This document shows positions 1 through 64,000 of a stretch of 64,000 nt of DNA, piece after piece; position 1 is the first letter of the stretch; every line of letters begins with the position of its first letter. This DNA is from a virus. The stretch covers positions 32,001 to 96,000 of IMG/VR virus record IMGVR_UViG_3300036845_000721. One strand, given 5' to 3'. The notes below the pieces were generated by a model. The model was given only the letters and a program-made list of their open reading frames with translations, had not been told where the DNA came from and made no database searches. Position numbers and translations under genes: made by a program.

Positions 1-575
1 ACCGGCTCAACGGCCGGGTCCGGTGGCTGACCGAGGAGAAGGTCATGCCGCACCCGCTGTACCCCGGCACCTCCGACGTCTACGACGTCGCCGAGCAGGC
101 GGTGGTGGACTGGAAGATCCTCGGCCCCACGTCGCTGGCCAAGCTGCAGGCCGCGGACGGGCCGCCGCAACGGTACGTGATCCAGCTGCTGCTGTACGCC
201 TGGGGCTGGCGCAACCACGGCTTCCCGGTCCGCCGGGTCGCCATCGCCGGGCTGCCGCGCACCGCCCCGAGCCTCGCCGAGATGTACGTCTGGGACCGGT
301 TCCTCACCCCCGCCGACGACCAGGCGGTCATCGAGATCCTGCAGCTCACCGAGGCCCGCCGTGCCGTCGCCCGGATGGTGCTCGGCGGCCAGCTGCCGAT
401 CAGCCAGGTCAAGCGGACACCCGGCGGCGACGAGTGCTATTTCTGCAACTTCTACCGGCCGGAAACCGCCCGGGACCCCAGCATCCCCGGCTGCCCCGGG
501 CACAGCGCCCCCGCGTCCTGGCAGCCGCCCGCCATGCCAGCCGGGAATACCGGCGGCGCACTCGCTGTAGTCTGA
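1..575 (+). CDS. Cas4/RecB-like PD-(D/E)xK exonuclease, 5'-truncated at window edge
   Basis: VVDWKI and QLLLYAWG nuclease-type motifs, C-terminal ECYFCNF...C cysteine cluster; first gene of the replication operon; the reading frame appears open upstream of the listed start at 45. Confidence 0.6.
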   Translation, partial: RLNGRVRWLTEEKVMPHPLYPGTSDVYDVAEQAVVDWKILGPTSLAKLQAADGPPQRYVIQLLLYAWGWRNHGFPVRRVAIAGLPRTAPSLAEMYVWDRFLTPADDQAVIEILQLTEARRAVARMVLGGQLPISQVKRTPGGDECYFCNFYRPETARDPSIPGCPGHSAPASWQPPAMPAGNTGGALAVV

Positions 576-644
576 TAGCGTATTAACTCCCGGGACCACC
601 CGGAGCCACGGAAAAGGAAAACGGAACCCCGTCAGGAGCACGAC

Positions 645-1922
645 ATGAGCTACCCGCCCGCACCCCCGCAGCAGGGCTACGGCCAGCCGCCCTACGACGG
701 CGGCCAGCCCGGCTACCCGCCCGCGCCGCCCCAGGCACCGCAGCAGGGCTACGGCCAGCCCGGCTACCCCCAGCAGGGCTACGGCCAGCCCGCCTACCCC
801 CAGCAGGGCTACCCCCAGCAGGGCTACCCGCCCCAGGCTCCCGGCTACCCGCAGCAGGGCTACGGCCAGCCCGCCTACCCGCCCCAGGCCCCGGCCGAGC
901 CGGCTCCCCGCGGCACGCTGGCCGGCTTCTACGGCCAGCCCGCGGGCGGGTCCGGCAAGTCGATCAGCACGTTCCTGCACCGGCAGCAGGGCCAGTCCTT
1001 CACCGGCACCGTCGCCCGGGCCATCACTCCCGCCGATGTCCAGCCGCAGTACATCATGAACACCAGCCCGCCCGTGCTGCGGAAGTTCAACGACGGCAGC
1101 CCGATGATGAAGCTGGTCCTGCCGCTGCTCACCCAGCAGTCGGTCGACTTCCCCGACGGGCGCGCCTGCTGGCACGTGGCCGGGAGCAACCAGGCCGAGC
1201 TGGACCAGGCCATGTCCGAGGCCGGCGTCCCGGCAACCGACATCGGCGACGGCATGATGGTCCGGGTCCCGGAAGCCGGCGCGGTCATCACCATCACGTA
1301 CACGGGCGACCAGCCGATCCAGAACATGTCCGCGCGGAAGCTGCACCACGTCGTCTACCGGCGCCCGGCCGGCGCTGCCAACGGCCAGCCCCCCGCCGCC
1401 CAGCAGGCCCCGCCGCCCGCCCCGGCGCAGCAGCTGCCCGGCCAGCCGCCGGCTCAGCAGTGGCAGCAGCCGCCGGCTCAGCAGGGCGCGCCGCCGCAGC
1501 CGCCGGCCCAGCAATGGCAGCAGCCCCCGGCTCAGCAGGGACCGCCGCCGCAGGCCCCGGCCCAGCAGTGGCAGCAGCCGCCGGCCGTCCAGCAGCCCCC
1601 AGCCCAGCAGCAGGGCGTGCCGCCGCAGCCGCCGGCTCAGCAGTGGCAGCAGCCGGCCCAGCAGCAGGGCGCTCCGCCGCAGCCGCCGGCCCAGCAGTGG
1701 CAGCAGCCCCCGGCTCAGCAGGGACCGCCGCCGCAGGCTCCGGCCCAGGCGCCCGGCCAGCCGATGAGCGCGCCGCCCGGCACCGCGCCGGACACCGCCG
1801 CGAACATGGCCCGGCTGACCGGCCAGCCGATCCGGATCGATGACGGCACCGTCCTGCAGCCCGACGGATCGGCCGTCCGGCCCGACGGCACCGTCATCCC
1901 GCCGGCTGCCCCGGCCCAGTAA
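645..1922 (+). CDS. actinophage-type single-stranded DNA-binding protein with long Pro/Gln/Tyr-rich N- and C-terminal low-complexity arms
   Basis: Core GGSG..S...FTGTV...DG.PMMKLVLPL...ITITYTGD...KL resembles the actinophage SSB family; RBS CAGGAG upstream; position between exonuclease and helicase. Confidence 0.6.
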   Translation: MSYPPAPPQQGYGQPPYDGGQPGYPPAPPQAPQQGYGQPGYPQQGYGQPAYPQQGYPQQGYPPQAPGYPQQGYGQPAYPPQAPAEPAPRGTLAGFYGQPAGGSGKSISTFLHRQQGQSFTGTVARAITPADVQPQYIMNTSPPVLRKFNDGSPMMKLVLPLLTQQSVDFPDGRACWHVAGSNQAELDQAMSEAGVPATDIGDGMMVRVPEAGAVITITYTGDQPIQNMSARKLHHVVYRRPAGAANGQPPAAQQAPPPAPAQQLPGQPPAQQWQQPPAQQGAPPQPPAQQWQQPPAQQGPPPQAPAQQWQQPPAVQQPPAQQQGVPPQPPAQQWQQPAQQQGAPPQPPAQQWQQPPAQQGPPPQAPAQAPGQPMSAPPGTAPDTAANMARLTGQPIRIDDGTVLQPDGSAVRPDGTVIPPAAPAQ

Positions 1923-2013
1923 CACCCGGCCCCCGCCCGCCCGGCCGGGCAGCGGAACCACCCCTCCGCGGCCCGGCCGGGCCAGCCGTCTCCCGCCAGG
2001 AGGAGATGCCCCC

Positions 2014-3798
2014 GTGACCGCCACGCTGACCGGCGAGCTGACCGCCGACGGCCGCCAGATCGTGCTGATCGGCAGCGGTGACGACCATGACCTGAACCAG
2101 CTGGCGACCCGGCTGGGCACCCTCACCCCGCTGCTGTCCGAGCCGGACGGCATGAAAGACAGCGGCATCCTGCTCGCCCCGGCCACCTGGCCGATGGTCG
2201 TCCAGCTCGGGCACAGCTTCCGCAACGGGCACGGCACCTTCACCCCCGGCGCCCGGCTCGCGGACTGGATGGCCGCCGAGGCCGCCCGCCGCGTCACCCC
2301 GCCGCCGCCGCTGCCGGACGGCATCGTGCCGCCCGGCGAGCGCGCCCGGGGCTACCAGGCCGAGGACGCCGCCGCGATCGCCGCGGCCGGCAAGGCGCTG
2401 GTGCTGCACGACCCCGGCCTCGGCAAGACGGTCATCTCCGTCCTCGCCCTCGAAGCCCGCCGCCGGGCCGGGCACGCCGTCTTCCCGCTGCTGGTCATCG
2501 CGCCGTCCTGGGAGGTCGCCGACGTCTGGTCCCGGCACATCCGGACCTGGGCGCCGCACTGGCCGGACCCCGTCTACTACCGGGGCGCCGCCCGCCGCGG
2601 CCTGCTCGCCGGGGCGCGCGGCAGCGACTGCGTGCTGCTCACCACCTACGCCACCGCCCGCCGCGACGCCGCGCTGGCATCCGGCCCGCTGTGCCTGCTG
2701 CGGCCCGCCACCGTCATCGCCGACGAGGCCCAGCTGATCGGCAACGACACCAGCCAGCAGTCGCAGGCGGTGCAGCGGCTCGCCCGGCACGCGGCCCAGG
2801 TGCTGCTGTGCTCCGGCACGCTGATCAAGCACTCCATGAGAAACGCCTACCCGGCGCTGAACGCGCTCGATTCGCGCAGCTTCTCCGCCTGGAAACGGGT
2901 CAGGCCGCGCTACATGGCCGTCCGGCCGGGCGACGGCGGCTACGACGAGATCATCACCGGGCTGCGGCCGGAGATGGAGGCCGAGTTCTTCGCCTGCCTG
3001 GAGGGCCAGCTGGTCCGCCGGGCCAAGGCTGACGTCGCCGGCCAGCTGCCGCCCAAGATCTACTCCGAGCGCTGCCCGGAGATCCCGCCGGAATGGCGCC
3101 GCGCCTACGACACGATGGAAGCCGACATGCTGGCCGAGCTGCCCGACGGCGGCGAGCTGCCGGTAATGTCCGTCCTCGCGCAGCTCACCCGGCTGTCCCA
3201 GCTCGCGTCGGCCGCCGCCGACGTCACCGTCACGTACGAGCCGGACCCGGCGACCGGGCTGCCCGTCGCGCACTACGCGGTCGCGCTGAAGCGGCCCAGC
3301 TGGAAGTCCGAGTCCGTGCTGGGCATCCTGGCCGAGCGGCCCGGCATGCCCGTCGCGGTGTTCTCCGAATCCCGGCAGCTGGCCATGCTCACCGGGGACT
3401 ACTGCACCGAGGCGGGGCTGCGCACCGGGTACGTCACCGGCATCGGCGGCGGCGTCACCATGGCAACCCGCAGGCAGGCCGTCGATGACTTCCAGGCCGG
3501 CCGGCTGGACGTCATCATCTGCACGGCCGGCGCCGGCGGCCTCGGCATCACCCTGACCGCGTCGAACTGCGGCGTCATGATGCAGCGGTCCTGGGAACTG
3601 GACCTGGCGCTGCAGCCCGAGGACCGGCTGCACCGCATCGGCGCCGAGATCCACCCCCACGTGGAGATCATCGACCTGATCGCGAAGAACACCGTCGACC
3701 AGCGGCGCCGCACCGTGCTGCGCGGCAAGGCCGGCCAGCTCGCCCAGTTCTGCCGCGACCCGCGCATCGTCGCCGAGCTGCTGGGCGGCCGGCGATGA
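2014..3798 (+). CDS. SNF2/SSL2-family (SF2) DNA helicase
   Basis: HDPGLGKT (motif I), VIADEAQ (II), CSGT (III), GLGITLT (V), QPEDRLHRIG (VI); GTG start after AGGAGG. Confidence 0.9.
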   Translation: MTATLTGELTADGRQIVLIGSGDDHDLNQLATRLGTLTPLLSEPDGMKDSGILLAPATWPMVVQLGHSFRNGHGTFTPGARLADWMAAEAARRVTPPPPLPDGIVPPGERARGYQAEDAAAIAAAGKALVLHDPGLGKTVISVLALEARRRAGHAVFPLLVIAPSWEVADVWSRHIRTWAPHWPDPVYYRGAARRGLLAGARGSDCVLLTTYATARRDAALASGPLCLLRPATVIADEAQLIGNDTSQQSQAVQRLARHAAQVLLCSGTLIKHSMRNAYPALNALDSRSFSAWKRVRPRYMAVRPGDGGYDEIITGLRPEMEAEFFACLEGQLVRRAKADVAGQLPPKIYSERCPEIPPEWRRAYDTMEADMLAELPDGGELPVMSVLAQLTRLSQLASAAADVTVTYEPDPATGLPVAHYAVALKRPSWKSESVLGILAERPGMPVAVFSESRQLAMLTGDYCTEAGLRTGYVTGIGGGVTMATRRQAVDDFQAGRLDVIICTAGAGGLGITLTASNCGVMMQRSWELDLALQPEDRLHRIGAEIHPHVEIIDLIAKNTVDQRRRTVLRGKAGQLAQFCRDPRIVAELLGGRR

Positions 3799-4024
3799 TC
3801 CTCCGGACAGTCATGCAGTACTCGGACAGCCTGCGCATCCGGGGCATGGTGCGCCGCTGGCTGGGCGTCCCAGCGCCGTGCGGGATCTCCCATGAGGACC
3901 CGTACAACCCGTGCCTGCCCGGGGAAGACCACCGCGGGCTGTGGTGCGCCACCTGCGGACTGCGCCAGCGGCCCGCCATCACTACCGGAATTTCCGGCCG
4001 GCCGGAAAGATCAGGAGACAAGCC

Positions 4025-4516
4025 ATGACCACGAGCAACATTCCCATCCGGGTCCGGTGCAGCGGGCTGTGCACCGTGCACTGCGATCACCGCGACAGCG
4101 AGCCCGGCGGCCAGCACGGTCCCGGAAATGACGAGATCGCCTCCATCCTGGCCGACATCGAGCTGATCGACTGGCACCTGGACGCCGCCGCGCCGCAGAT
4201 TTACCGGCAGGACCCGGCCGCGTCCGCCGAGCTGAACGAGGCCAGGGCGCTGCTCAACCGGTTCCGGCGAATCGCGGCCGGCCCGGCATCCGAGGGCCAG
4301 GAAGCGGTCGACGCGCTGAACGAGGCGACCGGCGGCAACCCGCGCAAGGGCGTCATCGGCGACGACGACACGATCCTGGGCGAGCTCGGCGACGGCGCGG
4401 TGGCGAACCTGCTGGCCATCCAGTCGATCGTCAAGGACACCGACGCCGCCTGGGCGGTGTTCCTGGCCGCGCTCGCGAAGGCGCGCAGCCGGGTGCCGGA
4501 CGGGGACCTGCCGTGA
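4025..4516 (+). CDS. hypothetical protein
   Basis: ATG at 4025 after GATCAGGAGACA header and palindrome at 3992-4007; GC3-rich codons. Confidence 0.7.
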   Translation: MTTSNIPIRVRCSGLCTVHCDHRDSEPGGQHGPGNDEIASILADIELIDWHLDAAAPQIYRQDPAASAELNEARALLNRFRRIAAGPASEGQEAVDALNEATGGNPRKGVIGDDDTILGELGDGAVANLLAIQSIVKDTDAAWAVFLAALAKARSRVPDGDLP

Positions 4517-4661
4517 CCGGGCACCGGCCATGGCCAGGGCGGCGGCGGCGCCCGAGCGGCCCGCTGTGCCGGGCCTGGGAACTCAACGGACCCGGCACCC
4601 GGTGGGACGGCTGCGAGCACGACTCCTGCTGGGCGATCGTCACCGGACTGGGGGGACGGCC

Positions 4662-5048
4662 GTGACCCCGGCCGAGGCCCGGATGGACGCGCTGTGCCAG
4701 GCGTTCCAGGCCGCCATCGACGGACCGGAGCCGGCCGCGGCGCGCACCGCGCAGTTCACCGTCGACGGGGCCGCGTACTACGCGGTCACGCCCGGCCAGC
4801 GGACCGCGCTGATGGTCCTGGCTCCCTGGCGGGTCTGGAACCTGAACGCGACACGGAGGGACCCGGAACTGCCGCACCAGTTCGTCTCGCTCAAGATCGC
4901 GGCCGGCCTCGCGGTCACCTGCAACTGCCTGGCCCGCGGCTGCCCGCGGCAGTTCATCGCCACCCACGGCGACGGCGAGGCCCTGGACGGCAGCGAGGCG
5001 CTGGCGCTCTGGCGCGGCTGGCACGAACGGCGGGGGGTAAAGGTATGA
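4662..5048 (+). CDS. hypothetical protein
   Basis: Coupled start/stop overlaps with neighbours; coding-like composition. Confidence 0.55.
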   Translation: MTPAEARMDALCQAFQAAIDGPEPAAARTAQFTVDGAAYYAVTPGQRTALMVLAPWRVWNLNATRRDPELPHQFVSLKIAAGLAVTCNCLARGCPRQFIATHGDGEALDGSEALALWRGWHERRGVKV

Positions 5049-5509
5049 CTTGGCGATGGCACGAGGACATCCGCTGCATGATCTGGCATGGCGAGCCCGG
5101 TGACCCGGACCCCTGGCTGGCGACGGCAGCGGCGCACTGGCACGGCCGGCTTCCCGGGTACCAGCCAGGGTTGGGGATGCCGCCGGGGCCGGAATGGCCG
5201 GAAGTACCGTCGTACTGGCCGGAAAGCGAAGGCATGCCGGACGCCGAGCAGGTGAAATGGCTGCAGTACCGGCTGGCGCTGGAGCAGCAGCGCTGCCGGC
5301 AGTACCAGGCGGACCTGATCCGGATGCAGGACCGGGTGCAGCCGCAGCAGCCTGTGCAGCCGCCCGCGCGGCCGGAACCGGAATCCCTGGCGCAGCGGTT
5401 CCTGCCGCCGCGCTGGCTGGTAACAGCGTGGATGATCCTGCTGCTGCTGACCGGGGAAGCCTTCCTGGCCGTGCTGCTGGGGGCGGCGCTCCGGGCGGTG
5501 GGATCGTGA
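5045..5509 (+). CDS. hypothetical protein with C-terminal transmembrane helix
   Basis: C-terminal WLVTAWMILLLLTGEAFLAVLLGAAL; overlap-coupled to neighbours. Confidence 0.6.
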   Translation: MTWRWHEDIRCMIWHGEPGDPDPWLATAAAHWHGRLPGYQPGLGMPPGPEWPEVPSYWPESEGMPDAEQVKWLQYRLALEQQRCRQYQADLIRMQDRVQPQQPVQPPARPEPESLAQRFLPPRWLVTAWMILLLLTGEAFLAVLLGAALRAVGS

Positions 5510-5714
5510 GCTACGACCCGGATTTCGCGGTTTTCCCGCGCCGGCTGCCGTCACGGCCCCGGCTCCGGGCGCGGACACGGCTGCGGCACGCCGTGCGCAA
5601 CGCGCTCTGGGCCGCGAGCGGCCGGCTGTGCGGCTGGCACGGACCCGGCCGCCGGATCGCGTTCGAGGCCGGGCACCTGCTCGGCGAGACCGGCTGGAAG
5701 CTGAGGGACCCGTC

Positions 5715-6227
5715 ATGATCACCGTCCTCGGCGGCGACCCCGGGAACACGGCCGGGTTCCTGCTGGCCGGCTGGCGTCCCGGCGAGCGGAAGGCCGCGTT
5801 CGCCCGCGCCTTCCAGTGCGACGGCGACTCCGCTGCGCTGCTGCTCGCCTGGATCTGCGACAGCGAGGCGGCTCTCACCCCGGGCATCACCGCCGTGCAG
5901 ATCGAGGCGTGGGACAGCCGCCCCCTCCCGGGCGGGCTGCACGGCGCCAGCCCGTCCGCCATCCAGGCCCAGATCAGCGACCTGGAGGCGGTCCTGGCCG
6001 GGCGCGGGGTGCCGTGCGTTATCCGGCCCGTCGCCGACGTCAAGACGTGGGCCGGCGACGAGCGGCTGAAGCGGGCAGGGCTGCTGGACACGGTCAGCCC
6101 GGCGCCGATGCGGCACGCGAAGTCGGCCGCCTGGCACTGCCTGTACTGCGCGGTGCACGACTGCGGCCTGCCGGATCCGCTGTCCCGGCGGGCTGGCGTA
6201 CAGGAGGCGCGGGATGTGCCAGGCTAG
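5715..6227 (+). CDS. RuvC-like Holliday junction resolvase
   Basis: N-terminal VLGGDPGNTAG, central VQIEAW, C-terminal RHAKSAAWH; replication operon context. Confidence 0.75.
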   Translation: MITVLGGDPGNTAGFLLAGWRPGERKAAFARAFQCDGDSAALLLAWICDSEAALTPGITAVQIEAWDSRPLPGGLHGASPSAIQAQISDLEAVLAGRGVPCVIRPVADVKTWAGDERLKRAGLLDTVSPAPMRHAKSAAWHCLYCAVHDCGLPDPLSRRAGVQEARDVPG

Positions 6228-6356
6228 GGGAACAGCAACGGGAACCCGCCACTGCCAGGAAACGGGTCCCCGTGATGCTGCTCAGACCACCGCACCGCCC
6301 GCTGAAGGGGTGAGGATCTTGACCACCACTGTCATCATAACTGACAGGGGGCCGGA

Positions 6357-7265
6357 ATGACCGCCGGCACGCCAGCAGGCAACGGCCAGGAGCTGTCCGG
6401 CCAGCATGTGCTCTACCGGCACTGGGCCAAAGACGGCACCCTCCTGTACGCCGGGCGGACCAACAATCCCCCGGCCCGGATGCGCAAGCACCGGTCAGAA
6501 GCTGACTGGTGGGCGTCCGTCTGCTGGACTACTTACGAGAAGTTCCCGTCCCTGGAAGCGCTCAAGGCCGGGGAGGCCTGGGCGATCGAGCACGAAAACC
6601 CGCAAGGGAACATTCAGGGACGGGTGTTCCAGGCTCCCCCGCGCAAGAGCCCGGAGCCGGGCACCGACCCTTATGTCCCGGTAAGAACCCGGGACCTGAG
6701 ACCAGACCTGGAGCTCATCCACCCGCTCTCGCGCGAGTTCTCCGTGTACGGAGGCGGCGACACCGTTCGGCGCGCCCGGGAATGGGCGCTGAACCGCCGG
6801 TACTACCTGCTGGACGGGCTGCCGGCCTGCGCTCACGCCTTCTACCTGATGAGGTGCCCGAACGCCGGCCGCTGCATCCCGCACGCAGACCACACCCAGG
6901 TGTGGGTCCCGGCCCCGGACTTCAGCAGGTTCGAGACCTACAGCGGTGCAGAGCCGCCGTTCATCCTCACGCAGCCGTACCGCGGCAGCCTGCCGGAGGG
7001 CGATGAAGACGACGCACCGGCAGCCGGGCTGCCCGGGCAGGCAATCAGGCTCCCGGCAGAAGTTACCGCTTACGCCGCCGCTCACGGGCTCGGTGCCGAG
7101 ACCTGGATCTCCGACGCCTGGTACTACCCGGAGCACTGCGTACCTGTCCGGCTCACGCCGCACGGAGGCGGCTACGTATCGTTCCCCCTGGAGACGGAGA
7201 CGCTGAGCCTGATGTGCGCCTGGCGGGACGAGTGGCCGGAAGCGGTACCGGAATGGCTCAAGTGA
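6357..7265 (+). CDS. GIY-YIG nuclease-domain protein with C-terminal domain of unknown function
   Basis: VLYRHW...LLYAGRTNNPPARMRKH...EAWAIEHENP matches the GIY-YIG core. Confidence 0.7.
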   Translation: MTAGTPAGNGQELSGQHVLYRHWAKDGTLLYAGRTNNPPARMRKHRSEADWWASVCWTTYEKFPSLEALKAGEAWAIEHENPQGNIQGRVFQAPPRKSPEPGTDPYVPVRTRDLRPDLELIHPLSREFSVYGGGDTVRRAREWALNRRYYLLDGLPACAHAFYLMRCPNAGRCIPHADHTQVWVPAPDFSRFETYSGAEPPFILTQPYRGSLPEGDEDDAPAAGLPGQAIRLPAEVTAYAAAHGLGAETWISDAWYYPEHCVPVRLTPHGGGYVSFPLETETLSLMCAWRDEWPEAVPEWLK

Positions 7266-10200
7266 TGGCTGACCTCATGCCGCCGCCCGTCGCCTGGCTG
7301 TCGGATATCCACCGGGCCTACCTGAACGAGCACGCCGTCACCGACGAGATCATCGCCACTGCCCGGATCCGGTCCGAGGGCGAGGTAATCGTTTTCCCGT
7401 GGCGGGACAGCGACCTGGTCACCGAGCAGCGCCGCGTGTGGCCCGAGCCCGAGGACGGGCTGCCCGAGGGCATGCCGAAATACTGGTGGGAGGCGGGGCA
7501 CTCCCCACACCTGTGGGCTGTCCGGCCCGTTACCGGGCTGCCCGCCAGTGCCCCGGTAATCATCGCCGAGGGCACCAAGCAGTCCCTGGCCGTCGCGTCC
7601 TGGGCGCCCCTGGAGTACGCCGTCTACGGGATGCCCGGATGCGATATCGGGCTGGTATCGATGCTGCAGCGGGCCGGGCTGGACCGGTTCGGCGGCCATC
7701 CGGTGGTCATCATGCTCGATGCCGACGCGGCCGAGAACCTGAACGTGTACGAGGCCGGCGAGAAACTGGCCGAGCTGCTGGATCTGGAAGGCGCCGCGGC
7801 GATCGCGTTCACCCGGCTGCCCGCTCAGGGCAAAGACGGGATCGATGACTTCCTGGGCCTGGTGGAACCGGAAGGCCGCCGGACCGAGGTGCTGGCCAAG
7901 CTGCTGTCCCGGGCCGAGCCGAAACCCGCCGGGCGCAGGCCGGTGCGGCGCCCGGTCAGCGAGGAGCCGCCGGACACGGGCGGGCTGCCCGCGGTCACCG
8001 TGAACAAGAACCGCCGTGAGGTCATCCACGAAATCCTGTGGCATCTCCAGCAGCGGTGGAACGGCACCGAGCTGTTCTGCTACGGAGGGGCGCTCACCCG
8101 GCTGCGCGAGACAGCGACAGAGCCGCTGGAGGAAGGCGCATTCCTGCGCTGGATGGTAGAGGCAGTCTGCCCGGTCAAGTACACCCCGGCCGGCCCGGCC
8201 AGCCCGGCCCGGTATGAGCCCACCTGGCCGGACCAGCAGACGGTCAAGGCCCTGCTGTCCTCCGGCGACGAGTTCGCCCCGCTAACCCGGGTCAGCCGCA
8301 CCCCGTTCATCCGGGCCGACGGCACCGTCTGCGCCAAGAACGGGTACGATCCTGCCAGCCAGACCATGCTGATCACCGGGAACTCCGGAATGGACCAGCT
8401 GGACATCCCGCACGAGCCGACACAGCAGCAGGCCATCACCGCCGCCGGGTACCTGCTGGACGAGTGGCTGGGCGACATGCCGTTCCGGGACCGGGCCAGC
8501 CGGGCCGGGGCGCTCGCCCTGGTGCTCACCCAGTTCATCCGCGGCCTGGTGCCGCTGGCCCCGCTCGCGGTCATCTCCGGACTGCAGCCGGGCGTCGGGA
8601 AGGGGCTGCTGGCCGACTGCGTGCAGCTGATGATCGCCGGAGAGGCCGCGCCGCCGCTGCCCTGGAGCCAGGTAGACGACGAGGAGAACCGAAAGCAGAT
8701 CACCAGTGCCTTCAAGGCCGGCGCTAACCTGGTCTGGTTCGATGAGGCGCACCAGATCGAGTCGCTGGCGCTGTCCCGGGCCATTACCTCGCTGACCTAC
8801 GCCGACCGGATCCTCGGCCTGACCAAGCAGGTCAGCTGGCCCAACCAGGTCACCTGGCTGGCTACCGGAAACCAGGTGGCGGCCAGCTCGGACATGGCCC
8901 GGCGGGCCTACTGGATCGAGCTGTACCCGGACGTGCCCGACCCGGAGAACCGGCCGGAATCCGATTTCAGCCACCCGGACCTGCGCGGCTGGACACTGGA
9001 TGCCCGGCCCCGGCTGATCACCGAAGCGCTGACCGTCATCCGAGCCTGGTACGCGGCCGGCCGGCCGCCGCATTCCCGCGGGCTCCTGATGGGATCGTTC
9101 GAGACCTGGGACAAGATGATGTCCGGCATCCTGGCCTACGCGGGGATAGACGGGTTCCTCGGCAACCTGGCCGCCAAACGGGCCGAGCGCGACGTCACCG
9201 GGGGGTACTGGGCCGAGCACGTTGCCTGGCTGCGCGCCCAGTTCGGCGCCGGGGAGTTCGCCGCCCAGGACGTGAAGATCCGGGCCGCCGGCTCCGGCGG
9301 GGCCTGGGATGCCCCGCCCCGGCTAGAGGACTTGAGCCGGGAAGGGTGGACCCGGGTGCTCGGCCAGGCGTACGCCCGGAATGCCGACCGGTGGTACGGG
9401 CAGTTCCGGCTGCACCGGTCCGGTGAGGGATTCGGGCACTCGGCACGCTGGACGATCCAGCAGCGGGGTGAAGAAACGGCACTCCCGGCTCCAAGAGACA
9501 ACACCCTGCCTGACCTGGGCGGGGGGAACAGGGGGAACGAATCCGGGCCGCCCGCGAACGGGTCGTTCGCTGCCCCAACCGCAAACGAAACCCTGCCTGA
9601 GCTGGGAGGATACGGTAATGGGGGAACAGAAATGCGTTCCCCTGCTACAGAAACCATGCCTGAGCTGGGCGGGCTTCCGGAAAACAGCGGTTTCGGGGGA
9701 ACAGGGGGAACTACTACCCCAGGTGTCCATGTGCGCGCGGGTGCGGGCGCACACGCGCGCGTTACGCGCGAGGGGGATTTCGTTCCCCTTGCTCCCCCTG
9801 TTCCCCCGAACCCCCCTGTTGCCGGAACCGGCCCGGTGCTCGGCTTCGACCTGGAAACCGGCGAGGCCGGGAAGCTGTTCACCTACACCCCGCACGATGA
9901 GACCGGCTACGTCCGGCTCGCCGGGATCACAGGCCCGTCCGGCGCGAACATGATCACCGGGGTACCGCAGCTGCTCGCGATGCTGGGCATGGCGCGGCGG
10001 GCGTACGGGCACAACATCCTCGGCTTCGACGGGCTGGCGCTGGCCCGCTGGGCGGGCGCGGACTGGGACTGGTTCTGCGACCGGGCGGTGGACACCGAGC
10101 TGATCGCCCGGCAGGCGTTCCCGCCCCGGTCCCGGGAGTCCGGCACGTCGGCCGACAAGCTGGGCCTGGACGCGGTGGCGGCGCTGCTCGGGCTGTCCGG

Positions 10201-11605
10201 CAAGACCGACGAGCTGTCCCGGCTGGCCGCTAAGCACGGCGGCTACGACATGATCCCGGCCGACGATCCGGAGTACCTGGCCTACCTCCGCGGCGACCTG
10301 GACGCCACCCGCGGCGTCGCCGGGCAGCTGCTGCGGCACTACGACGAGGACGCCTACCTGCCGCGCGAGCACGAACTGGCCCGGATCGCCGGGCACATGG
10401 CGCTGAACGGGCTGGCGGTCGACATCCCGCTGCTGACCCAGCGGTACGAGGCCGGCGAGCAGCGCAGGCAAGACGCCCTGCAGGCACTGCACGACGGCTG
10501 GGGCCTGCCGCTCGGCCGGGCCGTGATGCGCGGGCGCGGTCACGCCCGGCACGAGGAGACCGAAGGGTTCACCGCGCCGCTGGCCACCGCCGAAGGCCGC
10601 GCCTGGCTGGCCGCCCAGTGGGAGCGGTACCAGGTCCCGGACCCGCCGCTGACCGCGAAGGGACTGCTGGCCATCGGCAGCGACGAGCTCGCGGTCATCG
10701 GCCGCGACCCGGACTGCCCGCCGGACCTGCGGGCGATGCTGGCGCTGATGAACATCGTCACCACCACCCGGTCGGTCTACCAGACCGCGCGGGCGTGGCT
10801 GTGCCCGGACGGCAAGGTGCACCCGAAGATCAGCTTCCGGCAGGCGTCCGGCCGCTGGTCGGTCACCGACCCCGGGCTGACCGTGTTCGGCAAGCACGAG
10901 GGACGGCACGTGGAACGGGACATCTTCACCGCCAGCGAAGGCCGGGTGCTGATGAGTTTCGACCTGGAGCAGGTGGACATGCGGGCGATCGCCGGGCACA
11001 GCCAGGACCCGGCCTACATGGAGCTGTTCAGGCCCGGCCGCGACGCGCACTCCGAGATCGCCGCCCGGGTGTTCGGCGAGGCGCCCCGGGACGCGAAAGG
11101 CCGCCACCCGATGCGCCAGCCCGCGAAAGCCCGGGGCCACGGCTGGAACTACGGGATGGGTCCGGACCGGATGATCCGCGACGGGGTCGACCCGGACATG
11201 GCCTACGGGTTCGACAACGGGATGAAAGCCGCGTTCCCGGTGCTGTGCGACTGGCGCGAGGGCATCCGCGCCATCGCGGCGGCCGGCGGCATCCTGGACA
11301 ACGGGTTCGGCCGCCGGATGCGCGCCGACCCGCGGCACGCGCACACCGTCGCCCCGGCGCTGATGGGCCAAGGGGGAGCCCGCGACATCATGGGCCAGTG
11401 CCTGCTGCAGATCGACCCGGCGCTGCGCCCGTACATGGTGCTGCAGGTGCACGACGAGGTAATCCTGGACGTTCCGGAGGGCGATGCCGGGGAGGCCGCC
11501 GCCGAGGTCCGCCGGGCCATGACCTGGACCTGGCGGGACGTCCCGATCCTGTGCGACCAGGCCGGCCCCGGCCGGTCCTGGGGCGAGCTGTCGGGGGACA
11601 AGTGA
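7262..11605 (+). CDS. fused Toprim primase / P-loop (SF3-like) helicase / family A DNA polymerase with 3'-5' exonuclease (~1447 aa)
   Basis: Toprim IIAEGTKQ, MLDADA, GKDGIDDFL; Walker A GLQPGVGKG, Walker B VWFDE, LATGN; exonuclease FDLETG, GHNILGFD, YLRGD; PolA motif A SFDLEQVDMR, motif B RQPAKARGHGWNYG, motif C LQVHDEV; no internal stop in the ORF track. Confidence 0.9.
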   Translation: MMADLMPPPVAWLSDIHRAYLNEHAVTDEIIATARIRSEGEVIVFPWRDSDLVTEQRRVWPEPEDGLPEGMPKYWWEAGHSPHLWAVRPVTGLPASAPVIIAEGTKQSLAVASWAPLEYAVYGMPGCDIGLVSMLQRAGLDRFGGHPVVIMLDADAAENLNVYEAGEKLAELLDLEGAAAIAFTRLPAQGKDGIDDFLGLVEPEGRRTEVLAKLLSRAEPKPAGRRPVRRPVSEEPPDTGGLPAVTVNKNRREVIHEILWHLQQRWNGTELFCYGGALTRLRETATEPLEEGAFLRWMVEAVCPVKYTPAGPASPARYEPTWPDQQTVKALLSSGDEFAPLTRVSRTPFIRADGTVCAKNGYDPASQTMLITGNSGMDQLDIPHEPTQQQAITAAGYLLDEWLGDMPFRDRASRAGALALVLTQFIRGLVPLAPLAVISGLQPGVGKGLLADCVQLMIAGEAAPPLPWSQVDDEENRKQITSAFKAGANLVWFDEAHQIESLALSRAITSLTYADRILGLTKQVSWPNQVTWLATGNQVAASSDMARRAYWIELYPDVPDPENRPESDFSHPDLRGWTLDARPRLITEALTVIRAWYAAGRPPHSRGLLMGSFETWDKMMSGILAYAGIDGFLGNLAAKRAERDVTGGYWAEHVAWLRAQFGAGEFAAQDVKIRAAGSGGAWDAPPRLEDLSREGWTRVLGQAYARNADRWYGQFRLHRSGEGFGHSARWTIQQRGEETALPAPRDNTLPDLGGGNRGNESGPPANGSFAAPTANETLPELGGYGNGGTEMRSPATETMPELGGLPENSGFGGTGGTTTPGVHVRAGAGAHARVTREGDFVPLAPPVPPNPPVAGTGPVLGFDLETGEAGKLFTYTPHDETGYVRLAGITGPSGANMITGVPQLLAMLGMARRAYGHNILGFDGLALARWAGADWDWFCDRAVDTELIARQAFPPRSRESGTSADKLGLDAVAALLGLSGKTDELSRLAAKHGGYDMIPADDPEYLAYLRGDLDATRGVAGQLLRHYDEDAYLPREHELARIAGHMALNGLAVDIPLLTQRYEAGEQRRQDALQALHDGWGLPLGRAVMRGRGHARHEETEGFTAPLATAEGRAWLAAQWERYQVPDPPLTAKGLLAIGSDELAVIGRDPDCPPDLRAMLALMNIVTTTRSVYQTARAWLCPDGKVHPKISFRQASGRWSVTDPGLTVFGKHEGRHVERDIFTASEGRVLMSFDLEQVDMRAIAGHSQDPAYMELFRPGRDAHSEIAARVFGEAPRDAKGRHPMRQPAKARGHGWNYGMGPDRMIRDGVDPDMAYGFDNGMKAAFPVLCDWREGIRAIAAAGGILDNGFGRRMRADPRHAHTVAPALMGQGGARDIMGQCLLQIDPALRPYMVLQVHDEVILDVPEGDAGEAAAEVRRAMTWTWRDVPILCDQAGPGRSWGELSGDK
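9503..9805. repeat. iteron-like repeats inside the helicase-polymerase linker
   Basis: ACC(C/A)TGCCTGA(C/G)CTGGG at 9503, 9590, 9653; GGGAAC at 9524, 9533, 9622, 9697, 9706; inverted GTTCCC at 9636, 9782, 9800. Confidence 0.55.
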
Positions 11606-11814
11606 GGACCCGGCCGTTCATGCGGGCGCACTTCGCCTGCGACCCGGGCGGCTGCGGCGCGCGGCCGGGTGAGCCGTGCCTGAACTACACCGGGCGCGGC
11701 GGCCGGTACGGCGAGCCGGTGGAGGACGTGCACGCGGCCCGGCTGCGGAAGTTCCGGGCCTGGACCCGCGCTGAGCAGCAGCTGGAATCTTCCGGCCGAT
11801 CGGAGAATCAGTGA
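11602..11814 (+). CDS. small Cys/His (zinc-finger-like) protein
   Basis: C...C.ARPGEPC...H..R pattern; GTG overlaps the polymerase stop. Confidence 0.55.
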   Translation: MRTRPFMRAHFACDPGGCGARPGEPCLNYTGRGGRYGEPVEDVHAARLRKFRAWTRAEQQLESSGRSENQ

Positions 11815-12452
11815 ACGATCAGGATCAGGCTGTGCTGGACGGCAGCATGGGCGCCTGGGAGCGCAGCCGCCCGCCCGGGATTCTCCGGCAGGCACGGCTG
11901 CTGCCGCCCGGCATGCGCTGCACGGCGTACTGGTACTCGGCGCGCCGGGGGCTGCCGACAGCGATGTGCTGCCTGCTGGAGCTGGGATCGCGGGCGGCGC
12001 ACATGGCCCGCCAGGCGGGGCAGGCCACGGTGCGCGTTGCCGAGGGTCCGTTCCTGGTCAACACCTGGCCCGAGGAGTTCTGGGACGCCGCCGCGGCCAC
12101 GATGGACTGGCGCTGGACCGCCTGGCAGTACGCGGCCGGCGCCCGGATGCTCGTCGGTGACAGCAGCGACGCCGAGTTCACCGCCTGCCTGGACCGCTAC
12201 GGCGCCGAGCTGGCCGCGGGCTGCGGGCTACCCCGCCGGCCCGGCCCGGACGGTGAGACGTGGCCGGACTGGATCTGGGGCCGGGTCTCCGGCGCGATGG
12301 CGAACAACGCGGCCGAGTACGGTGACTGGCACCTGGGCAGCCAGGACCTGGACGAGCTGCTGAACGGCGCCGCCTGCGAGATCTACCGGCAGCCGGTCCC
12401 GCGCGGCGACCCGGAGCACCCGCACGGCTACTGGGAAGCCGGCGACTACTAG
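11811..12452 (+). CDS. hypothetical protein
   Basis: Coupled start; GGAG RBS supplied by the palindrome arm at 11800-11805. Confidence 0.6.
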   Translation: MNDQDQAVLDGSMGAWERSRPPGILRQARLLPPGMRCTAYWYSARRGLPTAMCCLLELGSRAAHMARQAGQATVRVAEGPFLVNTWPEEFWDAAAATMDWRWTAWQYAAGARMLVGDSSDAEFTACLDRYGAELAAGCGLPRRPGPDGETWPDWIWGRVSGAMANNAAEYGDWHLGSQDLDELLNGAACEIYRQPVPRGDPEHPHGYWEAGDY

Positions 12453-12461
12453 GCTGGGGCC

Positions 12462-13379
12462 ATGGCACTGGTAGCGCGCGGTTACGACTGCTCGTGGGAT
12501 CCTCCCGACCAGCAGTGCATGAAGAACGCCGGGTACGCGTTCATGGTCCGGTACGCGTCACGAGACCCGTCGCAGGCAGGCAAGAACCTGACCCGGGCCG
12601 AGCTCGATTCAGCGCTGGCGAAGGGCCTCGGGGTCTGCGTGGTCTGGCAGGATTCCAAGTCGCAGATGAAGGGCGGCTACTCGGCCGGCACCTCGCACGC
12701 CGGCAGCGCGGACTCATTCGTGCGGGGCCTGGGCCTGGGCGGTATCCCGGTTTACTTCGCGTGCGACTTCGATCCCGTCTCGTCCGACTGGGCCGCGGTC
12801 GACGGCTACTGCGACGGGGTGAAAGCGGTGCTCGGGAAGTCCCGGGCCGGGGGATACGGCGGTTACAGCTTCATCAAGCGCGAGCTGGACGCGGGCCGGA
12901 TCACCTGGGCCTGGCAAACCTACGCTTGGAGCGGCAGCCCGACGACGTGGGACGCCCGCGCCCAGATGCGCCAGGTGAAAAACGATTACGCCCGCTGTGA
13001 CGGCTACATCGATGACGACGAGGCGCACGCCGCCGACTACGGCCAGTGGCCCCGCCCGGCCGCCGCCGCCCCGCAGCAGGCCGAGGCACTGGACCCGGTG
13101 TGCCTGCCGCCCCGGGCCGTGTCAGGCCGGCAGGTCTCCGTCTGCCTGAACGGCCCGCACCGCGACTTCGGGATCTGCGTGGACGCCTCCGTGCTGCAGG
13201 GCTCGGTGCACATCCGGGCCGCGCTGCACCTCATCAGCGGCGGCTGGCACGTCATCCAGGTCTACGCCGACCCCGGGCACGACCGGGTGGTGGTCAGCCC
13301 GCCGTCGCCCTACGACGGCGCCAGCCTGCACCGGCAGGACGACCAGCCGGTGGACGTCTGGCCGGTGTTCACGGCGTAA
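12462..13379 (+). CDS. DUF1906 / GH25-like peptidoglycan hydrolase (Rv2525c-like) with C-terminal unknown domain
   Basis: GYD.S, FMVRYAS, KNLTRAE, VVWQ, PVYFACDFD, GGYG, WAWQTYAWS, DDDE pattern of this TIM-barrel family. Confidence 0.85.
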   Translation: MALVARGYDCSWDPPDQQCMKNAGYAFMVRYASRDPSQAGKNLTRAELDSALAKGLGVCVVWQDSKSQMKGGYSAGTSHAGSADSFVRGLGLGGIPVYFACDFDPVSSDWAAVDGYCDGVKAVLGKSRAGGYGGYSFIKRELDAGRITWAWQTYAWSGSPTTWDARAQMRQVKNDYARCDGYIDDDEAHAADYGQWPRPAAAAPQQAEALDPVCLPPRAVSGRQVSVCLNGPHRDFGICVDASVLQGSVHIRAALHLISGGWHVIQVYADPGHDRVVVSPPSPYDGASLHRQDDQPVDVWPVFTA

Positions 13380-13381
13380 CG

Positions 13382-13606
13382 TCAGCCGTCCTCTCCGAAC
13401 AGCCGGACCAGGGCGCGCCCCAGCTCGGCTGCCTCCTCGCGCGGCATCTGGAACTCGCCCCGTTCGGCGCCCGCCGGCCCGAGTACCGCGAACCGGATCG
13501 TCCTGGTTTCGAGCCTGGGCGGCATCTCGCTGCCGTCCGCGTGGTCATCCACCTGGACGGCGAGCGTCCTGCCGCCCTCGCAGGCGGTTTCCTTGACGGT
13601 GATCAT
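13382..13606 (-). CDS. hypothetical protein
   Basis: ATG after CAGGAGACA header (13611-13619). Confidence 0.65.
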   Translation of the reverse strand: MITVKETACEGGRTLAVQVDDHADGSEMPPRLETRTIRFAVLGPAGAERGEFQMPREEAAELGRALVRLFGEDG

Positions 13607-14163
13607 GTGCTGTCTCCTGTTCTGGTGATGGTTAACTGAATCGCCCGGACCCGCTGCCATACCGGCTTCGGCTCGGCCAGCCCGGCCTGGATCAGCTTGG
13701 TGCGCCGGTCGCCGAGCGTCCAGGCGACCGCCGCGGCCAGGTTGAGGCAGCCGTCGGCAGGCAGCGTGACGAACTGCCGGCAGACCGCCCGGATCCCGGT
13801 GTGCTGTTCCTCCTCCAGCGAGCCGTCCTCCGGCCCGAACACGTACAGCGCATTCTCCGGGTGCTCGAACCAGGCCAGGTCCTGCGCGGTGCGGCTGATC
13901 TCCACCGCGACCGGCTCCGTGCCCGGCGGGAACTCCTCCAGCCAGCGGTACGGGTCCGCCGGGAGCAGCTGCGTGGTGTACCGGGGCATCCGCTCCTCGC
14001 GCGGCAGCCGGCTCATCGCCCGCCACTCGGCTTCCGCCCGGTTGCCGGTGTACCACAGCTGCGCCACGCCCAGGCAGGCGCAGGTCCGCAGCGCCTTGCC
14101 GACGTTCCCGGCTTTTTTCGGGTCGATCAGCAGTACCGCCGGCGTGATTCCCTGGCTGGTCAT
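13603..14163 (-). CDS. SpoU/TrmH (SPOUT) family RNA methyltransferase, stand-alone catalytic domain
   Basis: LIDPKKAGNVGKALRTCACLG (motif 1), VAVE, YVFGPEDGSL (motif 2), FVTLP...CLNLAAAV (motif 3). Confidence 0.9.
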   Translation of the reverse strand: MTSQGITPAVLLIDPKKAGNVGKALRTCACLGVAQLWYTGNRAEAEWRAMSRLPREERMPRYTTQLLPADPYRWLEEFPPGTEPVAVEISRTAQDLAWFEHPENALYVFGPEDGSLEEEQHTGIRAVCRQFVTLPADGCLNLAAAVAWTLGDRRTKLIQAGLAEPKPVWQRVRAIQLTITRTGDST

Positions 14164-14558
14164 GACCGTACCTGCGTCCGGTCGTACAGCGGGACGTACT
14201 GGCCGATCATCGCGTGCTCCCGGCAGCCGGTTTCGGAGCACGCGATGAACCGCCCGTTCTGGAGGTGGGCCAGCCGCTCGCCCAGGCAGCAGGCGCAGGA
14301 CGGCCGGGCGTGGATGTGCTCGGCCAGGCAGCCGACCGTTACCGTGAAGATCGCGTAGTGGCGGCACGGCCCGTCGCCAGCCAGCCAGGCTCCGCACCGC
14401 CGGGCCGGGTCCGGGCCGCCCAGGAAGGCCTGCAGCGTGACCGGGTAGCCCGGGTCCTCCCACGGGTCCGGGTCCTCCCAGTATTCCGCGATCTGGCTGA
14501 TCTGGCCGTCGCAGCCGGCGGCCAGCGTCTCCAGCAGCGTTTCCGTGACGGTGATCAT
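14160..14558 (-). CDS. Cys-rich hypothetical protein
   Basis: CAGGAGACA header at 14564-14572; several CxxC-like pairs. Confidence 0.65.
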   Translation of the reverse strand: MITVTETLLETLAAGCDGQISQIAEYWEDPDPWEDPGYPVTLQAFLGGPDPARRCGAWLAGDGPCRHYAIFTVTVGCLAEHIHARPSCACCLGERLAHLQNGRFIACSETGCREHAMIGQYVPLYDRTQVRS

Positions 14559-14693
14559 GGTCGTGTCTCCTGTTCGCTTATCCTGACAGTGCCGCAGCGG
14601 CATGGTTAACCGCCAGTCTCGTGCGGTGCCGGTTTCGGGGACGGAGCCATCTGCGGCCGTCCATTCCGGGCCGGGGCCGCACGGGACGCCAGC

Positions 14694-14939
14694 TCATCCG
14701 GCGCAGTCGATGACCGTCATCGGCCAGTACCGGGCGACCTCGGTCGCGCCGCCGTCCCGGACGTGCAGGATCTCCCAGCCCGTGCCGACGGGCAGCCCGC
14801 GAATGTGCTGCGCTAGCTCCCCGGGCAGGGTGAACCGGCGGGTGGTCTCCGGGTCCGGGTGCGGATAGCCCCGGATGATGTACTCGTCGCCTTCGCGGTC
14901 CGGTTCCATCAGCGTGGACTTGCCGTCTGCCATGATCAT
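14694..14939 (-). CDS. hypothetical protein
   Basis: RBS and overlap with upstream gene. Confidence 0.55.
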   Translation of the reverse strand: MIMADGKSTLMEPDREGDEYIIRGYPHPDPETTRRFTLPGELAQHIRGLPVGTGWEILHVRDGGATEVARYWPMTVIDCAG

Positions 14940-15208
14940 GATCGCTCCCCCGCCGTTACGGGTTCCTCGGCCGCCGCCTTGTCCGTGGGCCGCCAGTGGT
15001 AGGCGGAGCCCGTGCCGATGTCGGTGACGAAGCCGCGCGCCTGCAGGTGCGTGAGCTCGGCGTTGGCCGTGGTCCGGCTGAGCCCGGTCGCGGCCGAGAC
15101 CTGGCGGGTGTTCACGGTCCGGCCGGCCGCGGCCAGGCGGCAGACTGCCCGGTAGATGTCCATCTCCCGGCCGGTCAGGTACTCGGCGCCGTCCTTGAGG
15201 TACGTCAC
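14936..15208 (-). CDS. winged-helix HTH DNA-binding protein (LexA-N-like)
   Basis: REMDIYRAV...NTRQVSAATGLSRTTANAELTHLQARGFV. Confidence 0.75.
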   Translation of the reverse strand: MTYLKDGAEYLTGREMDIYRAVCRLAAAGRTVNTRQVSAATGLSRTTANAELTHLQARGFVTDIGTGSAYHWRPTDKAAAEEPVTAGERS

Positions 15209-15534
15209 GTGCTGCCTCCTGTCTCGGATGTCCCGGTCGGCGGCGGCCCGTAGGCGCAGACCGAGATGTGTGCGTACAGCTGGTCCCCGGCCGCGATCGC
15301 GGTCTGCTGGTCAGCGGTCAGCGGGACTATCTGGTCGGTGGTCAGCGCCCGGGCGTTCCTGGCTTCCGCGTCGATCGTGGAGAAGACCTGGTACGGGGTC
15401 TGGACGGCCAGCCGGCCGGCGTCCCAGCCGGTGAGCATGGCCGCGTGCGCGATCGCCTCGGTCTCCAGCTCGGCCGGGGTGTGCCCGGTGACCAGGACCT
15501 GCTCGGTGATGAACCGGGGTGTGCGGTCTTCCAT
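15205..15534 (-). CDS. hypothetical protein
   Basis: Header at 15539-15547 and palindrome at 15555-15576. Confidence 0.65.
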   Translation of the reverse strand: MEDRTPRFITEQVLVTGHTPAELETEAIAHAAMLTGWDAGRLAVQTPYQVFSTIDAEARNARALTTDQIVPLTADQQTAIAAGDQLYAHISVCAYGPPPTGTSETGGST

Positions 15535-15633
15535 TGCCTGTCTCCTGTTCCTGAATTTTCCGGCTGACCGGAAAATCGTTATTCCCCCCTGCATTCAGGT
15601 TTCCCTGGCGGGAGCGGTCGTTATCGTGGCCGT

Positions 15634-16371
15634 GTGAGTGTCAGGTCCGGGCCGGGCGCCGCGCCGCGCGGCCACCGCTGGGAGCGGTTCGCCCGGATGG
15701 TGGTCGCCCGTTACGGCGGGCTGTGCCATCTCTGCGGCCATGGCGGCGCCCGGCAGGCCGACCACGTGATCTCGGTGGCCGACCGGCCGGACCTGGCCTG
15801 GGACATGTCCAACTGCCGGCCCGCGCACGGCGCGCCCGGCAACCCGTGCCCGGTGTGCTCCCCGAAGGCCGGCAAGCCGGTGAACTGCAACCAGCTTCGC
15901 GGCCCGATGAGTATCGAGCGGGCGAAGCGGATCATCGCCGAGCTGACCGGCGGCGGCCAGCACGCCCGGCCCCAGGCCCGGCCGGAACCGGACCCGGGAG
16001 CCGGGCGCGACTGGTTACGCCAGCTTGTCCATGTCCGGCGTTGCGCGGAATGCCTTGAAGCCGATGTTGTTAGCTCCGCACGCGGACAGCGGGATGCCGA
16101 GTTCTCCGCCGAAGTTGCCGGCCCCGTTGGGGTTGTAGTCCATGATCACCTCCTCCCGAGAGTGCCGGGCGGGCCGTACCGGACCGGGTCCGGGACTTTC
16201 GCCCAGTCGATGCGGATTGTTACCGCGTCATGGTCGCCCTCGGTGTCGGGGGTGATCACGATCGCGTCCTCGGGAAGCGAGTTCAGGATCCAGTCCAGCG
16301 CCAGTCCGGCACAGACCCGCTCGCTGGCGATCTGGGTGACGCCGGGTTCGTTGCGGCGCAGCTTCCGGTAG
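15634..16371 (+). CDS. HNH endonuclease, opposite to the surrounding genes; the conserved part probably ends near 16014
   Basis: CHLCG...ADHV...DMSNCRPAH...CN; the tail overlaps two minus-strand genes antisense. Confidence 0.75.
   Translation: MSVRSGPGAAPRGHRWERFARMVVARYGGLCHLCGHGGARQADHVISVADRPDLAWDMSNCRPAHGAPGNPCPVCSPKAGKPVNCNQLRGPMSIERAKRIIAELTGGGQHARPQARPEPDPGAGRDWLRQLVHVRRCAECLEADVVSSARGQRDAEFSAEVAGPVGVVVHDHLLPRVPGGPYRTGSGTFAQSMRIVTASWSPSVSGVITIASSGSEFRIQSSASPAQTRSLAIWVTPGSLRRSFR
16015..16143 (-). CDS. 42-aa peptide MDYNPNGAGNFGGELGIPLSACGANNIGFKAFRATPDMDKLA
   Basis: Translated by hand; strong RBS GGAGGAGGTGATC-ATG; coupled to the stop of the upstream gene. Confidence 0.6.
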   Translation of the reverse strand: MDYNPNGAGNFGGELGIPLSACGANNIGFKAFRATPDMDKLA

Positions 16372-16427
16372 GTGGTGAGCCGGAAGCTGACTGCCGGGAC
16401 TGTCTCCTGCTGGCTGCTGGTTGTCAT
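16146..16427 (-). CDS. hypothetical protein
   Basis: CAGGAG RBS; coupled to neighbours. Confidence 0.55.
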   Translation of the reverse strand: MTTSSQQETVPAVSFRLTTYRKLRRNEPGVTQIASERVCAGLALDWILNSLPEDAIVITPDTEGDHDAVTIRIDWAKVPDPVRYGPPGTLGRR

Positions 16428-16693
16428 CGCTGCTCCTGTCCTGATTGCGGCGGGCTGTCGGGCAGGTCCCGCACGTATCCGGCCTTCGTCCGCCAGCGGC
16501 GGTGGCAGGCACCGCACCGGCACTCGGACCAGGCCGACCGGGTGAAGTGGTAGCCGTTGAACGCGGAGCTGTTGCCCTCGCGCACGGCGACCCACCAGGA
16601 GGCCCGGTGCTCCCGGGCGCACTCCTGCTGGCGCTTGTGGTCTTGCTCCTGGATGCGCCTGTCGACGGCGGCCAGTGCCGGGTCGATGCTCAC
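16424..16693 (-). CDS. small Cys-containing hypothetical protein
   Basis: WSECRCGACHRRWRT motif; overlap coupling. Confidence 0.55.
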   Translation of the reverse strand: MSIDPALAAVDRRIQEQDHKRQQECAREHRASWWVAVREGNSSAFNGYHFTRSAWSECRCGACHRRWRTKAGYVRDLPDSPPQSGQEQR

Positions 16694-18672
16694 GAGCCCG
16701 CCGAGACCGGGTGCCTAGCGTCGCTGAACGCCCCGATCTGCTGGCTGGAGGCGGCGGCGGTGAACTTGTTCACGGTCAGGGTCACCGGGTCGCCGGGCTG
16801 GGCCAGCACGATCGCCGGGCCGAGCTGGCTGGTGCCGGTGTAGACCACGGCGTAATCCGGCTTGCCGCCGGGGCCGCACAGCGTGAGATAGTAGGTTTCG
16901 TTGCCGCCGGAGGTGTCGGACGCCTTTCCGCAGACGGTCCCGGTGCGGGTGACGGTGGACACGCCCGCCCCCGGCTGCGTGCCGGCGCTGCTGCCCTGGG
17001 CGAGCTGCTGCTGGTAGTTGGCCAGCGCCGCGTCCCGGCTGTTCCCGGCGGCCACGGCCGACCCGGACACGTTGTAGGCCGACACGAAGCCGACCGCGGT
17101 GAACGTGGGGTTGGCTACCGGCGGCTCGCCGGTCCCGCACGGGTCGCCCTGGTCGCCCTCCTGCTGCGCCGGGGCGCTGCCCGACGTCGTACCGGTGCCT
17201 GGCTCGTAACTGACCATCCAGGTCAGCTGGCCGTAGATCTCGTGCAGGGTCATGGCCTCGGGGACCAGGTGGCTGGACCTGACGTTGACCGCCCCGGAGC
17301 CCTGGCCGTTCGCGCCGACGCCCTGCGCGTTGCAGAACGCGCTGCCGACCGAGGTCTCGGTGGCCATCGGGCCGGCCGGGGTGTAGACCTGGATCGACCC
17401 GGTTGCCGAGTTCATCTCCAGGATCCGGTAGGTGGACACGTCGCTGCCGTGGCTGGTCAGCAGCATCCGCCAGGACGGGTTCTCGGCTCCCGTGTAGACC
17501 AGCACCGGGTCGCCGGAGACCGTGAACCGGTTGGTGTAGCCGGTGCCGCCCCACGCGCGGCGGGAGTTCTCGCCGTACCAGTCCCCGATGGTCGCGGCCA
17601 TTGACTGGCTGTAGACCCGGTCCACCCAGACCGGGAGGGGCGGGTAGCCGCCGCCGGCCGCGGCGGTCCGGCCGGGCAGCGCGTAGCGGGTGACCTGCCC
17701 GGTGTGCGCGTTGATCAGCAGCACGCCGACCGGCGCGAAGAACGTCCAGCCGACCTGCGGCCGGAGCAGCGTGACGGAGTAGTACGGGACCGGGTCGCAC
17801 AGCTGCGCCGTGCCGTCGGGGCCGCACCCGTCCGGGATCTCCAGCGTCGGGTTGTCCAGCAGGTAGCCGGAATACCCGTGGGTGCGCGCCCACCGGTCCG
17901 GTTCCGAGCCCTGGCCGCCGCCGAGGATGACGGTCATCGACGCGTTCGGGTACTGCGGCGCGTACCGCTCGATCACGGTGCCCGGCCCGCCCGGGTTCTC
18001 GCCGGAGACCATGATGTAGCCGGGGCTCTTGCCGTGCAGCTTGCCCTCCAGCGGGAAGGCGTACCACATGTGGCCGTTGACCCGCTGCAGCGTGGCCGGG
18101 CCGAGGTGCAGGTAGCTGGCGAAGCCCAGGGTTCCCGCGAGCCCGGAGCTCATCGCCTGCGACGCCCGGGTGTACGCCTCGTCCGGGGTGACGACCACCA
18201 GGTTGGTGGTGACGGACGCCGGCAGCGTGCCGGGCGGGTTCTCATTGACGCGCACGATGCCGTACGCCTCCACCGGGCAGTGCTGCCCGTTGGAGCCGAT
18301 CCCGGAGTTCGCCGACGGGCACGCCACCAGGCCGTGGCCGGAGCCGTGCCCGTTGATCCAGACGCCGCCGGCCACGAGCAGCACGATGAGCGGGACGACC
18401 GTGCCGGCGCTCACCGACTGCGCCGCCCCGTCCGCGATCCAGCAGACGAGCATGACGGTCGCGATGTTGAGCAGGACCAGCGGCAGCAGGCCGCTGAAGG
18501 TCATCATCGGCCGGGTGTGCACTGCCCAGTCCTCCATGAGGACGAGGAAGAACGTGAGGATGAAGGCAACGGCGGCTGCCGCGCCCCAGTTCTTGCCGCG
18601 GATCACGGCGAGTACCGCCGCGATCGCCGCGAATATCAGGCTGAAGATCAGCCCGATCCCGATTCCCATCAC
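16690..18672 (-). CDS. large membrane-anchored protein with extracytoplasmic domain, unknown function
   Basis: Four N-terminal hydrophobic helices, then a long soluble region (WYAFPLE, PYYSVT, WVDRVY); header at 18674. Confidence 0.8.
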   Translation of the reverse strand: MMGIGIGLIFSLIFAAIAAVLAVIRGKNWGAAAAVAFILTFFLVLMEDWAVHTRPMMTFSGLLPLVLLNIATVMLVCWIADGAAQSVSAGTVVPLIVLLVAGGVWINGHGSGHGLVACPSANSGIGSNGQHCPVEAYGIVRVNENPPGTLPASVTTNLVVVTPDEAYTRASQAMSSGLAGTLGFASYLHLGPATLQRVNGHMWYAFPLEGKLHGKSPGYIMVSGENPGGPGTVIERYAPQYPNASMTVILGGGQGSEPDRWARTHGYSGYLLDNPTLEIPDGCGPDGTAQLCDPVPYYSVTLLRPQVGWTFFAPVGVLLINAHTGQVTRYALPGRTAAAGGGYPPLPVWVDRVYSQSMAATIGDWYGENSRRAWGGTGYTNRFTVSGDPVLVYTGAENPSWRMLLTSHGSDVSTYRILEMNSATGSIQVYTPAGPMATETSVGSAFCNAQGVGANGQGSGAVNVRSSHLVPEAMTLHEIYGQLTWMVSYEPGTGTTSGSAPAQQEGDQGDPCGTGEPPVANPTFTAVGFVSAYNVSGSAVAAGNSRDAALANYQQQLAQGSSAGTQPGAGVSTVTRTGTVCGKASDTSGGNETYYLTLCGPGGKPDYAVVYTGTSQLGPAIVLAQPGDPVTLTVNKFTAAASSQQIGAFSDARHPVSAGS

Positions 18673-18687
18673 TTGTCTCCTGTTCCT

Positions 18688-19548
18688 TCAGACGCGGTGC
18701 CGGACGGCGACCGCGTGGTCTTCGGGCATGGCGAGAATGTCGCCGGCCTGGTCTATTTCCAGTACCGTGCCCGGGTCGGAAGCCTCGGTGAACGGCTGGG
18801 CGACGCCGACCGTCCAGCTGATCCCGTTCCCGTCGGTGAACGTGACCCGCCCGCCCGCGACCCGGACCGGGAGCACGACGTGACCGCCCGGGTCCAGGCT
18901 CCAGGCCGGGTCGCTCGCCGGAACGGTCCAGGGCGACGGGTAGTACAGGCCGTTGCTGTTCAGCAGCACCAGCGCGCGGGGCGAGCCGGCGGACGGCTGC
19001 GCGACGGCGGGAATCCCCCAGTCGTGCTCGAACTGCTGCAGGACGGTGTCCGCGGCCGGCGGGGCCTGCTGCGGCGCGAACGCGGTCGGCAGCGGCTGGC
19101 TGGCAGCCGGTGACGCTGCCGGACCGCTGCTTTCGGAAAGGACGTGCCAGACGCCTGCTGTAATGAGCCCGATGGCAAAGGCCAGGGCTGCAAGTACGAT
19201 CAGCGCTCTGCGTGGCAGCAGCGGCTCGCGGGGCCGGGTCCGGGGCGCCGGCCGCGGGGTGCGCGGCTGGGGTTCAGCTGTCTGGGTGATGATCGCGTCC
19301 AGCTCGGCGGCCTGCGCCCGGGTCAGCGGCGGGTTCATCTCCCGGTACCCGACCAGCCAGGTGCGGGCGCGGGTCTCCAGCAGGGCGCGCTGCTGCGGCA
19401 CCTGGGCCGCCTGCGCCAGCAGGCCCTCCAGGGTTGTCTCCTCGGCATCCGGCATGAAGACGGCGATCCCGGCGGTGCCGCCGGGCGCCTGCTGCCAGAC
19501 CTGCACCTTGCGCAGGAAGTCCAGCGCCGGGGTGGGATAACTGTTCAC
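18688..19548 (-). CDS. single-pass membrane protein
   Basis: Central ALIVLAALAFAIGLITAGVWHVL helix. Confidence 0.65.
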   Translation of the reverse strand: MNSYPTPALDFLRKVQVWQQAPGGTAGIAVFMPDAEETTLEGLLAQAAQVPQQRALLETRARTWLVGYREMNPPLTRAQAAELDAIITQTAEPQPRTPRPAPRTRPREPLLPRRALIVLAALAFAIGLITAGVWHVLSESSGPAASPAASQPLPTAFAPQQAPPAADTVLQQFEHDWGIPAVAQPSAGSPRALVLLNSNGLYYPSPWTVPASDPAWSLDPGGHVVLPVRVAGGRVTFTDGNGISWTVGVAQPFTEASDPGTVLEIDQAGDILAMPEDHAVAVRHRV

Positions 19549-19925
19549 GGTTTCCTCCCGGATTTCTCGATCATCTTGGCTACGGGCGGGGTCAGGTAGC
19601 CGGTCAGGATGACGTACGAGCCCTCGTCGCTGTTGCCGCCTGCCTCGTCCCAGAAGACCTGGTACCCGCGGTGTTTCGCATCCAGGAACGCGCGGCATAG
19701 CATTACCGCGGCCCAGTCGCTCCCGGTCCAGTAGGCGACCGCCCAGTCTTTCTGCGGTTCACCTTCGCTGCCGTTCACGGGCTGGAACCGGCCCGCCTGG
19801 ACCTGGGCGGACCATGCAGTGTCCTCATGAGCCGGCACGGCTGCTGCCCAGTAGGCTGCCCACGCCATGCTGCCCTGGATCAGCTCCTCGAAGTCGGCGT
19901 CGTCCATGCGGATCGTGATATTCAT
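19545..19925 (-). CDS. hypothetical protein
   Basis: GAGGAGG RBS; Trp-rich ORF. Confidence 0.6.
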   Translation of the reverse strand: MNITIRMDDADFEELIQGSMAWAAYWAAAVPAHEDTAWSAQVQAGRFQPVNGSEGEPQKDWAVAYWTGSDWAAVMLCRAFLDAKHRGYQVFWDEAGGNSDEGSYVILTGYLTPPVAKMIEKSGRKP

Positions 19926-20226
19926 GTGTTTCCTCCTCACGTGACCGGGCCGATGTCCTGGCCGCTCCGGTACCAGCGGAAGGTCCGCGACGGGGTGCCG
20001 GGCCGCAGCCGGGTGACGTGCTGCGGCGGCCCGGAAACCGACAGGAACTTCGCCCGGATCATAGCCAGCTCGCAGCCGGGCAGGTCCGGGCCGTAGTACT
20101 CCGGGCCGGTTTCGCCCGGCTCGATCCGGTAGCAGTCCTCCGGGACGGCCGGCGCGCCCGCCCCGGGCGGCTGCTCGGGCACCCGGCTGCGCTTCAGCTC
20201 CGCGACCTCGGCGGTGGTCGTTGCCG

Positions 20227-20760
20227 TCATAGCGCCCTCTTGGTGGCGAGGGAGCGTGCCGCCGTGGTCAGGGTCCAGCGGACCGGGTCCGGCGGCTCGG
20301 CCGTGTCCCGGACGTAGCCGTCGATTCGCAGCGCCTCCAGTTCCCGGCTGACGCGTGCCCGGCTCGTGCCCTGGAGTCCGTCCGCCCGGTTCACCCGGAG
20401 GGCCAGGTCGGACAGGAGCAGCCCGTCCGGGGCGCTGGTTTCCAGCAGCGCCGCCAGGATTACCCGGCGGAACGGGCTGGCCGGCACGGGCTCCGGGACT
20501 GCGGTTAGCCGCAGCCGGTAGGTGTCCGCGATATGCCGCGTGGCGCGCTCGTGGCGGCTGACCTCCGCCTGGAGGTTGGCGGCGTGCTCGCGCAGCTCCT
20601 GGTTCTCCAGCCGCAGCCGCTCGTCCTCGGCGTCGGACTGGATCGTCTCGCAGGTGACTGTTCCCTGGCCCGCCTGCGCGGCGGTTTCAGTTACGTAGTT
20701 CTCGTAGTCGGCGCGGGTGCCGCTGTTGGCGCGGCGCCATTCCCCGAAGGTCATCGTCAT
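20227..20760 (-). CDS. coiled-coil plus C-terminal winged-helix protein
   Basis: LRLENQELREH coil; ILAALL...LSDLA...RARVSRELEALRIDGYV. Confidence 0.6.
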   Translation of the reverse strand: MTMTFGEWRRANSGTRADYENYVTETAAQAGQGTVTCETIQSDAEDERLRLENQELREHAANLQAEVSRHERATRHIADTYRLRLTAVPEPVPASPFRRVILAALLETSAPDGLLLSDLALRVNRADGLQGTSRARVSRELEALRIDGYVRDTAEPPDPVRWTLTTAARSLATKRAL

Positions 20761-20770
20761 CCGCTGTCTC

Positions 20771-21529
20771 CTATCCGGTGGTCGTGGTGGTGGTCGTGAC
20801 GGCGCCGGTCTTGCTGACCGACGTCTTGTGCGTGACCGTGGTCGTGGCGGTGCCGCACTTGGTTGCCGTCTTGACGGACCGGCTGTGCGCGCCCGTGCTG
20901 GATGCCGAGTTCGTGACCGTGGTCTTGGCGGTGCACGCGCCTGCTCCGCCGATGCTGCCGGACCAGCGGTGCAGCGCGGGCGCCGCTGCCGAGACCGGCC
21001 AGGGCGGCGCGGGCACCGGGCTGAGCCCGTTGTAGGCGGCCAGCGCGTTCAGGCTGTCACGGAGCTGCCCGTAGGCGGCCCGCCAGCCGCCGGTCAGGCC
21101 GCCGGCGTAGGCGGTCAGGTAGCCCTGCGTGTCGTAGGCGAACCGGGCGGTGTCTTTCCCGTTGCCGGCGTCCTTGGCGAGCACCTGCAGGGCGTAGCCG
21201 TACCCGTCCGCGACCCACGCCTCGCGGTGGTCCCGGTCCGCCTGCCGCTGGTCGGCCAGCACCTGGGCCAGGTCACCGGCGATGTTCGCCGGCGCCCCGA
21301 TCCCGGCGACGGCTGTCTGCTGGACCGGGTGCGGCCGGTGGTAGCCCGACGCTGCCCAGCCGCCTGCTGCTGCCAGCATGGCGATCACGACCAGGCCCGG
21401 CAGCCATGGCACCAGCAGCACCCGCGCCGTCCCGCGCCTGATCGCCTGGCCCCGGTGCGGGCGCGGGCGCGGCGGCTTTCCGGGGTCCGGAGCCGGGCGG
21501 CGGCCGGTGCGGGAGTAGTCCTTTTTCAC
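20771..21529 (-). CDS. membrane-anchored/exported protein with Thr-rich C-terminus
   Basis: LLVPWLPGLVVIAMLAAAGGW helix; TTTVTHKT..TTTTTTTG tail. Confidence 0.6.
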   Translation of the reverse strand: MKKDYSRTGRRPAPDPGKPPRPRPHRGQAIRRGTARVLLVPWLPGLVVIAMLAAAGGWAASGYHRPHPVQQTAVAGIGAPANIAGDLAQVLADQRQADRDHREAWVADGYGYALQVLAKDAGNGKDTARFAYDTQGYLTAYAGGLTGGWRAAYGQLRDSLNALAAYNGLSPVPAPPWPVSAAAPALHRWSGSIGGAGACTAKTTVTNSASSTGAHSRSVKTATKCGTATTTVTHKTSVSKTGAVTTTTTTTG

Positions 21530-21927
21530 GCGGTCTTCCCTTCGGCGGTGAGCTGGTAGGACCGGGGGCCGCCCTGGGTACGGCCGCCGGGCTTCCGGAC
21601 CATCTGCCGGCCCGGCTTGACCAGTCCCAGGGCGGCCAGGCGGGAGCCGGTGCGGTGCAGGCTGAACGTGGCGCTGCGCACCGGCACGCCGGCCCAGCGG
21701 CCCGGGTGCGCGGCGATCAGCTGCGCCGGGGTGGCCTTGCCGCCCGGAGCTGCCTGGAGCGCGTCCAGCATCCATCTCTGGCCCGGCGTCAGCCGTGCCC
21801 CGGTTCCCCCCCGAACGCCAGTTCCCCCCTGGATGCCGATTCCCCCCTGGGCGCCGGAAACCCCGGCTCCGGCGCCGAGCAGGGCGGCCAGCTCCGCGGA
21901 TTGCGCGCGGGCCAGTTCGGTGTCCAT
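21526..21927 (-). CDS. winged-helix (MarR-like) protein
   Basis: LTPGQRWMLDAL...RLAALGLV...YQLTAEG. Confidence 0.55.
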   Translation of the reverse strand: MDTELARAQSAELAALLGAGAGVSGAQGGIGIQGGTGVRGGTGARLTPGQRWMLDALQAAPGGKATPAQLIAAHPGRWAGVPVRSATFSLHRTGSRLAALGLVKPGRQMVRKPGGRTQGGPRSYQLTAEGKTA

Positions 21928-22670
21928 CAGACCGGGCTCTCGTCTACGATGCCGGTCTCGTCGGCGACGTCGCTGCGCCACTGGTCCACCTGGTCCTCGG
22001 TCGGCTCATCCGGCGTGTACGTGCCGTTGCCGCCGCAGCAGTCACAGTCCGCGTCGCCTTCGCCCTCGCACTCGCCGCAGTCGGTTTCCTCGGGCTCGGG
22101 GAAGTCCGGCACGCTCGTGTCGCGGATTTCGCCGGCCCAGGACCGCAGCTGCTCGGCGGTGTCCCGCAGCTCGTCGGACTGGCTGGTGGCGTGCTGGAAA
22201 CCGGATTCCAGGCTGTCCGCGGACTCGTCCTTCGCGTCCGCGATCGACTCGATCTCGTCGGCCGCCTCCGCCAGCGCGGACTCCACGTCATCGACGGACT
22301 CGGCGCCGGCGATCGAGTTCTGGAAGTTATGGCTGACCCGGGCCAGCTGGGCGCTCAGCGAGTCGCTGTACTCCCAGACCCGCCAGTCCGGATGGCTCGC
22401 GTGGCGGCGCAGCGTCCGGCTGCTGTACGGCCCGGACCGCGGCGCGATCCACTTGTAGGCCGTGCCCGGCATGATGGGCTCGCCGCAGAGGTCGCAGGTG
22501 TACGGCTTCAGCGGCTGGCTCAGGTCCCGCTGGGTGCGCCGCACGACAACACCCCGGCCGCCCTTGGCCGTCCGGCTGACCGGGACGATCACCTGATTGC
22601 CGGCTGGATCGGTGACCGGCGCCCGGGCGTAGCGCTGCTGCGCGCTCTGCACGCGGTGGATTCTCGGCAT
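21927..22670 (-). CDS. hypothetical phage protein with CxxC motifs and acidic coiled region
   Basis: TCDLCGEPI, CGECEGEG..CDCCGG; RBS at 22674. Confidence 0.7.
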   Translation of the reverse strand: MPRIHRVQSAQQRYARAPVTDPAGNQVIVPVSRTAKGGRGVVVRRTQRDLSQPLKPYTCDLCGEPIMPGTAYKWIAPRSGPYSSRTLRRHASHPDWRVWEYSDSLSAQLARVSHNFQNSIAGAESVDDVESALAEAADEIESIADAKDESADSLESGFQHATSQSDELRDTAEQLRSWAGEIRDTSVPDFPEPEETDCGECEGEGDADCDCCGGNGTYTPDEPTEDQVDQWRSDVADETGIVDESPV

Positions 22671-22694
22671 TGCAGTCTCCTGTTCTTCCGGGGG

Positions 22695-25600
22695 TTACCC
22701 GTACATGTAGTCGGCCCAGTCGTCGCCCAGCACCGCGCGCAGCCGGTCCGCTTCAGCCTCGGCGATCGCCAGGCGGTCCGGGTCATGGCGGGCGCGGCGC
22801 GGCTCTGGCAGGGAAACACGGCCGGCCGGGTGCAGCCGGCAGCCAGGCCCGCACGGCAGGGTCCGGACGGCGGTGTTGAGCCGGCCGGCCAGCTCCGGGT
22901 AGCGCTTGCGCAGCAGCAGCCGGACGTGCCGGCGATTGGACTGCGCTGCCGCCGCGCTCATGACCCGTCACCCCGCTTGCAGATGTCGCAGACCAGCGGG
23001 CCGGTGAGGACGAACCCCGCCGGGGCGTCCAGTTCCCCGTCCGCGAGCCGGACCATCGAGCCGGTCAGGTGCGGCCGGCAGTCAGTGCGCCCGATGTCGG
23101 TCCACCGGACGCCCCAGGCGTCGGCCGGCAGCCGCCCGGCCAGCACGTCCGCCCGGGTGACGCGGCGCGCGTTCAGCACCGCGAAGACGGAGTAGGCCAT
23201 CCGCTCGGCCCGGCGGAACTCCCGCCGGTCCCGGGGCCGGGTGCCGGTCAGCTCCGGGACGTGCGCGACGTCGTTGAGGTGGTCGGCAATCGCCTGCCAG
23301 AACTCCTGGGCCGGGTCTGCCCGCACCCCGATGGTGTACGCGTGCCGGATGGCCTGCTCGGCGGCCCGGATCAGCTCCGGCCCCTGCAGGTACTCGCGCG
23401 GGTCTTCCCAGTCCGGGTCGCCCGGCTGCGGTGTCAGTTCGGTCATGTCGTGTCTCCTGATCCTGGTCGTTCTCGCGTGATCTCGGCTAGTCCTGGGCTC
23501 AGCGGCCTAGTACCCGGGCGACTAGCGCAGTCCGGGCCGGCAGGTCCAGGTCGTCTTCAGCCAGGGACAGCAGGTCCTCCAGCGTGCTTTCAGCCTGTTC
23601 GCGCAGCGGCGGCGGGATCAGGTGCAGGACCGTCTCCCACAGCTCTTTCTTGGCGTCCGCGACCGCGTCCGGGTGCAGTGCGCAGTCCGGCAGGTGGTCC
23701 GGCGGCCCGCCCGGCGCCGTCGCCTCGCCGCCGCAGAGGCCGCAGGCCCAGGGCATCAGCGAGTCCCGGATCGCCTGCGTCGCCGACCCGTCGCCGATGT
23801 CTGACTCGCCGGGCAGTTCTGCGGCGGTGACGCCGCCGACTACCCACCGGCCCCAGTCGACCTGGCTGCCCGGCTCCTCGTCCAGCGCGGTGTCGACCGC
23901 CTCGCCGACTTCGGCCGCGCTCACCGCGTCGCCGGCCGGCACCCGCACGGTGAGCATCAGCTGGAACTCGCGGAACGCGTCCGGGTTCTCCTCCTCGTCG
24001 TCCGGGTCGTGCTCGTCCCGTAGCAGGTCTCTGTTGAACCGCTCCTCGGCGGGGTCGCGCTCGCCATCGCTGTTCACTGTCCGTCTCCTGTTCTGTCTCT
24101 TGCAGTATACACTACAGGTTGTAATCGGGGGTTAGCGGGTGATGGCGTCCAGGTACGCGCGGGCGGCGTCCCTGATCACCGAGTCGTCGTCTACGCTGGC
24201 GCCGAAGCCGACCGCATCGATAACTTCCAGCGCCGCTTTCAGCTGCGCGGCGGCGGCGGCCTGCCCGTCCGGGTCGTCCAGGCCCTCCTGCGCGCCGACG
24301 ATCACGGACACCAGCCGGACGGCCGGCCAGCCGTGCGACCGGAGCTGGTGCGCCCCGCCGGTCTCTGGGAACGAGATGCGCCGCCCGAGGGTCATGCCGA
24401 ACACGCCGGCTACCGCGTCCCGCCCGCCGTCGAACGGGTGCACGTCGATGCACAGGTGGTTCCCGAGCGCCATCGGGTTGATGACGACAACGCGCCCGGC
24501 TTCGTCCCGGATGATGACGAACGGGCTCGCCTCCCGGCTGCCCGGCTCGCTCGCGGCGATCTCGGTGACCGGGTGCGTGCCGTCCGGGTTGTACCGGGCG
24601 AGGAAGCCGTCCAGGGTGTGCTCTGCCATGATCTGTCTCCTGTTCTGGGGTTTAGTCGTTGTCCGCGAACGGGCCGCGCGCCACCTGGTAACGGCTCTCG
24701 AACTCCTGCTCGGCGCGCCGGTCCAGTTCCTGCTGGATTGCCTGCTCCTCGCGCATGTCCAGTCCGCCGCCTGCCAGGCGGGCCTGCAGCTCGCTGGCGT
24801 CTTCGCCGGCCAGGTCTTCCTCGCCGGTCTCGCCGGTCATGTCACCCGCTCCCAGCCTGCTGCCGCGTAGATGCGCTGCATGATCTCGCGGGCGCCGTCC
24901 CGCTCGAAGTCCACGCCGGACGTCGCGCTGAAGACCCAGTCTTCGACGGCCTCCAGCAGGTCCGCGCGGTCACCCGGCGGCAGCGTCTCGAACGCCGCCA
25001 GCATCCGGCTGCGGCGCCGGGCTGACGCCCCCAGGTTGTCCGGGTTCATCACCAGGCAGGACAGCCGGCCGGCGTCCTTCGCCGGGGGCATGTCCGGGTA
25101 CATCATGGTCATGATCTGCCTCCTGAACTTTCCGGCCGACCGGAAATTCCCTCCCGGCCGCGCTGGCTTACTTCCCCGTGGGTGACCGGCTGCTGGCCGG
25201 TGAACCAGCCGAGCGGGCATGGCCGCACCAGCGGGCGCCGTCCGTCCCGCAGCACGATCACGTACGGTCCCTCGTGGGCGTGGCTGCACCGGTAGCGGTG
25301 ATGCTCTCGCGCGTGCCAGCCCGCCAGGAACTCGTTCGACCGGGGGATGCCCTGGATCAGCGCCGCATCTGCGTGCAGTTCACGGACGTGGGCGCGCAGC
25401 TCACTCAGGTCCAGCGCCCACCGGTCGATCAGCCACGGGTCACCGGGGGTGCCGGCGCCGGCCAGCAGCGGCTTCACCGTGTTCCGGCCGGCCAGCTCGG
25501 TCCCGCTGCCCTTGACCTGGATGTTCATGTCCCAGTCCACGGCGACCAGCCCGGCCGCCTCCAGGCCCTCGATCTGGCCGCGCGTCCGGTCGTTCAGCAC

Positions 25601-26481
25601 CAGCCCGCCAGTTATCAGCAGCCGGTTCAGCAGCCGCAGCTGGCCGGGCGTCAGCTCAGGCATCGCTCGCCGCCTGCCTGCGGATGTCAGCCGCGTTCTT
25701 CGGGGTGCGCTGGACGATGCGCAGCCTGTACCCATACGGCGGGGTTTCCAGCTCGCGCTTGAGCGCCGCGTACTCCGCTTCCGTGGCCGGTCGCGTGCGG
25801 CTGACCACGCTGGTCGGGCTCGCCGCGCCGTGCTGGCCGACGTGCTCGTACGATTCGCACATCAGGCCGGTGTGGTCGGCGGGCTCGCACGGGAACAGCG
25901 CGATCACGCCGTCTCCGATCATTGACGTGTCCCGCCACTTGCGGAACATCACGACGGTAATCTCGTCGTCTGCCATGTCATGCCTCCTGATCGTTGTCGT
26001 GGCGGCCTTGGCCGCAGGTGGCGCACGGCCCGGCCGGCGGGATCGCGTGCGTGACGCCGGCCGGGCTGGTCCATTCGCGCCAGCCGGGCGGCAGCGCGGT
26101 GACGAAGACCGTCCCGCAGCCGCCGCACCGGATCTCCTGGCCCGGCTCCGGGTACGGCAGCTCCTCGCAGCACTCGAACACCAGGGACGGCTCGCCTGCG
26201 GGTTCCCCTTCGGTACCGGGCGGGAGCACTAGCACGGGCTCGCCGCTGGCGGTATCGATCTCGATGTCCGGGCCGCCGTCCACGTACGCGACCTGCACGC
26301 TATCGGGCAGGCCGCCGGTCTCGAAAGCAGCCCACTCGCCGGAGTAGCTGCCCGTCCCGCCGCAGGCGGCCTCGTGCACACGGTGCGCGGTGCGCAGCCA
26401 TTCCTCACGGGTCGCCGGCCTGATGGCCTTGCCGGTGTCGTAGTCGCACAGCGTGCCCCAGTCCTGAACCGGCTCGCTCAC
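22695..26481 (-). other. run of short hypothetical genes: 22695-22961, 22958-23446, 23499-24077, 24132-24629, 24652-24840, 24837-25112, 25109-25663, 25656-25976, 25978-26481
   Basis: Contiguous or overlap-coupled minus-strand ORFs; most have CAGGAG(A/G)CA headers. Confidence 0.65.
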
Positions 26482-29400
26482 GACCGCATCTCCCCGGGCA
26501 GGTACTCGGTGACTACCGCGCCGTCCTCGGACCGGAACGCGTCCCGGGGCTGCGGCGGCATGGTCTCGAATCCGGCCCCGGCCAGCGCTATCCGCAGCCG
26601 GGCCAGCGCCAGGCCGCCGCGCGGCGCGGCGAGCACGGCCACCACCGGGACGGTGACGAGCCACGCCCCGCGGCCGTCTTCGTATGCCGTCCGGGCGCTA
26701 GGCAGGTCGTACAGGTCGAAGCCCAGGTGGATCACGCTCGCCGCGACCGCCGCGACCGCCTCCAGCCCGTTAACGGCGGCCTGCCGGGCGGTCACCCGGG
26801 CCAGCACGTTCCAGGCCCGTTCCTCGTCATCGCTGTCGTCGTCGCGCTGGTACCAGTCCAGCAGCTCGTTGGCGGCGTCCACCGCGTCGCGGAGGATGAC
26901 GGCCGGGTCGTACAGGCCGCCTTCCTCGTCCGGCTCGGGCAGCCGGTCCAGGTATTCGACCGACTGGACCTGGCCGCCCAGCCAGGGCGCGCCAGGGTGG
27001 TCCTCGTCCGGCGGGCGGATGATGACCCGCCAGGCATCGATCTCGCCGTCGCCGTTGGCGAGCGAATCGACCGCCATCTCGCACGGTCCGGTGATCAGCG
27101 GCTCGCCCTCGCCGGGATGGATGGCCGCGTCCAGGGCCATCATCGCGTCATGGTCGGTCTCCACCGGGTGGCAGGCCGCCAGCTCCGGCAGCCGGGATTC
27201 GTCCAGCGTGAATCGCTGTGTCATGGTCCTGTCTCCTGATCTGTCTGCCGTCGTTTTACTGTTATTGCCGGGTAAGTCCGGGCCGGGAAGAACCAGCGGA
27301 TAACCCGCTGGTACTGCGGGCACTCGCATTTCGAGCAGTCCTCGCCCAGCCGGTGGTGCTGGTGCGCCTCGTACGCGTGACCGCAGCGGCAGGCCGGTTT
27401 CGGCTTCATAGCCTTTGCCATACCCGGCCATGCTCTAACTCGCCAGCCCTTCGACCGCCCGGCGGTAATCGCCGTAGATACCCTCGGCAGCCGCTCGCGC
27501 GGCGTCCTGGCTGTCATGCGGCTCGTCGGCGGTCAGGTAGCCGGGAACCCGGACCTCCAGCACCACCCCCGCCGGGCCGTCCGCGCGGCGGATGCGGAAC
27601 CAGCCCCGCTCCAGCCGGGTCACCGCTACCGGCACGCCGCGCTCGGTCACCCGGCCGTCCAGCGGCGCGCTCATTCCCCGTCACGGCGGAACTGCGCCCA
27701 CCCGCCCGCGTAGTGCAGCTCGATGCCCGCGGCCACCTGCGCGTCGGTCAGGTCCGCGACATCCTCCGCCTCATAGAGGTCGGCCCACTCGCAGTCCGCG
27801 ATCCAGCTCCGCGCCGCGCTCAGCACCGCCGGCGGGACGCGCCGGACCCGGGACAGCGGCCGGGCGATGCCGGGCAGGCCCGGGCCGTTCGCGGTCAGCA
27901 CGGAGGCGACGACGGCATCGCTGCCCGGGTCCTCGTCCAGGTAGCTGGCGAAGACGCACAGATGCTGCCTGCCGTCCGGGTCCGCGCACTCGATGACCTG
28001 GCCCGGCTCGAACACGGGCACGACCCGTGCCCGGTCCTGCACGAACGCCTCGCCCGCGCTGCGGTCGCCGGCCACCGCCAGCCAGATGCCGAGGGTGCCG
28101 TAGTCGCCGACGACCTCCATGAGATCGCCGTCGTACCGGACCAGCTCGCCCGGCTCGTACTCAACGCCGGCCAGCGGCAGCAGCCTGTCTCCCCCCTCGT
28201 CGTGGAATGCCCGGACCTCACTGTCGATGCTCTCGGCGGCCGGGCCGTGCTCGCCGGAGATCCACGCGGACGGGAACTCGCCGCGCTCGGCCATCCAGCG
28301 GGCCGCCTCGTAGATCGCCACCTGCCGGTCCGGGTAGGCGTGCCGGGTCTCGGCCGCCCACGACAGCCAGTACTTGCCCCGGTACAGGTTCACGTACAGG
28401 TCGTTCTCGTCCGGTCGCTCGTCCCAGTCGTCCGCGACCTTGCCGGCCTGCCCGGTTGCCGTGGCCAGCGCCCCGGTCAGCCGGTCCGCGTCGTCGGCGG
28501 TGCGCCCGCACCGGACCCGCACGGTGCCGTCATCGGTCTTGATGATCAGCGTGACGTCGCCGTCCTCGTCCTCGGTGCGCCAGGCCTGGATGTCCAGTGT
28601 CTCCAGGGCGTTCAGCTCGATATTCATGTCAGATCTCCTGATCGTGGATCGGATTTTCCGGTCGCCCGGAATGTTCGGTTACGGCTGCGCCCGCCACGCC
28701 AGCACTGCCGCGACGATGACGACGAGGACGACGATCCCGGCTGCGGTCAGGCCCTCGCCCAGCCCTGTGACCCAGCCGGGCATCACCGGGACCGCCTTTG
28801 CACGGAACTGAGGAACACCGGCACGCGCCGGCCGCTCCGGGACAGCACGACGACATCCCCGCTCCGCTGCGGGTCGTCCGGGTTGTCCACCGGGCCTTCG
28901 TAGGTGCCGTTGAACCAGCGCAGTCTGCCCAGCTCCCGGAATTGCACTGGCTCGCCCGGGGTCAGCGGGACCAGCCGGTTCTCCAGCTTGCGGAAGATGT
29001 CGTCATCCCCCCGGCTGAACCTGGCGTACTCCTCGCGGATCTCAGCTAGGATCTCCGAGATGGCCTCGGGGGCCATGCCCGGCGGGTTCGCGCGGACCGC
29101 GTCCGCCAGCTTCCGCAGCGCGATCAGCTCGCGCAGGTTGGCGGCCGGCGTGCTGCCCGCGCCGTAGTTCACCGCCGAGACGTGCAGGAAAGCGGTGTCC
29201 CTGCGGTTCCGGTCGGCGACCGCCAGCGCGTCAACGGCGGCCAGCGCCCCGGCTACGGTGATGGTGGTCTCGGTCTCCATGGTCATGCCTCCATTCGCCC
29301 GGTGCCCTGCAGCACCCGGATAACGTCTTGCCGCTGCTCCATCGCTTCCTGCCAGCCGCTGCTCGGGTAGCGCCCGGACAGGATGGCCGCGATGGCGTCC

Positions 29401-30492
29401 AGCGCCCCGGACTCCGGCGTGGTGCGCTTCTCGGCCGCGTTCAGCTTGGCCGCCGCGCGCTGGGCTGAGCTGTAGCTGGCGTAGCGGACCAGGGTGTCGG
29501 CCGCGCTGAGGTAGTACCGGTCCCGGACCGGAACCCGGTCGCTCTCCGCGCCAGCCCCCCGGATCAGGAACCAGTGCCGCTTGCCCGCGCCGTTGCTGGC
29601 CGGCTGCCAGGGCGGCAGCGCGAGGCCGTTGTCTTCGCCGAGGAAGGCCAGGATCTCGCGGGCGAACCGGGCCAGGTCGCCGGCGGATGGCCGGATGCTG
29701 ACGTAGCTGCCGCTCCCCGGCTTCTCCGCGTGCAGGCCGGGGCTGTCAGGCGTCCCCTCCAGGTACAGGTACGCACCCGTGCGGAGGCTGTCCCAGGCGG
29801 TATGGCCCCAGAGTCTCGCGTGGCCGTGGGCTGGCAGCTCCGGCAGCCCGGTGTCGGCAGTGGTCTCGGTCATGTACTGTCTCCTGTCTTCGTTCCGAAC
29901 ACGTCCGCCTCGGTGAGAGGTGCGGCGCTGGTGATGCCGGCGTTCGCCAGCTTGCGGGCCAGCCCCAGCACGGAGCTGCGCTCGCCCAGCGTGTACTCGC
30001 CCTCGCTGGCGATGTCGGCGCGCATGCCGACCGCCAGCCCGATCGGGTACGCGGCGGCCGGCGGGATGACCAGCACCCCGTCTTCGACCCGGGCGCCGGC
30101 CTCCGCCGCCGCGGCCATGCTCTCGCTGCCGCTGGCGATCAGGTCGGCCAGCCATTCCGCCTGGCGCGGCGTGACCGGGATGCGGATATCGGTTTTGTCT
30201 GTCATTGTCAGCTGCCTCCGGTCAGGCCGCGCTGGATCGCGTCCATGATCGCGGACGCGGCCTCGCGGCAGCCGATTGTCTGGGCGTAGTCGGACTGCAG
30301 GTTCCACTCGTGGATCACGCTGATCACTTCGATCAGGGCGGTGGCGAACGCGGCCACGGTCGGGTCGGCGGCTGCGCGGGCATGGGCCAGGGCCGCGCTC
30401 AGCTGCCCTTCCACGTCCGCCGGGCCGGGGAACAGCGCCCGCAGCTTGCTGGCGGCGGCGGCGAAGTCCGGGTCCGGGGGTGTGCTGCTCAT
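26478..30492 (-). other. run of short hypothetical genes: 26478-27224, 27435-27674, 27671-28627, 28783-29286, 29283-29873, 29870-30205, 30208-30492
   Basis: Overlap-coupled ORFs with headers at ~27230, 28633, 29877, 30509. Confidence 0.65.
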
Positions 30493-30537
30493 CGCGTTGT
30501 CCTCCTGTGTTCTCGGGTGCCGAGTGCAGAATTGCAC

Positions 30538-30996
30538 TCAGGCGGCCAGCAGGGCCGGCGTCTTGCGCTTGCGCCGGTACCGTTTCGGGATGATCGACAG
30601 CCCGGTCCGAGTGCCGGGATTGCAGCGCGGGCACAGCTTCGGTCCGTAGTTCCGGTCCTTGAGCGCCTTCTCGTGCTCCTCGGTGGCGCTCGCCCAGATC
30701 CGGACGATGGTGAACTCGGTGCCCGCCCCGGTGACCACGGCCAGCAGCCGCGCGCCGCGCCCGGCCCGGTGCTGCCTGATCCGGTCCGCGACCCCGGCCG
30801 CCTGCTCGCCGGTCAGGTACCGGCAGGTGATCCGGGTCTGCATCGCGGCCCGGACCTCGGCCATGATCTCCGGGACGGCGAGCGCCGGGTCATCGGGGTA
30901 GGCGAAGCCGAGGTAATGCCGGGCGTGCTGGTAGGGATTGTCCGCCCAGCACACCAGGTACAGCGCGCCGCGCCGCCGGTACCGGCGCCGGCTCAC
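30538..30996 (-). CDS. GIY-YIG-like endonuclease
   Basis: ALYLVCW...HARHYLGFA...RIRQHRAGRGARLL...E..LK pattern. Confidence 0.65.
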   Translation of the reverse strand: MSRRRYRRRGALYLVCWADNPYQHARHYLGFAYPDDPALAVPEIMAEVRAAMQTRITCRYLTGEQAAGVADRIRQHRAGRGARLLAVVTGAGTEFTIVRIWASATEEHEKALKDRNYGPKLCPRCNPGTRTGLSIIPKRYRRKRKTPALLAA

Positions 30997-31433
30997 GCGT
31001 CCCGCTCCGGATCGTGCAGCCCCGGCCACATGCTGCCGCGCGGCGGCGCCTGCGGGCAGGCCAGCCGGTCGATCTCGTCCCGGCCGTCGTCACGCGGCGG
31101 CCGTGCCCAGGCATCGCTCTGATCGGCCCACAGCCCGTCAGCGCCCTGCTCGATGTCTGCCCGGCAGTACCGGCACCTGCGCACCAGGGCATCGGTCCCG
31201 GCGTGCATGCCCGGGGCCAGGTCGCGGATTACTCGGCCGTCGCCCGCGTTCCGCCAGTAGTAGCCGTTCTCGTCCGGGCTGCGCGTCTCGTCATCGGCCG
31301 AGATGCTGACACGGGTCACCTGCCGGCCCAGCCGGTCGGTCAGGCCGATGACGACGTTGACGATGCAGCCGGGCAGCTCGATGTGCAGCCGGTCCCCGCT
31401 GCGGTTGCGCTCGCCGAACACGATGGTTTTCAC
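30993..31433 (-). CDS. hypothetical protein
   Basis: GTG after doubled CAGGAGACAGGAGACA header. Confidence 0.6.
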   Translation of the reverse strand: MKTIVFGERNRSGDRLHIELPGCIVNVVIGLTDRLGRQVTRVSISADDETRSPDENGYYWRNAGDGRVIRDLAPGMHAGTDALVRRCRYCRADIEQGADGLWADQSDAWARPPRDDGRDEIDRLACPQAPPRGSMWPGLHDPERDA

Positions 31434-31846
31434 GGTCTGTCTCCTGTCTCCTGATCTTTCCGGGCCGCCCGCCGCCGGGTGTAGTCCTGCACGATGCCCA
31501 GGAACACGCGGTCCTTGAACAGCTCGCCGGCGGGCAGCTGCGAGTAGTCGTCCACCAGGCACGGGTGCGTCTTCCTCACGGGGTCCTTGACGTCGCCCCG
31601 CTTCCAGCCGTCCTTGCGCTTGGCAGCCGCCCAGCGCTGCCACAGCTGTTCCGCCGTGACGCCCGCCAGGACCGCGAGCACGCTGTCCCGGGTGGACTCC
31701 GCCATCCACCCGGGCGCGTCTTCCAGGCGCGGTGTCGGAGCCTCCGGCGGGCTGCCGGTACCGAGCTGGAGCCACCAGATCGCGCTGTTGCACGCGGCGA
31801 CCAGTTCCTCTAGCTCAGCGTCGCTTAGTCCCGGCACGGCGGTCAC
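31430..31846 (-). CDS. RyR (ryanodine-receptor repeat) domain protein
   Basis: W...K...GWKRGDVKDPVRKTHPCLVDDYSQLP...KD matches the RyR repeat signature; GTG start overlaps the upstream stop. Confidence 0.8.
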   Translation of the reverse strand: MTAVPGLSDAELEELVAACNSAIWWLQLGTGSPPEAPTPRLEDAPGWMAESTRDSVLAVLAGVTAEQLWQRWAAAKRKDGWKRGDVKDPVRKTHPCLVDDYSQLPAGELFKDRVFLGIVQDYTRRRAARKDQETGDRP

Positions 31847-34800
31847 CCGGCTGGCTGGCAGGTGCAGTGCTTGTCCAGCCCGGAGCCCTGCAGCCCGCAG
31901 TCGCCGGCGTGCACGACCGGGGCCGCCTCGGTCACGGCCGGGTAGAAGCCCTGGCTGATGCCGTCCAGCAGCTTCGCCATCGCCTCCGAGAACGTGGACA
32001 GCGGCTTGCCCATCGCTATCCCCAGGTGGGTGTAGCGCGCGGTCAGTTCCGCGCTGGCCGTGTACGTCCCGGGCCGCAGGGCCGCGTCGTACGACGCGAT
32101 CCAGTAGATGGTCCATTTCTCGGACGTATTGTCCGACCGGATGAACCAGCGCGGGTCACGCTTCAGGACGTACGCCCGGCCCGCGAGCTCCCGGCTGTAG
32201 GGCAGGCTTGCCCGCCGGAAGTTCACCCCGTACGGGGGAATCTGGCCTGTCATTGCTGTCTCCTGATCTTGTAGTTGTTCCGGTTGACCGGAAATTCAGA
32301 GGTCGGTGATCTCGGACGCGCGTCCGTGCGGGTCGGGGACCGGGGATACCCAGCCGTGGCTGGCTGCCCAGTTCCGCCGGGCGGCCATGGCGTCGATCTC
32401 GTCGGCCAGCTCCGGGTCACGCCATCCGGCCGCATCGAACTCGGCTTCCAGCCGGTTCAGCTCGGCGGCGGCCTCCGCTGTCCACGGGCCGGGGCAGTCG
32501 TGGTCGGCCGCCATGCCGATCAGGACCGCCAGCTCGTCGCCGTCCTGCACATCGCACAGCCGCAGCCCGCACACGGTGTGGACCAGCTCCAGGTCATCCT
32601 TGGCCGGGTCACCGGAGTCCAGGGCCTCGAACTGGCCCAGGAACGCGCCGGCCTCCGCGATGCCGACGTCCCATACCATCGGCGTCTGCGTTACCGGCGG
32701 GTAGTGGTCCGGGTTGTTCAGCGCGTGCGCGACAGCCCCGGGGATATCCAGGGTGCCGTCCGGCGTAGTGATCGTGATGAGCAGCATCGTTTTCACGAGG
32801 TCTCCTCGCGGTGCTCCCGCACGGACTCGCGCAGGCTCTCCGGGATCTGCCCCAGCGGCACGCCCGCGTACGCGAGCCAGGCCGGGATCACGGGGTCGGC
32901 GGTTCCGGTGCCGTCGCCGCCTTCCTCGCCCTCGTGATAGCCCGAGATCAGGAACTCCGGGTCGCTGCCCTGGCGGAGGAGCGCGTCACGCATCTCAGCC
33001 CGGGTCAGTTCCCTGTTGGACACGACGTGCCGGACCTCGCCGGAGGCACCGTCGTTGACGTTGATGGCAGCCGCCTCGTCCGGGCTCATCGGCCGGTCCG
33101 ACAGGACTTCGACCTTGAAGACGTTCTGGTAGTAGCGCTCCATTCGGCTCTCCTCGCTGTTGTTGTTGTACGGGTGGCCCAGCATCGCCAGCAGCCGGGC
33201 CAGGTGACCGGCGCAGTCGTGGCCGGCCTCGATCTCGGCGTCGTTGCTGTCACCGCTGGCGGCGTCGTCCAGCGTGGCCAGCGCCTCGTGCATGGCCTCG
33301 ATGTCGGCGGCGGGCAGGTCCAGGTCCAGGATCGGCTCGGTGAAGGTCTGGACGTCCCCGGCCGGCACACTGGCGTCCTCCGGGTCAGCGTCCACGAACG
33401 AGGCCTTACCGCGCGGCGCGACGCAGGTCAGCCTGTAGACCAGGCCGGGCGGGTCGTCCGCGCTCTCCTCCACGGTGTTGTCGCGGACGTTGAACTCCAT
33501 CAGCCCCTCGGCTGCGCGCCGGGCGGCGGCGTAGTCCGGTGCGCCGATGCGGAAGGTGGCGACGGCGACGATGTCGAACGTGTACTCCGTGAGCGCGGTG
33601 TGCTCGGTCACCCAGACGGCGACGGCGGCCTTCGCCCCGCTCTCGCCGTCTGCCCCGCCTTCCGCCAGCACCGCGTCATCGCCCTCGTCTACGTCGTTCC
33701 ACCGGTTGTAGACCGTCCAGCCCCATGGCTGGTGGCCGTCCCGGCCGTCTGGTGCGACTGACGCCCAGGACGCGCCGCCGGGGCTGCCGATGGCGGTCAG
33801 GTCGGTTTCCTGGTCGTGGTTGGCTTCGTCCGCGCTGGCGGACAGGGTCCAGGTCAGGTTCATTTCTGGTCTCCGGCCCACTTGAGCAGACGGCTCGCCA
33901 TCCGCTTGTCTTCGGCCGGGGCGTACGTCCAGGCCGTAACCTGCCCGGCGATCTGCCGTGCGATGACGGGCATCAGGCCGGCGCGGACGGCCAGGTCGCC
34001 CAGCGCGAGCCGCTGGTTCTCGGCGGCGTCCGGCTCGTAGAAGTAGTGGCCGGCGGTGTAGCCCAGCTGGCCGTCTGTGCTGCCGTCCAGCCGGAACGCC
34101 ATCCAGGTCACCCACTGGCGGCCGTCGTCCTGCTGGGCTGCCACGTACCAGCTGTGCAGCAGGCCCGGGGTGGCGGGCGATCCGGGCAGCACCGCCCGGA
34201 TGGTGTACCCCTGGTTGCTGGTCACGTCCGGTCGCGGCGGCGCGGTCTTCTCGGGCCTGATATCGGTGTCGTTCATCGGTTCTGTCTCCTGTTCCTGATC
34301 CTGATCCTGGGGTCTGACATTTTCCGGTCAGCCGGAAAGTCAGCCCTGCTGCTGGCTGACGTTGATGAGGATGTCTCCGAGGTACGCCAGGATCGCGGCA
34401 GCCTGCTGGTCGCTGGCGTAGATGACGACGCTGCCGCCCAGTCCTGCCTCGGCGTTGATCCCGGCCTCCCGGAACTTCGCGGCCATCGCCTCGGCGTCCT
34501 GCTGCAACGTATCCGGCTCACGGTCCGGGACCTCACGGTCCGGGACTTCGCGGACCACCAGGTCCCAGACGGTCATGTAGGTCTCGCCGCCGCTGACCAT
34601 GACCTTGCCGGTGCGGCCGTCGCCCGGCGCGCGGGTGGCGCACTGGAAGGTACCGGTGTCGCCCCGGAAGTCGGTCACGGTGTCGCCGCGCCGGACCTCG
34701 GTGCCATCGCTCTTGCGGTATGCCCTGAGCATTTGCTGTCTCCTGTCCTTATTGCACGTCGTGACGGGGGGACATCCGCGTCCGGTGCGTGCCGTGGTCG

Positions 34801-35048
34801 ATGTCCGTGAGGTGGGTCCGCTGCTTGCCGTTCTTGTGCTTCCACGGGATGGCGTCCGGGCTGGCCAGGATTTCCGCGAGCGTGTAACGCCGGGTCACGT
34901 AGCCGAAGTTGTTCAGCGTCACCGCCCCGGTGATCACCCACTGGCCGCTCGGCGTGTCGTAGGGCGGGGGCACGTCGTGCCGCTGCACCTGGCCGTTGTC
35001 GTGCAGCGTCCACCGTGAGCCGTCCTGGTTGATGATGGTTCTGGGCAT
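31843..35048 (-). other. run of hypothetical genes: 31843-32253, 32296-32796, 32793-33863, 33860-34276, 34340-34732, 34749-35048
   Basis: Coupled ORFs with headers at ~32257, 34283, 34737, 35052. Confidence 0.65.
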
Positions 35049-35064
35049 TTGCTGCCTCCTGTTC

Positions 35065-36027
35065 TCAGATGTCCTCGGCCAGCTGCTCCGTCAGCCCGGC
35101 CAGTTCCTCGTACGCGGCTGCTGCCTGGTCAGCCCGCTCGGCGGAGTCGGTGAACATCTGCGCCATCTGCCGCAGGCCGCCTGGCGTTGGCAGCAGGCTG
35201 ATCGCGTGCTCGCGCCGCAGCCGCTTCCGCAGCCGCTTCGCCAGCCGCGCCCCGGCGTCTATCAGCCGGGCCGCCGCGCGCACGTGCAGCCGGGCACGCG
35301 GCTGCAGCGCCGCCTCGCACTCGGCGGCTGTCTCGCGCATCCGCTCGGCGTAAACCTCCAGCGCGGTGCCCAGCACGCCGCTGTGCCGGAAGTCGAAGTC
35401 CGTGAGCGCGAGCACGAGATCCGCGGCGGTCTTACGGACGGTGGCGGCCGTGTGCTCCAGGCCGTCTGCGGTCTCGTTCGCGGCCTCGGTCACGGCCTCC
35501 CAGCCGAGGAAGCCGCAGCAGTCGGCCCGCTCGCTGCCGTGCTCGTCGGTGACCGTGTACGCGTACGTCTCGCCGTTCAGCCAGAAGCCGTAGGTCTCCA
35601 CCTCGGCCTCGATCATCCGCTGGGCCTGGGCGAGCTGTTCCGCTGAGCCGTCCCAGTCCGTGCCCTGGCAGTCGGCCCAGATTTCCGGGGTGATGTAGGC
35701 CAGGCCCAGCTGCCCGGAATCCCACGGGTCGCGGAACGGGTTGCCGCCGCCCACCGGGGCCACGCTCAGCGCCAGGCCGCTGTGATCGATCATGAAGACG
35801 GCCATGACGTACAGCGCGCCCTGCCGGGTCAGGAAGTCTGCTATCTCGCTCCAGCCGCCGAAGTCGTCCGGGCTTACGTCCGGGTCGTTCGGCAGCGTGT
35901 ACCGGCGGTGGAACAGGGCCAGCGCGCAGCCGGGGCTGGCGTCCTCGTGCGGGTTGCCGGCGTCCGGGTCGTGCTCGATGTCAACGGTGAATCCGTTGCG
36001 CTCGTAGCTTTCCAGGGTGGTGGTCAT
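35065..36027 (-). CDS. hypothetical protein with DHSG...WDSGQ motif (mobile-element early-gene type)
   Basis: MIDHSGLAL...DPWDSGQLG...YGFWLNGETYAY...CCGFLG; header at 36033. Confidence 0.7.
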   Translation of the reverse strand: MTTTLESYERNGFTVDIEHDPDAGNPHEDASPGCALALFHRRYTLPNDPDVSPDDFGGWSEIADFLTRQGALYVMAVFMIDHSGLALSVAPVGGGNPFRDPWDSGQLGLAYITPEIWADCQGTDWDGSAEQLAQAQRMIEAEVETYGFWLNGETYAYTVTDEHGSERADCCGFLGWEAVTEAANETADGLEHTAATVRKTAADLVLALTDFDFRHSGVLGTALEVYAERMRETAAECEAALQPRARLHVRAAARLIDAGARLAKRLRKRLRREHAISLLPTPGGLRQMAQMFTDSAERADQAAAAYEELAGLTEQLAEDI

Positions 36028-36049
36028 CGGTTCTGTCTCCTGTTTCTGT

Positions 36050-36376
36050 TCAGCGGCCCGTGCGGCGGCGCTGCCTGCGCAGCGCCCACGAGACGGTAAG
36101 GACGATCGCGCCGGGGATCAGCAGCCCGGCCGGGAAGGGCCAGAGCAGCAGCAGTACCAGCCCGAGACCCAGGCTGATCTCGGTGTAGGCCAGCACCAGG
36201 CCGGTCACGGCGAGCGGGCTGGTGCGCCGGCCCGCATCCCGGGCGGCGTAGTTGGACAGGTGCCCGAACAGCAGCCCGAACGGGAAGACGAACAGGCCGC
36301 CGAGCAGCGCGCACACGGCCAGCGCGTCATTGCGCGCCTCGGCCGGCTCTGGGCGGACGGGGGAGATCTGGTTCAT
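36050..36376 (-). CDS. small membrane protein
   Basis: Hydrophobic segments (LAVCALLGGLFVFPFGLLFG; LGLVLLLLWPF); header and operator upstream. Confidence 0.65.
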   Translation of the reverse strand: MNQISPVRPEPAEARNDALAVCALLGGLFVFPFGLLFGHLSNYAARDAGRRTSPLAVTGLVLAYTEISLGLGLVLLLLWPFPAGLLIPGAIVLTVSWALRRQRRRTGR

Positions 36377-36428
36377 GGTGAGGGTGTCTCCTGATCGTTG
36401 AAGGTTGCCGAGTGCAGGATTGCACTCG

Positions 36429-37505
36429 CTAGCTGGCGGGCCAGGTTCCGAACACGGCCGGGTCCGGCTCCGGGCCGTCCCCGTCCGGGCTCTCGTCCGG
36501 GACGCGGGCTAGCGGCTCGCCCAGCTCGTCCACTTCATGCAGTACCCGGCAGGACCGGGCCTTGGCCTTGTCCCCGATCACGACCAGGGTCCGGCGGTCC
36601 ACCGCGCAGGCCAGGAACCGGGTCGCGCCGCCGTCGTAGCTGCGGGCGCCGGCCACCGTCGGGCTGAAGTGCAGGCCGCCGCCGCAGTGCTCGCCCGGCT
36701 CGTAGTCCTCCGCCGTGACCGTGGCCCCGATCCGGTACTCGGTCCCGTGGTAGGACAGCAGGCCATCGCGCACCGCCTTGAACATGACCACTTCGCCGTG
36801 CGCGGTGGCCAGCCCGTTGTCCCTGATCCACCGGTATCGTTCGGTGGCCTGGTGCAGCCAGGCGCGGCGCTCGGCCTCGGCGGCGTCCCGGCGGGCTTGC
36901 CGGGCTGCCTCCCGCTGACGCCTGATCTCCTCGGGATCGTTCAGCCGGCGCAGGCCGGCCGGGTTGATGACCTCGCCGTCGCCGTCCACCCTGATCCCGT
37001 CGGCGAACATGACCGGCATCTGTTTGGACCCGTAGTCCCGCTGCCCGGTGCCGTTGCAGTGATAGCACTCGGCCCAGCGCGACAGCGTGATCTTCGGCGG
37101 GAAAATCTGCCGGTGCCAGTAGCCGTCGTTATCGTCCCATCCGTGCTCGTAATACTCGCGGTAGCCGGGCTGAACGACCCGGCCGGCGCCGCTGCATATG
37201 CGGCACGTGCGCAGCTTCGGCGGCGTCCGCGGGTCGTTCTTGGTCCACACCGCCCAGATGCCGCGCTCGCTGTAGACGCGGGCCGGGCCGTAGCCGTTGA
37301 TCCGCTGCTTGGTCGTGGTCGTTTCCCAGCCGCCCGTGCTCAGCGTGAACGTGCCGTCCGGGTGGATCGTCACGACGTCGGTGTAGTGGTAGCGGATCGC
37401 GTAGCCGTTGCCGCGCGGGTACAGGTAGGTGTTATTGCCCAGCCGCCGCCGGCCGCTGCGGGAGCGGCGCATCAGCGCCTCGGCCTCGCTGAACGTGATT
37501 GTCAT
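36429..37505 (-). CDS. multidomain hypothetical protein with internal CxxCxGxG zinc finger
   Basis: N-terminal YHYTDVV..GGWET.TTKQRIN; CRICSGAG...CYHCNGTG; C-terminal CGGGLHFSP. Confidence 0.7.
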   Translation of the reverse strand: MTITFSEAEALMRRSRSGRRRLGNNTYLYPRGNGYAIRYHYTDVVTIHPDGTFTLSTGGWETTTTKQRINGYGPARVYSERGIWAVWTKNDPRTPPKLRTCRICSGAGRVVQPGYREYYEHGWDDNDGYWHRQIFPPKITLSRWAECYHCNGTGQRDYGSKQMPVMFADGIRVDGDGEVINPAGLRRLNDPEEIRRQREAARQARRDAAEAERRAWLHQATERYRWIRDNGLATAHGEVVMFKAVRDGLLSYHGTEYRIGATVTAEDYEPGEHCGGGLHFSPTVAGARSYDGGATRFLACAVDRRTLVVIGDKAKARSCRVLHEVDELGEPLARVPDESPDGDGPEPDPAVFGTWPAS

Positions 37506-37544
37506 CGGTGTCTCCTGATCTTGATTTTCCGGTCAGCCGGAAAG

Positions 37545-40500
37545 TTACCGGTCGGTCTCGGTTTCGCGGCGCACGATGATCCGCCCGGTGTAGCAGCGGT
37601 CGCCGTGCCGGACGTGGCGCAGGCCGGTGCCCAGCGAATCCGGATGCAGTTCCATGTGGTGCTCAACGCACAGGAAGGTCACCGTCTCGCCCGGGCCGGT
37701 CCTGCGGGCGCGCACGGCTGCCTGGCGGTCGATGAGCACGACGCCGCTGCCGTCCCGCCAGCCGCGCGGGCGGGCGTGCGGGCCGGCGTTCGGCCCGTGA
37801 TGGTGGGTGCTGCTGCCGAGCCGGTGATGTTCTCCGGCGTGCTCGCGGGACAGCTCGTTATCGGACCGGCCGAGCAGCCGGATACGCGGGTGCAGTAGCC
37901 GGACGTGCTCGCGGATGCCTGGCTGCTTCACCTGGATGACGATGTGCGGGTGCGGCGGGTCATTGTGGACGTAGACCAGCGTTGCCGAGTCGGCCGTCTG
38001 CTCGATGATCTTGTAGTCATCGGTGCTCATGAGCAGCCAGATAGCCCGCTCCAGATCGGTCATGGCTCAGCCCTCCTGCCCGTGCACCCAGTCCGGCAGA
38101 ATCCACACAGGCCGGTGATCGCCGGTCTTGCGCAGCTGACGGGCGTCGTCCTCGGTTACCGCGTCGTCCGGCAGCGCCTCCCACACCGGCTCGGTTTCGT
38201 GGCCGGCCGTGATGACGGTCGGGACGGCCAGGCCGGCGCCGTACACGTGGAGCGTCCTGCTGAGCACGTCGGCAGTGTCGTAGTCCAGCGAGACGACCAG
38301 GATGCCGTCCCGCACGTAGGCGTACACCTGCACGCCGGCGATCTCGATGCACGGCGGCGCGTACGTCCCGTTGTTGTCCGCCGCGCTCACGGCCGGGTGG
38401 AAGACCGCGCCGGCGTTGACGAGACGGTCGCTGACGCCCAGGGCGTCCTTGGAAAACTCATTCACGGGTTATCTCTCCTGTTCTGCGGCCCGCGCGCAGC
38501 CGGGGCAGATGACCCGGCGGCCGTGGCCGTCATAGCTCTCGCGGATCTCGGTACCGTCCAGCGGCAGGCCGCACAGCAGCACCGACGCGAAGTCATGGGC
38601 GTAGTGGATGAAGTCACCGAACCTGGTCCGCAGCAGGCAGCCGCGCCAGGCCGGGACCGGCGGCGCGGGCGATTCGGTGACGGCGTGGCCGCGCGAGCGG
38701 CCGGTGTCGAAGTGGGTCTGCCGGGCCTCGCAGCGGCGCTCGCGCGCCCGGTCCCGGGCCGGCCGCATCCGCCGGACTTTGTCTTGCGGTCGCATGGTCA
38801 CAGGTTCCTGAATCCGACGAACCAGCCGTTGCCGGAGTCGTCGGTGCCGTGCGTGTCCTCGCGGTCGCAGTAGGCCACGGCATCGTCTCGCGTGACGTAG
38901 CCGAGATGCGCGTTCGCGTCCGCGAGACGTTCACGGAACAGCACCAGCTCCACGCTGGTCTCGTCCGTGTCACATGCGTCCACGAGATCGGGCAGCTCGG
39001 GCAGCGCGCGGATCAGCCGCAGTTCCCCGGTCGGCACCTCCGTGATCGCTTCCTTCTCGCCCCGTTCGATAGCGCCGGACACGTGGTACCTCAGCGCTGC
39101 ATGCGGATCGCTGAATGAGGGCATGGTCATGTCTCCTGATCTTCAGTAGGTGTCGCGCATCAGCCGGGCCAGCTTGTCGCCGGCGGTGATCAGCCGGGCC
39201 GCCGTCAGTAGCGGCTTGCCTGGCGTGTCGCGGTGCGCGGCTTCGGCGGCGTCTTCCCATTCCGCGAGCGCGGTCTCCCGCGCGGCAGCGGCGGCGGCAC
39301 GCTCGTTTTCCTCCAGCCGGGCGCACAGCACCATGTGCCGCACGTGCCCCCGGCCCTGGAACCACTTGACGATGATGTGCTGGCAGTGGCAGCCCATGTT
39401 CCGCTCGAACTGGATGTCGCTGCGCAGCGAGCCGCGCCGCCGCCACCGGCACACCGCGACCGGGCCGACGCCGCGTCGCCACGACGATCCGCCCAGCCAG
39501 TTGCCGTTGTCCCAGTCCGGTCCTTTGACGCCGGCCGCGTTGTGCCAGAACAGCCCGTTCCAGCCCAGCACCCAGCCGAACCGGAACCGGCTGGACCACG
39601 GGGTCAGGTGGAACGACGTGCCGCGCAGGTACCTGATGTGCGGCCGGCGCGGCGGGTCGGCTTCCGCCGGCCTGCCGATGCCGATAGCGCCTGGCAGCCA
39701 GTGGCTCATGATGCGTCCCTCCGGTCCGCGTGGCAGCCGGTCTGGCCGCAGCCCGCGCAGTAGCCGTCCTCGCCGATCTCGGTCAGGTCGTCGGTGTCCA
39801 CGACGTGCTCGCGGTCGTCGCCGACCATCACCGCGCGGACGTAGCCGGAGCGCGGGACCAGCTCCGGCTCGCTGTAGAGGTAGCAGTCCGGGTCGTGGCA
39901 CTCCGGGTCGTTCTCGTCGCAGATGTCGTAGACGTGCGCCGGGTTGCCGCAGGCCAGCTCCCACGACTCCTGGGTCCACTCCATGTCCCAGCCGTGCAGC
40001 CAGAACGCCACGCCGCGCATCCCGGCCACGGTGTACCGCGCCTCGAAGTCGATGCCGTTCTCGGTCCCGGTCACAGCCGGGCCGCTGTACCTGGTCATGA
40101 CGCCTCCATGTCGTTGGTTCCGGTCGGCTGGGTGATGATGACCTTGTCCAGCCGGCCCAGCTCGGCGCGCAGGTCCTGGATCGCCGCGCAGCGCGAGCAG
40201 GTCAGCATGTCCTGGAACGGGACGGCGTGACCGGGGCACATGCTGAACGTGCAGTCCATGGCCAGCAGGGTGTCGATGGCGAGCTGGAGCGCGTGCCGCG
40301 CGATGCCCGGGTGGTCTTCGTCCTTGCTGCGCGGCGGGAGCGCGTCCAGCTCACGGCGGCGAAGGCGGATGTGTTCCATGACATCGGCCAGCTCACGGCG
40401 GGCGTCGGCGGGAACGGCGTCCAGCTCGCGCCGGGCGCTGGATATCTCACTGCGCAGCCCGTCCAGCTCACGCCGGGCGGCGGCGGCCCGCGCGCTCCGG

Positions 40501-43500
40501 GACGGGGCCGCGCTCGCGGCCGGTGCCCAGTGCGGCCCGTCCGGCGTGTCGGTGACGGTGCCCAGGAACGTGCCCGGGTGATGGCCGGAGCTGCCCCCGG
40601 TCATCCAGACCGCGACCCGGTCCCGGCCCTTGTCATCCTCGCCGATGCACACTCTCACGCCGGCGTGCCAGCCGCGCGTGTGCGCCTCGCAGCCGGCCTT
40701 CATCCCGGCCCCGTAGTTCTTGCCGCGCCGGTTGTCGTAGTCGTGATAGAACCTCATGATCGTTCTCCTGATCCTTGGTCGGTCAGTATGATTTTCCGGT
40801 CAGCCGGAATGTTCAGGCGTCCGCGGTCTCCCACAGGTACGCGTCGTACTCGCCGCCCAGGAACTCGCGCAGCTTCCTGGTCTGCTCGCACACGGCGCGG
40901 TACAGGCTTACGGAATCCCCGGTGTCTGTGCCGTACTCGCGTGCCCAGTCCGCGTAGTCGCGGGAGTTGTCCAGGCTGGCCGCGTCGGCGGTCGTGCACG
41001 CCAGCACGTCATAGGCGTCCGGGATGCGCCCGTTGTGACCCGGTCCCATGTAGAACGGCAGCTTGAGGTCGCGCTTGCCGGGCCGGGACAGCGTGAGGTC
41101 CCACCAGTCCCCGTCACGCCGGTCGCTGCCGGCGATGACGGCCGGCGGCCGGTTCCGGCGCTTGGCGGCGGTGACGCCGATGTGGTCCGCGCGGATGCGC
41201 TCGGTGAGCGTTGTCATGGCGTGCCTCCTCAGTGCCGGTGCGTGACGGTGATCGTTGCGGTGCCCTCACCAGGGAAGTCCGGTGAGCCGGGGTCGGCGTC
41301 GCGGGCGTCGCAGCGCTCGCCGATCACCCGCGCGTCCGGTAGCTCCAGCTCGTACTCGCCGCCCATGTCGTAGCGCGGCACGTCCGGCGCTGACGGCGCG
41401 CCGTTCAGCAGGTCTCGTTCGCGCTGGCGGACGTTGATGACGGGATGCTCGCGCCATTCGCCGGCGTCGTAGACGGTGACCGTCATGCCGTTGGACAGCT
41501 CCACGGTCACCGACGGCAGTTCGACGGTGCGCAGTTGCAGTTTCATGATCGTTCTCCTGATCCTGTTCGGTCAGTATGGTTGGGCGGGTGCCGGCGCGCG
41601 GGCCTGGATGCGGTCCGCGCGCCGGCGTAGTCGGGGCTACCAGCCGTTGCCGGCGATGACCAGCTTGGCCTGGACGACTGGGTCCTGGTACGCCTCCACC
41701 GCCGGCCGGTGCACGACCGGCGGCTGCGGCGCAGGGTCCGGACCGTCCAGGACTATGGTGCTCGCGTTCATCTGTCTCCTGATCTGGTGATGCGGTGCCG
41801 GCGGCCGGTCAGCCGCCGGAGGTCACTGTGTGCGTGTAGGTCCGGGTGCCGGCCTTCGACACGGCCCATTTGCGGACGTCCTGCCACCAGCGCGGGTAGC
41901 TGCGCTCGTCCCGGTAGACGTTCTCGGTGTAGTGCGCGCCGGTCTTGCTGCGGCTGGTGATGCGCTCCCACTTCTGGTAGTCGTGGCCGCAGGCGTACTT
42001 GTGCACCCAGGTCTGCCGGACCGTGCCGGCTGACGACACCGAGTAGCTGTAGCTGTTCGTCGTCGTGCACGCGGTCGTGCGCGCGGCGGTCAGCACGGCC
42101 GCTGTAACGTGCGACGGGGCCGGCTGCGAGTGCGCGGGCGGCCCCGACGGCTGCCCGGACAGCAGCGCCATCGTCAGCATGCCGGCCGCTGCGGCGACCG
42201 CCAGCACGGCCAGCGCGAGCAGGACGGCGCGGCGCGGGAACGGTGCTGGCCTGGCGCGGCGGCCGGTGTTGCGGAGCGCGATCGCGTACGAGGGCGATCC
42301 GGTGTGACGGTTTGCGGACATGAATCCTGTCTCCTGATCTGTTGTTGATCTTCCGGTCGGTCGGAAAGTCTCGGGTCAGGCCGGCGTGAGCGCCGTCCAG
42401 GCGGTGAGCTGCATGTTCTCGCGCATCTCGTAGTACCTCGGCTTGCGCGGGTCCGGGTCCTCGTCCCACAGCCGGCGCAGGACTGCGCGCTGCGCGTCGG
42501 TCAGCGTCAGGTCACCGCGCTTGAACACTGACCGGCCGTTGCTGTCCTGCCAGTTCGCGTACGCGTCCCGCACCGGGAGCATCATCCCGCGCCGCTGCGC
42601 GTTGTAATCGGCCCACGCGGCGGCGAAGGCGCCGGCGAACGCGGTCTCGCCGTCGGTCGCGCCGGCCGGCGTGGCGGCGGGCGTGCCGGTGCTGTCCTGG
42701 CTGGCCCAGGCGTAGCCCAGCGCGAGCCACCTGGCCTCATCGGGTGCCATGGCTCAGACCTCCGCCCCGGTCAGCGCGGCCAGCTCGGACAGCGCCGCGT
42801 CCACGGTGATGCCGTGCATGATGGCGCGGGTGAGGATGTCGTACACCTCGTCGGACTCCCAGGCCCGCCCGTAGATCAGCGTGAACGAGTCCGAGATGAG
42901 GTTGACCTGGCCGCGGATGTACTCGGCGTTGGGCTCGCCCGGCTCGGTCAGGTCCCGCGCCGCTTCCAGCACGCGGCGCAGGCTCGCCTGCTCGTGCTCG
43001 CCGTACGGTTTCCGGGCGCGCACCGCTGCGGTCAGCAACGCCAGGGCGTCATGCTCGTGGGCGCGCCCTGCCAGGGCCTCGTCAGCCAGGTGGAGCGCGA
43101 TAGCCAGCGGGATGACGGGAGTCGCGGGCGGCTGGTTAACGGTCACTGGCCTAGACCTCCGCCCCGGTCAGCGCGGCCAGCACGTTGCGGCGGCGCAGGA
43201 TCTCCGGGTCGGTCCCGGCCGGCAGCTCGTCCGTGAGGCCGGCGGTCCGGTAGGCCTTGATCGCCGCCTCCGCCAGCTCCGCGTCCGGTCCGGTCATCGC
43301 CCCGAAGTAGAGCCGGCGGTGCGACTCGTCCGGGATGTAGGTGCCGTCGCCGGGCTCCCCCGCCCACAGCTGGACGATGTCGTTGTAGCCGTGGTAGTCG
43401 CCGGCGGCCATGGACAGGTGCTCGTACATCGCGGCCACGCCCTGCCGGAACTCGGCCAGCTTCGGATCGGAGGCGGCCAGGTACCGGTTCGCCGCCGCGC

Positions 43501-43519
43501 GGATCTCGCTGACTCGCAT
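37545..43519 (-). other. run of short hypothetical genes: 37545-38063, 38067-38465, 38469-38801, 38798-39130, 39143-39709, 39706-40098, 40095-40757, 40813-41217, 41229-41546, 41809-42321, 42376-42750, 42754-43146, 43151-~43519
   Basis: Contiguous ORFs, most with headers; 41809-42321 has a signal-anchor helix. Confidence 0.65.
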
Positions 43520-43585
43520 GGTTTTTCTCATGATCATTTTCTCCTGATCTTCGGTGCGGAGTGCAGGATTGCACTCGGATGTGAA

Positions 43586-43726
43586 CCGGCAGCCGGCCGG
43601 GGAAACCGCACGCACCCGGTCACCCGGGTCCGTTCCATACCCGCCAGCGGCGGGAGCGGCTGCCTTACGCGGGCCTGCGGACGGAACCTGACCGTGCCGC
43701 TCACCCCTGTCCCGGCCGGCTGCCGG
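43586..43726 (-). ncRNA. candidate structured non-coding RNA
   Basis: Perfect 16-bp terminal inverted repeat (43586-43601 / 43711-43726) enclosing three further stems, one with a GUGA (GNRA) tetraloop on the - strand; intergenic. Confidence 0.55.
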
Positions 43727-43732
43727 AGTCTG

Positions 43733-46700
43733 TTACTCGGTCGTCAGCCGGTAGCCGTCCGGCTGGATGGCAGCGAGCCGCCGCCACTCGGCTTCGCCGT
43801 GGACCAGGAAAGCGTCGGTCAGCTCTCCGTCGGTGTCGCGGACGTAAGCCATGGCCGGGTAAGTAGTCGGCACATCGCTCTCGTTGCTGTCGTCGGTGTC
43901 CGGGCGGTCGCAGCTCCAGAAACCCAGCTCCCCGCCGGCGTCCCACGACGATTCACAGCCGGCCAGCTCGCAGTCGGCGCAGACCAGGTCGGTGCCGTCC
44001 GCGCTGATCACCGTCTCCCCGCAGCACGGGCAGTCGTAGTAGCCCGGCTCGCGGAATGGCACCCGGCGGAACACGATCGCCCAGCCGGCCGCTTCCTCGG
44101 AGTCGTCCAGCGTCTCCACCGTGACCGCCGCGTACAGGCCGGGCCGGCGGACGATGTCCTCGGCGAGATGCCCGCCGATGTACTCCGACGCGTGCATGAT
44201 CGCCGGCGCGAAGTTGCCCTGCTGCCCGCTGTAGCCGTCGGTGAACGTTCCCCAGCCCGCGGCCTCGATGCCCGCGACCCACGCGTCATAGTCGGCCTGG
44301 AGGATCTGCCCGTCCGCGTCGGTGCCGATCACCGACTCCGGCGCGTGCACATCCGCCGGCCCGTCGCTCACGCGGCCTCTGGCGTCCACTGAGATCACGT
44401 GATCGAAATCCATCTCGGCGCTGAGCCAGTCAGCGTGACCGATTCCCATGGTCGTTTTTCCCTTCTCGATATTCCGGTTAACCGGAAAGTTCAGGCCAGG
44501 ATGCTGACGCAGTCCAGGCAGGTGATGGCGCGGCGGTGCAGCGCGGCGCGCCCGCCCTCGTCGCTGGATACGCCCGTCGCCCGGCCGCAGACCGGCGGCT
44601 CGCGCCACAGCGGCCGGTCGTCGTGCAGGGTGTCCAGGTCGATGGCGTGCACGGTGCCGTCGTCGTGCTCCACGCCGACGTAGCCGCGCGGCGTGAGCAT
44701 GACGGCTGCGAGCCGGCTCATCCGCTCGCCCTCGGCGTGCAGGTACGCGGCCAGCTCCAGGATGCCGGCGTGGTCGGCCGGCGTGATCCGGGGATCGGCG
44801 GCGCACGCGGCGCACGTCTCTACGGGGTCGGTGTGGAATCCGGGTTCGGGCCTGCTCATGACACGCCTGCCGCGTACAGGCCGGCGCCGTCGGCTTCCAT
44901 GCGCGCGATGTCAGCCTCGTCCGTGCTGGCCGGCTCCGGCTGGAACCAGAACACGACCGCGTCCCGCGACCCGCCGAGGTTGCTTCCGCAGACGTCGCAC
45001 GCGGACCAGGTGAACGTCAGCTGCTCGCACTCGCAGTCGCCGCCACGGTCGGACTCGGTCTCCAGCTCGTGGCCGCGCGCCACGGTCAGCCGGGCGCCGG
45101 CCGGGATCTCCCAGTGCGCCGCCTCCATCGCGTCGGCGTAGCTGCCCGCGAGCACTTCCACCGTGCCCCGGACCATCGACCCGCGCACGCGGTGCGGGAC
45201 CAGGTAGGTCACGGTCCAGTTGGACCGGCAGTCGTGGCCCTCGCGGAACATGCCCAGCGTGACCTCGCAGCCCTCGGTGTAGTGCGCGATCCGCGCCTGC
45301 CACTCGGTTATCTCGGCTGGCGTCCAGTCCGCCGGCGCGTCGCCGTTGGCCAGCAGGAACAGGCAGTCGGTGCAGCACCAGCCGCTGAACGTCTGGTCTC
45401 GGTTCATGGTCATGATCGTTTGTCTCCTGATCGTGGTCGTCAGTGTTCCGGAGTGCAGGATTGCACTCAGCCGGGGTAGGGGTCGCGGAGAACAGCCTGG
45501 ATGTGCGGCGGGAGCAGCCCGATGACGATGTTGGCGGCGTCGGTTCCGGTCAGCCCGGACTCGCCCTCAAGCAGCAGATCCAGTGATGCGCTGTAGCCGG
45601 CGTTGCGCAGCCGCGTTTCGAGAGTGACCGGCTGCCAGTCACCTTGCAGCGTCTCGCCGTCCGGGTTTTCCGCGTACTCGAACCGGGTCAGGTCCACCGC
45701 GTACAGCATGTTGTCGTACTCGGGGCACTCCAGCGCGACGTTCGCGTCCGCGACGTGCTGCTCCGTCAGCTCGCCGAACCATGCCCACAGCTCGCCGTCA
45801 TCGTTGTTGGCCGCCTGCCAGACGTGCTCGGCGCGGGCGAACCAGCGCAGCGGCGGCACCATCGCGTTGGACGTCACCCACGCGATCGGGTCATCGCCCG
45901 ACGTGCGCGCGGCCACGATGATCTGGTCGGCCACGTCCTGCGCGAGACGCCGGACCGTGCCGCGCCCCACGGTGACGGGCAGCTCGATCGCGTCGCCGTA
46001 ACGACCGCCGGGAACGCCTATCGCGCCGTTCCGCGTGGTCGTGTATGCCTCGGTCATGATCGTTCTCCTATTCCGCCTAGCCGCGCGGGTCGCGGTCTAG
46101 CTGGCTGATAATCTCGCGCTCGTCTCGCTCGGCACACTGCCGGCGGGAGATACCCGGATCGCACGTGCACGGCTGGTCCGCGCTGTCCGGCCGGTAGCTG
46201 GGGGTTTGCATGATCGATCCTCCGATCGGTCGGAATGTCAGTGAACGTAGGCACCGCGATCGGTGCAGGTGAACGTGTCGCCGTCGGGCAGCGTCACCGA
46301 ATCGCCCGGCTGCAATGCCGCGTGCCAGGTGCCGGTGATCACGGTGCCGGTATAGACCGGCTGGCTCGCCTGGCAGGTGACCGCCGGCGCGTAGTGGTGC
46401 GTCAGCCGCAGCGCCGCCACTTCGGCCTGGACCAGCAGCGCGAACGCCAGCAGAATCCAGCCGGTTCGCTCCCGCCAGCCCATCAGGCCGCTTCCTTGCG
46501 CCACGCCGCGCGCTCGGCCGCGGACGGGGAGTCCGGCCTGCCAGGCCGGTGTGGTGGCCTGGTCAGGTCGATCTTGGGCTGGTGATCGAACATCGCCTCG
46601 AACAGCGCTTGCGCGGCCAGCGCGCCGGCTGTCGGGGTGTCTTGCTCGCGGGTGGTCATGATCGTGTCTCCTGATCGTGATGCGGAGTGCAGGACTGCAC

Positions 46701-49515
46701 TCGGGTTACGGGCAGGCCCGGTCCATGCCGGGCAGGTGCGACTGCCAGTGCCCGTGGATGTGGCGGACGTAGGTCTCGCACACCGTCATCTGGCGCGGCA
46801 GGCCGTGGATGAACGACTGCACCAGCGCCACGGTGCCGGCGCGGTCCAGCCCGATGCGGAACTGGTAGTAGCTGACCAGCGCGGCGCGGAGGTTCCGCTG
46901 GTGCGCGAACATGCACAGCAGGTGATTGATGAGATGGGCCATGGTCATTTCTCCGATCGGTCGGAAATCAGGTCCCGTATCCACGGGAACTGCCGGATGA
47001 ACTCGCGCCATTCGGGGGACTTATCCCGCCAGGCCGGCCAGCATGACGCGCAGATGTTGCCGCTGGCTGCCTCGTAGACGTGGCCGCATAGCCGGCACGC
47101 ACGCTTGGATTTCACTGGGTCACCCCCGTCTGGGATAGGTCCTGCGCGGCCCGCAGCGCCACGGAGAGGCGCGAACACGGGCCAGCGGGTGTTACCAGGT
47201 AGGCCGGCTCTCGGCGCGCCGTACGGCCAGCTCTGCGCGGATCGCGCGGACGGCCGGCGGTGACGCGAGCCGCAAGTCCAGCCCGCGGAGTACGTCGGTG
47301 CGGACATCGTCCAGCCGGATCGCCGTCCACACGGGCCGCGATTCCTGGCGCATGGTTGCGTACATGGTTGCTGTCTCCTGATCGTGTTAGTTCCGTCAGT
47401 GTCGTGTTTCTGGGCGATTGCCGCAGCGCGCCGCCGGAGTGCAGAACTGCACTCGGCCGCGCGCCACGGGTGACGTCCAGCTTCAGCTGACGGCCGCCAG
47501 CTCGCCAAGGGCACCGTCGCGCGAGGCACGCTGGCGGCGCGGGCGCTTGACGGCCGCCTTGATCTGCGCGTCCATCTCGGCCCTGATCTTGGCGACCTTG
47601 GCCTCGGCCGCGGTCACCTCGCCCTGGAGGCGCAGCAGGTTGGCCTCGGCCTTGGCCAGCTGCGTCGGCAGGTCATCCTCGCCGGCGCCGTCCGCGTCGT
47701 CCGCGCCGTCGCCGTCGCCCTCGCCGTCGCCCTCGCCGGCCGGCTTGCGGGACTGCACGATCGCACGCGCGGCGGCCGTGGTCATCGCTTCCTGCACCAG
47801 CTCGAACCGGTCATCCTCACGGCCGAGGATCTGGTGCACCGTCCAGGATGCGACGCCGCGCTGGTCTGCCGGGTACTGCTCGGCGACCTTGCGGAAGTCG
47901 TACAGGGACTTGCCGGGGACGTCCAGGTCAGCGGCGAACCGCTCGATCGTGCTGGCACCGTAGGTCGTGGCGACCTTGAGCGCCAGGTCACCGAGGACCC
48001 AGTTGAACTTGTACTGCGACGCGATGGCGGCGCGGCCCTGCCGGACGGCGGTGTTGTACCGGGCCGGGCTGTCTTCCACGGCCACGACGGTCTTGACGGG
48101 GGTCTTACCGGACTTGCTTGCCATGATGTCTGTCTCCTGATCAGTTACCTGGCGGGTTGCCGAGTGCAGAACTGCACTCGGCGGTGCCGTCGTCTCGCGG
48201 CACTCACGGGCCGGCAATGTTCCGGTCGATCGGAGCATCGCCGGCCCGTCAGCGGGCGGGAACGTTACCGGCCGGCCGTCCAGTCGGTGTCGGTGTAGGC
48301 GCAGAAGTCGGACGGCACTGCGGCCCGGTCGGCTAGCCGTCGCAGGATGCGCGCGGCGTGGCGCGGCTCAGTCGCTGCGATGCGCGCGGCATAGGCACGC
48401 TGCGCGGTCTCGGTGTCCGGGCGCGGAGGGATGTGCAGCCGCGCGCAGTCCAGCGCGCCGGCGCCGCTGTGCGGCATGCCGTGGTCGGGGCTGTCGCAGC
48501 ACTGGCGGACGTAGGCGAACGGCCGCTCGGCCGGCTCAGCTTTGGGCTGGCGGTGCGTGTCACTCATGATCATGTCTCCCGATCTTGCGGCGGAGTGCAG
48601 AACTGCACTCCGGTCAGCTAGCGGTTAGGGTGTCTGCGGCGACGTCGAACAGCGTCCGGGTACCGGGCACGATAAGCGGACCGGTCGGTACGTCACCCGC
48701 GATCACCCGCGCGCCCGTGCGCTCATACAGGCAGCGTCCGCACATCTGCGTGCGCGTGCAGTTGCAGGTCATGACCGGCCACTCCGCTCGATGATCGCGG
48801 CCCATCCGGCCAGCGATCGGTCGCTGTCGCGGTCGGCCGCGATGCCGGCGGCGGGCAGGCTGGTCTCGCCTAGCACAGCACCGCATCGCGGGCAGGCGGA
48901 CAGTGCCAGGTCGGGGGACGTGAATCCGCATCCGTCGCAGATCACGATGGGTTTGCGGGTAGTGCGTGCCATGATCGTGCCTCTCAGTTGGAGTGCAGGA
49001 TTGCACTCGGGTCAGTTGTCGCCTAGCCATACCGGCTGGCGGCGGACGATTGCGACCGCGCCAAGCCCGTGCAGGACCGAACGATCGGCCATGGCCGGCC
49101 GCCGCAATCCCTCGGATTCGCCGGCCAGCCGTTGCCGTACCTCCATGCCGGCCACAGCGCGAACGCCGGTCGCTACCCGCGCGATGCGCGGTGCGGACAC
49201 GTGCGTGAGCGATTCGCTGGCATACTCGGCCGATTCGGCGCGCCGGCGGACACCTCCGCCACCCATCCGCGCGGTGCCCATTGTGTTGCCGCGCGCCGTG
49301 CGGGTAACCGCGCGGCCGTCACGGTCAGTTTGGGTGACCGTGCGGCGCGGTGCGCCGGCTACCCGCCGGCCGGCCGTCGGATCGGTCCGCGCGTTGCTGC
49401 CCGTGCGGCCGGCCGTGCCGTACGTGCCCGACCGCAGTGCCGGCGGAGGTGACTTAGGCGACAGTGCAGCGCGCGACACGGTGCCTAGCTTGGCTTGCTT
49501 GTGTCGTGATCCCAT
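43733..49515 (-). other. run of short hypothetical genes: 43733-44449, 44491-44859, 44856-45413, 45467-46057, 46945-47115, 47192-47365, 48265-48573, 48769-48972, 49012-49515 and others
   Basis: Most are preceded by a header and/or palindromic site. Confidence 0.6.
47483..48124 (-). CDS. probable DNA-binding protein (W.LGD-type helical/HTH domain plus coiled coil)
   Basis: FNWVLGDLAL...IERFAADLDV...SLYDFRKVA...SWTVHQIL; header and operator upstream. Confidence 0.55.
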   Translation of the reverse strand: MASKSGKTPVKTVVAVEDSPARYNTAVRQGRAAIASQYKFNWVLGDLALKVATTYGASTIERFAADLDVPGKSLYDFRKVAEQYPADQRGVASWTVHQILGREDDRFELVQEAMTTAAARAIVQSRKPAGEGDGEGDGDGADDADGAGEDDLPTQLAKAEANLLRLQGEVTAAEAKVAKIRAEMDAQIKAAVKRPRRQRASRDGALGELAAVS

Positions 49516-49633
49516 GGCGGGAATCTCCGATCGGTCGGAATGTCGGTGCCCCGTTAGGCACTCACTGACCAGCCCGCGCGGGGATGCTACGGGCTGGACA
49601 GTCAATGAACGGTGCGGGATCGGTGCGGGTAGC

Positions 49634-50212
49634 TCACGCGACCTTCAGGCCGGCCGCGTTGCGGCTGCGCAGGATCGATCCGATGTACGCGGAGATGTCT
49701 TCCAGCTGCCCGCTGGTCAGCGCGTCCAGCTCACGGTGCAGGACCGCGATGCGCGCGGCATCGGCCGGCTTGACGGTGGTCACGTTGTCCGTGCCGCCGG
49801 CAGGCTTGGCGGCAGGCTTGGCGGCCGGCGCGCGCTTGACGGTTTTGCCGGCCTTCTCGGCATCGGTCTTGACGGTCCGCACACTGGCCTTGACCACTTG
49901 CGCAACCTCGCCGTATTCCATGCCGGCTTCCCTGAACAGCTCCACCAGGAACGTACGCGCGGCGGTATCGGGCTTGAATCCGTCCGAGTGCAGTTCTGCA
50001 CTCACGTACTCTGACCAGGTCTCGTAACCCATGAGGTAGTGAACCTGCTGGGCGTACGCGGTAACGATCATCGCGCCGAGCGTTTCGATCGCGTTGCCGG
50101 CGGTCGTGATCTGCGCATTGATTGCCGCAGTCACGCGCGGACCGTATTCCTCATTGTTCGCGTAGCGGAAGTTGTGCGGGTAGGTCGTGGTCTCACTCAT
50201 GATGACTCCCAT
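49634..50212 (-). CDS. HTH DNA-binding protein, first gene of the leftward array; candidate repressor
   Basis: MGYETWSEYV motif followed by GMEYGEVAQVVKASVRTVKTD HTH; Ala/Lys-rich linker. Confidence 0.7.
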   Translation of the reverse strand: MGVIMSETTTYPHNFRYANNEEYGPRVTAAINAQITTAGNAIETLGAMIVTAYAQQVHYLMGYETWSEYVSAELHSDGFKPDTAARTFLVELFREAGMEYGEVAQVVKASVRTVKTDAEKAGKTVKRAPAAKPAAKPAGGTDNVTTVKPADAARIAVLHRELDALTSGQLEDISAYIGSILRSRNAAGLKVA

Positions 50213-50898
50213 GGTTTGGGGGGTTCCAAGTGCAGATTTGCACTTGGCGCGCGGGCCAGCCGGAGTCTGATTCCGTTGCCTACGTCCATAGGTCGCGCGG
50301 TTACGTTAGGCAATCCGCCATACCGCCGCTAGGCGATACCGATTGCAGCCCGTAGCCTGTATGCGACTGTCGCGTATCCATTGGCTGGCCCAATTGCTTA
50401 GGGGACACGCGCGGCGGTTTGCTAATCCGTCCGCATGCCGTGACCTCATATCGCACTACGCGCGATAGCGGAGGATTTCACCAGGTAACCGATAGGGGAC
50501 GACCGGGTCGTGGCAAAGAGGCATGCGCGCATTCCGCACCCTTGCAATGCTCGCCAGTCACGCTAACGGCTTGGTGTCGTCACTCTGGAGTTTTCAAGTT
50601 GCGGTGCCGGCTGGTGGCCGGCTTGCTCTCACCCTCCGGGCGGAGGGCTTGCCCGTAGCCTAATGGCAATTTGGCAATATGGCAACCTGGTAAGCCGAAA
50701 ACAGGCCTTATTTCATGATCAACATGCCCTCTGACCTGGCATTATAACAGGTTGATAACGGTCTTGAGACTAGGGGCAGAATGTCCGATATGTCCGGTTT
50801 AACGAGTGCAGATCTGCACTCGGAGATGCCTTATCGGAGCCATCCTCCGGTTAAGTTTTCGCTGGTCACAGCATCGCGCTTTTACCAGGTAGCCGGCT

Positions 50899-51044
50899 CC
50901 CACGGTCGGAGGTGGCCCACGGTCGGAGGTGGCCCACGGTCGGAGGTGGCCCACGGTCGGAGGTGGCCCACGGTCGGAGGTGGCCCACGGTCGGAGGTGG
51001 CCCACGGTCGGAGGTGGCCCACGGTCGGAGGTGGCCCACGGTCG
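50899..51044. repeat. 17-bp tandem repeat CCCACGGTCGGAGGTGG, 8 full copies plus 10 bp
   Basis: Units start at 50899, 50916 ... 51018, partial at 51035; non-coding region. Confidence 0.95.
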
Positions 51045-51069
51045 TTAGCATGGCTCACAGCTGCCCGGT

Positions 51070-51148
51070 AACTATCTTCCACGGCATGCACTTGGCATAG
51101 GGTGGCTTACCGTGGGATGGAACTATCTTCCACGGCATGCACTTGGCA
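51070..51148. repeat. 28-bp direct repeat AACTATCTTCCACGGCATGCACTTGGCA, 2 copies
   Basis: 51070-51097 and 51121-51148. Confidence 0.9.
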
Positions 51149-51669
51149 GGTAACTCGTTAGCAGCAGAGCGCAGAAATCGAACACAGATCCGCCACATTT
51201 TTGTTCGATTTTTTGGTGCGCACCTCCCAGGATGCCCGCTTCACGCGATTCTCCCCCCGAACACGATTACCCAAAGGGCGAGGTCATCGAACGATTTGTC
51301 GAAATATGGCTTTGACCTGCAAGGGAATAAAGAAATGCCTGGTGGCGCTATACCTGGTCACGCGTCGCCAATGCCGTGAACTGTCCGGCAGGCAGGCAAC
51401 GGTCGGAGACCATTTTCGAGTAGATGTTCGATAGGGTTGGCTGGAACGACCAGAAACGGCCGGAGACCGCCGCCGGCGCCGCACCCGGAGATAGCTTCCG
51501 CGGAATGGATCCCGCGTGACCGCGAGGGGTGTAAGTATGTTCCGCGGAATGCACGTGGCAGCGGTTCGTGCCCGGATCGTTCACACTCGCAACGACTCTG
51601 TGACCGGGACCCGTGACTGTGACGTCGCTTTTCAGTGTGACTTTGTGATCGTCGCAGGCAGCGGCCCGG

Positions 51670-51748
51670 GTGTGACCGGGGTGTGATTTTGAGGCCCGGA
51701 CCCCGGATCACACCTCGGATCACACTCCCGGTCACACCCCGATCACAC
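51670..51748. repeat. GTGTGA x2 facing TCACAC x4, ~11-12-bp period
   Basis: GTGTGA at 51670, 51681; TCACAC at 51708, 51720, 51732, 51743. Confidence 0.75.
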
Positions 51749-52920
51749 CCCCTGACCTGGGGTTTCCCCGCCGGAACAGAATAGGTGTCATAATGGTTAT
51801 GTGGCAACGAGGCAACCAGCAGGCAAGCGCGAACAGCTGGGCAGCAGGCTGTGTGCTGGGGACGGCTGCCTAGCTCGGGTACCTTACGCAGGCCGGGGAA
51901 GGCCTCGGTACTGCGATGCGTGCCGTCGGGAAAAACTCCGGGAGCAATGGAACCGATCAGGGCGCGATAGATATGCTCGCGGGTACAGGAAACCGAGGCA
52001 GAGTCGCTTGTGCAGCGGCGGCTGCGGGCGCCGGGTTAACTACCGGCCGGAGCGGGGTTCGCGAGAGCAGCCGGTATGTCGGGATTGCCGTAAAAGGGCT
52101 CGTCAGCACGTCTGCGAGCAGTGCGGAGCGCCCTTCGAGGCGTTCGGTAAGCCGCGCCCCGGGAAGTCTCACAAGTTCTGTTCGGATTGCCGTGCTGTTG
52201 CTCGCCGACGGCGAGGAAATAGCCGGTCTTCATCCAAGGTGTCATCGCGGGCCAGGAAGCTGCGGCATACTCTGACCTGGGATTTCGTAACGGATGAGCA
52301 GATCTTCGAGCGTGATGAGGGGGTCTGCCGGGTGCCGGAATGCGACCTGGGGCCGATCCGGTTTAACTTGAAATGCCCGCACCCGCTTAGTCCGACGATC
52401 GATCACATCATCCCGCTGAGCAGAGGCGGAACGGACACCGCACCGAATAAGCGCTCTGCGCACTGGCTCTGCAATGTCCGGCGCGGGAACCGGATGCACC
52501 CAGATGACTTGCAAGTACTCTCTCCCGAGCTGGCCCCGCTAGGGCTGTTGCCTGAGCGGAGGCAGCCAAAGCCGCCGGAGTGGTGCGCGAAATGCGGAAA
52601 ATCCCAGGTCAAGCGTTCAGGAGCTGTTTGCACGAGCTGCGCGTCAGCCACCCGGGCCGAGCGGCAGGACAGGATTCTGGCATGTCGCGGGGCTGGGATG
52701 AAGTGGGCAGATATAGCCGTCCGGTTCGGGCTGAGCAGCGCCGGCGCAGCGTACAACGTCGCATACGGCCTGGGAGTTCACCGCTGTAGGTATTGCGGGT
52801 ACCTGGTACCACCCCGTCATGCCTGCGTCACACCCTCCGTCACACCTGCGTCACACCCCTGGCCTGCGGTTTCCCTGCCGGGAACAGAATCGGTGTCATA
52901 ATGGTTATGTGGCAACGAGG
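51743..52920. mobile_element. HNH gene bracketed by a ~70-bp imperfect direct repeat (29-bp identical core)
   Basis: Repeat copies 51743-51812 and 52851-52920; core GGTGTCATAATGGTTATGTGGCAACGAGG at 51784-51812 and 52892-52920. Confidence 0.65.
51801..52901 (+). CDS. HNH endonuclease with multiple zinc ribbons
   Basis: TIDHIIPLSRGGTDTAPNKRSAHWLCNVRRGN; several CxxC pairs; codon usage less GC3-biased than flanks. Confidence 0.9.
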   Translation: MATRQPAGKREQLGSRLCAGDGCLARVPYAGRGRPRYCDACRREKLREQWNRSGRDRYARGYRKPRQSRLCSGGCGRRVNYRPERGSREQPVCRDCRKRARQHVCEQCGAPFEAFGKPRPGKSHKFCSDCRAVARRRRGNSRSSSKVSSRARKLRHTLTWDFVTDEQIFERDEGVCRVPECDLGPIRFNLKCPHPLSPTIDHIIPLSRGGTDTAPNKRSAHWLCNVRRGNRMHPDDLQVLSPELAPLGLLPERRQPKPPEWCAKCGKSQVKRSGAVCTSCASATRAERQDRILACRGAGMKWADIAVRFGLSSAGAAYNVAYGLGVHRCRYCGYLVPPRHACVTPSVTPASHPWPAVSLPGTESVS

Positions 52921-52943
52921 TAATCGGCAGGGAGGAGAGACCG

Positions 52944-53153
52944 ATGGCGAACAAGGCAGGAGTCAAGGGCGAGCTCGTCGTGGACGAGCGCGGCCGGGCC
53001 AGCCTGGCGAGGGTGCGGTCCCGGAACGACATCACCCGGTACGAGGTGGAGGAGTTCCCGGGCGGGGTCCTGGTGCTCATCCCGATCGTGAGCGTGCGCG
53101 AGTCCGACCTGCCCGCGGACGTGCGCGCCAAGCTGCGCAAGGAAGACCGCTGA
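52944..53153 (+). CDS. small AbrB/MazE-like (swapped-hairpin) DNA-binding protein
   Basis: VVDERGRASL...YEVEE...LVLIP; strong RBS GGAGGAG. Confidence 0.5.
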   Translation: MANKAGVKGELVVDERGRASLARVRSRNDITRYEVEEFPGGVLVLIPIVSVRESDLPADVRAKLRKEDR

Positions 53154-53178
53154 GCTGGGGAAACGCGGGCGTGACAGG

Positions 53179-53469
53179 ATGGTGCCCATGACCCGCATGG
53201 ACGTCACCATCCACGACACCGACAGCACCACGGAGATCGCGCGGAAGCTGAGCGAGGCGCTGAACTGGGCGCACGAGCTCCGCGGCGCGGCCATGGTCTG
53301 GTACCGCGGCGAGCAGGTCGCCATGATCGTGCCGCCGAACGCCGGGCTGGCCTGGGCGCATGCCGAGGAGGCCGCCCGGCTGAGCGATATCGCGACCGCG
53401 GCGTCCGGGATCGCGCCATCCGGGATGCCCGCCCAGTCCCTGCCCAGGCTGCGGCCGGACCGCTTCTGA
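53179..53469 (+). CDS. hypothetical protein, weak Phd/YefM-like segment
   Basis: VWYRGEQVAMIVP resembles the Phd beta-hairpin. Confidence 0.4.
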   Translation: MVPMTRMDVTIHDTDSTTEIARKLSEALNWAHELRGAAMVWYRGEQVAMIVPPNAGLAWAHAEEAARLSDIATAASGIAPSGMPAQSLPRLRPDRF

Positions 53470-53602
53470 GCTGCGCTGCCAGCCGCTGCCGCTCGCCCGC
53501 CGCGCGGCGCTGAGCAGGCACTTCCGGTAATCCGCCGCGGAGCCAGGCCCTGGCCCGTTACGATGGTCCGGCCGGGGATCGCCCGGCGGCTCGGAGGAAA
53601 CC

Positions 53603-53917
53603 GTGACCACCCTCGCAACGGAGGTGCGCCGCGGCATGCACCGGCACAGTGACGAGGCCGTGGCTGCCGTCGTGCTCCATGCGCTCCTGGGACTGCGCAC
53701 TGACCCGGCTGATGACCCGGCCTGGACGGCGGTGCCGCCGGAGGTCCGGGCCGTGCTGACCGAGCGGGTCAGGCAGATCCGGGCCGGCGTGCTGCCGCGT
53801 GAGCAGTACGAGAACATGGCCGGCCCCGGTGACCCCCCGTACAGCGACCTGCCGGTGACCCGGCGCGATGAGGATCAGCTGGAATGGCTGGTGACCCAGG
53901 CGCTGACCGGGGACTGA
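53603..53917 (+). CDS. hypothetical protein
   Basis: GGAGG RBS; coding-like composition. Confidence 0.55.
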   Translation: MTTLATEVRRGMHRHSDEAVAAVVLHALLGLRTDPADDPAWTAVPPEVRAVLTERVRQIRAGVLPREQYENMAGPGDPPYSDLPVTRRDEDQLEWLVTQALTGD

Positions 53918-54105
53918 CCCGGGCCATCGCCGCGCTGCGGGCGGCCGGGTTCCCGGTCACTGACCCGGGTGATGACCCGCCGGATCCCTGCTGCCGGAAC
54001 TGCGGGTGCAGCCTGCCGGTTCACGAGCGCCACGGCGCCAGCCGGTGCGCGAACCGGCGCCGCTGCCGCTGCCCGGGCTGGCGGGCGCCGCGGGAATGAC
54101 CCGGA
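53701..54105 (+). repeat. cluster of TGACCCGG 8-mers, candidate clt (TraB recognition) locus
   Basis: Exact at 53701, 53713, 53856, 53915, 53961, 54097; near matches at 53830, 53892, 53904, 53973. Confidence 0.45.
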
Positions 54106-54255
54106 ACCGGGTCGCGGAATACCGCAGCCGGCGGTGATGTTGGGCACGTCAAGCATTCAGCGTGATACTCTGAGCGTCACGCTACGAAGGCCGGTCCCGC
54201 GGTACCGGAACCGGCCTCCTGAACCGGATCGACCGAGCTAGGCGGTGACCGGCAC

Positions 54256-55269
54256 GTGAAGCAGCATACGATCAACCCCGGCTCCGGCACGAGGGCGCCC
54301 GGCGATATTGCCGTGGCCGTGCTGCTGGCCCTCGGCGCCGTCTTCGAGCGCCGTCCCCGCACCCACCGCGCGTGGATCGCGGCCGTTCCGATCGTCGCCG
54401 TCAACTACGTCGCGTTCCGCGCCCAGCTGCGGTACTGGGAAACCTACCTCAGCCATAGCGACGCCCTGCTGGTGTCCGCCGCGCTCGAATCGATCGCGAT
54501 CTACCTGGCCTGGCAGGCGCACGTCGCCCAGCTCGCCGACGACTCCGCGCTCCGGCTGCGGCTCGCCGCCTACGGCATGGCCGCGGGCATCGGCGCGCTG
54601 AACTACAGCCACTACATGCACCCGGGCTGGCGGCCCACCCCCGCCGCCGTCGTGTTCGGCGGCATGTCCGCTATCTCGCCTTGGCTGTGGTCCATCCACT
54701 CCCGCCGCGAGTCCCGCGACGCGCTGAAGGCGACCGGCCAGATCGATCCGCACGCCGTCCGGCTCGGCGCCACCCGCTGGATCTGGCACCTGTACCGGTG
54801 CTTCCGGGTCATGTGGGCCGCCAGCTGGATCGGCGAGACCCGGCCGGCCGAGGCCATCAAGCTGATCCAGGAGGACCGGATCCTTACCGCCAGCGGGGCT
54901 GGTGATGTTCTTACCGCGGACATCGAGAGCCGTCAGCCGGATCACGGCCCGGTTCGCGAGCCGGTTCCCGGCACCGCCCGCCCGGCGGCGCTTCCCCGGC
55001 CGGCCCGGGCCACGATGCCGGGTCACGGGGGCAAGTCGAACCTGGCGGCGGTCCGGGTCGCTGAGCTGAAGGCGGTCACCGAGCAGGAACTGGCCGTGGC
55101 GCTGGCTGCCGTGCCCGTGCTGCCCAGCGTCCGGTCGCTGGCTGATCACGAGAAGCTGGCCGGGCACGGATCGGAGTCCAGCCGGCGCCGGGCGGCGAGG
55201 CGGGTGCTGGCAGCGGTCAGCGCGCAGCGCAACGGAGGATCCCCTCATGACAGCGTCGACAGGGCCTAG
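54256..55269 (+). CDS. multi-pass membrane protein, DUF2637/Spd-like (actinomycete plasmid spreading type)
   Basis: Four hydrophobic helices, LESIAIYL..., C-terminal putative HTH (PSVRSLA); upstream of TraB. Confidence 0.55.
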   Translation: MKQHTINPGSGTRAPGDIAVAVLLALGAVFERRPRTHRAWIAAVPIVAVNYVAFRAQLRYWETYLSHSDALLVSAALESIAIYLAWQAHVAQLADDSALRLRLAAYGMAAGIGALNYSHYMHPGWRPTPAAVVFGGMSAISPWLWSIHSRRESRDALKATGQIDPHAVRLGATRWIWHLYRCFRVMWAASWIGETRPAEAIKLIQEDRILTASGAGDVLTADIESRQPDHGPVREPVPGTARPAALPRPARATMPGHGGKSNLAAVRVAELKAVTEQELAVALAAVPVLPSVRSLADHEKLAGHGSESSRRRAARRVLAAVSAQRNGGSPHDSVDRA

Positions 55270-57208
55270 CGGTCCCGCCGCCCCGGGCGGCCATGTCCGC
55301 TGGCGGCGCCGGCTGCTGATCGGGCTGGCCGTCGCGACCGGCATCGTCATGTTCGCCCGCACGGCCGGGCTCCGGACGGCGGAGATCACCGGAGGCGGTC
55401 TCGCGGTCGCCGGCCTGGTCGGCCTGTACCTGTGGCGCGGCCCGAAGCTGCACAAGCACCTGCGGGGGCTGCGCGGCGGGGGTCACAGCAGGACCGGCAG
55501 CCTCAACTGGCCCGGCCAGCGCGGCAAGGGACTGCCCAGCATCCGGTCGCCGGGGCACAGGCGCTTGGGCGGTTCCCGGGCGGGTATGCGCGCTGGTAGC
55601 CGGCACCGTCCGGCTATGGCTCCGTTCCGCCGCGCGGGCGGTGCCGGCCCCAGAGCAGGGTCACGCCATCGCAGGGGTCTCGGCAGGGTCTTCGGCTCTG
55701 CCGGTGCGCGGCGCCGTCCCGGCGGCCCGTCGCTGTCCGGCCGCCGGGGCGGCACAGGCCGTGGCCTGACGGGCCGGCGCAGCACTGGCCGTAGTCTGAC
55801 GGGCCGGCGCAGCACTGGTCGTGGCCTGACGGGCCGGCGCAGGCTTGCCGGGAGTTCCGGGACGTCCCGCCGGGGTTCCGGGGCAGCTCGCCGGCGTTCC
55901 GCCAGCCGCTTCTCACCGTCTCGCCGGCGATCCGGGGCTTTCCGCGGGTCTCGCCGGGTTTCCGGTGGTTCCCGCGGAGGATCGCGGGGTTCCGGACGGA
56001 CAAGGCCGGGATCGCGCGGTGCCGGATCACGCCGTCGCAGCCTGTTTCACCCCTTCAGCGGGCGCCGTCGCCCCGTCAGCGGCTCGCGCGGTCGCGGCGG
56101 CGCCCGGCCTGCGGGCCGCCGTATCCGCATTCTCGGGCTGTTCAGCCGCCGTCCGGCTGGCAGCAGCGGGCCGCGGGCGCGCCGGTCTCCCGCCCGGCCG
56201 CCCGGCCGCGTGCGCCGGGCCTGGCAGCGGCTGGGCGCCGCCCGTGCTGCGCGCGGTCCCGGCCCGGCCCGCTACGCGTGGTGGCGGCTGCGCGGAAGCC
56301 CCGGGACGCCCGGCAGCCGCGGCTCCCGGCGCCGCGCGCTGCGCAACCGCCGCAAGGCCTGGCGCCGCCGGCTCAAGGCGAACCCGGCGCTTGCCCGGCG
56401 CCGGCCCTGGTACGCGCCATGGCGCATGCAGCCGGGCGGGAAGCCCGCGCTGCGGCACCGGCTCAGCCGGCGGGTCCGCACCTGGCGCCGGCGGCACCGG
56501 CTGTACGCGCCGCGCAACCGGCAGGGCCGCCGGCTCACCTGGCGGGACCGGATCGCGCGCAGGTGGCACATCTGGCGCGGTCACCCGGGCTCCGGCGCCA
56601 TCCTGCTGGGCGGCCGGCCCCGGCTGAGCCGCCGGGTCGCTGCCCGGGCACGCCGGATCGCCAGCCCGCGGCGCTGGCGCTGGCTGCGCAGGCACCGTCA
56701 GGCTCCGCCCCGGCAGATGCCGGCCTGGACCGGCGCGGCCGGGCAGCGGATCAACCACCACCGCCAGTACCGGTGGCTGCGCGGCGGCACTCCGGTCCGG
56801 CCGCAGCCGCAGCCGCAGCCGCGCCGGCAGCGCGGCGCCCAGCCCGCAGGCAACGGCAGCAGCCGCAGTAACGGGTCCGGTCCCGTCCCGGGAGCCGGCC
56901 AGACACGAGGAGGAGCAATGGACACAGGCGCGATGGCAGAGTCGATCCGGGAGCAGGGCAACCACGAGTTTGTCGACCCGCAGGACGTGCACGACACCCT
57001 GACCGGGATGCACGAGATCGTGGCGGCAATGCACGACGCCCTGCAGGTGATGGCCCAGCACCTGGCCGAGTCCGGCGTGCACCCGGCGTACGCCGAGGCG
57101 ACGGCCGAGGCGGCGAATCAGATGACCGGGATCGCCGACGGCCTGCAGTCCGTCACCCAGGGCGGCGTGATGCAGGGTCCGGGCGGCGGCGGCGGAGGCA
57201 GCGGCTGA
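55247..57208 (+). CDS. membrane-anchored, extremely Arg/Gly-rich protein; in-frame internal start at 56918 gives a 96-aa acidic helical protein
   Basis: Two N-terminal hydrophobic helices; ~500 aa of R/G/S/P; GAGGAGGAGCA-ATG at 56918 in the same frame; 30-bp x3 repeat at 55757-55846. Confidence 0.55.
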   Translation: MTASTGPSGPAAPGGHVRWRRRLLIGLAVATGIVMFARTAGLRTAEITGGGLAVAGLVGLYLWRGPKLHKHLRGLRGGGHSRTGSLNWPGQRGKGLPSIRSPGHRRLGGSRAGMRAGSRHRPAMAPFRRAGGAGPRAGSRHRRGLGRVFGSAGARRRPGGPSLSGRRGGTGRGLTGRRSTGRSLTGRRSTGRGLTGRRRLAGSSGTSRRGSGAARRRSASRFSPSRRRSGAFRGSRRVSGGSRGGSRGSGRTRPGSRGAGSRRRSLFHPFSGRRRPVSGSRGRGGARPAGRRIRILGLFSRRPAGSSGPRARRSPARPPGRVRRAWQRLGAARAARGPGPARYAWWRLRGSPGTPGSRGSRRRALRNRRKAWRRRLKANPALARRRPWYAPWRMQPGGKPALRHRLSRRVRTWRRRHRLYAPRNRQGRRLTWRDRIARRWHIWRGHPGSGAILLGGRPRLSRRVAARARRIASPRRWRWLRRHRQAPPRQMPAWTGAAGQRINHHRQYRWLRGGTPVRPQPQPQPRRQRGAQPAGNGSSRSNGSGPVPGAGQTRGGAMDTGAMAESIREQGNHEFVDPQDVHDTLTGMHEIVAAMHDALQVMAQHLAESGVHPAYAEATAEAANQMTGIADGLQSVTQGGVMQGPGGGGGGSG

Positions 57209-57212
57209 CCGC

Positions 57213-57551
57213 ATGACGGATGCCCGGGACCCGCTGTTCGTCCCGGCCGCCAGGTGCGGTCGCGGGACGATCGACGGCGCCGTCTGGCGGCCCGGTGACC
57301 CGGTCAAGCACCTCGGGCCGCCGGGGCACCTGGGCATCCGCCTGTGGTCGAAGCTGTTCAGCACCCGGTGCGGTCTCGGCCCGCAGCCGGAGCCGGGGTA
57401 CGGCCGGTGGCAGCCGCAGGAGCACGACGGGTTCCGTGAGGATGACGACTACTGGTGCCCGCCCTGCCTGGACCAGGCGGGCATCAGCTACGAGCTATGG
57501 CCTGACGATGAGCCGGAGGGAGGCGGCAGTGAGCAGCGACCAGGACCGTGA
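57213..57551 (+). CDS. hypothetical protein
   Basis: Between the helical protein gene and traB; overlap-coupled. Confidence 0.5.
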   Translation: MTDARDPLFVPAARCGRGTIDGAVWRPGDPVKHLGPPGHLGIRLWSKLFSTRCGLGPQPEPGYGRWQPQEHDGFREDDDYWCPPCLDQAGISYELWPDDEPEGGGSEQRPGP

Positions 57552-59619
57552 CGGCCGGGAGACCCCGCCGCGTGACGCCGGCGGCCGGTGGACCCCGTCC
57601 GGGCGCGATGACGGCTGGCGGCAGGAGGACAGGCCGGAACAGCCGGAGCGCCCGCATGCCCCGTCGCTGGCCCGGCACTGCGGGGAGAGCTCGCTGGTAG
57701 CCGTGCTGTCGGTGCTGCTGGCGGCCTACCTGCTCCCGGCCTCGGTGCCGATGTGGATGCCGTTGTCGGCGCTCATCGCGGTCACCACGGTCACCTGGTA
57801 CGTGACCTTCCAGATGACCCGGTCGCGGCACCTGTCCGGCTACATGCTCGCCTGGGGCCTGCTGATCACCGGCTGGTTCACCCTCGCCCGGACCGACGGC
57901 GTGCACGAGCAGGTCATCGCCCTGCTGTTCATCCCGGCGATCGTGCTGGCGTTCCTGGGCGTGCCCGCCATTAGCCGCTACCGGGAAGTGCTCGCCGCCG
58001 GGGACCAGGCCGCGCGGGACAAGGCCGGCACCGCGATCCTGCGGCACTGGGAGCAGGTCCTGGAGGCGCACGGGGCGCACGGCGCTAAGGTGCTGGACGT
58101 GGTGCGGCACGACGGCAGCCTGGAGATCCGCGGCCGTCTCCCCCGCGCCGTCCCGGGCCGGACCACGATGACCTTCGCCCAGCTGCAGGCGCTCGGCCCG
58201 GAGATCGCGGTGAGCGAGCGCCGCAACGAGGACGGGATCTACTTCTCCAAGCCCGAGGACGGGTCCGCCGCCGACTTCGTGCTGCACGTCCGGGACCGGC
58301 GGTCCGGGCAGCGGGCACCGGTCCACCTGCCGGTCCGGCACGTTCCGCTGTCCGTCAACCGGTCGTTCGGGGTGGGCGTGCTGGACAGCGGCCGGGAGTA
58401 CGGCACGCTGCTGCGCGAGAAGCACATCCAGATCATCGGCGTTACCCGGGTCGGCAAGAGCAACCTGATCAACGTGTTCATTGACCGGATCGGCGGGATG
58501 ATCGACGCGCTGATCTGGATGATCGATATGAAGGGCGGGAGGACCAGCCGCCCGTGGATCGTGCCGTGGCTGCAGGGGCTCACGCCGCGCCCGGTTATCG
58601 ACTGGATGGCCACCACCCGCGAGGAAACCAAGATCATGCTGGACACCGCGCTGCTGGCGGTGCAGACCCGGGCCGGGTACCCGGGGTTCGAGAAGATCAT
58701 CCCGTCCCGTGACACTCCGGCGATCATCCTGATCTGCGACGACGTCGGCCGCTGTTTCGGGCACGGCGTCCGGGAAGGCGGCATCAGCAACTACGGCATG
58801 TCCCAGCTCGGCGCGCAGTTCACCGAGCTGGCCGGGTCTGAGGCCGGGGTGCTGATCGGGGCCGGCCAGCGGGCCAACGTGGAGCTGTGGGGCGGCACCG
58901 CGATGAAGTCCCAGTCCGAGCTGCGGTTCGGGCTGCGGGCCACGTCGTCGGCGGACGGCGCGCAGGTTTTCCCGGATAACGCGCAGGCGGCCCGGATGGT
59001 CGCCGGGCTGCGGGACAAGGGCGACTGCCTGGTCAAGGACGGCCCGGACATCAGCCCGGTCGTGCACCTGTACCGGGTCGGCGACGCGGACCGGATCACC
59101 AAGCGGGCGCTGTGGGCCGGCGACTACCGCCCGGAACCCGAGCGGCGGCTGATCGAGGCGATGGGCAGCGCGTATTCCGAGCGCTGGGACCGGTCCGCGA
59201 GCCTGCTGGACGAGTGGCGGCGGACGGCCGGCATCCCGGAGCCGACGGAGCCTGGCGGGCCGGATGACGACGGCGACGGCGATGATTCCGATCCGGATGA
59301 CTGGGACGCGAAGCGTTTCGAGCGCGAGTTCGGCCGGATTGTCGCGCAGGTGCCGGACGCGGAGGCGCCGGCCGACCCGCGCCGGAAGGTGATGTGGCGG
59401 ATCCTGCGCGACGCCGGCTGGGCGGGCCTGAGCGTCAAGTCCATCGTCATCCGGCTGGACACCGCGGGGGCGATGACCCGGCGGGACGTCGTGCACCACT
59501 GGCTCAAGGAAGACGAGCAGAAGGGCTGGGTGCGCCGCGGGAAGCGCGGTACCCAGCCGGTGTGGATCTGGTCCGGGCACGGCGATGCGGACTACATACT
59601 GGACGCCGAGGCGATGTAG
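57529..59619 (+). CDS. traB: FtsK/SpoIIIE-family conjugative DNA translocase (actinomycete TraB type)
   Basis: N-terminal TM helices; Walker A GVTRVGKS; WMIDMKGG; Walker B ILICDD; GQRA; C-terminal winged helix; GTG after GGAGGGAGG. Confidence 0.8.
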   Translation: MSSDQDRDGRETPPRDAGGRWTPSGRDDGWRQEDRPEQPERPHAPSLARHCGESSLVAVLSVLLAAYLLPASVPMWMPLSALIAVTTVTWYVTFQMTRSRHLSGYMLAWGLLITGWFTLARTDGVHEQVIALLFIPAIVLAFLGVPAISRYREVLAAGDQAARDKAGTAILRHWEQVLEAHGAHGAKVLDVVRHDGSLEIRGRLPRAVPGRTTMTFAQLQALGPEIAVSERRNEDGIYFSKPEDGSAADFVLHVRDRRSGQRAPVHLPVRHVPLSVNRSFGVGVLDSGREYGTLLREKHIQIIGVTRVGKSNLINVFIDRIGGMIDALIWMIDMKGGRTSRPWIVPWLQGLTPRPVIDWMATTREETKIMLDTALLAVQTRAGYPGFEKIIPSRDTPAIILICDDVGRCFGHGVREGGISNYGMSQLGAQFTELAGSEAGVLIGAGQRANVELWGGTAMKSQSELRFGLRATSSADGAQVFPDNAQAARMVAGLRDKGDCLVKDGPDISPVVHLYRVGDADRITKRALWAGDYRPEPERRLIEAMGSAYSERWDRSASLLDEWRRTAGIPEPTEPGGPDDDGDGDDSDPDDWDAKRFEREFGRIVAQVPDAEAPADPRRKVMWRILRDAGWAGLSVKSIVIRLDTAGAMTRRDVVHHWLKEDEQKGWVRRGKRGTQPVWIWSGHGDADYILDAEAM

Positions 59620-59661
59620 CATGTATGCAGGTTGCTGTACGCAAAGAGCAGGAGACAGGCT

Positions 59662-59955
59662 ATGTTCCGGGTAACTCAGATCGACCTGGACGAGGGCGAG
59701 GAAATCTCCGTCCTGTACGCGGTCGCCGACTCCGCGACGGCAGAGGTCATCCGGCCGTTCACGGACCCGGCCGGCTTCGACTGCCGGACGGGCACCCTGT
59801 CGGACGGCACGGTCAGGATCCGGCTGACCATCGGCGCGGCTCACGACATCCTGGAGGTGACCGGCAAGATCCCGGGCGATAACCCGCACTGGCCGCTCAC
59901 CACGATCGTGAACAACAGCCTGTTCGGCATAATCAGCTCACTGGAAGGCTGGTGA
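59662..59955 (+). CDS. hypothetical protein
   Basis: CAGGAGACA header at 59649. Confidence 0.65.
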   Translation: MFRVTQIDLDEGEEISVLYAVADSATAEVIRPFTDPAGFDCRTGTLSDGTVRIRLTIGAAHDILEVTGKIPGDNPHWPLTTIVNNSLFGIISSLEGW

Positions 59956-59958
59956 CTC

Positions 59959-60928
59959 GTGGAACTTCCCGGCAGGGTGCAGATCGAGGTGCTGGCCGCG
60001 GGCGCCGTCGCCATCGGCGGCCTCGCCCTGTTCCGCGGTATCGCCCGGTCGGCCGCAGCGCACGCCGGCGAGATCATGACCGTCGCGCGGGACGCTGCCA
60101 CCGCCGTCATCGCCGCGGCCGGGCTGGCGGTCCTGCTGCTGACGGCCCGCACGGTTGCCCGGCAGGAAGGCCGGCACTGCGAGCCGCCGGCCCCGCAGCC
60201 CGCGCAGTACCCGCGGCCCCCGCGCCAGGCGCACCGGCCGGGCGAGGTCGTGCACACCTACACGCTGTACCCGCCCGCAGCTGAGCCCGCGCCCGTCATG
60301 GAGTCCCTGGACGACGAGGCCCTGGCCGAGACCTGGAGGCAGTGATGGTGCCGGACGATCCGGACCGGCAGGCGCTGGGCTACGCTCACGCCGAGCTGGC
60401 TGCCCGGATAACGGGCCGGGGCTGGGGTTCAGGCGGGGAGCAGCCGCCCCGGATGACAGTCGTCGTGCCGGAGTGCTCCCCGGCGCTGGCCGACCCGGCT
60501 TGCCGGGAGCAGCTGGGAGACCTGGTGCTGCTCGGCCGGGCCGAGAACATCGTCGTTGTGCTGGGAGGGGTGCCATGACGCCGTACGCCGTGTCCCTCAT
60601 CGCCGTCCTCGCGGTCGCCTGGGCGTACCACGGGATCACCGAGCATCACTGGCACCGGGCGCTGCTGCGGATCGCGGAGCCGCGCACCGTCGTGCCCCCG
60701 GTCCGGCACGAGACCCGCTGGCACGCCATGAGCCACGCTGCCCGGCTCGCGGTCGACCTGGGCCTGGCCGTGGCGGCGGTGGCCCTCGGGACCGCCTGGA
60801 AGATGCAGCCGGCGATCACCATGGTCACGCTGATCGCCGCCGCCGTCATCGCTGTTACCGTGATCGCCGTCCGGAAGCTGTCGAAATCCCTCGGCGGCCG
60901 GCGCCCCGGGAACTGGGAAGGAAACTGA
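59959..60928 (+). other. small, mostly membrane-associated genes: 59959-60345, 60342-60578, 60575-60928
   Basis: Paired hydrophobic helices in the first and third; overlap coupling. Confidence 0.6.
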
Positions 60929-60929
60929 C

Positions 60930-61046
60930 ATGGATCTCGGAAGGATCATCTTCTACGTCGTGGTGGCCTGGATCATTCTCTGGGCGCTCAACCACGGGGC
61001 GGAAGTAGCCAGCTTTTTCCACTCGTTCGTCAACTCCACCAAGTAG
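60930..61046 (+). CDS. 38-aa single-TM peptide MDLGRIIFYVVVAWIILWALNHGAEVASFFHSFVNSTK
   Basis: Translated by hand; GGAAGG RBS; fills the gap between two genes. Confidence 0.65.
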   Translation: MDLGRIIFYVVVAWIILWALNHGAEVASFFHSFVNSTK

Positions 61047-61055
61047 GAGACAGCC

Positions 61056-61364
61056 ATGCGGATCGGCACCCTGGCCGTGCTGGCCGCCGTCATCGCACTG
61101 GTGTCCCTGCTCGTGCATAACCCGCTGGGCGTTATCGGCGGCATCGGGGTGCTTGGCTACCTGCTCTCGCTGCTTATCGCCCCCAAGGTCAAGTGCCGGT
61201 CCTGCAGCGGCTCCGGGGATCACGGTGACGCGGTGGGATCGTCCGGTATCCGCAGGTGCTGGACCTGCCATGGCCGCAAGGAATACGCCCGCCTCGGTAC
61301 CCGGCTGCTCCGCCCGCAGGTGTACCAGGCGATCCAGTCCGGCCGCCATGGCAGGAACTGGTGA
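61056..61364 (+). CDS. membrane protein with DnaJ-type zinc finger
   Basis: Two TM helices, then CRSCSGSG...CWTCHG; header at 61046. Confidence 0.7.
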   Translation: MRIGTLAVLAAVIALVSLLVHNPLGVIGGIGVLGYLLSLLIAPKVKCRSCSGSGDHGDAVGSSGIRRCWTCHGRKEYARLGTRLLRPQVYQAIQSGRHGRNW

Positions 61365-62562
61365 TGACTGTGCACGACATCACGCTGACGCTCAGCCGCG
61401 AGCTGACCGAAGACGAGATCGAGGCACTGTTCGAGGCCTGCGACACCGATCCGGGAATCGAGACCGGGCCGCTCGGGACAATCGTGGAACTCCGCCTGGA
61501 AGCCCCGGCGTTCCAGGAGGCCGCCGATCGCGCGATCCGGCAGGTAACCCGGGTAATCCCGCAAGGCTGGATGATCCGGCCGGCCGGATAGACAAGATCA
61601 GGAGACAGCCATGCCAGAAAACGTCACTCACCGCGGGTTCGGCATCTACGCGGAACTCACCGACACGCACGGCAGCGAGGTGCGCGTCCAGGAATCCAGC
61701 GCCGCGGACTCCGCCTGCGTCTGGATCTTCGCTGATCACGTCCCGGCAGACAGGTATCTCAGAGCCGATCAGGCAGCCGTGCTCTCCCAGGCCGGCTTTT
61801 CGAGCCTGCACGAGCTGGCCGCGTTCCTGACCCCCAGCCCGCACCTGAACCTGGAGCAGGCCATCACGGTCCGCGACGCCCTGGACGCCTTCATCCGGGA
61901 GAACTCATGACCGGGGCTGGCGGCACGCGGCTACTGCACCTGATCCGCACCGAGCCCGGCCCGGGGGTCGCGGAGCCGACGGGCACCGTCGCCGAGGCCG
62001 TCGTGTTCAGTGACGGCACGGCGGTGCTGCACTGGCTGACCGACCCGTGCGGGACCGAGTTCTACGCATCGGAAGACGCGATGCGCGGCGTCCGTGAGCG
62101 CAGCGGCCGATCGGCGTTTGCCGAGTCCGCGACCAGGGAGCATTCATGACGGACATCAGCGACGCCCAGGTCCGCGAGATCCAGTGGGCCAGCTCGGACA
62201 GGGGCAAGGCGCAGCTGCGGGCCGCCTGGGCAGAGGCCGTCCGGCTCGGCCTGTACGACAAGGGCACGGTCGTGACCATGGCCGACGTCAGCGCGATGTT
62301 GTGGGCTGCCCGCGAGGCCGTTGCGCCGCCCGCCGGGATGGCCACCGTGCTGTCCGGCTGCCAGTACTGCCACCGGATCATCGCCCGCGCGGGCGGCAGC
62401 GGCGACGGTGACGAGTGGCGGACCCTGCCGGACCGGGCGGCCGGGGGCCAGATCCTGTTCCCCGCCGCGGCGGTCGCCTGCGCTGCCAGCCCGGATGACC
62501 GGCATCACCCGCCGGACCCGGGCCGGAACTCCGGCGCGCTGCGGCATCTCGGGGAGATGTGA
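61364..62562 (+). other. short hypothetical genes: 61364-61591, 61611-61910, 61907-62149, 62146-62562
   Basis: Coupled ORFs; header GATCAGGAGACA at 61597. Confidence 0.6.
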
Positions 62563-63152
62563 TGCACGCCCGGCTGCAGGCGGCCAGCCGCACCGCTACC
62601 TTCGGGCCGTGCCTGGGCCTGCCGCTGTACGGCTGGACTGAGCTCGGCAAGCCTGCGCAGCTGGCCGGCCTCGGCGTGATGACCGCGGTTGCCGTGCTTG
62701 TCTGGCCGCTGCTCGTCGTCTCGGTGCTGTTCTTCGTGCCCGAGCTGCTGGCGCCGGCCGGGCTGGTGCCGCGTAGCTGGCGGATCCGCTACCGGCAGCG
62801 GCACGGCCGTGTCGGCGCCGCCAGCTCCTACATTCCCAAGCGGCTGCGCCGGGTGGTCTACTTCGCCGACGGGCACCGCTGCGCCGGCTGCGGAGCCCGC
62901 CGTGTCCGGCTGCAGATCGACCACATCCGGCCGTGGGCGGCCGGCGGCCGGACCACCCTGTGGAACTGCATGTCGCTGTGCGAGCCGTGCAACGGGATCA
63001 AGTGCAACTACAGCCGGGACCGTGACGGGTACGAGCACTACGCCGGGAACCGGTACTGGATCCGGGACGCCCGGCAGATCCTGCGCCGGGAGCGCCGCCA
63101 CCGGCTGAACCCGGTGCGCTGGACCCGTGCGGCCTGGGCGCTGGGATCATGA
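62559..63152 (+). CDS. HNH endonuclease with N-terminal hydrophobic segment
   Basis: CAGCG...LQIDHIRPWAAGGRTTLWNCMSLCEPCNGIK; LGVMTAVAVLVWPLLVVSVLFFV. Confidence 0.85.
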   Translation: MMHARLQAASRTATFGPCLGLPLYGWTELGKPAQLAGLGVMTAVAVLVWPLLVVSVLFFVPELLAPAGLVPRSWRIRYRQRHGRVGAASSYIPKRLRRVVYFADGHRCAGCGARRVRLQIDHIRPWAAGGRTTLWNCMSLCEPCNGIKCNYSRDRDGYEHYAGNRYWIRDARQILRRERRHRLNPVRWTRAAWALGS

Positions 63153-63589
63153 CGGCGGCCGTTCCGGTCCCGCCGCTCAGCGGGAAGCTGCTCGGCGTGC
63201 AGGAGACGGCTGACCGGCTGGGCGTGCACGCGAACACCGTGCGGAACTGGGTCAGGGCCGGGCGGCTCCGCGCGGCCAGGCCATTGCCGGGGCTGAAGTT
63301 CGATCCGGCTGAGGTGGAGCGGGTCCTGCGGAGCATGGCCGGCCGGGACCTGGCCAGTATCCAGCGCGGTAACGCCACGGTCGGGATCCTGGTGGTGGTC
63401 CGGCTGCCGGACATGATGACGCCGGAAGACGCTGTTAACGAGGTCCGCCGCGGGATCGAGTTCGGAGAGCCGCGGGTGGGACTGCACTTCGTTGTCCCGG
63501 ACGCCCGGGAACAGGAGGAATTATGGCTGAGCGGGTGCAGGTCTCGGTGCGGATGCACGGCCCGACGCACCGGGCCTGGAACGAGATAA
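63149..63589 (+). CDS. MerR/excisionase-like HTH protein
   Basis: LLGVQETADRLGVHANTVRNWVRAGRLRA...FDPAEVER. Confidence 0.8.
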   Translation: MTAAVPVPPLSGKLLGVQETADRLGVHANTVRNWVRAGRLRAARPLPGLKFDPAEVERVLRSMAGRDLASIQRGNATVGILVVVRLPDMMTPEDAVNEVRRGIEFGEPRVGLHFVVPDAREQEELWLSGCRSRCGCTARRTGPGTR

Positions 63590-63837
63590 CGGCGCTGAAC
63601 GGCCGGATGTCCAAGGAAGACACCCTGGACCAGCTGCTGCGCCGCGGGCTGGCCGTGACGTACCGCGAGCTGGGCATCGAGCGCGACCCGGCGGAAACGG
63701 CCGCGGAGCTGCTGGCGGCCCTGGCCGAGGCCTGGGGCGCCGAGCTGTCGGACGACGAGCTCGCCGCGTTCGGGACCGTCCAGGCAGCACTGGCCCGTAT
63801 CGTGCAGGTGCGCGCCCGGGACGCGGAAACGTCATGA
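63523..63837 (+). CDS. possible ribbon-helix-helix protein
   Basis: VQVSVRM..PTHRAW...SKEDTLDQLLRRGL. Confidence 0.45.
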   Translation: MAERVQVSVRMHGPTHRAWNEITALNGRMSKEDTLDQLLRRGLAVTYRELGIERDPAETAAELLAALAEAWGAELSDDELAAFGTVQAALARIVQVRARDAETS

Positions 63838-64000
63838 GCTCAGGGAACCTGGACCAGGCGGGTGACGCGCTCACGGGCGCGTTCCACGCGGCGGATGCCC
63901 GCGAGCTGGGCAGCATAATCGAGTCCCTGCCGGAGCTCACCCGGGTGCTGCACGAGGGGCTGGTCACCCTGGACGGCGAGGTCACCGAACGGGCCGGCCC
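63834..64000 (+). CDS. helical hypothetical protein, 3'-truncated
   Basis: ATG at 63834 overlaps the upstream stop; open to the window end. Confidence 0.5.
   Translation, partial: MSSGNLDQAGDALTGAFHAADARELGSIIESLPELTRVLHEGLVTLDGEVTERAG

Follow-up and report, generated by a model that had tools for sequence, protein, structure and literature searches.

A single-chain primase, helicase and proofreading polymerase of the Pas55 type, with a repeat-and-hairpin element in its linker DNA that may be a replication origin

Described replicases of similar design

Among phages with a DNA polymerase of their own, a replicative helicase is encoded without exception, and a primase in nearly all cases (98%) (Kazlauskas 2016, PMC4889955). 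Fusions of all three were named in the same work: Pas55 of Actinoplanes phage phiAsp2, an SF3 + DnaG + PolA fusion, and gp55 of Lactococcus phage 1706, which combines an AEP primase, an SF3 helicase and PolB (Kazlauskas et al. 2016, PMC4889955). P4 alpha is composed of a DnaG-type primase, an SF3 helicase and a winged helix (PMC4889955), and proteins with a DUF3854 domain were shown experimentally to be plasmid Rep proteins in cyanobacteria (PMC10079941). Outside the phages, PfPREX of the Plasmodium apicoplast carries a Toprim primase, a helicase, a 3'-5' exonuclease and PolA in one chain (PMC10201439); its primase is proteolytically matured according to a reference cited in that paper.

The DNA analysed here is a 64-kb stretch of an IMG/VR virus record, referred to below as the window. 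One of its genes is best read as encoding a single-chain primase-helicase-proofreading polymerase. The architecture is not new, and the protein belongs to the Pas55 fusion type, previously described in silico. Pas55 (phiAsp2, NC_005885) was aligned by tblastn over aa 43-1440 with 38-40% identity (E 0). The two proteins share the order of domains, the three modules and the polymerase signature (GHGWNYG and DLSQVDMR in Pas55), and their neighbourhoods are syntenic (helicase, small gene, fusion, ~212-aa gene, 305-aa gene). The preliminary description, made from the sequence alone, had treated the architecture as unfamiliar. That view is contradicted by Pas55, which has the same layout, has been in GenBank since 2004 and was described in 2016 (PMC4889955), and it is weakened further by PfPREX, a characterised analogue (PMC10201439). 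The window differs from phiAsp2 in the size of its record (at least 131 kb, against 58.6 kb), in its PolA, which on the tree is nearer to AEP-type fusions than to Pas55, and in an iteron and inverted-repeat element in its linker, which is lacking from the phiAsp2 linker. Phage 1706 gp55 follows the same one-chain logic, but its primase is of the AEP type and its polymerase belongs to family B.

With a probability of roughly 0.8, the gene encodes the replicase of a large soil actinobacterial phage or phage-plasmid-like element, as a natural single-chain fusion of three modules of the Pas55 type. The new point is a conserved repeat-and-hairpin element in the linker DNA, perhaps a replication origin.

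The gene and its three modules

The features are collected in Table 1. The frame 7214/7262..11605 (+) was open throughout, and translation of 7262-11605 gave 1447 aa with 0 stops, as first described. The GTG and ATG candidates share one frame, and the TGA (7263-7265) of the upstream gene overlaps both. The start chosen previously is reasonable, since homologues align from about residue 8-13. The upstream gene, a GIY-YIG endonuclease whose stop codon overlaps the replicase start, is context and lies outside the enzyme. The neighbouring genes (exonuclease, SNF2 helicase, lysin) indicate a module for phage replication. This setting supports the replicase reading, as does the finding of no other PolA and no DnaB_C match on the 131-kb record.

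Table 1. Positions in the window of the replicase gene, its domains and motifs, and the repeats of its linker DNA
Feature	Position	Strand	Details
GIY-YIG endonuclease gene (upstream)	6357..7265	+	phrog_16880 + phrog_3312 E ~1e-16; Pfam GIY-YIG E 3e-4
Replicase gene	7262..11605	+	1447 aa; start GTG 7262 or ATG 7265; stop 11603-11605
DnaG/T7 gp4-type primase RNA-polymerase domain	7280..7945	+	aa 7-228; Pfam DUF3854/Toprim_3; no preceding zinc-binding domain
D5-type SF3 helicase	7976..9205	+	aa 239-648; D5N-like collar + P-loop ATPase; fold matches
Helicase motifs	Walker A 8579-8605; Walker B 8735-8752; sensor-1 Asn 8858-8875; Arg-Arg 8894-8911	+	
All-helical C-terminal domain of the primase-helicase half	8984..9391	+	aa 575-710; helices in AlphaFold model
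Disordered Gly/Pro/Thr-rich linker	9440..9840	+	aa ~727-860, ~150 aa; aberrant codon usage
Iteron/inverted-repeat cluster in linker DNA	9498..9827	.	Repeat search + ssDNA folding
CCTGCCTGA[CG]CTGGG, three copies	9505, 9592, 9655	.	Iterons
35-nt inverted-repeat arms	9675-9709 / 9793-9827	.	Flank (CG/CA)n tract 9730-9772
GGGGGAAC, five direct copies, with inverted GTTCCCCC copies	9782-9817	.	
3'-5' proofreading exonuclease	9839..10300	+	Exo I 9845-9859; Exo II 10010-10030; Exo III 10283-10297
Family-A polymerase thumb, palm, fingers	10301..11602	+	Pfam PF00476 DNA_pol_A E 4e-32
Polymerase motifs	TGR 10844-10861; A 10955-10987; B 11114-11155; motif 6 11369-11386; C 11444-11458	+	

A fusion created by assembly or gene calling, through a stop or frameshift lost in the linker, was considered, as the contig is metagenome-assembled and the linker is repetitive and atypical in codon usage. 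The preliminary description had proposed looking for a lost stop near 9480-9830. A Logan contig from soil run X1 spans 8800-9868 with 0 differences and 0 gaps to the window, so that a second assembler yields the same sequence across the linker; run X1 is possibly the source sample, and the agreement is therefore a check by an independent assembler only. Joints in the run X1 table were disregarded (low-likeness contigs of other organisms, sides <30 nt), and run X2 contained short conserved pieces of the stretch only, which give no indication of habitat. One frame is kept in 40 further loci besides that of phiAsp2, a cultured phage, and more than 110 full-length protein clusters come from separate samples. 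An artefact is thus close to refuted, and we regard it as extremely improbable.

The intact gene encodes domains that each match an expected fold or profile, and the catalytic residues are conserved. The Toprim motifs, Walker A and B, the three exonuclease motifs and polymerase motifs A, B and C lie where they were first placed, and every domain call of that description (primase, helicase, exonuclease, PolA) was borne out by Pfam, PHROG and AlphaFold fold matches. The PHROG matches span all three modules.

In the primase domain the Toprim motifs are AEGTKQ (aa 102-107), LDADAA (152-157) and GIDDFL (193-198). The domain was matched by Pfam DUF3854/Toprim (E 8e-5 to 2e-6) and by phrog_16213 ('DNA primase'). 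For fold comparison an AlphaFold model of aa 1-710 (pLDDT 90.3) was used, and the primase domain matched those of T7 gp4 and DnaG, with 6n9u_F at Z 15.2 (rmsd 3.0 Å over 181 aa) and 2au3 at Z 15.0. Residues E103, D153, D155, D195, D196, Y74 and Q56 are invariant among 43 homologues, and residue 58 is Arg in 42 and Lys in one. A Cys4 zinc-binding domain is not present: only six residues precede the aligned primase domain, and model residue 7 aligns with gp4 residue 72, past that domain. In T7 gp4 and DnaG the zinc-binding domain serves template recognition.

The middle domain alone gave no Pfam match even at E 10 and was therefore identified by fold. The best helicase match was SaPI5 primase-helicase (7ola_C, Z 13.7), with vaccinia D5 and MPXV E5 at Z ~12.5 and the NrS-1 CTR also matching; the D5/SaPI5/NrS-1 range is Z 12-13.7. 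Whole gp4 and Twinkle chains were fitted to the model at rmsd >20 Å, whereas the gp4 primase fragments 1nui_A and 6n9u_F had the same Z at 3.0 Å, so the gp4 and Twinkle matches are read as resting on the primase domain. The helicase of PREX is T7 gp4/Twinkle-like (SF4), not SF3, and that protein is proteolytically processed; its PolA falls in Aquificae-like cluster #8, with Phe at B3. The SF3 (D5-like) helicase fold does not fit a PfPREX-type polyprotein, and no common origin with PfPREX is implied.

Walker A is GLQPGVGKG (aa 440-448) and Walker B WFDEAH (492-497); K447, D494, E495, N537, R547 and R548 are invariant among homologues. Residue 448 is Asn or Gly and never Ser or Thr (Gly here, Asn in most relatives), giving a Walker A of GK[N/G]. 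As Gly replaces the Ser/Thr that normally coordinates Mg2+, the ATPase chemistry is atypical. P4 gp-alpha, SaPI5, NrS-1 and vaccinia D5 likewise combine a DnaG-type or AEP primase, a D5-type SF3 helicase and a C-terminal DNA-binding domain; unlike the protein of the window, P4 alpha and the D5-family proteins have no polymerase, and their Walker A is GK[S/T]. PriRep1-dsDNA (7pds_A) aligns with model residues 234-710 and ASFV PrimPol with 342-710, in both cases through the helical domain at aa 575-710, which is a candidate DNA-binding or origin-binding domain.

Exonuclease and family-A polymerase together occupy aa 860-1447, and phrog_17 spans aa 857-1444. The exonuclease motifs are FDLET (aa 862-866), HNILGFD (917-923) and YLRGD (1008-1012), and among the 43 homologues conservation reaches 90% or more in the columns of Exo I D/E, Exo II N/F/D and Exo III Y/D. 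Polymerase motif A is SFDLEQVDMRA (1232-1242), motif B RQPAKARGHGWNYG (1285-1298) and motif C QVHDE (1395-1399). In an alignment to Taq Klentaq, the motif A Asp, the motif B Arg/Lys/Tyr, the motif C HDE and the TGR were all present; the steric gate (Taq E615) is replaced by Asp, and B3 (Taq F667) by His. Motifs A and B had been called divergent. The divergence is real, but it is a signature of the whole clade rather than a peculiarity of this gene, and B3 is His in 60 of 65 clade members. NCBIfam profiles gave sub-threshold Pol I matches only. The His-B3/Asp-gate clade, in which the PolA of the window and that of Pas55 occupy different subclades, is not among the 19 major clusters recognised in the PolA classification that was consulted, and no mention of His at PolA position 762/B3 was found within the literature searched. 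Assignment to the D29-like PolA (cluster #9, Czernecki et al. 2023) was rejected: D29 gp44 aligns over PolA-query aa 369-595 only, with 28% identity, has Phe at B3 (RKYAKTVNFGRVYG) where the clade has His, and forms a very long outgroup branch on the PolA tree.

By analogy with its homologues, the helicase module would assemble into a hexameric ring and, like other SF3 helicases, move 3'->5' along the template of the leading strand. Priming of the displaced strand would fall to the N-terminal primase domains and extension of both strands to the tethered polymerases, with the work divided among the six. Processivity would come from the covalent tether to the ring, in place of a clamp or of a contact between helicase and polymerase as in T7. 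T7 gp4/gp5 offers the best primase fold match and also places primase and helicase in one ring with a family-A polymerase; T7 differs in having a zinc-binding domain and an SF4 5'->3' helicase, and in holding its separate polymerase non-covalently, with thioredoxin. The Gly in Walker A, the missing zinc-binding domain and the Asp and His of the polymerase weigh against the replicase reading. The N-terminal two thirds resemble initiators of plasmids and satellite phages (P4 alpha, the DUF3854 protein CyRepA and AEP-SF3 Reps), from which a further role in opening the origin is probable.

That resemblance, strongest to plasmid and satellite Rep-type proteins, also suits a narrower role, in which the primase-helicase opens and primes the origin like P4 alpha, bulk synthesis is left to host Pol III, and the PolA extends the first primers or processes Okazaki fragments. 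The point that PolA is missing from roughly two in three of the closest primase-helicase clusters leans the same way. So does the lack of a clamp or of a match to SSB (PF00436) on the record, with the reservation that the record is ~62% complete: other replication genes may lie beyond, and the non-detection of SSB and DnaB is not evidence of absence. The conserved proofreading exonuclease, however, suggests high-fidelity bulk synthesis, and the fusion has been read as coupling a complete replicative set (Kazlauskas 2016, PMC4889955). We consider the narrower role unlikely.

As a replicase, the protein would hold primase, helicase, proofreading and polymerase in one chain, and a more compact DNA replisome can hardly be conceived. 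It is an appealing model of how unwinding, priming and synthesis are coupled, and an appealing reagent for primer-independent isothermal amplification. With the conserved residues defined, three unusual active-site features are open to testing: Walker A GK[N/G], the B3 His and the steric-gate Asp.

Distribution of the fusion

The same fusion was found in more than 110 full-length protein clusters at 36-73% identity, and 41 fused loci were retrieved from IMG/VR and GTDB genomes. Among 142 newly retrieved 50%-identity representatives, 28 had PolA fused to the primase and this helicase, and 58 had the primase-helicase alone. The database search proposed earlier thus recovered the architecture in phage phiAsp2 and in metagenomes; the plasmid collection held no full-length homologue, with separate helicase or PolA matches only, and an AEP-type fusion on pS1D4-14.2. 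The refuting condition named earlier, that the design is already widespread and characterised, is half borne out, in that it is widespread in metagenomes and not biochemically characterised. The DnaG-SF3-PolA fusion is ancient as well as widespread. Formerly a curiosity of one cultured phage, the type is now seen as common in soil actinophages and occurs also in actinobacterial genomes.

Natural split forms, in which the modules are encoded by adjacent genes, were found in Gordonia, Brachybacterium and Streptomyces phage TP1604, and indicate that the modules act together in separate chains as well as in one. On the PolA tree the split forms nest among the fused ones. Repeatedly, the primase-helicase cassette that precedes this PolA has been split, or swapped between the DnaG-SF3 and AEP-D5 types.

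The split relatives also count in favour of a protein that acts as two, linker proteolysis (as in PfPREX), an internal start or a frameshift giving a separate primase-helicase and polymerase that work as in T7. The long disordered linker would be accessible to proteases, the strong nucleic-acid structure within it could pause ribosomes, and proteolytic maturation of the PfPREX primase is a precedent, taken from a reference cited in PMC10201439. The open frame kept in 41 loci, on the other hand, implies selection for read-through translation, a scan of 9300-9950 found no promoter-like or terminator-like site, and no protease gene was identified beside the replicase gene. Separate products are accordingly given a low probability, and the single-chain replicase is preferred.

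The linker and its DNA element

The linker varies in length and sequence among homologues. In the window its GC3 is 0.61, compared with 0.93 for the remainder of the gene, and the rare Pro codon CCT accounts for 6 of 18 Pro codons, against 1 of 90 elsewhere in the gene. Direct repeats are clustered here, inside the gene of the putative initiator, as in iteron-type origins, where such repeats lie next to or within the initiator gene. Six of the nine copies of GGGGGAAC in the 64-kb window fall within 290 bp, and an exact 17-mer, GGGGGAACAGGGGGAAC, is repeated in a second reading frame. For the element the ssDNA fold z was -6.5; control segments taken from this gene gave +0.3 and -0.6.

Relatives L024, L091 and L092 have the same repeat layout, with fold z of -9.4, -4.35 and -5.5, respectively. 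Arm sequences differ (GGGGGAAC, GGATGGAT, ATCCCTCCC) and complementarity is kept. The CCTGACCTG box was not found in AEP-type fusions. Beyond this subclade the element is not general: direct repeats exceeded the control maxima in 8 of 39 linkers and inverted repeats in 6 of 39, and the phiAsp2 linker gave z +1.06, which rules out a family-wide feature. The split-gene junction of TP1604 was not significantly structured overall (z -1.2).

The linker DNA may contain the replication origin of the phage, or another cis-acting site, inside the replicase gene. This reading adds to the preferred explanation and is not an alternative to it; we hold it tentatively, at somewhat less than even odds. By analogy, the C-terminal domain of the helicase would bind the iterons, and the adjoining inverted repeat with its alternating purine-pyrimidine tract would melt or be extruded. 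The three CCTGCCTGA[CG]CTGGG iterons, the direct and inverted GGGGGAAC copies and the 35-nt inverted repeat around (CG/CA)n argue for it, as do the clustering, the 17-mer, the codon bias and the folding described above, together with the retention of fold and complementary arms in the three relatives. Against it stand the confinement of the element to the subclade of the window, the absence of an evident AT-rich unwinding element in it and of a GC-skew switch at the linker, and the fact that such repeats could instead form a structure in the mRNA, serve as an operator or mark a recombination boundary.

The origin of phage lambda lies inside gene O, its iterons being in the part that encodes an inter-domain linker, and the iterons of the window are placed likewise in the initiator gene. 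Unlike the lambda origin, the element here has no obvious AT-rich region and has a large inverted repeat around (CG/CA)n; an origin function would be its putative role. In the large-actinophage subclade, then, the linker-coding DNA possibly doubles as a conserved, structured cis-acting element, for which an origin is the likeliest function, made up of CCTGACCTG iterons and covarying inverted repeats around the (CG/CA)n tract. If so, the replicase gene would be a self-contained replicon, and a portable cassette of gene and origin would explain the repeated swaps of DnaG-SF3 and AEP-D5 before the dedicated His-B3/Asp-gate PolA clade.

A peptide docking motif, TLP[DE]LGG, was also considered as the cause of the repeats and was rejected as primary. 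The CCTGACCTG box occurs in both orientations in L024, so the peptide is not what is conserved; the two reading frames of the 17-mer and the aberrant codons agree with this.

Reading frame and domain anatomy

The window derives from a 131,444-bp IMG/VR virus record (CheckV completeness 62%, G+C ~71%). Translation of 7262-11605 bore out the single uninterrupted ORF of ~1447 aa reported in the preliminary description. The frame is open without a break from 7214/7262 to 11605 on the plus strand and gives 1447 aa if started at GTG 7262, with ATG 7265 in the same frame; both starts overlap the TGA (7263-7265) that ends the GIY-YIG gene upstream, in the sequence TGATG. A stop lost by misassembly in the linker, the disordered stretch between the helicase half and the exonuclease-PolA half (DNA 9440-9840), was ruled out by an identical Logan contig and by the fused relatives. 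The contig, an independent assembly from a soil metagenome run, matched window 8800-9868 with 0 differences and 0 gaps, taking in the entire linker and the start of the exonuclease domain. This run may be the source sample of the record, so the contig rules out only an artefact of the assembler; an error already present in the reads is excluded, to judge from sequence comparison, by the relatives.

Features of the replicase protein and of its linker DNA
Feature	Window position	Residues (aa)	Source or remark
'DNA primase'		14-235	PHROGs
DUF3854/Toprim_3		96-198	Pfam
C-terminal part of 'DNA polymerase/primase' families		333-657	PHROGs
Walker A, GLQPGVGKG	8579-8605	440-448	
DNA polymerase phrog_17		857-1444	PHROGs
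DNA_pol_A		1182-1442	Pfam, E 4e-32
CCTGCCTGA[CG]CTGGG boxes	within 9498-9827		3 copies
GGGGGAAC	within 9498-9827		5 direct copies, several inverted
35-nt inverted repeat	9675-9709 / 9793-9827		two arms
(CG/CA)n tract	between arms of the 35-nt inverted repeat		

The middle part of the replicase gave no match in the Pfam search. An AlphaFold2 model of aa 1-710 was built using 42 homologues (pLDDT 90.3). In this model aa 7-228 superposed on the T7 gp4 RNA-polymerase domain (6n9u_F, Z 15.2, rmsd 3.0 Å over 181 residues) and also fitted that of bacterial DnaG (2au3, Z 15.0), and no zinc-binding domain precedes the primase. Residues 239-648 of the model superposed on the D5-type SF3 helicase of SaPI5 (7ola_C, Z 13.7), on vaccinia D5 and MPXV E5 (Z ~12.5) and on the NrS-1 CTR, while the helical domain at 575-710 was covered by fold alignments to PriRep1-dsDNA and ASFV PrimPol.

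Among 43 aligned homologues, primase residues E103, D153, D155, D195, D196 and Y74 and helicase residues G440, G444, G446, K447, D494, E495, N537, R547 and R548 were invariant. The residue following the Walker A Lys was Asn in 38 of the 43 and Gly, as in the window protein, in the other five, never the canonical Ser/Thr; this substitution characterises the helicase family more widely, and the Walker B, sensor-1 and Arg residues are invariant. The C-terminal part could be aligned residue by residue with Taq polymerase. The motif A Asp, motif B Arg/Lys/Tyr, motif C HDE, TGR and motif 6 are conserved, as are Exo I, II and III, all present; the steric-gate Glu is replaced by Asp, and the motif-B position B3 (Taq F667, Klenow F762) is His. 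Within the replicase PolA clade, His occupies B3 in 60/65 members and Asp the steric gate in 63/65, whereas D29 gp44, the PolA of phage D29, has Phe at B3. The His-B3 group is not mentioned in the 2023 PolA reclassification or in the virioplankton PolA papers. Profiles, fold matches and conserved residues thus agree with the anatomy first proposed (Toprim primase, helicase and proofreading PolA), and every motif listed for it was found where expected.

In the proposed mechanism, a hexameric SF3 ring would unwind DNA 3'->5', the N-terminal primase domains would prime the excluded strand, and the tethered proofreading polymerases would extend, with processivity supplied by the tether. One main rival has the two halves separated by proteolysis or at translation. 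Another main rival holds that the replicase is an initiator only, with bulk synthesis by host Pol III.

Relatives and exchange of the primase-helicase cassette

A full-length homologue was found in only one of 50,697 phage records, that of Actinoplanes phage phiAsp2. Its Pas55 (1415 aa) is 38-40% identical to the replicase over aa 43-1440, and the gene order around the replicase is that of phiAsp2 pas53 to pas57. The novelty at first claimed for the architecture was therefore overstated, since the Pas55 fusion was already known in silico (Kazlauskas et al. 2016, PMC4889955); no biochemical work on it was found in the literature. PfPREX is likewise a polyprotein of Toprim primase, helicase and PolA, and the D29-like actinophage PolA cluster has been listed with 'no known partners' (Czernecki et al. 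2023, PMC10201439). The replicase is a new representative of a computationally described, biochemically uncharacterised fusion, to which are added here a census, a pattern of cassette exchange, atypical active-site residues and a conserved structured linker DNA in its subclade.

Metagenomes yielded >110 full-length clusters (90% identity) at 36-73% identity to the replicase. Close homologues lie on ~45 IMG/VR contigs, mostly phiAsp2-like genomes of ~57-64 kb, the closest (57-60% identity) being on 108-122-kb contigs. The fetched loci comprised 41 fused, 13 split into adjacent genes and 23 with primase-helicase alone, and two more were cut by the contig end; of 142 newly retrieved 50%-identity representatives, 28 combine the primase and this helicase with PolA, and 58 have only the primase-helicase. 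Fused, split or polymerase-less relatives occur in Streptomyces, Knoellia, Gordonia, Brachybacterium and Blastococcus genomes.

In a maximum-likelihood phylogeny of 67 PolA domains, DnaG-SF3 fusions, fusions with the alternative AEP-D5 module, Toprim-other fusions and split forms were intermixed. Given the starred branches, the DnaG-SF3 label must have changed state at least 11 times and the AEP label at least 7 times. The PolA of the window is 93% identical to that of a homologous protein, P0002, whereas the N-terminal 710 residues are 66% identical; it is also nearer to AEP-fused PolAs (68% identity) than to Pas55. From the intermixed tree and this contrast in identity, the primase-helicase cassette is judged to have been swapped and detached many times ahead of a single PolA clade.

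The chromosome of Synechococcus sp. MIT S9507 (NZ_CP138970.1, 5398-9828) carries a 1477-aa open frame with Toprim (34% identity to replicase aa 96-230), a middle domain unlike that of the replicase and a PolA of the His-B3 clade (38% identity), so the fusion theme reaches cyanobacteria. Two more independent cases of a primase-helicase fused to PolA, each on a plasmid or chromosomal element, are a 1446-aa gene annotated 'P4 family primase' on linear plasmid pS1D4-14.2 of Streptomyces sp. S1D4-14 (3541-7881; His-B3-clade PolA at the C-terminus) and a ~1530-aa open frame of Streptomyces sp. NRRL S-455, ending in a PolA of the same clade.

Structured DNA within the linker

GGGGGAAC occurs nine times in the 64-kb window, six of them in linker DNA, and the 17-mer GGGGGAACAGGGGGAAC occurs there in two exact copies read in different frames. 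GC3 is 0.61 in the linker vs 0.93 in the rest of the replicase gene, and the rare Pro codon CCT accounts for 6/18 vs 1/90 elsewhere in the gene. These four features point to a constraint on the DNA of the linker rather than on its peptide. Folded as ssDNA, the linker gave z = -6.5, with +0.3 and -0.6 for two control segments of the replicase gene. The same layout was found in relatives at ~57-64% protein identity (L024, z -9.4; L092, -5.5; L091, -4.35), in which the inverted-repeat arms vary (GGGGGAAC, GGATGGAT, ATCCCTCCC) yet stay complementary; locus L024 has the CCTGACCTG box in both orientations. The box was not found in AEP-type fusions, some of which retain the (CG/CA)n tract, and the element is missing from phiAsp2 (z +1.06) and most of its clade.

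The most economical reading is that the element would be an origin or other cis site lying within the gene for the initiator, in the manner of lambda O. The repeats may instead represent mRNA structure or a recombination boundary. A candidate binder of the iterons is the helical domain (aa 575-710) that closes the helicase half. In Streptomyces phage TP1604, the intergenic stretch 3706-3810 that separates the split genes for primase and Pol I contains a 15-pair hairpin with one mismatch (GGGTGGTGCAGCATC...GATGGGTGTTGCACCACCC).

Gene neighbourhood

Upstream of the replicase lie genes for a recombination-type exonuclease, an SNF2 helicase and a GIY-YIG endonuclease, and downstream a ~213-aa gene and a gene for an Rv2525c-like lysin. 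The 131,444-bp record, at 62% completeness, encodes no other PolA, and a search of it for a DnaB-type helicase found none. The gene directly before the replicase (6357-7265, plus strand) encodes a 302-aa protein whose N-terminal domain is of the GIY-YIG endonuclease type and which may be a homing endonuclease lodged beside the polymerase gene. At 57220-59619 (plus strand) this viral-class record encodes a 799-aa FtsK/SpoIIIE (TraB-like) translocase (phrog_31069, E 1e-22), and the element carrying it may be a phage-plasmid or conjugative hybrid. A block of ~37 kb (13382-50212, minus strand) consists largely of short ORFs; six of the seven tested (six of the seven >300 aa) had no PHROG match or 'unknown function' matches only. 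G+C falls to 0.60 at 50001-52000, vs ~0.70-0.75 elsewhere, at the junction of the minus-strand and plus-strand gene blocks.

Follow-up and report, generated by a model that had tools for sequence, protein, structure and literature searches.

An almost unbroken minus-strand array of small genes occupies 37 kb of the 64,000-nucleotide stretch of viral DNA analysed here (the window). We explain this region as an early operon of accessory genes in a lytic actinophage whose genome is at least 131 kb long; gene units are headed by palindromes and a conserved ribosome-site motif, and one of two palindrome families would be the operator of the first gene's product. As a whole, operator model included, this best explanation is held with middling confidence. 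The gene content of the array turns over fast, and not by recombination confined to the headers.

The genome (G000) is that of a tailed phage of at least 131 kb and 71% GC. It is a member of a large clade of uncultivated soil phages, 387 viral contigs of which encode a related capsid protein. Terminase, portal, protease and HK97-type capsid genes were found, together with 15 tRNAs. It was compared with four relatives, G001 to G004, and with the small contigs L334, L336 and L337. G001 was picked out by GC content and motif counting; pattern scans of viral contigs for palindrome plus motif gave nearly always single chance matches. Array DNA and proteins found no match in the phage collection by megablast and tblastn, and outside matches are distant (capsid, 32%; polymerase, 40%, Actinoplanes phage phiAsp2). 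Searches of G000 to G004, among them records estimated to be 90% and 100% complete, found neither integrase nor resolvase, and no tyrosine or serine recombinase turned up in the same five genomes, where PF00589 was absent and controls were positive. The proteins searched yielded no RNA polymerase and no complete sigma factor. A homologue of gene 66, 85% identical, exists on another contig.

Organisation and transcription of the array

A gene caller trained on the genome's own codon usage places 75 minus-strand genes between 13382 and 50200, and the overall count is 75-77, or about 76. Their products are short (median 130 aa), 46 of the genes encoding fewer than 150 aa. The original prediction of a near-unbroken minus-strand array of small genes is thus confirmed, with one plus-strand ORF breaking the run, and so is that of a long one-directional accessory block. 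The array adjoins the replication genes. The plus-strand ORF has a GC3 of 0.94 and the pattern CHLCGH...DH...N...H; Pfam gave no match for its submitted frames. Nine Pfam families were matched at E ≤ 0.001, by one array protein each, 14 of the 15 PHROG families matched are without assigned function, and no array protein matched a PADLOC family. The array's only clear DNA-binding domain is that of the winged-helix protein (Table 1). At least 75 near-wholly unannotated proteins make up a reasonable pool for host-takeover or counter-defence screening.

The array is organised as headed units of one to seven translationally coupled genes each. From upstream to downstream a header consists of a palindrome, a spacer, the sequence GA(T/A)CAGGAGACA, about 5 nt and ATG, and all three header motifs occur far above chance. 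The gene missed by the caller is headed by an A-like palindrome with the ribosome site within its arm. GA(T/A)CAGGAGACA is the consensus of an AGGAG ribosome site with conserved flanks, followed about 5 nt later by a mostly-ATG start. With up to two mismatches, GATCAGGAGACA has 40 matches against 3.2 expected, 35 of them on the minus strand within the array. The core CAGGAGAC, with up to one mismatch, precedes 37 of the 75 array genes. Outside the array it stands before 30 of 151 genes, most of these 30 belonging to the second non-structural block; it is therefore enriched in the array, not exclusive to it. The distance from the end of CAGGAGAC to the array start codon is 1-9 nt (mode 5), and the start is ATG in 31 of these 37 genes and in 56 of 67 genome-wide. 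Set against the usual actinobacterial 16S 3' end, AGGAG alone would pair. GATC is over-represented 2.5-fold genome-wide, with only a modest further rise near gene starts, and Dam-type control was considered and set aside.

The promoter-pattern scan supports transcription of the array from a promoter region at 50.2-51.8 kb: an extended -10 element, TGTTATAAT, likely marks the main leftward promoter there. Its predicted leader is untranslated for about 540 nt. The element is kept in L334 and L336; the tandem repeat that adjoins it has equivalents of different sequence in L334, L336 and G001. Terminator-like sites in the control region were no commoner than in shuffles. The array's only internal SigA-like -10, TATACT followed by GCAAGAGACA, precedes gene 23499-24077, and promoters of the same type occur in G001 and G002. 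The remaining 23 of the 24 internal headers carry no TANNNT hexamer in promoter position (within about 45 nt of the downstream start), stray hexamers being found further upstream in three gaps. Since only two SigA-type promoters are recognised for the whole array, its roughly 76 genes are probably read as very long polycistronic RNAs, a reading of sequence patterns that other, unrecognised promoter types could undercut.

Table 1. Coordinates of features in the window (position 1 is its first nucleotide).
Feature	Position	Strand	Basis or remark
Small-gene array, mostly function-less by annotation	13382..50200	-	Codon-usage gene calls, intergenic listing
SpoU/SPOUT RNA methyltransferase homologue	13603..14163	-	Family search
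Winged-helix regulator (IclR/MarR-like), 90 aa	14936..15208	-	Domain searches
ORF with HNH-like Cys/His motif, breaking the minus-strand run	15634..16014	+	Translation
Gene missed by the caller, 167 aa	49012..49515	-	179-aa homologue in L334 with the same header
Gene 1, 188 aa, probable helix-turn-helix protein, candidate B binder	49634..50200	-	
Extended -10 element TGTTATAAT, likely main leftward promoter	50741..50749	-	Pattern scan
TATACT then GCAAGAGACA, only internal SigA-like -10	24104..24109	-	Pattern scan
Tandem repeat adjoining the promoter, nine copies of a 17-bp unit	50899..51051		
B site upstream of the promoter	50804..50821		Roughly -70 to -87 relative to the inferred +1
B variant AAGTGCA-N4-TGCACTT	50228..50245		28 nt before the gene 1 start
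B site within gene 1	49986..50003		Codons for YVSAELH
Nine intra-array B sites, 18 nt each (starts)	48991, 48593, 48162, 47437, 46685, 45451, 43559, 36410, 30522		
Thirteen intergenic A sites, 14-nt cores	15559, 25131, 28657, 32279, 34323, 37528, 40795, 42352, 44473, 46221, 46952, 48221, 49526		
A site plus GATCAGGAGACA ahead of a replication-region gene	3993..4006	+	
Neighbouring unrelated genes (42754-43146, 43151-43537) ending in the same ~33 nt	42750..43184	-	

Palindrome B and gene 1

Palindrome B (GAGTGCA-N4-TGCACTC; also AGTGCAG-N2-CTGCACT) occurs at 12 sites against 0.27 expected, all between 30522 and 50821 and none elsewhere in the 131-kb genome. Ten of the twelve lie at 43.5-50.8 kb, as expected from the claim that this family is concentrated near the promoter. 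The arms are invariant across the 11 canonical sites and the centre is variable. The promoter-side site, about 55 nt ahead of the -10, stands clear of the -10/-35 region, which classical operators overlap, and is probably not transcribed from the TGTTATAAT promoter; L334 and L336 too have B sites upstream of the promoter, at distances of about 180 nt and about 58 nt, respectively. The variant just before gene 1 is identical, and in the same place, in L336. The site inside gene 1 is written with the rare A/T-ending codons AGT, GCA and GAA. Its codons are the same in G000, L334, L336 and L337, and its residues are invariant in six homologues. Each of the nine intra-array sites separates a stop codon from the ribosome site that follows, several B sites overlapping or touching the stop codon, and the orientation of the centre relative to transcription is the same in all nine.

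The product of gene 1 is a candidate for the B-binding protein. It has a weak Pfam Sigma70_r4_2 match at residues 86-115, below the cutoff (E = 0.011), and the ESM Atlas clusters closest to it consist of HTH_23/Sigma70_r4 proteins from Actinomycetota (scores 0.91-0.93). In its AF2 model (mean pLDDT 54) a three-helix segment is the sole confident part, and a Foldseek search with this model returned no significant match. B is absent from G001 to G004, which are without gene 1, and is present at corresponding positions in the three small contigs (3/3) with gene 1 homologues (59-75% identity); since the four contigs that share B and gene 1 are related and carry the two physically adjacent, this co-occurrence is not phylogenetically independent. 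Gene 1 homologues are also carried by contigs of 12.7 kb and 6.9 kb. A scan of viral contigs for gene 1 found none, and a metagenome scan found L334 alone, again.

From the co-occurrence with gene 1, the site upstream of the promoter and the site written in rare codons, B can be considered a putative DNA operator, most likely that of the gene 1 product. The probable helix-turn-helix protein would bind B upstream of the promoter, before and inside gene 1 and at nine junctions of the first 20 kb; its accumulation would lower expression of the operon, in part through a block to elongation. The net effect would be a Cro-like autoregulation with a stoperator-like spread of sites. We considered CIRCE/HrcA for B and, on the arrangement that we take CIRCE to have, rejected it: hexamers are shared, but their order is everted and the spacing differs. 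B and gene 1 form a directly testable candidate regulator-operator pair. The original prediction had envisaged two operators in the array. B behaves like one as far as its sequence and placement go; palindrome A, being clade-wide and found outside the array as well, is no private second operator.

Palindrome A and alternative readings of the headers

Palindrome A is a clade-wide element of about 24 bp, GAYnYTCCGG-N4-CCGGARnATC. Its core, TCCG-N6-CGGA, has 19 sites in the window against 2.8 expected, 13 of them in intergenic gaps of the array, which they span from 15559 to 49526 in agreement with the predicted spread. At three of these sites (46221, 46952 and 49526) TCGGAG is both the right arm and the ribosome site. 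Similar A headers stand before plus-strand genes at 11791 and 61575; together with the site at 3993, they indicate that the header is not private to the array. The same header grammar was found in at least two related large phages (G001 and G002), and A-like palindromes in G003. The sequence of A drifts in concert inside each genome: TTCCGG-N4-CCGGAA in G000, TTCCGGG-N2-CCCGGAA in G001, YTCCGGC-N2-GCCGGAR in G002 and TTCCGA-N4-TCGGAA in G003. These genome-specific variants make co-evolution tests possible across the clade. Intergenic sites make up 15/26 of A sites in G000 and 27/37 in G002, intergenic DNA being 14-17% of each genome. The paired positions of A show more co-variation than column shuffles do, a result that fits a hairpin and a symmetric protein site equally well. 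A may be the binding site of a conserved factor, from phage or host, or may form a hairpin between cistrons with the ribosome site left accessible; Pfam gave no match for the clade-conserved small proteins searched to nominate a binder.

It is possible, and we put it forward tentatively, that both palindromes act in mRNA as intercistronic post-stop hairpins, giving protection from 3' exonucleases, marking processing or insulating ribosome sites, their invariance being due to an RNA-binding protein or to header copying. A lies very near the upstream stop (median 16 nt, mode 3-4 nt), at a variable distance from the next start (9 to >100 nt), and the contact of several B sites with stop codons points the same way. 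Predicted folds are stable (-12 to -25 kcal/mol for B header segments) and leave AGGAG unpaired in most headers; combined with the shared orientation of the B centres, these stable hairpins make an RNA role possible for B. Symmetric double changes that keep pairing also occur (AAGTGCA..TGCACTT; TCCGA..TCGGA). Against this reading, B has a conserved site ahead of the one promoter that is recognisable there, and no compensatory arm change is seen among the 11 canonical B sites. The A centre is self-complementary (TCGA, CCGG, TTAA) in 4 of 11 strict sites, which a loop does not need, and six mixed A sites show A-C mismatches on the sense strand, not G-U pairs. No Rfam family was matched. Neither palindrome is followed by a U-tract, nor A or B by a T-run on either strand, and they are thus not intrinsic terminators. 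For B, we keep to the reading as operator of the gene 1 product.

A more doubtful proposal is that a factor acting in trans, protein or RNA, recognises the conserved sequences beside the ribosome site and so ties about 67 genes into a single translational regulon, the stop-adjacent palindromes insulating the units and evolving in concert with their binder or through header conversion. If this were true, new genes would be expressed correctly wherever they inserted, which would explain how a 37-kb array swaps most of its genes and their order yet keeps its regulation.

We consider it unlikely that the palindrome headers are non-SigA promoters, used by host polymerase with a phage-encoded or alternative sigma factor, each headed unit being its own transcription unit. 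The ESAS of Cluster K phages do combine a promoter with an inverted repeat (PMC11373665). A CATACT box lies downstream of the palindrome in two A headers and is kept in G002, and gene 1 weakly resembles sigma region 4. The distance between palindrome and ribosome site, however, ranges from 1 to >50 nt, so that promoter elements at a fixed geometry would not fit into several headers, and the lack of -10-like hexamers and of a detected polymerase or sigma factor (see above) also counts against it. Palindromic promoters are, besides, unusual.

The array had also been proposed to expand by recombination at shared headers. Thirty-nine of its 75 genes have no homologue in the four relatives, and gene order is shuffled, not fixed. 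Relative to G002, for example, the genes at 44371, 43146 and 40757/41217 have swapped places locally, and all genes have kept a single orientation. Junctions broken with respect to G002 comprise 6 of 8 informative headerless (coupled) junctions, between genes 17 and 18, 27 and 28, 42 and 43, 66 and 67, 67 and 68, and 70 and 71, as against 3 of 4 header junctions, although the test is weak since only distant relatives (30-65% amino-acid identity) could be compared. Breaks at headerless junctions being as frequent as at headers, header recombination is not supported. Both repeats reported as duplication scars exist, but they call for another reading. The one at 42756/43153 (copies at 42750-42787 and 43147-43184) consists of the shared coding 3' ends of two genes with no other protein similarity, and is a recombination joint inside coding sequence, not in a header. 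The header variant at 40754/41543 (ATACTGACCGA..GGATCAGGAGAAC) is also borne by the G002 orthologues of both genes and is therefore old, not a recent duplication. Recent tandem gene duplication was rejected, as no paralogues occur within the array. An integron cassette array was likewise rejected: attC sites are 57-141 bp long and stand at each cassette 3' end, whereas the palindromes here measure 16-24 bp and are missing from most junctions, and no IntI-type recombinase (PF00589) was found.

That the headers are recombination substrates, through which homologous or site-specific exchange grows and shuffles the array cassette-wise as in integrons or 'linker sequence' mosaicism, is thus very unlikely: the retained orientation, the gene after gene 1, which is flanked by B headers and differs among G000, L334 and L337, and the closer resemblance of headers to those of their own genome than to those of relatives' orthologues would fit, but the headerless breaks, the sole clear joint of 33 nt in coding 3' ends, the lack of a site-specific recombinase and of paralogues, and palindromes far below attC size do not.

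Comparison with known phage motif systems

The Cro protein of phage λ is small, has a helix-turn-helix and comes from the first gene of its early operon; it binds palindromic control-region sites of 17-18 bp. Gene 1 resembles it in being first in the early operon and in the 17-18-bp palindromic sites, its helix-turn-helix being probable only. It differs from Cro in that the promoter-side B site lies off the -10 and -35, most B sites are inside the operon, and there is no similarity in sequence or confident fold.

Stoperators of Cluster A mycobacteriophages are sites at which a bound repressor stops elongation (PMC9283540). Like B, they are numerous, spread through transcribed regions and found in short intergenic gaps, a distribution shared by the nine intergenic B sites inside the operon and the one in gene 1. 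They are asymmetric, 13-14 bp long and aligned with the direction of transcription, and in temperate phages the immunity repressor binds them as a monomer (PMC9283540), whereas B is palindromic and belongs to a clade in which no integrase was found (five genomes). An elongation stop of the Cluster A type may nevertheless serve as a working model for the nine intra-operon B sites. Cluster O phages carry 17-bp palindromes, TGTTCGG-N3-CCGAACA (Cresawn et al. 2015, PMC4351075), which, like B, have invariant 7-bp arms and a variable centre. Their copies also number in the tens and mostly occupy short gaps in a leftward operon that is long and made up of small genes, in phages without integrase. One in three Cluster O sites falls within a gene, and the family has no link with ribosome sites, in contrast to the present array, where all B sites but one and most A sites are intergenic, between the stop and the start-associated motif.

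The closest parallels come from Cluster K, in which start-associated sequences (SAS) and ESAS were described (Pope et al. 2011, PMC3203893). The SAS are 12-13-bp asymmetric AGGAG motifs a few bases before a mostly-ATG start (PMC3203893), present in one orientation at a subset of non-structural genes, often of unrelated families, as is the case here. The conserved flanks of the SAS add no pairing with the 16S rRNA, and those of the present motif would add none with the usual actinobacterial 3' end. Their definition as AGGAG-containing sequences of about 13 bp, 3-9 bp upstream of a start, also describes CAGGAGAC in 37 array genes. The consensus differs (GA(T/A)CAGGAGACA here, GGGATAGGAGCCC in Cluster K), so that the present motif is an analogue of SAS, not a member. 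It precedes about 67 genes, as against 11-19 for SAS, and its carrier is an unrelated, far larger and apparently lytic phage. The ESAS resemble our headers in being imperfect inverted repeats that stand directly before some of the SAS and whose consensus differs between lineages (PMC3203893; Adephagia study, PMC11373665). They are units of 46-47 bp that include SigA-like -35 and -10 hexamers (PMC3203893; PMC11373665). The A and B headers lack such hexamers, with the sole exception at 24104-24109, and fall into two unrelated palindrome families, one of them promoter-proximal only.

Judged by analogy, the array motifs are a variation on motif systems already described in mycobacteriophages. Start-associated motifs and palindromes between genes have been known from mycobacteriophages since 2011, and the present array offers a cleaner case of them, with a very high copy number, motifs uncoupled from promoters and a specific candidate binder for palindrome B.

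Organisation and expression of the small-gene array

The minus-strand array comprises 75 genes (13382–50200), predicted with a gene caller trained on the codon usage of this genome (G000); one array gene was overlooked by the caller and recognised through homology (see table). The median protein length is 130 aa; 29 proteins are acidic (pI <5), membrane-like segments occur in seven and paired CxxC motifs in eight. An intergenic listing reveals units that each hold one to seven genes, coupled in translation and spaced by −8 to +4 nt. Units are separated by 15–200 nt, each gap ending with GA(T/A)CAGGAGACA, about 5 nt and the start codon, and in about 20 such gaps a palindrome also lies between the upstream stop codon and this ribosome-site motif. 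Against dinucleotide-preserving shuffles, the ribosome-site motif was observed 40 times (3.2 in shuffles), the core of palindrome A 19 times (2.8) and palindrome B 12 times (0.27). The listing and these counts bear out the grammar of headed modules proposed in the original prediction, and the headed small-gene array is real and statistically solid.

AGGAG is presumably the only part of the motif that pairs with the usual actinobacterial 16S 3′ end, which may not be that of the host. The information content of each flanking position (G, A, T/A, C on the 5′ side; A, C, A on the 3′ side) is about 0.3–1.2 bits in G000 and in the related phage genome G002, and lower in the relatives G003 and G004. 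The core precedes 37 of the 75 array genes. Elsewhere it precedes 30 of 151 genes, mostly within a second non-structural block, the plus-strand replication region and the TraB-like region; ATG is the start codon in 56 of the 67 genes carrying it. GATC, part of the motif and of many GATCATG starts, occurs 854 times genome-wide, with about 347 expected from base composition.

In the relatives, a recognisable promoter of the SigA type precedes some genes: (T)TGaca-N17-TAGACT or TATACT, then GCAAGAGACA. Only two SigA-type promoters were found in the G000 array. At the other internal headers no TANNNT hexamer lies in promoter position (at most about 45 nt before the start codon); three gaps hold stray hexamers further upstream, and across the genome such hexamers occur about once per kb per strand. 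We infer that the array is probably transcribed as two very long RNAs, just as we infer the other mechanisms proposed for it. The leader between the first promoter and gene 1, the first gene of the array, has no Rfam match; it is near-identical in L336 and only about 130 nt long in L334, two small contigs encoding gene 1 homologues. The repeat-dense control region upstream of this promoter contains nine tandem 17-bp units, a duplicated box of about 27 nt (GCCAAGTGCATGCCGTGGAAGATAGTT) and several direct and inverted copies of GGTGTGAYC. Tandem repeats occupy the equivalent place in L334, L336 and the related genome G001; the repeated unit is a different one in L334 and G001. The control-region repeats may serve as origin iterons or as partition-type sites.

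Coordinates of features in the window and, where stated, in other stretches
Feature	Position	Strand	Remark
Replication genes, including helicase and primase-polymerase fusion (1,447 aa)	1–13379	+	
Winged-helix protein	14936–15208		
ORF with HNH-like Cys/His motif	~15634–16014	+	antisense within array, breaking it
Largest array protein	16690–18672	−	660 aa, membrane-like segments
SigA-type promoter TATACT	24104–24109		
Gene overlooked by caller	49012–49515		
B site	49986–50003		within gene 1
Leader	50201–50740		~540 nt, no ORF
B site	50228–50245		28 nt ahead of gene 1
SigA-type promoter TGTTATAAT	50741–50749		leader downstream
B site	50804–50821		~55 nt upstream of −10 element
Control-region repeats	50899–51051, 51080–51160, 51690–51760		
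Second HNH endonuclease	51801–52901		beside control region
FtsK/SpoIIIE-like (TraB-type) translocase	57529–59619	+	
Ro60-like RNA-binding protein (phrog_850), 584 aa	L004 (same record):13478–15232 (genome 125478–127232)	−	
Block of 15 tRNA genes	L004:15783–19332		adjoins Ro60-like gene
Long-form headers of G002	L306 (stretch of G002):3100–18500		at least 6 copies

Relatives and evolution of the array

The window covers bases 32001–96000 of a single record of 131,444 bp (71% GC), classed in the database as linear and about 62% complete. This record encodes a large terminase, a portal, a head protease, an HK97-type capsid protein and 15 tRNAs, and is therefore a tailed phage. Since it stops inside an apparent further tRNA, the genome is probably cut there. 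The primase-polymerase fusion finds its nearest isolate match in Actinoplanes phage phiAsp2 (40% identity) and the capsid protein in Streptomyces phages (32%), and DNA-level and protein-level searches found no isolate phage resembling the array. A related capsid protein is encoded by 387 viral contigs, the best 80 of the 387 being 75–92% identical. Four long relatives were compared in full, G001 (164 kb), G002 (190 kb), G003 (140 kb) and G004 (210 kb). No tyrosine or serine recombinase was found in the five genomes, so the clade looks lytic. The phage also encodes a TraB-type translocase, beside which small genes (59646, 61596) carry the same ribosome-site motif as the array.

Homologues of the array genes number 6 in G001, 26 in G002 and 13 in each of G003 and G004, and 39 of the 75 have none in these genomes; outside the array, 26–39% of the genes are shared with these relatives. 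A small conserved core consists of seven array genes (starts at 47483, 38067, 33860, 27671, 27435, 18688 and 16690). Gene order is broadly collinear with that of G002, with many local swaps and one orientation throughout. The array had been proposed to grow by recombination at its headers. Among adjacent gene pairs with both members having a G002 homologue, the only headerless pair still adjacent is genes 47/48, and the header pair still adjacent is genes 65/66, whose junction has the ribosome-site motif only. Headerless breaks fall at coupled junctions (genes 17/18, 27/28, 42/43, 66/67, 67/68 and 70/71) and at an 11-nt gap (21/22), and header-pair breaks at 22/23, 55/56 and 56/57. Because headerless junctions are broken too, breakpoints are not enriched at headers relative to G002, at 30–65% amino acid identity, where junctions may have been remodelled since. 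The comparisons made thus give no support to recombination at headers.

Two local repeats had been regarded as duplication scars. The one at 42750/43147 is a real 33-nt identity, but its joint lies inside coding sequence: the identical stretch takes in the 11 terminal codons plus the stop of two genes that are neighbours yet unrelated. The header variant at 40754/41543 is likewise real, but it is common to the G002 orthologues of both genes and therefore travels with them. Other orthologues carry their own genome's palindrome variant (the header of gene 40095–40757 has ACATTCCGGCTGACCGGAAAATC in G000 and GAACCTCCGGCTGACCGGAGCATT in G002), so that the headers of each genome evolve in concert.

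Nine Pfam families, including SpoU methylase, RyR domain, DUF4190, DUF7666, zinc finger and winged helix, were matched at E ≤ 0.001 by one array protein each; three array proteins matched an NCBIfam model. PHROG families were matched in 15 cases, 14 of them with no function assigned, and PADLOC gave zero matches among the array proteins. A role of these proteins in counter-defence or host takeover may be suggested purely by analogy with what early regions encode in other phages. Homologues of the largest array protein, 43–46% identical, lie on long contigs (up to 745 kb) that are apparently bacterial; one homologue cluster bears the source name 'Trebonia sp.'. These homologues may hint at the host lineage, and the protein exemplifies a cellular gene inside the array.

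Two palindrome families and a candidate regulator

Palindrome A is an imperfect palindrome of about 24 bp, GAYnYTCCGG-N4-CCGGARnATC (sites aligned along the direction of the downstream gene), present in G000 to G003 as genome-specific variants. It is intergenic in 15 of 26 cases in G000 and 27 of 37 in G002, intergenic DNA making up 14–17% of the genomes, and it also occurs outside the array on both strands, in every case ahead of a gene. Its median distance is 16 nt from the upstream stop codon (mode 3–4) and 71 nt from the next start codon. In G002 it often lies within a repeated header of about 90 nt, whose long form runs from the palindrome through GATCG.GCCGTCTGCGGGGCGCTGGCCAG.CCCGCACCGATGATGCCAGGCC to GATCAGGAGAC. 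Paired columns co-vary above column shuffles (0 of 500 reached the observed score); much of this covariation is between genomes, and co-evolution of a binding protein with its symmetric site would also produce it. A DNA-level palindrome is favoured by the frequently self-complementary centre and by six mixed sites with A-C, not G-U, mismatches on the sense strand, and an RNA hairpin by the adjacent stop codons and by three sites (46221, 46952, 49526) where the right arm is the ribosome site. No binder of A could be nominated: the clade-conserved small proteins gave no family matches, and the one clear winged-helix protein of the array is missing from G001 and G003.

Palindrome B comprises eleven exact copies of GAGTGCA-N4-TGCACTC and one symmetric variant, AAGTGCA..TGCACTT, with invariant arms and a variable centre, all within 30522–50821 and zero elsewhere in the genome. 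Nine of the sites are placed between a stop codon, which they often touch, and a ribosome site; the control region holds the other three (see table). G001–G004 contain neither B sites nor a gene 1 homologue, the only similarity being a 70-residue stretch of G002 (33% identity). Only five gene 1 homologues were found among 5.8 billion proteins (59–75% identity). In all three contigs compared that encode one (L334, L336, L337), B recurs at equivalent places: upstream of a promoter conserved as TGTTATAA(T/C), ahead of the gene 1 homologue, past its stop codon and past the stops of following genes. The intragenic site overlies the invariant residues YVSAELH. Third codon positions of the genome are about 90% GC, which makes the codons AGT, GCA and GAA used there rare, yet all four sequences retain them.

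Several weak indications point to gene 1 encoding a helix-turn-helix protein: a weak Sigma70_r4_2 match (residues 86–115), nearest ESM Atlas clusters of HTH_23/Sigma70_r4 proteins from Actinomycetota, a structure model in which a three-helix segment is the only moderately confident part, and weak structural neighbours that are HTH domains (0 significant). B is best read as a putative DNA operator of the gene 1 product, because one conserved site is probably non-transcribed, the arms are invariant and the pairing with gene 1 is lineage-specific. Against this, B and gene 1 co-occur in contigs that are not phylogenetically independent, the promoter-side site is clear of the promoter core, the centre has one and the same orientation at all nine intergenic sites, and B hairpins are predicted to be stable as RNA.

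Comparison with known motif systems

The ribosome-site motif agrees with the definition of the start-associated sequences of Cluster K mycobacteriophages (PMC3203893) in all respects except the sequence itself. Cluster K ESAS units embed a promoter (PMC11373665), whereas the internal headers of the array, apart from that at 24104–24109, have no TANNNT in promoter position and thus differ from ESAS. The distribution of the putative operator B resembles that of Cluster A stoperators (PMC9283540), and the position of gene 1 recalls Cro. Overall, the array is best seen as a new form, from an uncultivated clade, of the actinobacteriophage systems of start-associated and palindromic motifs, with headers devoid of promoters and one palindrome family linked to a specific candidate regulator.

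Follow-up and report, generated by a model that had tools for sequence, protein, structure and literature searches.

An insert of 134 nt, which lies between two early genes of a phage genome, is real and unusual: it is discrete, non-coding and strongly structured, its predicted structure is non-random, it is present at some homologous junctions and absent from others, and it is far more conserved than the sequences that flank it. The best explanation, to which we assign a probability of roughly 0.45, is that the element is a recently spread, MITE-like palindromic insertion which is co-transcribed with its neighbors and acts as an intercistronic RNA hairpin, i.e., in processing, in message stability or as a barrier to read-through.

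The DNA analyzed here (the window, 64,000 nucleotides) comprises bases 32001-96000 of a linear IMG/VR record of 131,444 bp with a CheckV completeness of 62%, and its GC content is ~70%. The stretch, or part of it, was detected in five soil DNA metagenome runs, with no RNA run listed, and relatives of genes near the element are found on metagenome contigs of 198 kb and 236 kb; the source is most likely a large (~200 kb) actinobacterial soil phage. From ~14 kb to 50 kb every gene points leftward, forming an early-type polycistronic block in which the gene junctions are stereotyped: a stop codon is followed by a palindrome of one of two families, by GATCAGGAGA and by a start codon. Between positions 30513 and 50830 these palindromes comprise eleven of the form GAGTGCA-N4-TGCACTC (operator B) and eight of the TTCCGG-N4-CCGGAA type, and the strand-switch region carries a perfect tandem array of a 17-bp unit, repeated ~8.6 times, at 50899-51044.

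The element is found on the minus strand between gene A (43733..44449, 238 aa, with a Cys-rich, Zn-ribbon-like center) and gene B (43151..43537, 126-128 aa), both delineated by GC3 frame analysis; the start of gene B is likely the second ATG, at 43531, which matches the 126-aa database call. Both are ORFans of unknown function, for which PHROGs, Pfam and the ESM Atlas were uninformative; scans of IMG/VR with protein patterns of either gene gave no match, and neither gene is found in the closest IMG/VR relative (G001). The stop codon of gene A (TAA, 43733-43735) adjoins a junction motif, CAGACTCCGGC (43722-43732), and comparison with two related loci, referred to below as L010 and L011, identifies this motif, within the stretch 43722..43735 (minus strand), as the place of insertion. 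On the other side, as described in an earlier reading of the DNA made without database searches (the sequence-only reading), the element is directly followed by a family B operator, i.e., one of the eleven operator-B palindromes (43559..43576), which starts 9 nt 3' of the closing stem P1 and precedes the ribosome-binding site (RBS) of gene B, the start-associated GATCAGGAGA at 43540..43549 on the minus strand. The gap between genes A and B is 195 nt, compared to 40-55 nt (palindrome and RBS) for the neighboring gaps, such that it corresponds to a usual junction with ~140 nt extra. A separate observation in this neighborhood concerns the ~38-nt 3' gene ends at 42750-42787 and 43147-43184, which are 92% identical and encode ...LAALTGAEV*; they belong to unrelated neighboring genes, and the nine residues are found identically in a non-homologous gene of L010 (~5315-5341). 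These shared ends could be recombination boundaries in cassette shuffling.

Alignment of the window, L011 and L010 defines the insertion proper as the 134 nt at 43588..43721 (minus strand; the boundary is ambiguous by 1 nt), with 11-bp terminal inverted repeats, AGCCGGCCGGG / CCCGGCCGGCT. Because the pre-existing flanks (CCGGC on the left and GG on the right) lengthen the 11-bp terminal pairing, the stem reaches 16 bp, and the hairpin with these flanking bases measures 141 nt. The perfect 16-bp GC inverted repeat noted in the sequence-only reading was re-found at 43586-43601 / 43711-43726, enclosing 109 nt. In the minus-strand RNA it forms the closing stem P1, with a 5' arm CCGGCAGCCGGCCGGG (43711..43726; pair probabilities 0.92-1.0), the outer 5 nt of which belong to the pre-existing junction motif, and a 3' arm CCCGGCCGGCUGCCGG (43586..43601). 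In the predicted fold this perfect stem is stacked on inner helices that form two arms, all of them taken from the minimum free energy (MFE) structure of the minus strand. In arm A (43671..43706) a 4-bp helix, GGGU/GCCC including one U-G pair, leads through an internal loop to an 8-bp hairpin that has a bulged C and a 7-nt loop, UCAGGUU. The base helix of arm B (43604..43661) has 6 bp, AGCCGC/GCGGUU, one of them G-U, and bears hairpin B1 (CCCGCC-GCU-GGCGGG, 43640..43654) and hairpin B2 (ACG-G-ACCCGG-GUGA-CCGGGU-G-CGU, 43610..43633). Pair probabilities are mostly 0.92 or higher across the predicted fold, in which about one third of the positions are unpaired.

The two 6-bp hairpins proposed earlier, at 43640-43654 and, with the GUGA loop on the minus strand, at 43614-43629, are both found in this MFE structure with pair probabilities of at least 0.98. 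The inner 7-bp stem proposed together with them (43696-43702 / 43654-43660) does exist as a complementarity; when it is forced, the fold has an energy of -89.9 kcal/mol compared to -99.9 kcal/mol, and its probability in the ensemble is about zero. A suggested pseudoknot was reduced to two non-nested complementarities of 4-5 bp, GUUCC/GGAAC and GUCC/GGAC. In a fold from a tool that does not score pseudoknots, these reuse bases from two helices of high probability, and they are thus an alternative pairing and not a demonstrable pseudoknot. The likeness to SRP helix 8 had no support in Rfam, and a mimic of that helix was rejected. The same applies to two other motif assignments: for an 11-nt tetraloop receptor, UAUGG is present and the partner strand misfits, and for a CRISPR-repeat-like unit in hairpin B1 there is no CRISPR-DR match, the likeness being generic only.

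The sense (minus-strand) RNA folds with a computed energy of -100.9 kcal/mol (z -4.09), and none of 200 shuffled sequences was equally stable. For the plus strand the values are -91.4 kcal/mol and z -2.83, i.e., 9.5 kcal/mol worse, because three G-U pairs become A-C mismatches. The interior alone is moderately structured, with z -2.1 in the sense and -1.3 in the antisense direction. High-GC DNA forms many stems and this interior is only modestly better than shuffles, from which one might argue for a chance inverted repeat in GC-rich intergenic DNA. However, the record contains two perfect inverted repeats of at least 16 bp with a loop of at most 200 nt, compared to a mean of 0.025 per record in 40 block-wise dinucleotide shuffles (~80 times commoner), the whole element has a z of -4.1, and it recurs in at least three other phage contexts; chance is in effect refuted by its recurrence in L011 and in soil contigs.

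The GC3 periodicity collapses across the element, and other copies differ from it by indels whose lengths are not divisible by three, 1 and 4 nt in L011 and -1 and +1 nt in the variant from soil run X4. These two properties also led us to reject a read-through of the stop codon that would fuse genes A and B, even though the frame is open.

Three metagenome contexts were reached through homologues of gene A, and the comparison is based on two full-length copies that were read together with several contig fragments. The copy in L011 (1216-1355) has the same architecture, a computed energy of -98.4 kcal/mol and a z of -4.26. It is identical to that of the window in 139 of 145 alignment columns, with no substitution in a stem. 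The only differences are the loss of the bulged C in arm A, which leaves a perfect 8-bp stem, and a B2 (GUGA) hairpin that is symmetrically shorter by 2 bp and has a new loop, UCCC; hairpin B1 is unchanged. Over the same two loci, DNA identity is 79.5% in the core of gene A and 87.5% in the operator/RBS region. From the 7 differences in 56 nt of this non-coding flank, ~17 substitutions would be expected in 135 nt, whereas none is found outside the remodeled hairpin. The L011 element follows a truncated gene A homologue that lacks the C-terminal 46 residues, and it precedes a gene of 205 aa that is unrelated to gene B. Gene A itself is a mosaic when compared with L010 (4001-4914) and L011 (628-1209): its first ~192 aa match a gene of 190-193 aa in the relatives, while the ~46 aa at its end correspond to the C-terminus of another gene, of 110 aa, that follows in L010, a part that is missing from L011.

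At the homologous junction of L010 the element is precisely missing: ...GAGTAACAGGCTCCGGC is followed by GGTTTTACACAATCCGA (GGTT..CACA..TCCGA), where the window has ...GAGTAACAGACTCCGGC, the 134 nt and then GGTTCACATCCGA. Excision of the block from CTCCGGC[...]GGTTCAC yields CTCCGGCGGTT, as in L010, where the right-flank homology is short (~13 of 17 nt). Because it is missing from this site, the element is dispensable. The junction motif is common to the empty L010 site, to L011 and to a second place in the window, where the exact 11-mer CAGACTCCGGC is found on the minus strand at ~50259-50269, 13 nt upstream of an operator-B palindrome (50226-50247) and without the element; this site may be an unoccupied target or junction motif.

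Contigs from the soil runs (X1-X4) were compared with positions 43151-44449 of the window. X2 contains an identical copy (rec14), while that in X4 (rec29) differs by a 1-nt deletion in the GUGA loop of hairpin B2, a 1-nt insertion in an unpaired junction and two substitutions. In X1 (rec3) and X3 (rec19) the 5' part of the element is preceded by a different sequence from 43735 or 43731 outward. Conversely, X2 (rec13) and X3 (rec18) contain the operator-B/RBS stretch with 0-1 mismatch and another sequence in place of the element, in rec13 with the stop codon of another gene directly before ACATCC. The Logan contigs of all four runs break within or at the edges of the element, at 43604-43612, 43685-43699 and 43731-43735, which fits with several variants or contexts that co-exist in the same soils. 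Taken together, these data show a discrete module that is separable from both flanks. The four indel events are all located such that the fold is spared, i.e., in loops, bulges or junctions, or as a symmetric shortening of a hairpin, which weakly supports maintenance of the hairpin itself.

The identity between copies covers loops and linkers, no compensatory pair is seen and the flanks have diverged, which argues for recent common descent of the copies. Long-term selection on structure lets stems drift and covary. Near-identical copies in diverged surroundings, together with the exact absence from L010, favor a recent insertion module over a long-conserved functional RNA. An analysis of covariation in the homologues, as proposed in the sequence-only reading, found 0 compensatory pairs and is uninformative, given how little the copies differ.

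We regard as possible but unlikely a dedicated functional RNA that strong purifying selection maintains and that some phages carry as an accessory, whether as a cis-regulatory element in the 5'-untranslated region of gene B, as a processing element or ribozyme, or as a protein-binding decoy. The compact architecture of the element, with a closing stem and a multi-way junction, would suit such a role, as would the better folding of the sense strand, seen also in the interior, and the persistence of the fold through all four indel events; furthermore, all nucleotides outside one hairpin are identical while the adjoining DNA differs by 12-20%. On the other hand, identity in loops and linkers together with an absence of compensatory changes is what recent descent predicts, the element can be dispensed with, as at the L010 site, and a P1 of 16 bp, all of them GC, greatly exceeds the switching helices of riboswitches in strength. 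In addition, the RBS of gene B is not sequestered, being located 40 nt further on and beyond another palindrome. No family was found at or above threshold in the Rfam search suggested earlier: at permissive thresholds, with both 2.5 kb and 191 nt as queries, Rfam 15 gave sul1 as the best match with 20.1 bits, compared to a cut-off of 36.2 bits, and all others with at most 14 bits, which leaves only chance matches below threshold; the families covered include riboswitches, ribozymes, SRP, Y RNA, CRISPR-DR and omega/HEARO RNAs. The earlier proposal of an undescribed ncRNA is retained in part: the element is discrete, non-coding and structured, lacks an Rfam family and recurs in related phages, but there is no sign of a ribozyme, of a decoy or of a free-standing ncRNA. 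For these specific forms (ribozyme, decoy or cis-regulator) the positive support is confined to the stability of the predicted fold.

A further long-stem element bears on this question. It is located at 9692-9810 on the plus strand and has a perfect 18-bp closing stem (TTCGGGGGAACAGGGGGA and its complement) around an 83-nt interior of three hairpins, with a computed energy of -83.4 kcal/mol and a z of -6.17. Within the open frame 7214-11605 it occupies part of a GC3-poor region (9400-9820), just before the exonuclease motif VLGFDLET of the DNA polymerase. The closest IMG/VR relative (L022 ~870-985; polymerase 67% identical) has at the same position a repeat of different sequence, GGGACGGAGGGAATGGAGG / CCTCCATCCCTCCCGTC, with an interior of GC hairpins. 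We consider this second element to be a candidate conserved cis-element and, since its position and shape are kept in the relative in spite of a different stem sequence, it may be the better candidate for a selected structure; the same constancy suggests that such folds matter in these phages, which would be a point in favor of a functional RNA also at the gene A-gene B junction.

Searches for further copies were performed at several levels. No match was obtained with blastn against the INPHARED phages and the PLSDB plasmids, and exact-anchor scans of IMG/VR, of 185,579 GTDB species genomes and of JGI metagenome contigs, using both P1 arms or interior anchors, found no copy; the single match from these scans (L013) was due to chance and, upon inspection, unrelated. 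A covariance model of the element (R1) was applied to the window, to nine loci, to the whole record and to 35 related IMG/VR records and recovered the two known copies and no others; the second long-stem element scores 23.9 bits with this model, on architecture alone. Neither BLAST nor the covariance model revealed a second copy in the 131-kb record (62% complete). Within the same record no Y1 transposase (Y1_Tnp) or TnpB domain and no reverse transcriptase (RVT_1) domain was found. The only gene that ARAGORN detected was a tRNA-Ser at 55432-55526, with no tRNA or tmRNA at the element.

These results are relevant to the class to which the element might be assigned. It has the terminal inverted repeats of a MITE (11 bp in the 134-nt indel and 16 bp with flanking bases), and it is present or absent at homologous sites: L010 is empty, the copies in L011, X1 and X3 are in different contexts, and in X2 and X3 the right flank is found with no element next to it. 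A target-site duplication was not seen: comparison of the filled sites (window, L011) with the empty one (L010) leaves an ambiguity of at most 1 nt (0-1 nt) and no direct repeat, and in the record (131 kb, 62% complete) there is one copy where a MITE would have several. The element thus resembles a MITE in form, and membership of the class is not claimed for an element that falls short of the full definition. Because there is no duplication, one copy, no Y1 transposase or TnpB in the 62% complete record, and no copy in GTDB genomes or IMG/VR by exact anchors or in the 35 related IMG/VR records by covariance model, transposition is at most a putative mechanism. Recombination between junction modules, homologous or illegitimate, is as plausible as transposition, because all known copies share the junction motif and the orientation.

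Several known types of element were considered and rejected. A REP/BIME unit, which would be a palindrome of 20-40 nt in many copies with an associated RAYT, is excluded by the single copy, the length of 141 nt, the lack of a Y1 transposase and the absence of GTDB copies by anchor patterns. A retron ncRNA (msr-msd) would have flanking a1/a2 inverted repeats and an adjacent reverse transcriptase gene; an inverted repeat is found here, but the record has no RVT_1, and gene B is an ORFan of 126-128 aa. A clt site for TraB is speculative, as the TraB module is located 11 kb away.

The location of the element within the transcription unit raises the possibility of termination. As the sequence-only reading had pointed out, the stem is not followed by a U-tract, and the consensus scan found no terminator-like site; an intrinsic (Rho-independent) terminator was rejected on these grounds, the stem being followed by UUCACAUCC and enclosing a 109-nt loop. 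The element is neither an ordinary U-tract terminator nor a multicopy REP. In Streptomyces, long GC inverted repeats without T-runs terminate transcription, and a U-tract-less ("I-shaped") terminator or attenuator of this high-GC actinobacterial kind, placed between genes A and B with no mobility implied, would be compatible with a very stable GC stem that starts 7 nt after the stop codon and with the palindromes that all operon junctions carry. At another junction (41796-41821, minus strand) a plain 8-bp GC hairpin, CCGGCGGC-loop-GCCGCCGG, is found directly after the stop codon; it opens with the CTCCGGCGG motif, as does the empty L010 site, and is followed by the start sequence GATCAGGAG. 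In contrast to terminator hairpins, however, the "loop" of the present element has its own helices, the scan for consensus terminators was negative at this site, and a terminator would not explain near-identity across diverged phages or the pattern of presence and absence. For these reasons we consider this explanation to be improbable.

A role at the DNA level is less probable still, whether in recombination (as an attC-like hairpin at the 3' end of a gene cassette), as a cruciform, in the binding of a protein or as a signal for single-strand initiation. The perfect inverted repeat is built of nested CCGG/GCCGGC palindromes, its placement right behind a stop codon, among gene units that resemble cassettes, is reminiscent of attC, and the flanking genes differ between phages. 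Yet core sites (RYYYAAC ... GTTRRRY) were not seen upon inspection; the stem is perfect, with ends that read CAGACU-CCGG... / ...CCGG-UUCACA, and an integron attC was rejected for these reasons. No integrase or rolling-circle Rep gene was seen nearby, and an iteron-like candidate origin is located elsewhere, at 50.9 kb. Moreover, the sense RNA folds better by ~9 kcal/mol owing to G-U pairs, an asymmetry that is unexpected for a duplex or cruciform.

That the sense RNA folds better and that the copies share a constant sense orientation fits with a role, or with tolerance, at the RNA level. In the reading that we prefer, i.e., a recently spread insertion that acts as an intercistronic hairpin, the element would be a small, dispensable, non-coding module in a stereotyped junction composed of a stop codon, the CAGRCTCCGGC motif, an operator palindrome and an RBS. 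It would have spread or been exchanged recently within a narrow group of related phages, independently of both flanks. We infer transcription, an effect at the RNA level and a way of movement: located in sense orientation inside an operon, the element would be transcribed within the mRNA, in which the 16-bp GC stem is predicted to close the three-hairpin interior with ~-100 kcal/mol. The effect would be that of an intercistronic barrier, i.e., an RNase III-type processing site and/or a protective hairpin at the 3' end of the gene A message, and possibly also a partial block of transcriptional or translational read-through into gene B. The length of P1 counts against a processing site, as its 16 bp are fewer than the ~22 bp of a classical RNase III substrate. 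A far more speculative scenario, to which we attach very little weight, would be a new kind of self-spreading structured module of jumbo actinophages, the fold of which (as RNA or single-stranded DNA) is recognized by a phage or host enzyme for copying into the CCGGC^GG junction motif, or else an exchanged anti-defense decoy RNA; in either case it would be architecturally related to the second long-stem element.

Known systems offer partial parallels. MPME1 and MPME2 are ultra-small mobile inserts of mycobacteriophages (~440 bp) that have 11-bp inverted repeats and encode a small putative transposase. The present element shares with them the 11-bp inverted repeats and sites that are occupied or empty in otherwise similar actinophage genomes, but it comprises 134 nt and has no open reading frame. 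The early RNase III sites of phage T7 are single hairpins of ~60 nt with an internal loop; they are conserved core features, and their cleavage leaves protective 3' hairpins. In both cases stable intercistronic hairpins are located just 3' of stop codons in a polycistronic early phage transcript; the element described here differs in being multi-branched and accessory, and its processing is only putative. Integron attC sites are imperfect inverted repeats of 57-141 nt that are found right after the stop codon of a cassette and in which structure outweighs sequence, a likeness that ends at the R'/R'' core motifs, which this element lacks, and at its perfect stem, since attC folding is defined by extrahelical bases, of which this stem has none.

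A review is available of small mobile repeats that lie between genes and carry structure motifs (PMC2229807). ERIC, RU-1/2/3 and bacterial MITEs are, like the present element, small, non-autonomous and palindromic; they occupy intergenic positions, fold as RNA and can affect mRNA stability (PMC2229807, PMC3184786), but they are multicopy chromosomal repeats, usually with target duplications, whereas this element has no copies in the GTDB anchor scans. The closest functional analogue is the Correia element (CREE/NEMIS) of Neisseria, which is a non-coding intergenic insert of 100-160 bp with inverted repeats at its ends and with sites that are occupied in some strains and empty in others (PMC2649163). 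Correia elements are co-transcribed, and their RNA hairpin is bound by RNase III and cut or protected, with altered expression of neighboring genes (PMC2649163); by analogy, an action of RNase III on the present element is putative. CREE have 26-bp terminal repeats, a TA duplication, an IHF site and hundreds of copies per genome. In the element in the window, by comparison, the repeats measure 11 bp (16 bp with flanks) and no duplication is seen; there is a single copy per record, with an unrelated sequence and in a phage host.

If the preferred reading is correct, the element would be one of the few documented MITE-like, structured and non-coding inserts to move between phage genomes rather than bacterial chromosomes, and the "stop-palindrome-RBS" junctions of large soil actinophages would be places at which modules are inserted or swapped. 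An intercistronic hairpin of ~-100 kcal/mol, as computed here, would probably affect how the genes on both sides are expressed, and it may therefore represent a natural portable part that uncouples genes in high-GC hosts. If, instead, the element is a selected ncRNA, it would represent a new class of phage RNA.

Follow-up and report, generated by a model that had tools for sequence, protein, structure and literature searches.

Overall organization of the cassette

The window analysed here is a 64,000-nucleotide stretch of a 131-kb IMG/VR virus record that is 62% complete. It harbors a cassette of plus-strand genes, preceded by a repeat cluster:

53701..54114, cluster of the 8-mer TGACCCGG just upstream of the cassette: six plus-strand copies and a single GACCCGG on the minus strand
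54256..55269, + strand, DUF2637-like polytopic membrane protein, 337 aa (phrog_10376, 1e-6)
55247..57208, + strand, Tra-partner protein, 653 aa (N-terminal TM helix; C-terminal domain match)
57213..57551, + strand, small Cys-rich protein of 112 aa, whose gene overlaps the start of the translocase gene (GC3 frame signal)
57508..59619, + strand, membrane-anchored TraB/FtsK-like dsDNA translocase, 703 aa (phrog_31069, 1e-22; model and trees)
59661..59955, + strand, small soluble protein of 97 aa, its gene headed by CAGGAGACA (no family match)
59959..60345, + strand, two-TM small membrane protein, 128 aa (hydropathy)
60342..60578, + strand, small protein of 78 aa, with translational coupling to the preceding gene (GC3-supported ORF)
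61056..61364, + strand, two-TM small membrane protein, 102 aa, with a C-terminal CxxC...CxxC zinc-ribbon-like motif (hydropathy)

The DUF2637-like protein, the partner, the Cys-rich protein, the translocase and the small membrane proteins downstream are established by sequence, fold and phylogeny. A preliminary description of the locus had reported an FtsK/TraB translocase flanked by membrane genes, with neither relaxase nor T4SS, and our analysis bears this out. The P-loop ATPase gene is present, with Walker A and B motifs and an FtsK-type motor fold; membrane proteins are encoded on both sides of it (54256-55269, 55247-57208, 59959-60345 and 61056-61364), and the relaxase and T4SS families AAA_10 (VirB4-like), TrwC and Relaxase have no match across the 131-kb contig. 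Two details of the gene list had to be amended. The conserved small gene at 57213-57551 had been overlooked, and is indicated by its third-position GC (GC3) signal, the GC3 peak being a sign of the coding frame, and by a homologue in the related viral contig L006. The first gene after the translocase had been placed at 59632, and its actual start is the ATG at 59661.

Structure of the translocase

The translocase ORF is open from 57220 to 59619; its true start is most likely Met97 at 57508, because the protein database entry has 703 residues and all homologues begin there. The Walker A and Walker B motifs are GVTRVGKS and ILICDD, respectively, and residues G316, K317 and D411 are invariant in an alignment of 17 homologues. 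Hydrophobic helices at residues 54-155 constitute an N-terminal membrane anchor. In the AF2 model (pLDDT 77.5), four helices at the N terminus and a further, long one precede a β domain, which is followed by an FtsK-type motor and, at the C terminus, a predicted winged helix (H-H-H-β-β, residues 624-688, pLDDT 82-93).

Structural similarity search using Foldseek gave TcpA, FtsK motor domains, EccC, EssC and HerA as the best PDB matches, the FtsK motors (2IUT, 6T8B) aligning with an E-value of 1e-12 and a TMt (TM-score normalised to target length) of 0.6-0.68. Chromosomal FtsK/SpoIIIE and the translocase share this motor fold and the overall domain order; however, the translocase has no match to Pfam FtsK_SpoIIIE (PF01580) at E<=0.01, nor to FtsK_gamma or FtsK_4TM, and the whole contig has no FtsK_SpoIIIE match at E<=1. 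The FtsK_SpoIIIE profile likewise fails on pZL12.71c and on gp99 of phage Spocter, and some homologues of the translocase match PF01935 or PF01580. The family is large: a cut-off of E<=1e-3 gathers 3808 clusters, and one of E<=1e-30 still gathers 431.

Partner and small proteins

The DUF2637-like protein falls below the cut-off for Pfam DUF2637 itself (E 0.0025). Of 19 related viral loci, 10 have its gene beside that of the translocase, and the two are linked in Spocter too. Homologues of the protein are Spocter gp95 (26% identity, 1e-11) and DUF2637 proteins on large linear Streptomyces plasmids (31-33%, 1e-14 to 1e-16).

The partner protein has a long, low-complexity middle that is rich in Arg, Gly and Ser and contains a 30-nt x3 repeat, followed by a helical C-terminal domain. 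The middle is less certain, because the GC3 peak shifts frame between 55540 and 56020. The protein is kept in the related viral contigs L006 (35%, 4e-31) and L009. Its C-terminal domain resembles the conserved C-terminal domain of a gene of ~560-770 aa just upstream of tra (hhalign probability 84%, E 7e-6), a family found in AICEs, plasmids, pZL12 (pZL12.72c) and phage P1312.

The Cys-rich protein is 60% identical to a protein encoded directly 5' of the translocase in L006, and in another relative (P0012) the translocase is extended in frame at its N terminus by the corresponding sequence. Downstream, the two-TM protein at 59959..60345 has no family match and shows no conservation in the relatives at E 1e-4, and a family search with the product of 60342..60578 gave no match. 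The CxxC-containing gene at 61056..61364 is kept 3' of the translocase in L006, L007 and L008. The label ‘Spd-like’ given earlier to such genes stands as far as position is concerned, small TM genes indeed lying where Spd genes would, but does not extend to sequence: a comparison with SpdA, SpdB and KilB of pIJ101, which left out pSVH1 SpdB2, gave no similarity for the small proteins downstream. Spd proteins are poorly conserved (PMC4447253). The neighboring ORFs scanned, from 52.9 to 63.6 kb, include no GntR-type TraR/Kor regulator.

Sequence headers and repeats

The sequence CAGGAGACA occurs in 27 copies in the window, compared to 0.36 expected, and is an extended ribosome-site header common to the cassette and the early block. 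The preliminary description placed shared headers at 59649, 61046 and 61597; two are exact (59649 and 61599), and the third, TAGGAGACA at about 61046, has one mismatch and stands before the ATG of 61056..61364. Each of the three lies a few bases 5' of an ATG.

The six copies of TGACCCGG fall within about 400 bp, with a nominal p of about 4e-7; the locus ranks 8th by strength among the 8-mer clusters of the contig, and its significance is modest. The array is not a peptide repeat, because the copies fall in different reading frames. No equivalent cluster of this 8-mer was seen in the relatives. The 8-mer resembles what we take to be the recognition sequence of pSVH1 TraB, and the cluster is a candidate clt-like recognition array, which we regard as a weak lead. 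Further upstream, the GC content falls to 60% at 50-52 kb of the window, where the gene orientation flips; this low-GC region carries a perfect 17-bp x8.6 repeat and 28-bp repeats at 50.9-51.6 kb.

The cassette is part of a large tailed phage genome

The element is an uncultured tailed phage from soil. Terminase and capsid genes, which the preliminary description proposed to seek elsewhere on the contig, were found there: the virion and packaging set comprises terminase (TerL), portal, protease and major head protein (MCP), in addition to tail fibre-like genes and a lysin. With a replisome of its own (a primase-helicase-PolA fusion and an SNF2 helicase), at least 15 tRNAs and an early operon spanning 37 kb, the genome looks like that of a large, virulent-type phage, and the host is probably a mycelial, high-GC actinomycete.

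In four independent related viral contigs (L006-L009) the gene order is the same, from early block through cassette to terminase. This conservation agrees with the earlier claim of one integrated element rather than a chance neighbor, and shows the cassette to be a native, integral part of one phage genome. The combination of integrase, Rep and Tra in a 10-25-kb island that marks an AICE was not found, as the contig has no tyrosine integrase or resolvase and the cassette lies within conserved phage gene order. That the contig is chimeric, or that an AICE was recently inserted into a prophage, as the preliminary description had considered, is extremely improbable: the GC drop and orientation switch at 50-52 kb would fit such a junction, but in L007, L008 and L009 the homologues flanking this region are collinear with the genes of the window, and remain so as far as the terminase, the contig has no integrase, and the cassette itself contains the CAGGAGACA header that is the phage's own.

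Phylogeny of the translocase

Quick IQ-TREE trees were built with E. coli FtsK as outgroup and assessed by SH-aLRT (* denotes support of at least 95; the clades described here have 96-99); pSVH1 TraB and any actinomycete FtsK were left out. The translocase nests in a clade (96*) with Tra-like proteins of integrated elements and of a 90-kb Streptomyces phage-plasmid. The sister clade (99*) contains pZL12.71c, small-plasmid TraB-like proteins and the proteins of the isolated phages Spocter and P1312. Both E. coli FtsK and pIJ101 Tra lie outside the clade of the window translocase. Grouping with chromosomal FtsK, which the preliminary description saw as a danger to its reading, is not what the trees show, E. 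coli FtsK being outside the Tra-like clades. The tree topology supports placing the translocase among the TraB/Tra proteins that have radiated in mobile elements of actinomycetes, and not with chromosomal FtsK.

The ORFs around the genomic relatives include AICE hallmarks, namely integrase (x4), GntR (x2), NUDIX (x2) and RepAM/DUF3631. At the S. niger locus, which belongs to the same clade, the order is partner, translocase and then an integrase at the edge. Overall, the data show a broad gene family across AICEs, plasmids, phage-plasmids and large phages, with which the partner gene travels; the pair of partner and translocase genes is common to AICEs, plasmids, phage-plasmids and phage P1312.

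Comparison with known transfer systems

Streptomyces plasmid and AICE TraB proteins (pSVH1 TraB, pSAM2 TraSA) resemble the window translocase in being membrane-anchored FtsK-like motors with a predicted C-terminal winged helix, and their systems likewise have small membrane proteins adjacent and neither relaxase nor T4SS. Unlike them, the window cassette lies in a tailed-phage genome, with no GntR TraR/Kor or integrase and no recognized Rep. TraB of Streptomyces conjugative plasmids is said to have been the subject of work by Vogelmann in 2011.

Isolated phages of mycelial actinomycetes also encode an ‘FtsK-like DNA translocase’ of ~680-850 aa, as seen in Streptomyces phages Hiyaa, Spocter, Galactica and Keanu, Saccharomonospora phage PIS 136 and Thermobifida phage P1312. 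P1312 has the partner gene, and Spocter the nearby DUF2637-like gene; however, their translocases share only 23-30% identity with that of the window.

A further parallel is pZL12/phiZL12, a Streptomyces plasmid-phage reportedly described by Zhong et al. in 2010 (J Bacteriol 192:3747). Its traA-traC are presumably pZL12.71c-73c. These genes encode a membrane protein, a large partner and an FtsK-like translocase of ~700 aa upstream of the terminase, as in the window. The two translocases are homologous over 431 columns (hhalign probability 99.5, E 1e-22) and the partner proteins have the C-terminal domain in common, whereas pZL12.73c shows no similarity to the DUF2637-like protein of the window. 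In addition, pZL12, a circular plasmid of 90 kb, encodes ParA/ParB (PMC4487206), its ParB being detected in our search as well, while the genome of the window phage measures 131 kb or more and its 131-kb contig lacks par genes.

Proposed role of the cassette

Our preferred explanation, held at about even odds, is that a large tailed phage carries the region as its native TraB-type cassette for dsDNA translocation, which would pump unpackaged DNA. Its most likely role would be to carry phage dsDNA from one hyphal compartment to another without virions. The ATPase would assemble as a hexameric pore, either in the hyphal membrane or in a septal cross-wall, and its winged helix would read short repeats on the phage genome, the analysis having turned up a single candidate for these, the TGACCCGG cluster at 53.7-54.1 kb. 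The ATPase might then pump unpackaged phage dsDNA into neighboring hyphal compartments or hyphae, leading to virion-free spread through the mycelium alongside normal virion release. Counting against this explanation are the unmatched FtsK_SpoIIIE profile, the absent GntR TraR/Kor, the absent Spd similarity and the modest TGACCCGG signal. To our knowledge, moreover, virion-free transfer has never been reported for the plaque-forming phages with related genes (Spocter/Hiyaa, PIS 136 and P1312).

In a more specific form, which we put forward only tentatively, large and apparently virulent soil actinophages may have taken up the AICE-type TraB machine to push unpackaged, replicating genomes across septa into neighboring hyphae. 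The machine in question consists of the DUF2637 protein, the partner and the translocase. Viruses of multicellular bacteria would then have a conjugation-like way, independent of virions, to pass from cell to cell.

The basic idea has precedents: pZL12 (2010), an experimental one, and the Spd homologues on actinophages, which were proposed to help phage DNA spread (Thoma 2015, PMC4447253). Should the cassette indeed transport phage DNA from compartment to compartment, a second route of spread, free of virions, would be open to the phages of filamentous bacteria. Eukaryotic viruses that pass from cell to cell would offer a parallel, the boundary between conjugative element and virus would become less sharp, and the interpretation of plaque size, host range and defence in Streptomyces would be affected.

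The preliminary description went further and took the element for a phage-plasmid that could spread by hyphal conjugation alongside virions or in their place. On this reading it would be a pZL12-like extrachromosomal replicon, passing between strains by TraB hyphal conjugation as well as by virions. The closest matches in the plasmid collection, as well as the pZL12 match in the phage collection, indeed lie on ~90-kb circular Streptomyces phage-plasmids, which carry the same cassette upstream of the terminase, and the transfer locus of pZL12 is experimentally defined (PMC3583192, PMC4487206). The repeats at 50.9-51.6 kb could moreover be iterons or a centromere, and 38% of the genome is missing. 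Against this, a search for plasmid functions that covered ParA/ParB, tyrosine integrase and resolvase, with plasmid-type replication initiators outside its scope, found none of these on the 131 kb of the 62% complete contig, where the preliminary description had proposed to look for integrase and par genes. Four translocase-encoding relatives of 141-165 kb, complete by CheckV (100%), have no tyrosine integrase and no ParB above the cut-off, although the same search does detect ParB in the phage-plasmids pZL12 and NZ_CP108469. Considering also the virulent-type look of the genome (own replisome, tRNA array and early operon), the phage-plasmid claim is unsupported, a plasmid prophage state is not indicated, and we consider this reading unlikely.

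Segregation within the infected mycelium, in a role of the FtsK/SpoIIIE/SffA type rather than spread, is likewise not probable. Genomes might, for example, be pumped into prespore compartments and persist in spores, or phage DNA trapped as septa close might be cleared or resolved. The architecture of TM anchor, motor and predicted winged helix is that of FtsK/SpoIIIE, and phage papers have read such genes as segregation or replication helpers or tied them to host development (PMC4569894, PMC11536984, PMC13587820); the protein, however, groups with Tra of mobile elements and not with E. coli FtsK, and is linked to a tra-partner gene typical of conjugative elements.

Compared to spread, a role in conflict appears quite improbable. 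The cassette might act to keep out superinfecting phage, or plasmid or AICE DNA entering the cell, or help to kill the host through a Kil phenotype, since traB-traR is a Kil-Kor pair in which unregulated traB is toxic (PMC4447253), and no Kor/TraR regulator lies beside the phage translocase gene. Mere toxicity, however, would not need a whole multi-gene cassette with a predicted sequence-reading winged helix, and such a cassette is kept across many phage lineages.

Architecture of the translocase and its cassette

The cassette spans 54.2-61.4 kb of the window (coordinates refer to the window unless marked as contig), and its small membrane protein genes are preceded by the following genes:

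54256-55269: DUF2637-like membrane protein, 337 residues
55247-57208 (plus strand): partner protein, 653 residues, with an N-terminal transmembrane helix, a middle extremely rich in Arg, Gly and Ser, and a C-terminal domain of helices
57213-57551: Cys-rich protein, 112 residues, GC3 signal present
57508-59619 (plus strand): FtsK/TraB-like translocase, 703 residues

ORF 57220-59619 encodes a P-loop protein with the Walker A motif GVTRVGKS and the Walker B motif ILICDD. Its first 96 codons are an out-of-frame-looking Arg/Ser/Gly-rich sequence, and the start lies at M97 (57508) in the database version and in all homologues, yielding a 703-residue translocase. This protein matches phrog_31069 ('FtsK/SpoIIIE-like', 1e-22) in PHROGs and has no match in Pfam or NCBIfam; a sequence search of the PDB found none. 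An AlphaFold model, computed with 17 homologues in the alignment (pLDDT 77.5), begins with four N-terminal helices (residues 54-155, two of them strongly hydrophobic), continues through a long helix and a β domain to a RecA-type motor, and ends in a C-terminal winged helix of H-H-H-β-β order. Structural similarity search using Foldseek revealed the best PDB matches in the pCW3 coupling protein TcpA, FtsK motor domains (TM-score normalized to target length up to 0.68), EccC/EssC and HerA. The protein is a membrane-anchored FtsK/TraB-type motor that carries a winged helix and has conserved membrane partners; every step further is inference. The second-best viral fold match is a 344-residue protein (TM-score 0.78, normalized to target length), which the UniProt accession pattern suggests to be PIS_039. 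Saccharomonospora phage PIS 136 seems to possess two FtsK-like genes, the 853-residue PIS_041 and a second match elsewhere in the record.

The middle of the partner ORF has an atypical GC3 pattern. ARAGORN called a 95-nt tRNA-Ser(gct) inside this ORF (55432-55526, minus strand), which is probably a false call because it does not resemble the array of tRNAs that closes the contig; it lies near the 5' end of the ORF, approximately where the GC3 signal weakens, immediately before the low-complexity part. The Cys-rich product is 60% identical in the related viral locus L006, where, as in the window, it is encoded by a separate, overlapping gene, whereas in the homologue P0012 it is joined in frame to the N-terminus of the translocase. 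This difference could reflect fusion of the two genes or a site of frameshifting within the 57508-57551 overlap. Small proteins are encoded downstream of the translocase, two of which have two transmembrane helices each. The preliminary description of an FtsK/TraB translocase flanked by small membrane genes thus stands, with the corrections that it had overlooked the Cys-rich ORF and that 'Spd-like' applies to position only, the sequences having no similarity to pIJ101 SpdA, SpdB or KilB. The headers said to be shared with the phage-like blocks are also present: CAGGAGACA occurs 27 times in the window (0.36 expected), always shortly upstream of start codons, including sites at 59649 and 61599, with a one-mismatch copy at ~61046. 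A scan for promoters and terminators yielded no useful signal. In line with the stated lack of a relaxase and a type IV secretion system, VirB4-like, TrwC and Relaxase families are unmatched in the 131-kb contig.

The cassette is native to a large tailed phage

The contig, of which the window is bases 32001-96000, is a linear IMG/VR virus record of 131,444 bp, with 71% GC, no terminal repeats and a CheckV completeness of 62%. A PHROG search placed genes for the major head protein, head protease, portal and large terminase at contig 105-114 kb and gave 'tail fiber assembly' family matches of weak to moderate strength at the left contig end. The window itself encodes an SNF2 helicase, a 1463-residue primase/helicase/PolA fusion, a GIY-YIG nuclease and an Rv2525c-type lysin. 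The 'phage-like blocks' are therefore real, and from the structural and packaging, tail and replisome matches we conclude that the element is a tailed phage of large size whose host is a high-GC actinomycete. Further features are as follows:

51801-52901: HNH endonuclease
62559-63152: HNH endonuclease
contig 127.8-131.4 kb (L004 15783-19444), minus strand: tRNA array, 15 genes

The right contig end cuts into an apparent further tRNA, indicating that the assembly breaks inside the array. Six related viral loci retain the second HNH gene, which lies between cassette and packaging genes, where a terminase-associated HNH is usually found. Among 16 ORFs checked at 52.9-63.8 kb, the only in-frame TTA is codon 125 of 63149-63589 (63521-63525), which abuts the ATG of the next ORF (TTATG) in the manner of a stop-start overlap.

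Megablast of 44-64 kb against phage and plasmid collections gave no match, and a single-sequence scan of viral contigs for the translocase returned nothing. An alignment-based scan succeeded, revealing relatives on 19 IMG/VR contigs of 8.6-165 kb. Comparison of gene order, by tblastn of all contig proteins against these loci, showed that the DUF2637-like gene adjoins the translocase in 10 of the 19. Four related loci (L006-L009) share the order of the last early-block gene (47483-48238), the DUF2637-like gene, the translocase, the membrane protein gene at 61056 and the HNH endonuclease gene at 62559, and in L007 and L008 this order continues to the terminase at 70-76% identity. A chimera or a recent AICE insertion is excluded because independent assemblies keep the order to the left and right of the low-GC switch region at 50-53 kb, and the earlier view of one element rather than a chance neighbour is upheld.

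Relatives and phylogeny of the translocase

The best matches in the plasmid collection share 30% identity over ~430 residues and reside on ~90-kb circular Streptomyces plasmids; in one of these, NZ_CP108469, a terminase lies a few kb downstream of the translocase. Weaker matches comprise TraB-like genes on small plasmids and 'FtsK-like' genes in the isolated phages Hiyaa, Spocter, PIS 136, P1312 and ZL12. Against the family profile, pZL12.71c has an hhalign probability of 99.5 over 431 columns, and pZL12 has the same layout as the window, in which a membrane protein (73c), a 766-residue protein (72c) and the translocase (71c) are followed by the terminase. Several ~86-99-kb Streptomyces plasmids in PLSDB that are typed 'non-mobilizable' also carry a TraB-like translocase. 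The only one inspected, NZ_CP108469, is circular and encodes a terminase and ParB, and is therefore probably an unrecognized pZL12-like phage-plasmid.

A profile search of 1.84 billion cluster representatives yielded 3808 relatives at E ≤ 1e-3 and 431 at E ≤ 1e-30. A first alignment-based scan of genome contigs found nothing; a second, run on species-representative genomes, located 23 loci, distributed over Streptomyces, Kribbella, Polymorphospora, Streptosporangium and actinomycete MAGs. Pfam analysis of 107 ORFs around nine of these loci identified four tyrosine integrases, two GntR, two NUDIX and one DUF3631 (RepAM) protein, which is the classical AICE gene set, sitting beside housekeeping genes. 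The S. niger locus, for instance, has an HTH regulator, a 629-residue partner, a 732-residue translocase, an integrase and host genes in this order.

Maximum-likelihood trees (quick IQ-TREE; SH-aLRT support, asterisk for at least 95) were computed without pSVH1 TraB and without an actinomycete FtsK. The window translocase falls in a clade of uncultured sequences (99*), nested in a larger clade (96*) with Tra proteins of integrated elements and the NBC_01259 phage-plasmid, whose protein is sister to AICE-like proteins of Streptomyces (100*). The sister clade (99*) contains pZL12.71c, TraB-like proteins of small plasmids, Spocter gp99 and P1312 gp63, whereas E. coli FtsK and pIJ101 Tra lie outside both clades on long branches. 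On the grouping with non-conjugative phage or chromosomal FtsK, which the preliminary description had named as a refutation, the trees are mixed: they separate the translocase from chromosomal FtsK, and they interleave phage and conjugative-element proteins.

Conservation of the partner and DUF2637-like proteins

Immediately before the translocase gene, AICEs, small plasmids, pZL12 (72c), NBC_01259 and phage P1312 have homologous genes for a protein of ~560-770 residues. The family consensus is built like the window partner, with a transmembrane helix, a middle rich in Arg and Gly, and a C-terminal domain that is conserved; the C-terminal domains of the two align with an hhalign probability of 84% (E = 7e-6). 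BLAST of the window partner and DUF2637-like protein against their pZL12 and NBC_01259 counterparts found nothing, and the partner is linked to these counterparts by profile comparison only. The DUF2637-like protein has homologues in Spocter (gp95) and on large linear Streptomyces plasmids (DUF2637 proteins); the ~765-residue proteins encoded downstream of the plasmid DUF2637 genes could not be linked to the family (hhalign probability 0.1). By homology, therefore, the phage has the whole cassette, and not the ATPase alone, in common with conjugative elements.

Proposed role of the cassette

TraB hexamers form membrane pores that pump double-stranded DNA, their C-terminal winged helix reads direct 8-bp clt repeats, and, acting with Spd proteins, they let plasmids spread through septal cross-walls. 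By analogy, the cassette would most likely serve to move phage DNA that has not been packaged from one hyphal compartment to another. Annotations of Streptomyces phages routinely include FtsK-like genes (PMC11536984, PMC13587820, PMC4569894), pZL12 is a phage with an experimentally defined transfer locus (PMC3583192, PMC4487206), and the idea that phage DNA spreads in this way has been published (PMC4447253). New here are a large-phage lineage that carries the complete cassette and in which no par or integrase genes were found, a phage translocase nested among Tra-like proteins of integrated elements, and the inclusion of the partner gene and the small Cys-rich protein in the cassette.

The preliminary description had proposed a phage-plasmid, which our searches do not support. 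Terminase, portal and major head protein were located in the rest of the contig, but Phage_integrase, Resolvase, ParB_N, AAA_31 and CbiA have no match in this 62% complete sequence. Neither a tyrosine integrase nor a ParB above cut-off was found in five long relatives (CheckV completeness of 100% in four, of 141-165 kb; direct terminal repeats in three of the five). The same ParB search matches pZL12 and NZ_CP108469 as positive controls, and leaves Spocter, PIS 136 and P1312 unmatched. With 38% of the genome unseen, a plasmid state is unlikely rather than refuted; nothing supports it, and in having its own replisome, a tRNA array and a long early operon the genome follows the style of large lytic-type phages.

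Candidate recognition site and other repeats

Just upstream of the cassette (53701-54114), six same-strand copies of TGACCCGG, in different reading frames, and one inverted GACCCGG form the 8th strongest 8-mer cluster locus in the contig. This cluster is the one candidate recognition site for the translocase, and TGACCCGG presumably resembles the pSVH1 recognition sequence (TRS). No clustered 8-mers matching it were found in the relatives. The 8-mer clusters of the latter (e.g. CTGGCGCG in L013, L017 and L019) lie at or adjoining the distal end of the DUF2637-like gene, and were rejected as clt evidence because the period of 9 in L013, where inspected, makes them look like coding repeats.

The leftward early block and the rightward block diverge from an apparently non-coding region of 60% GC. 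It contains a perfect 17-bp tandem repeat (CCCACGGTCGGAGGTGG, 8.6 copies, 50899-51044), whose period is not a multiple of three, and a 28-bp sequence present in two perfect copies and a degenerate one (51070-51560). These repeats could be iterons, an origin, a centromere or operators.
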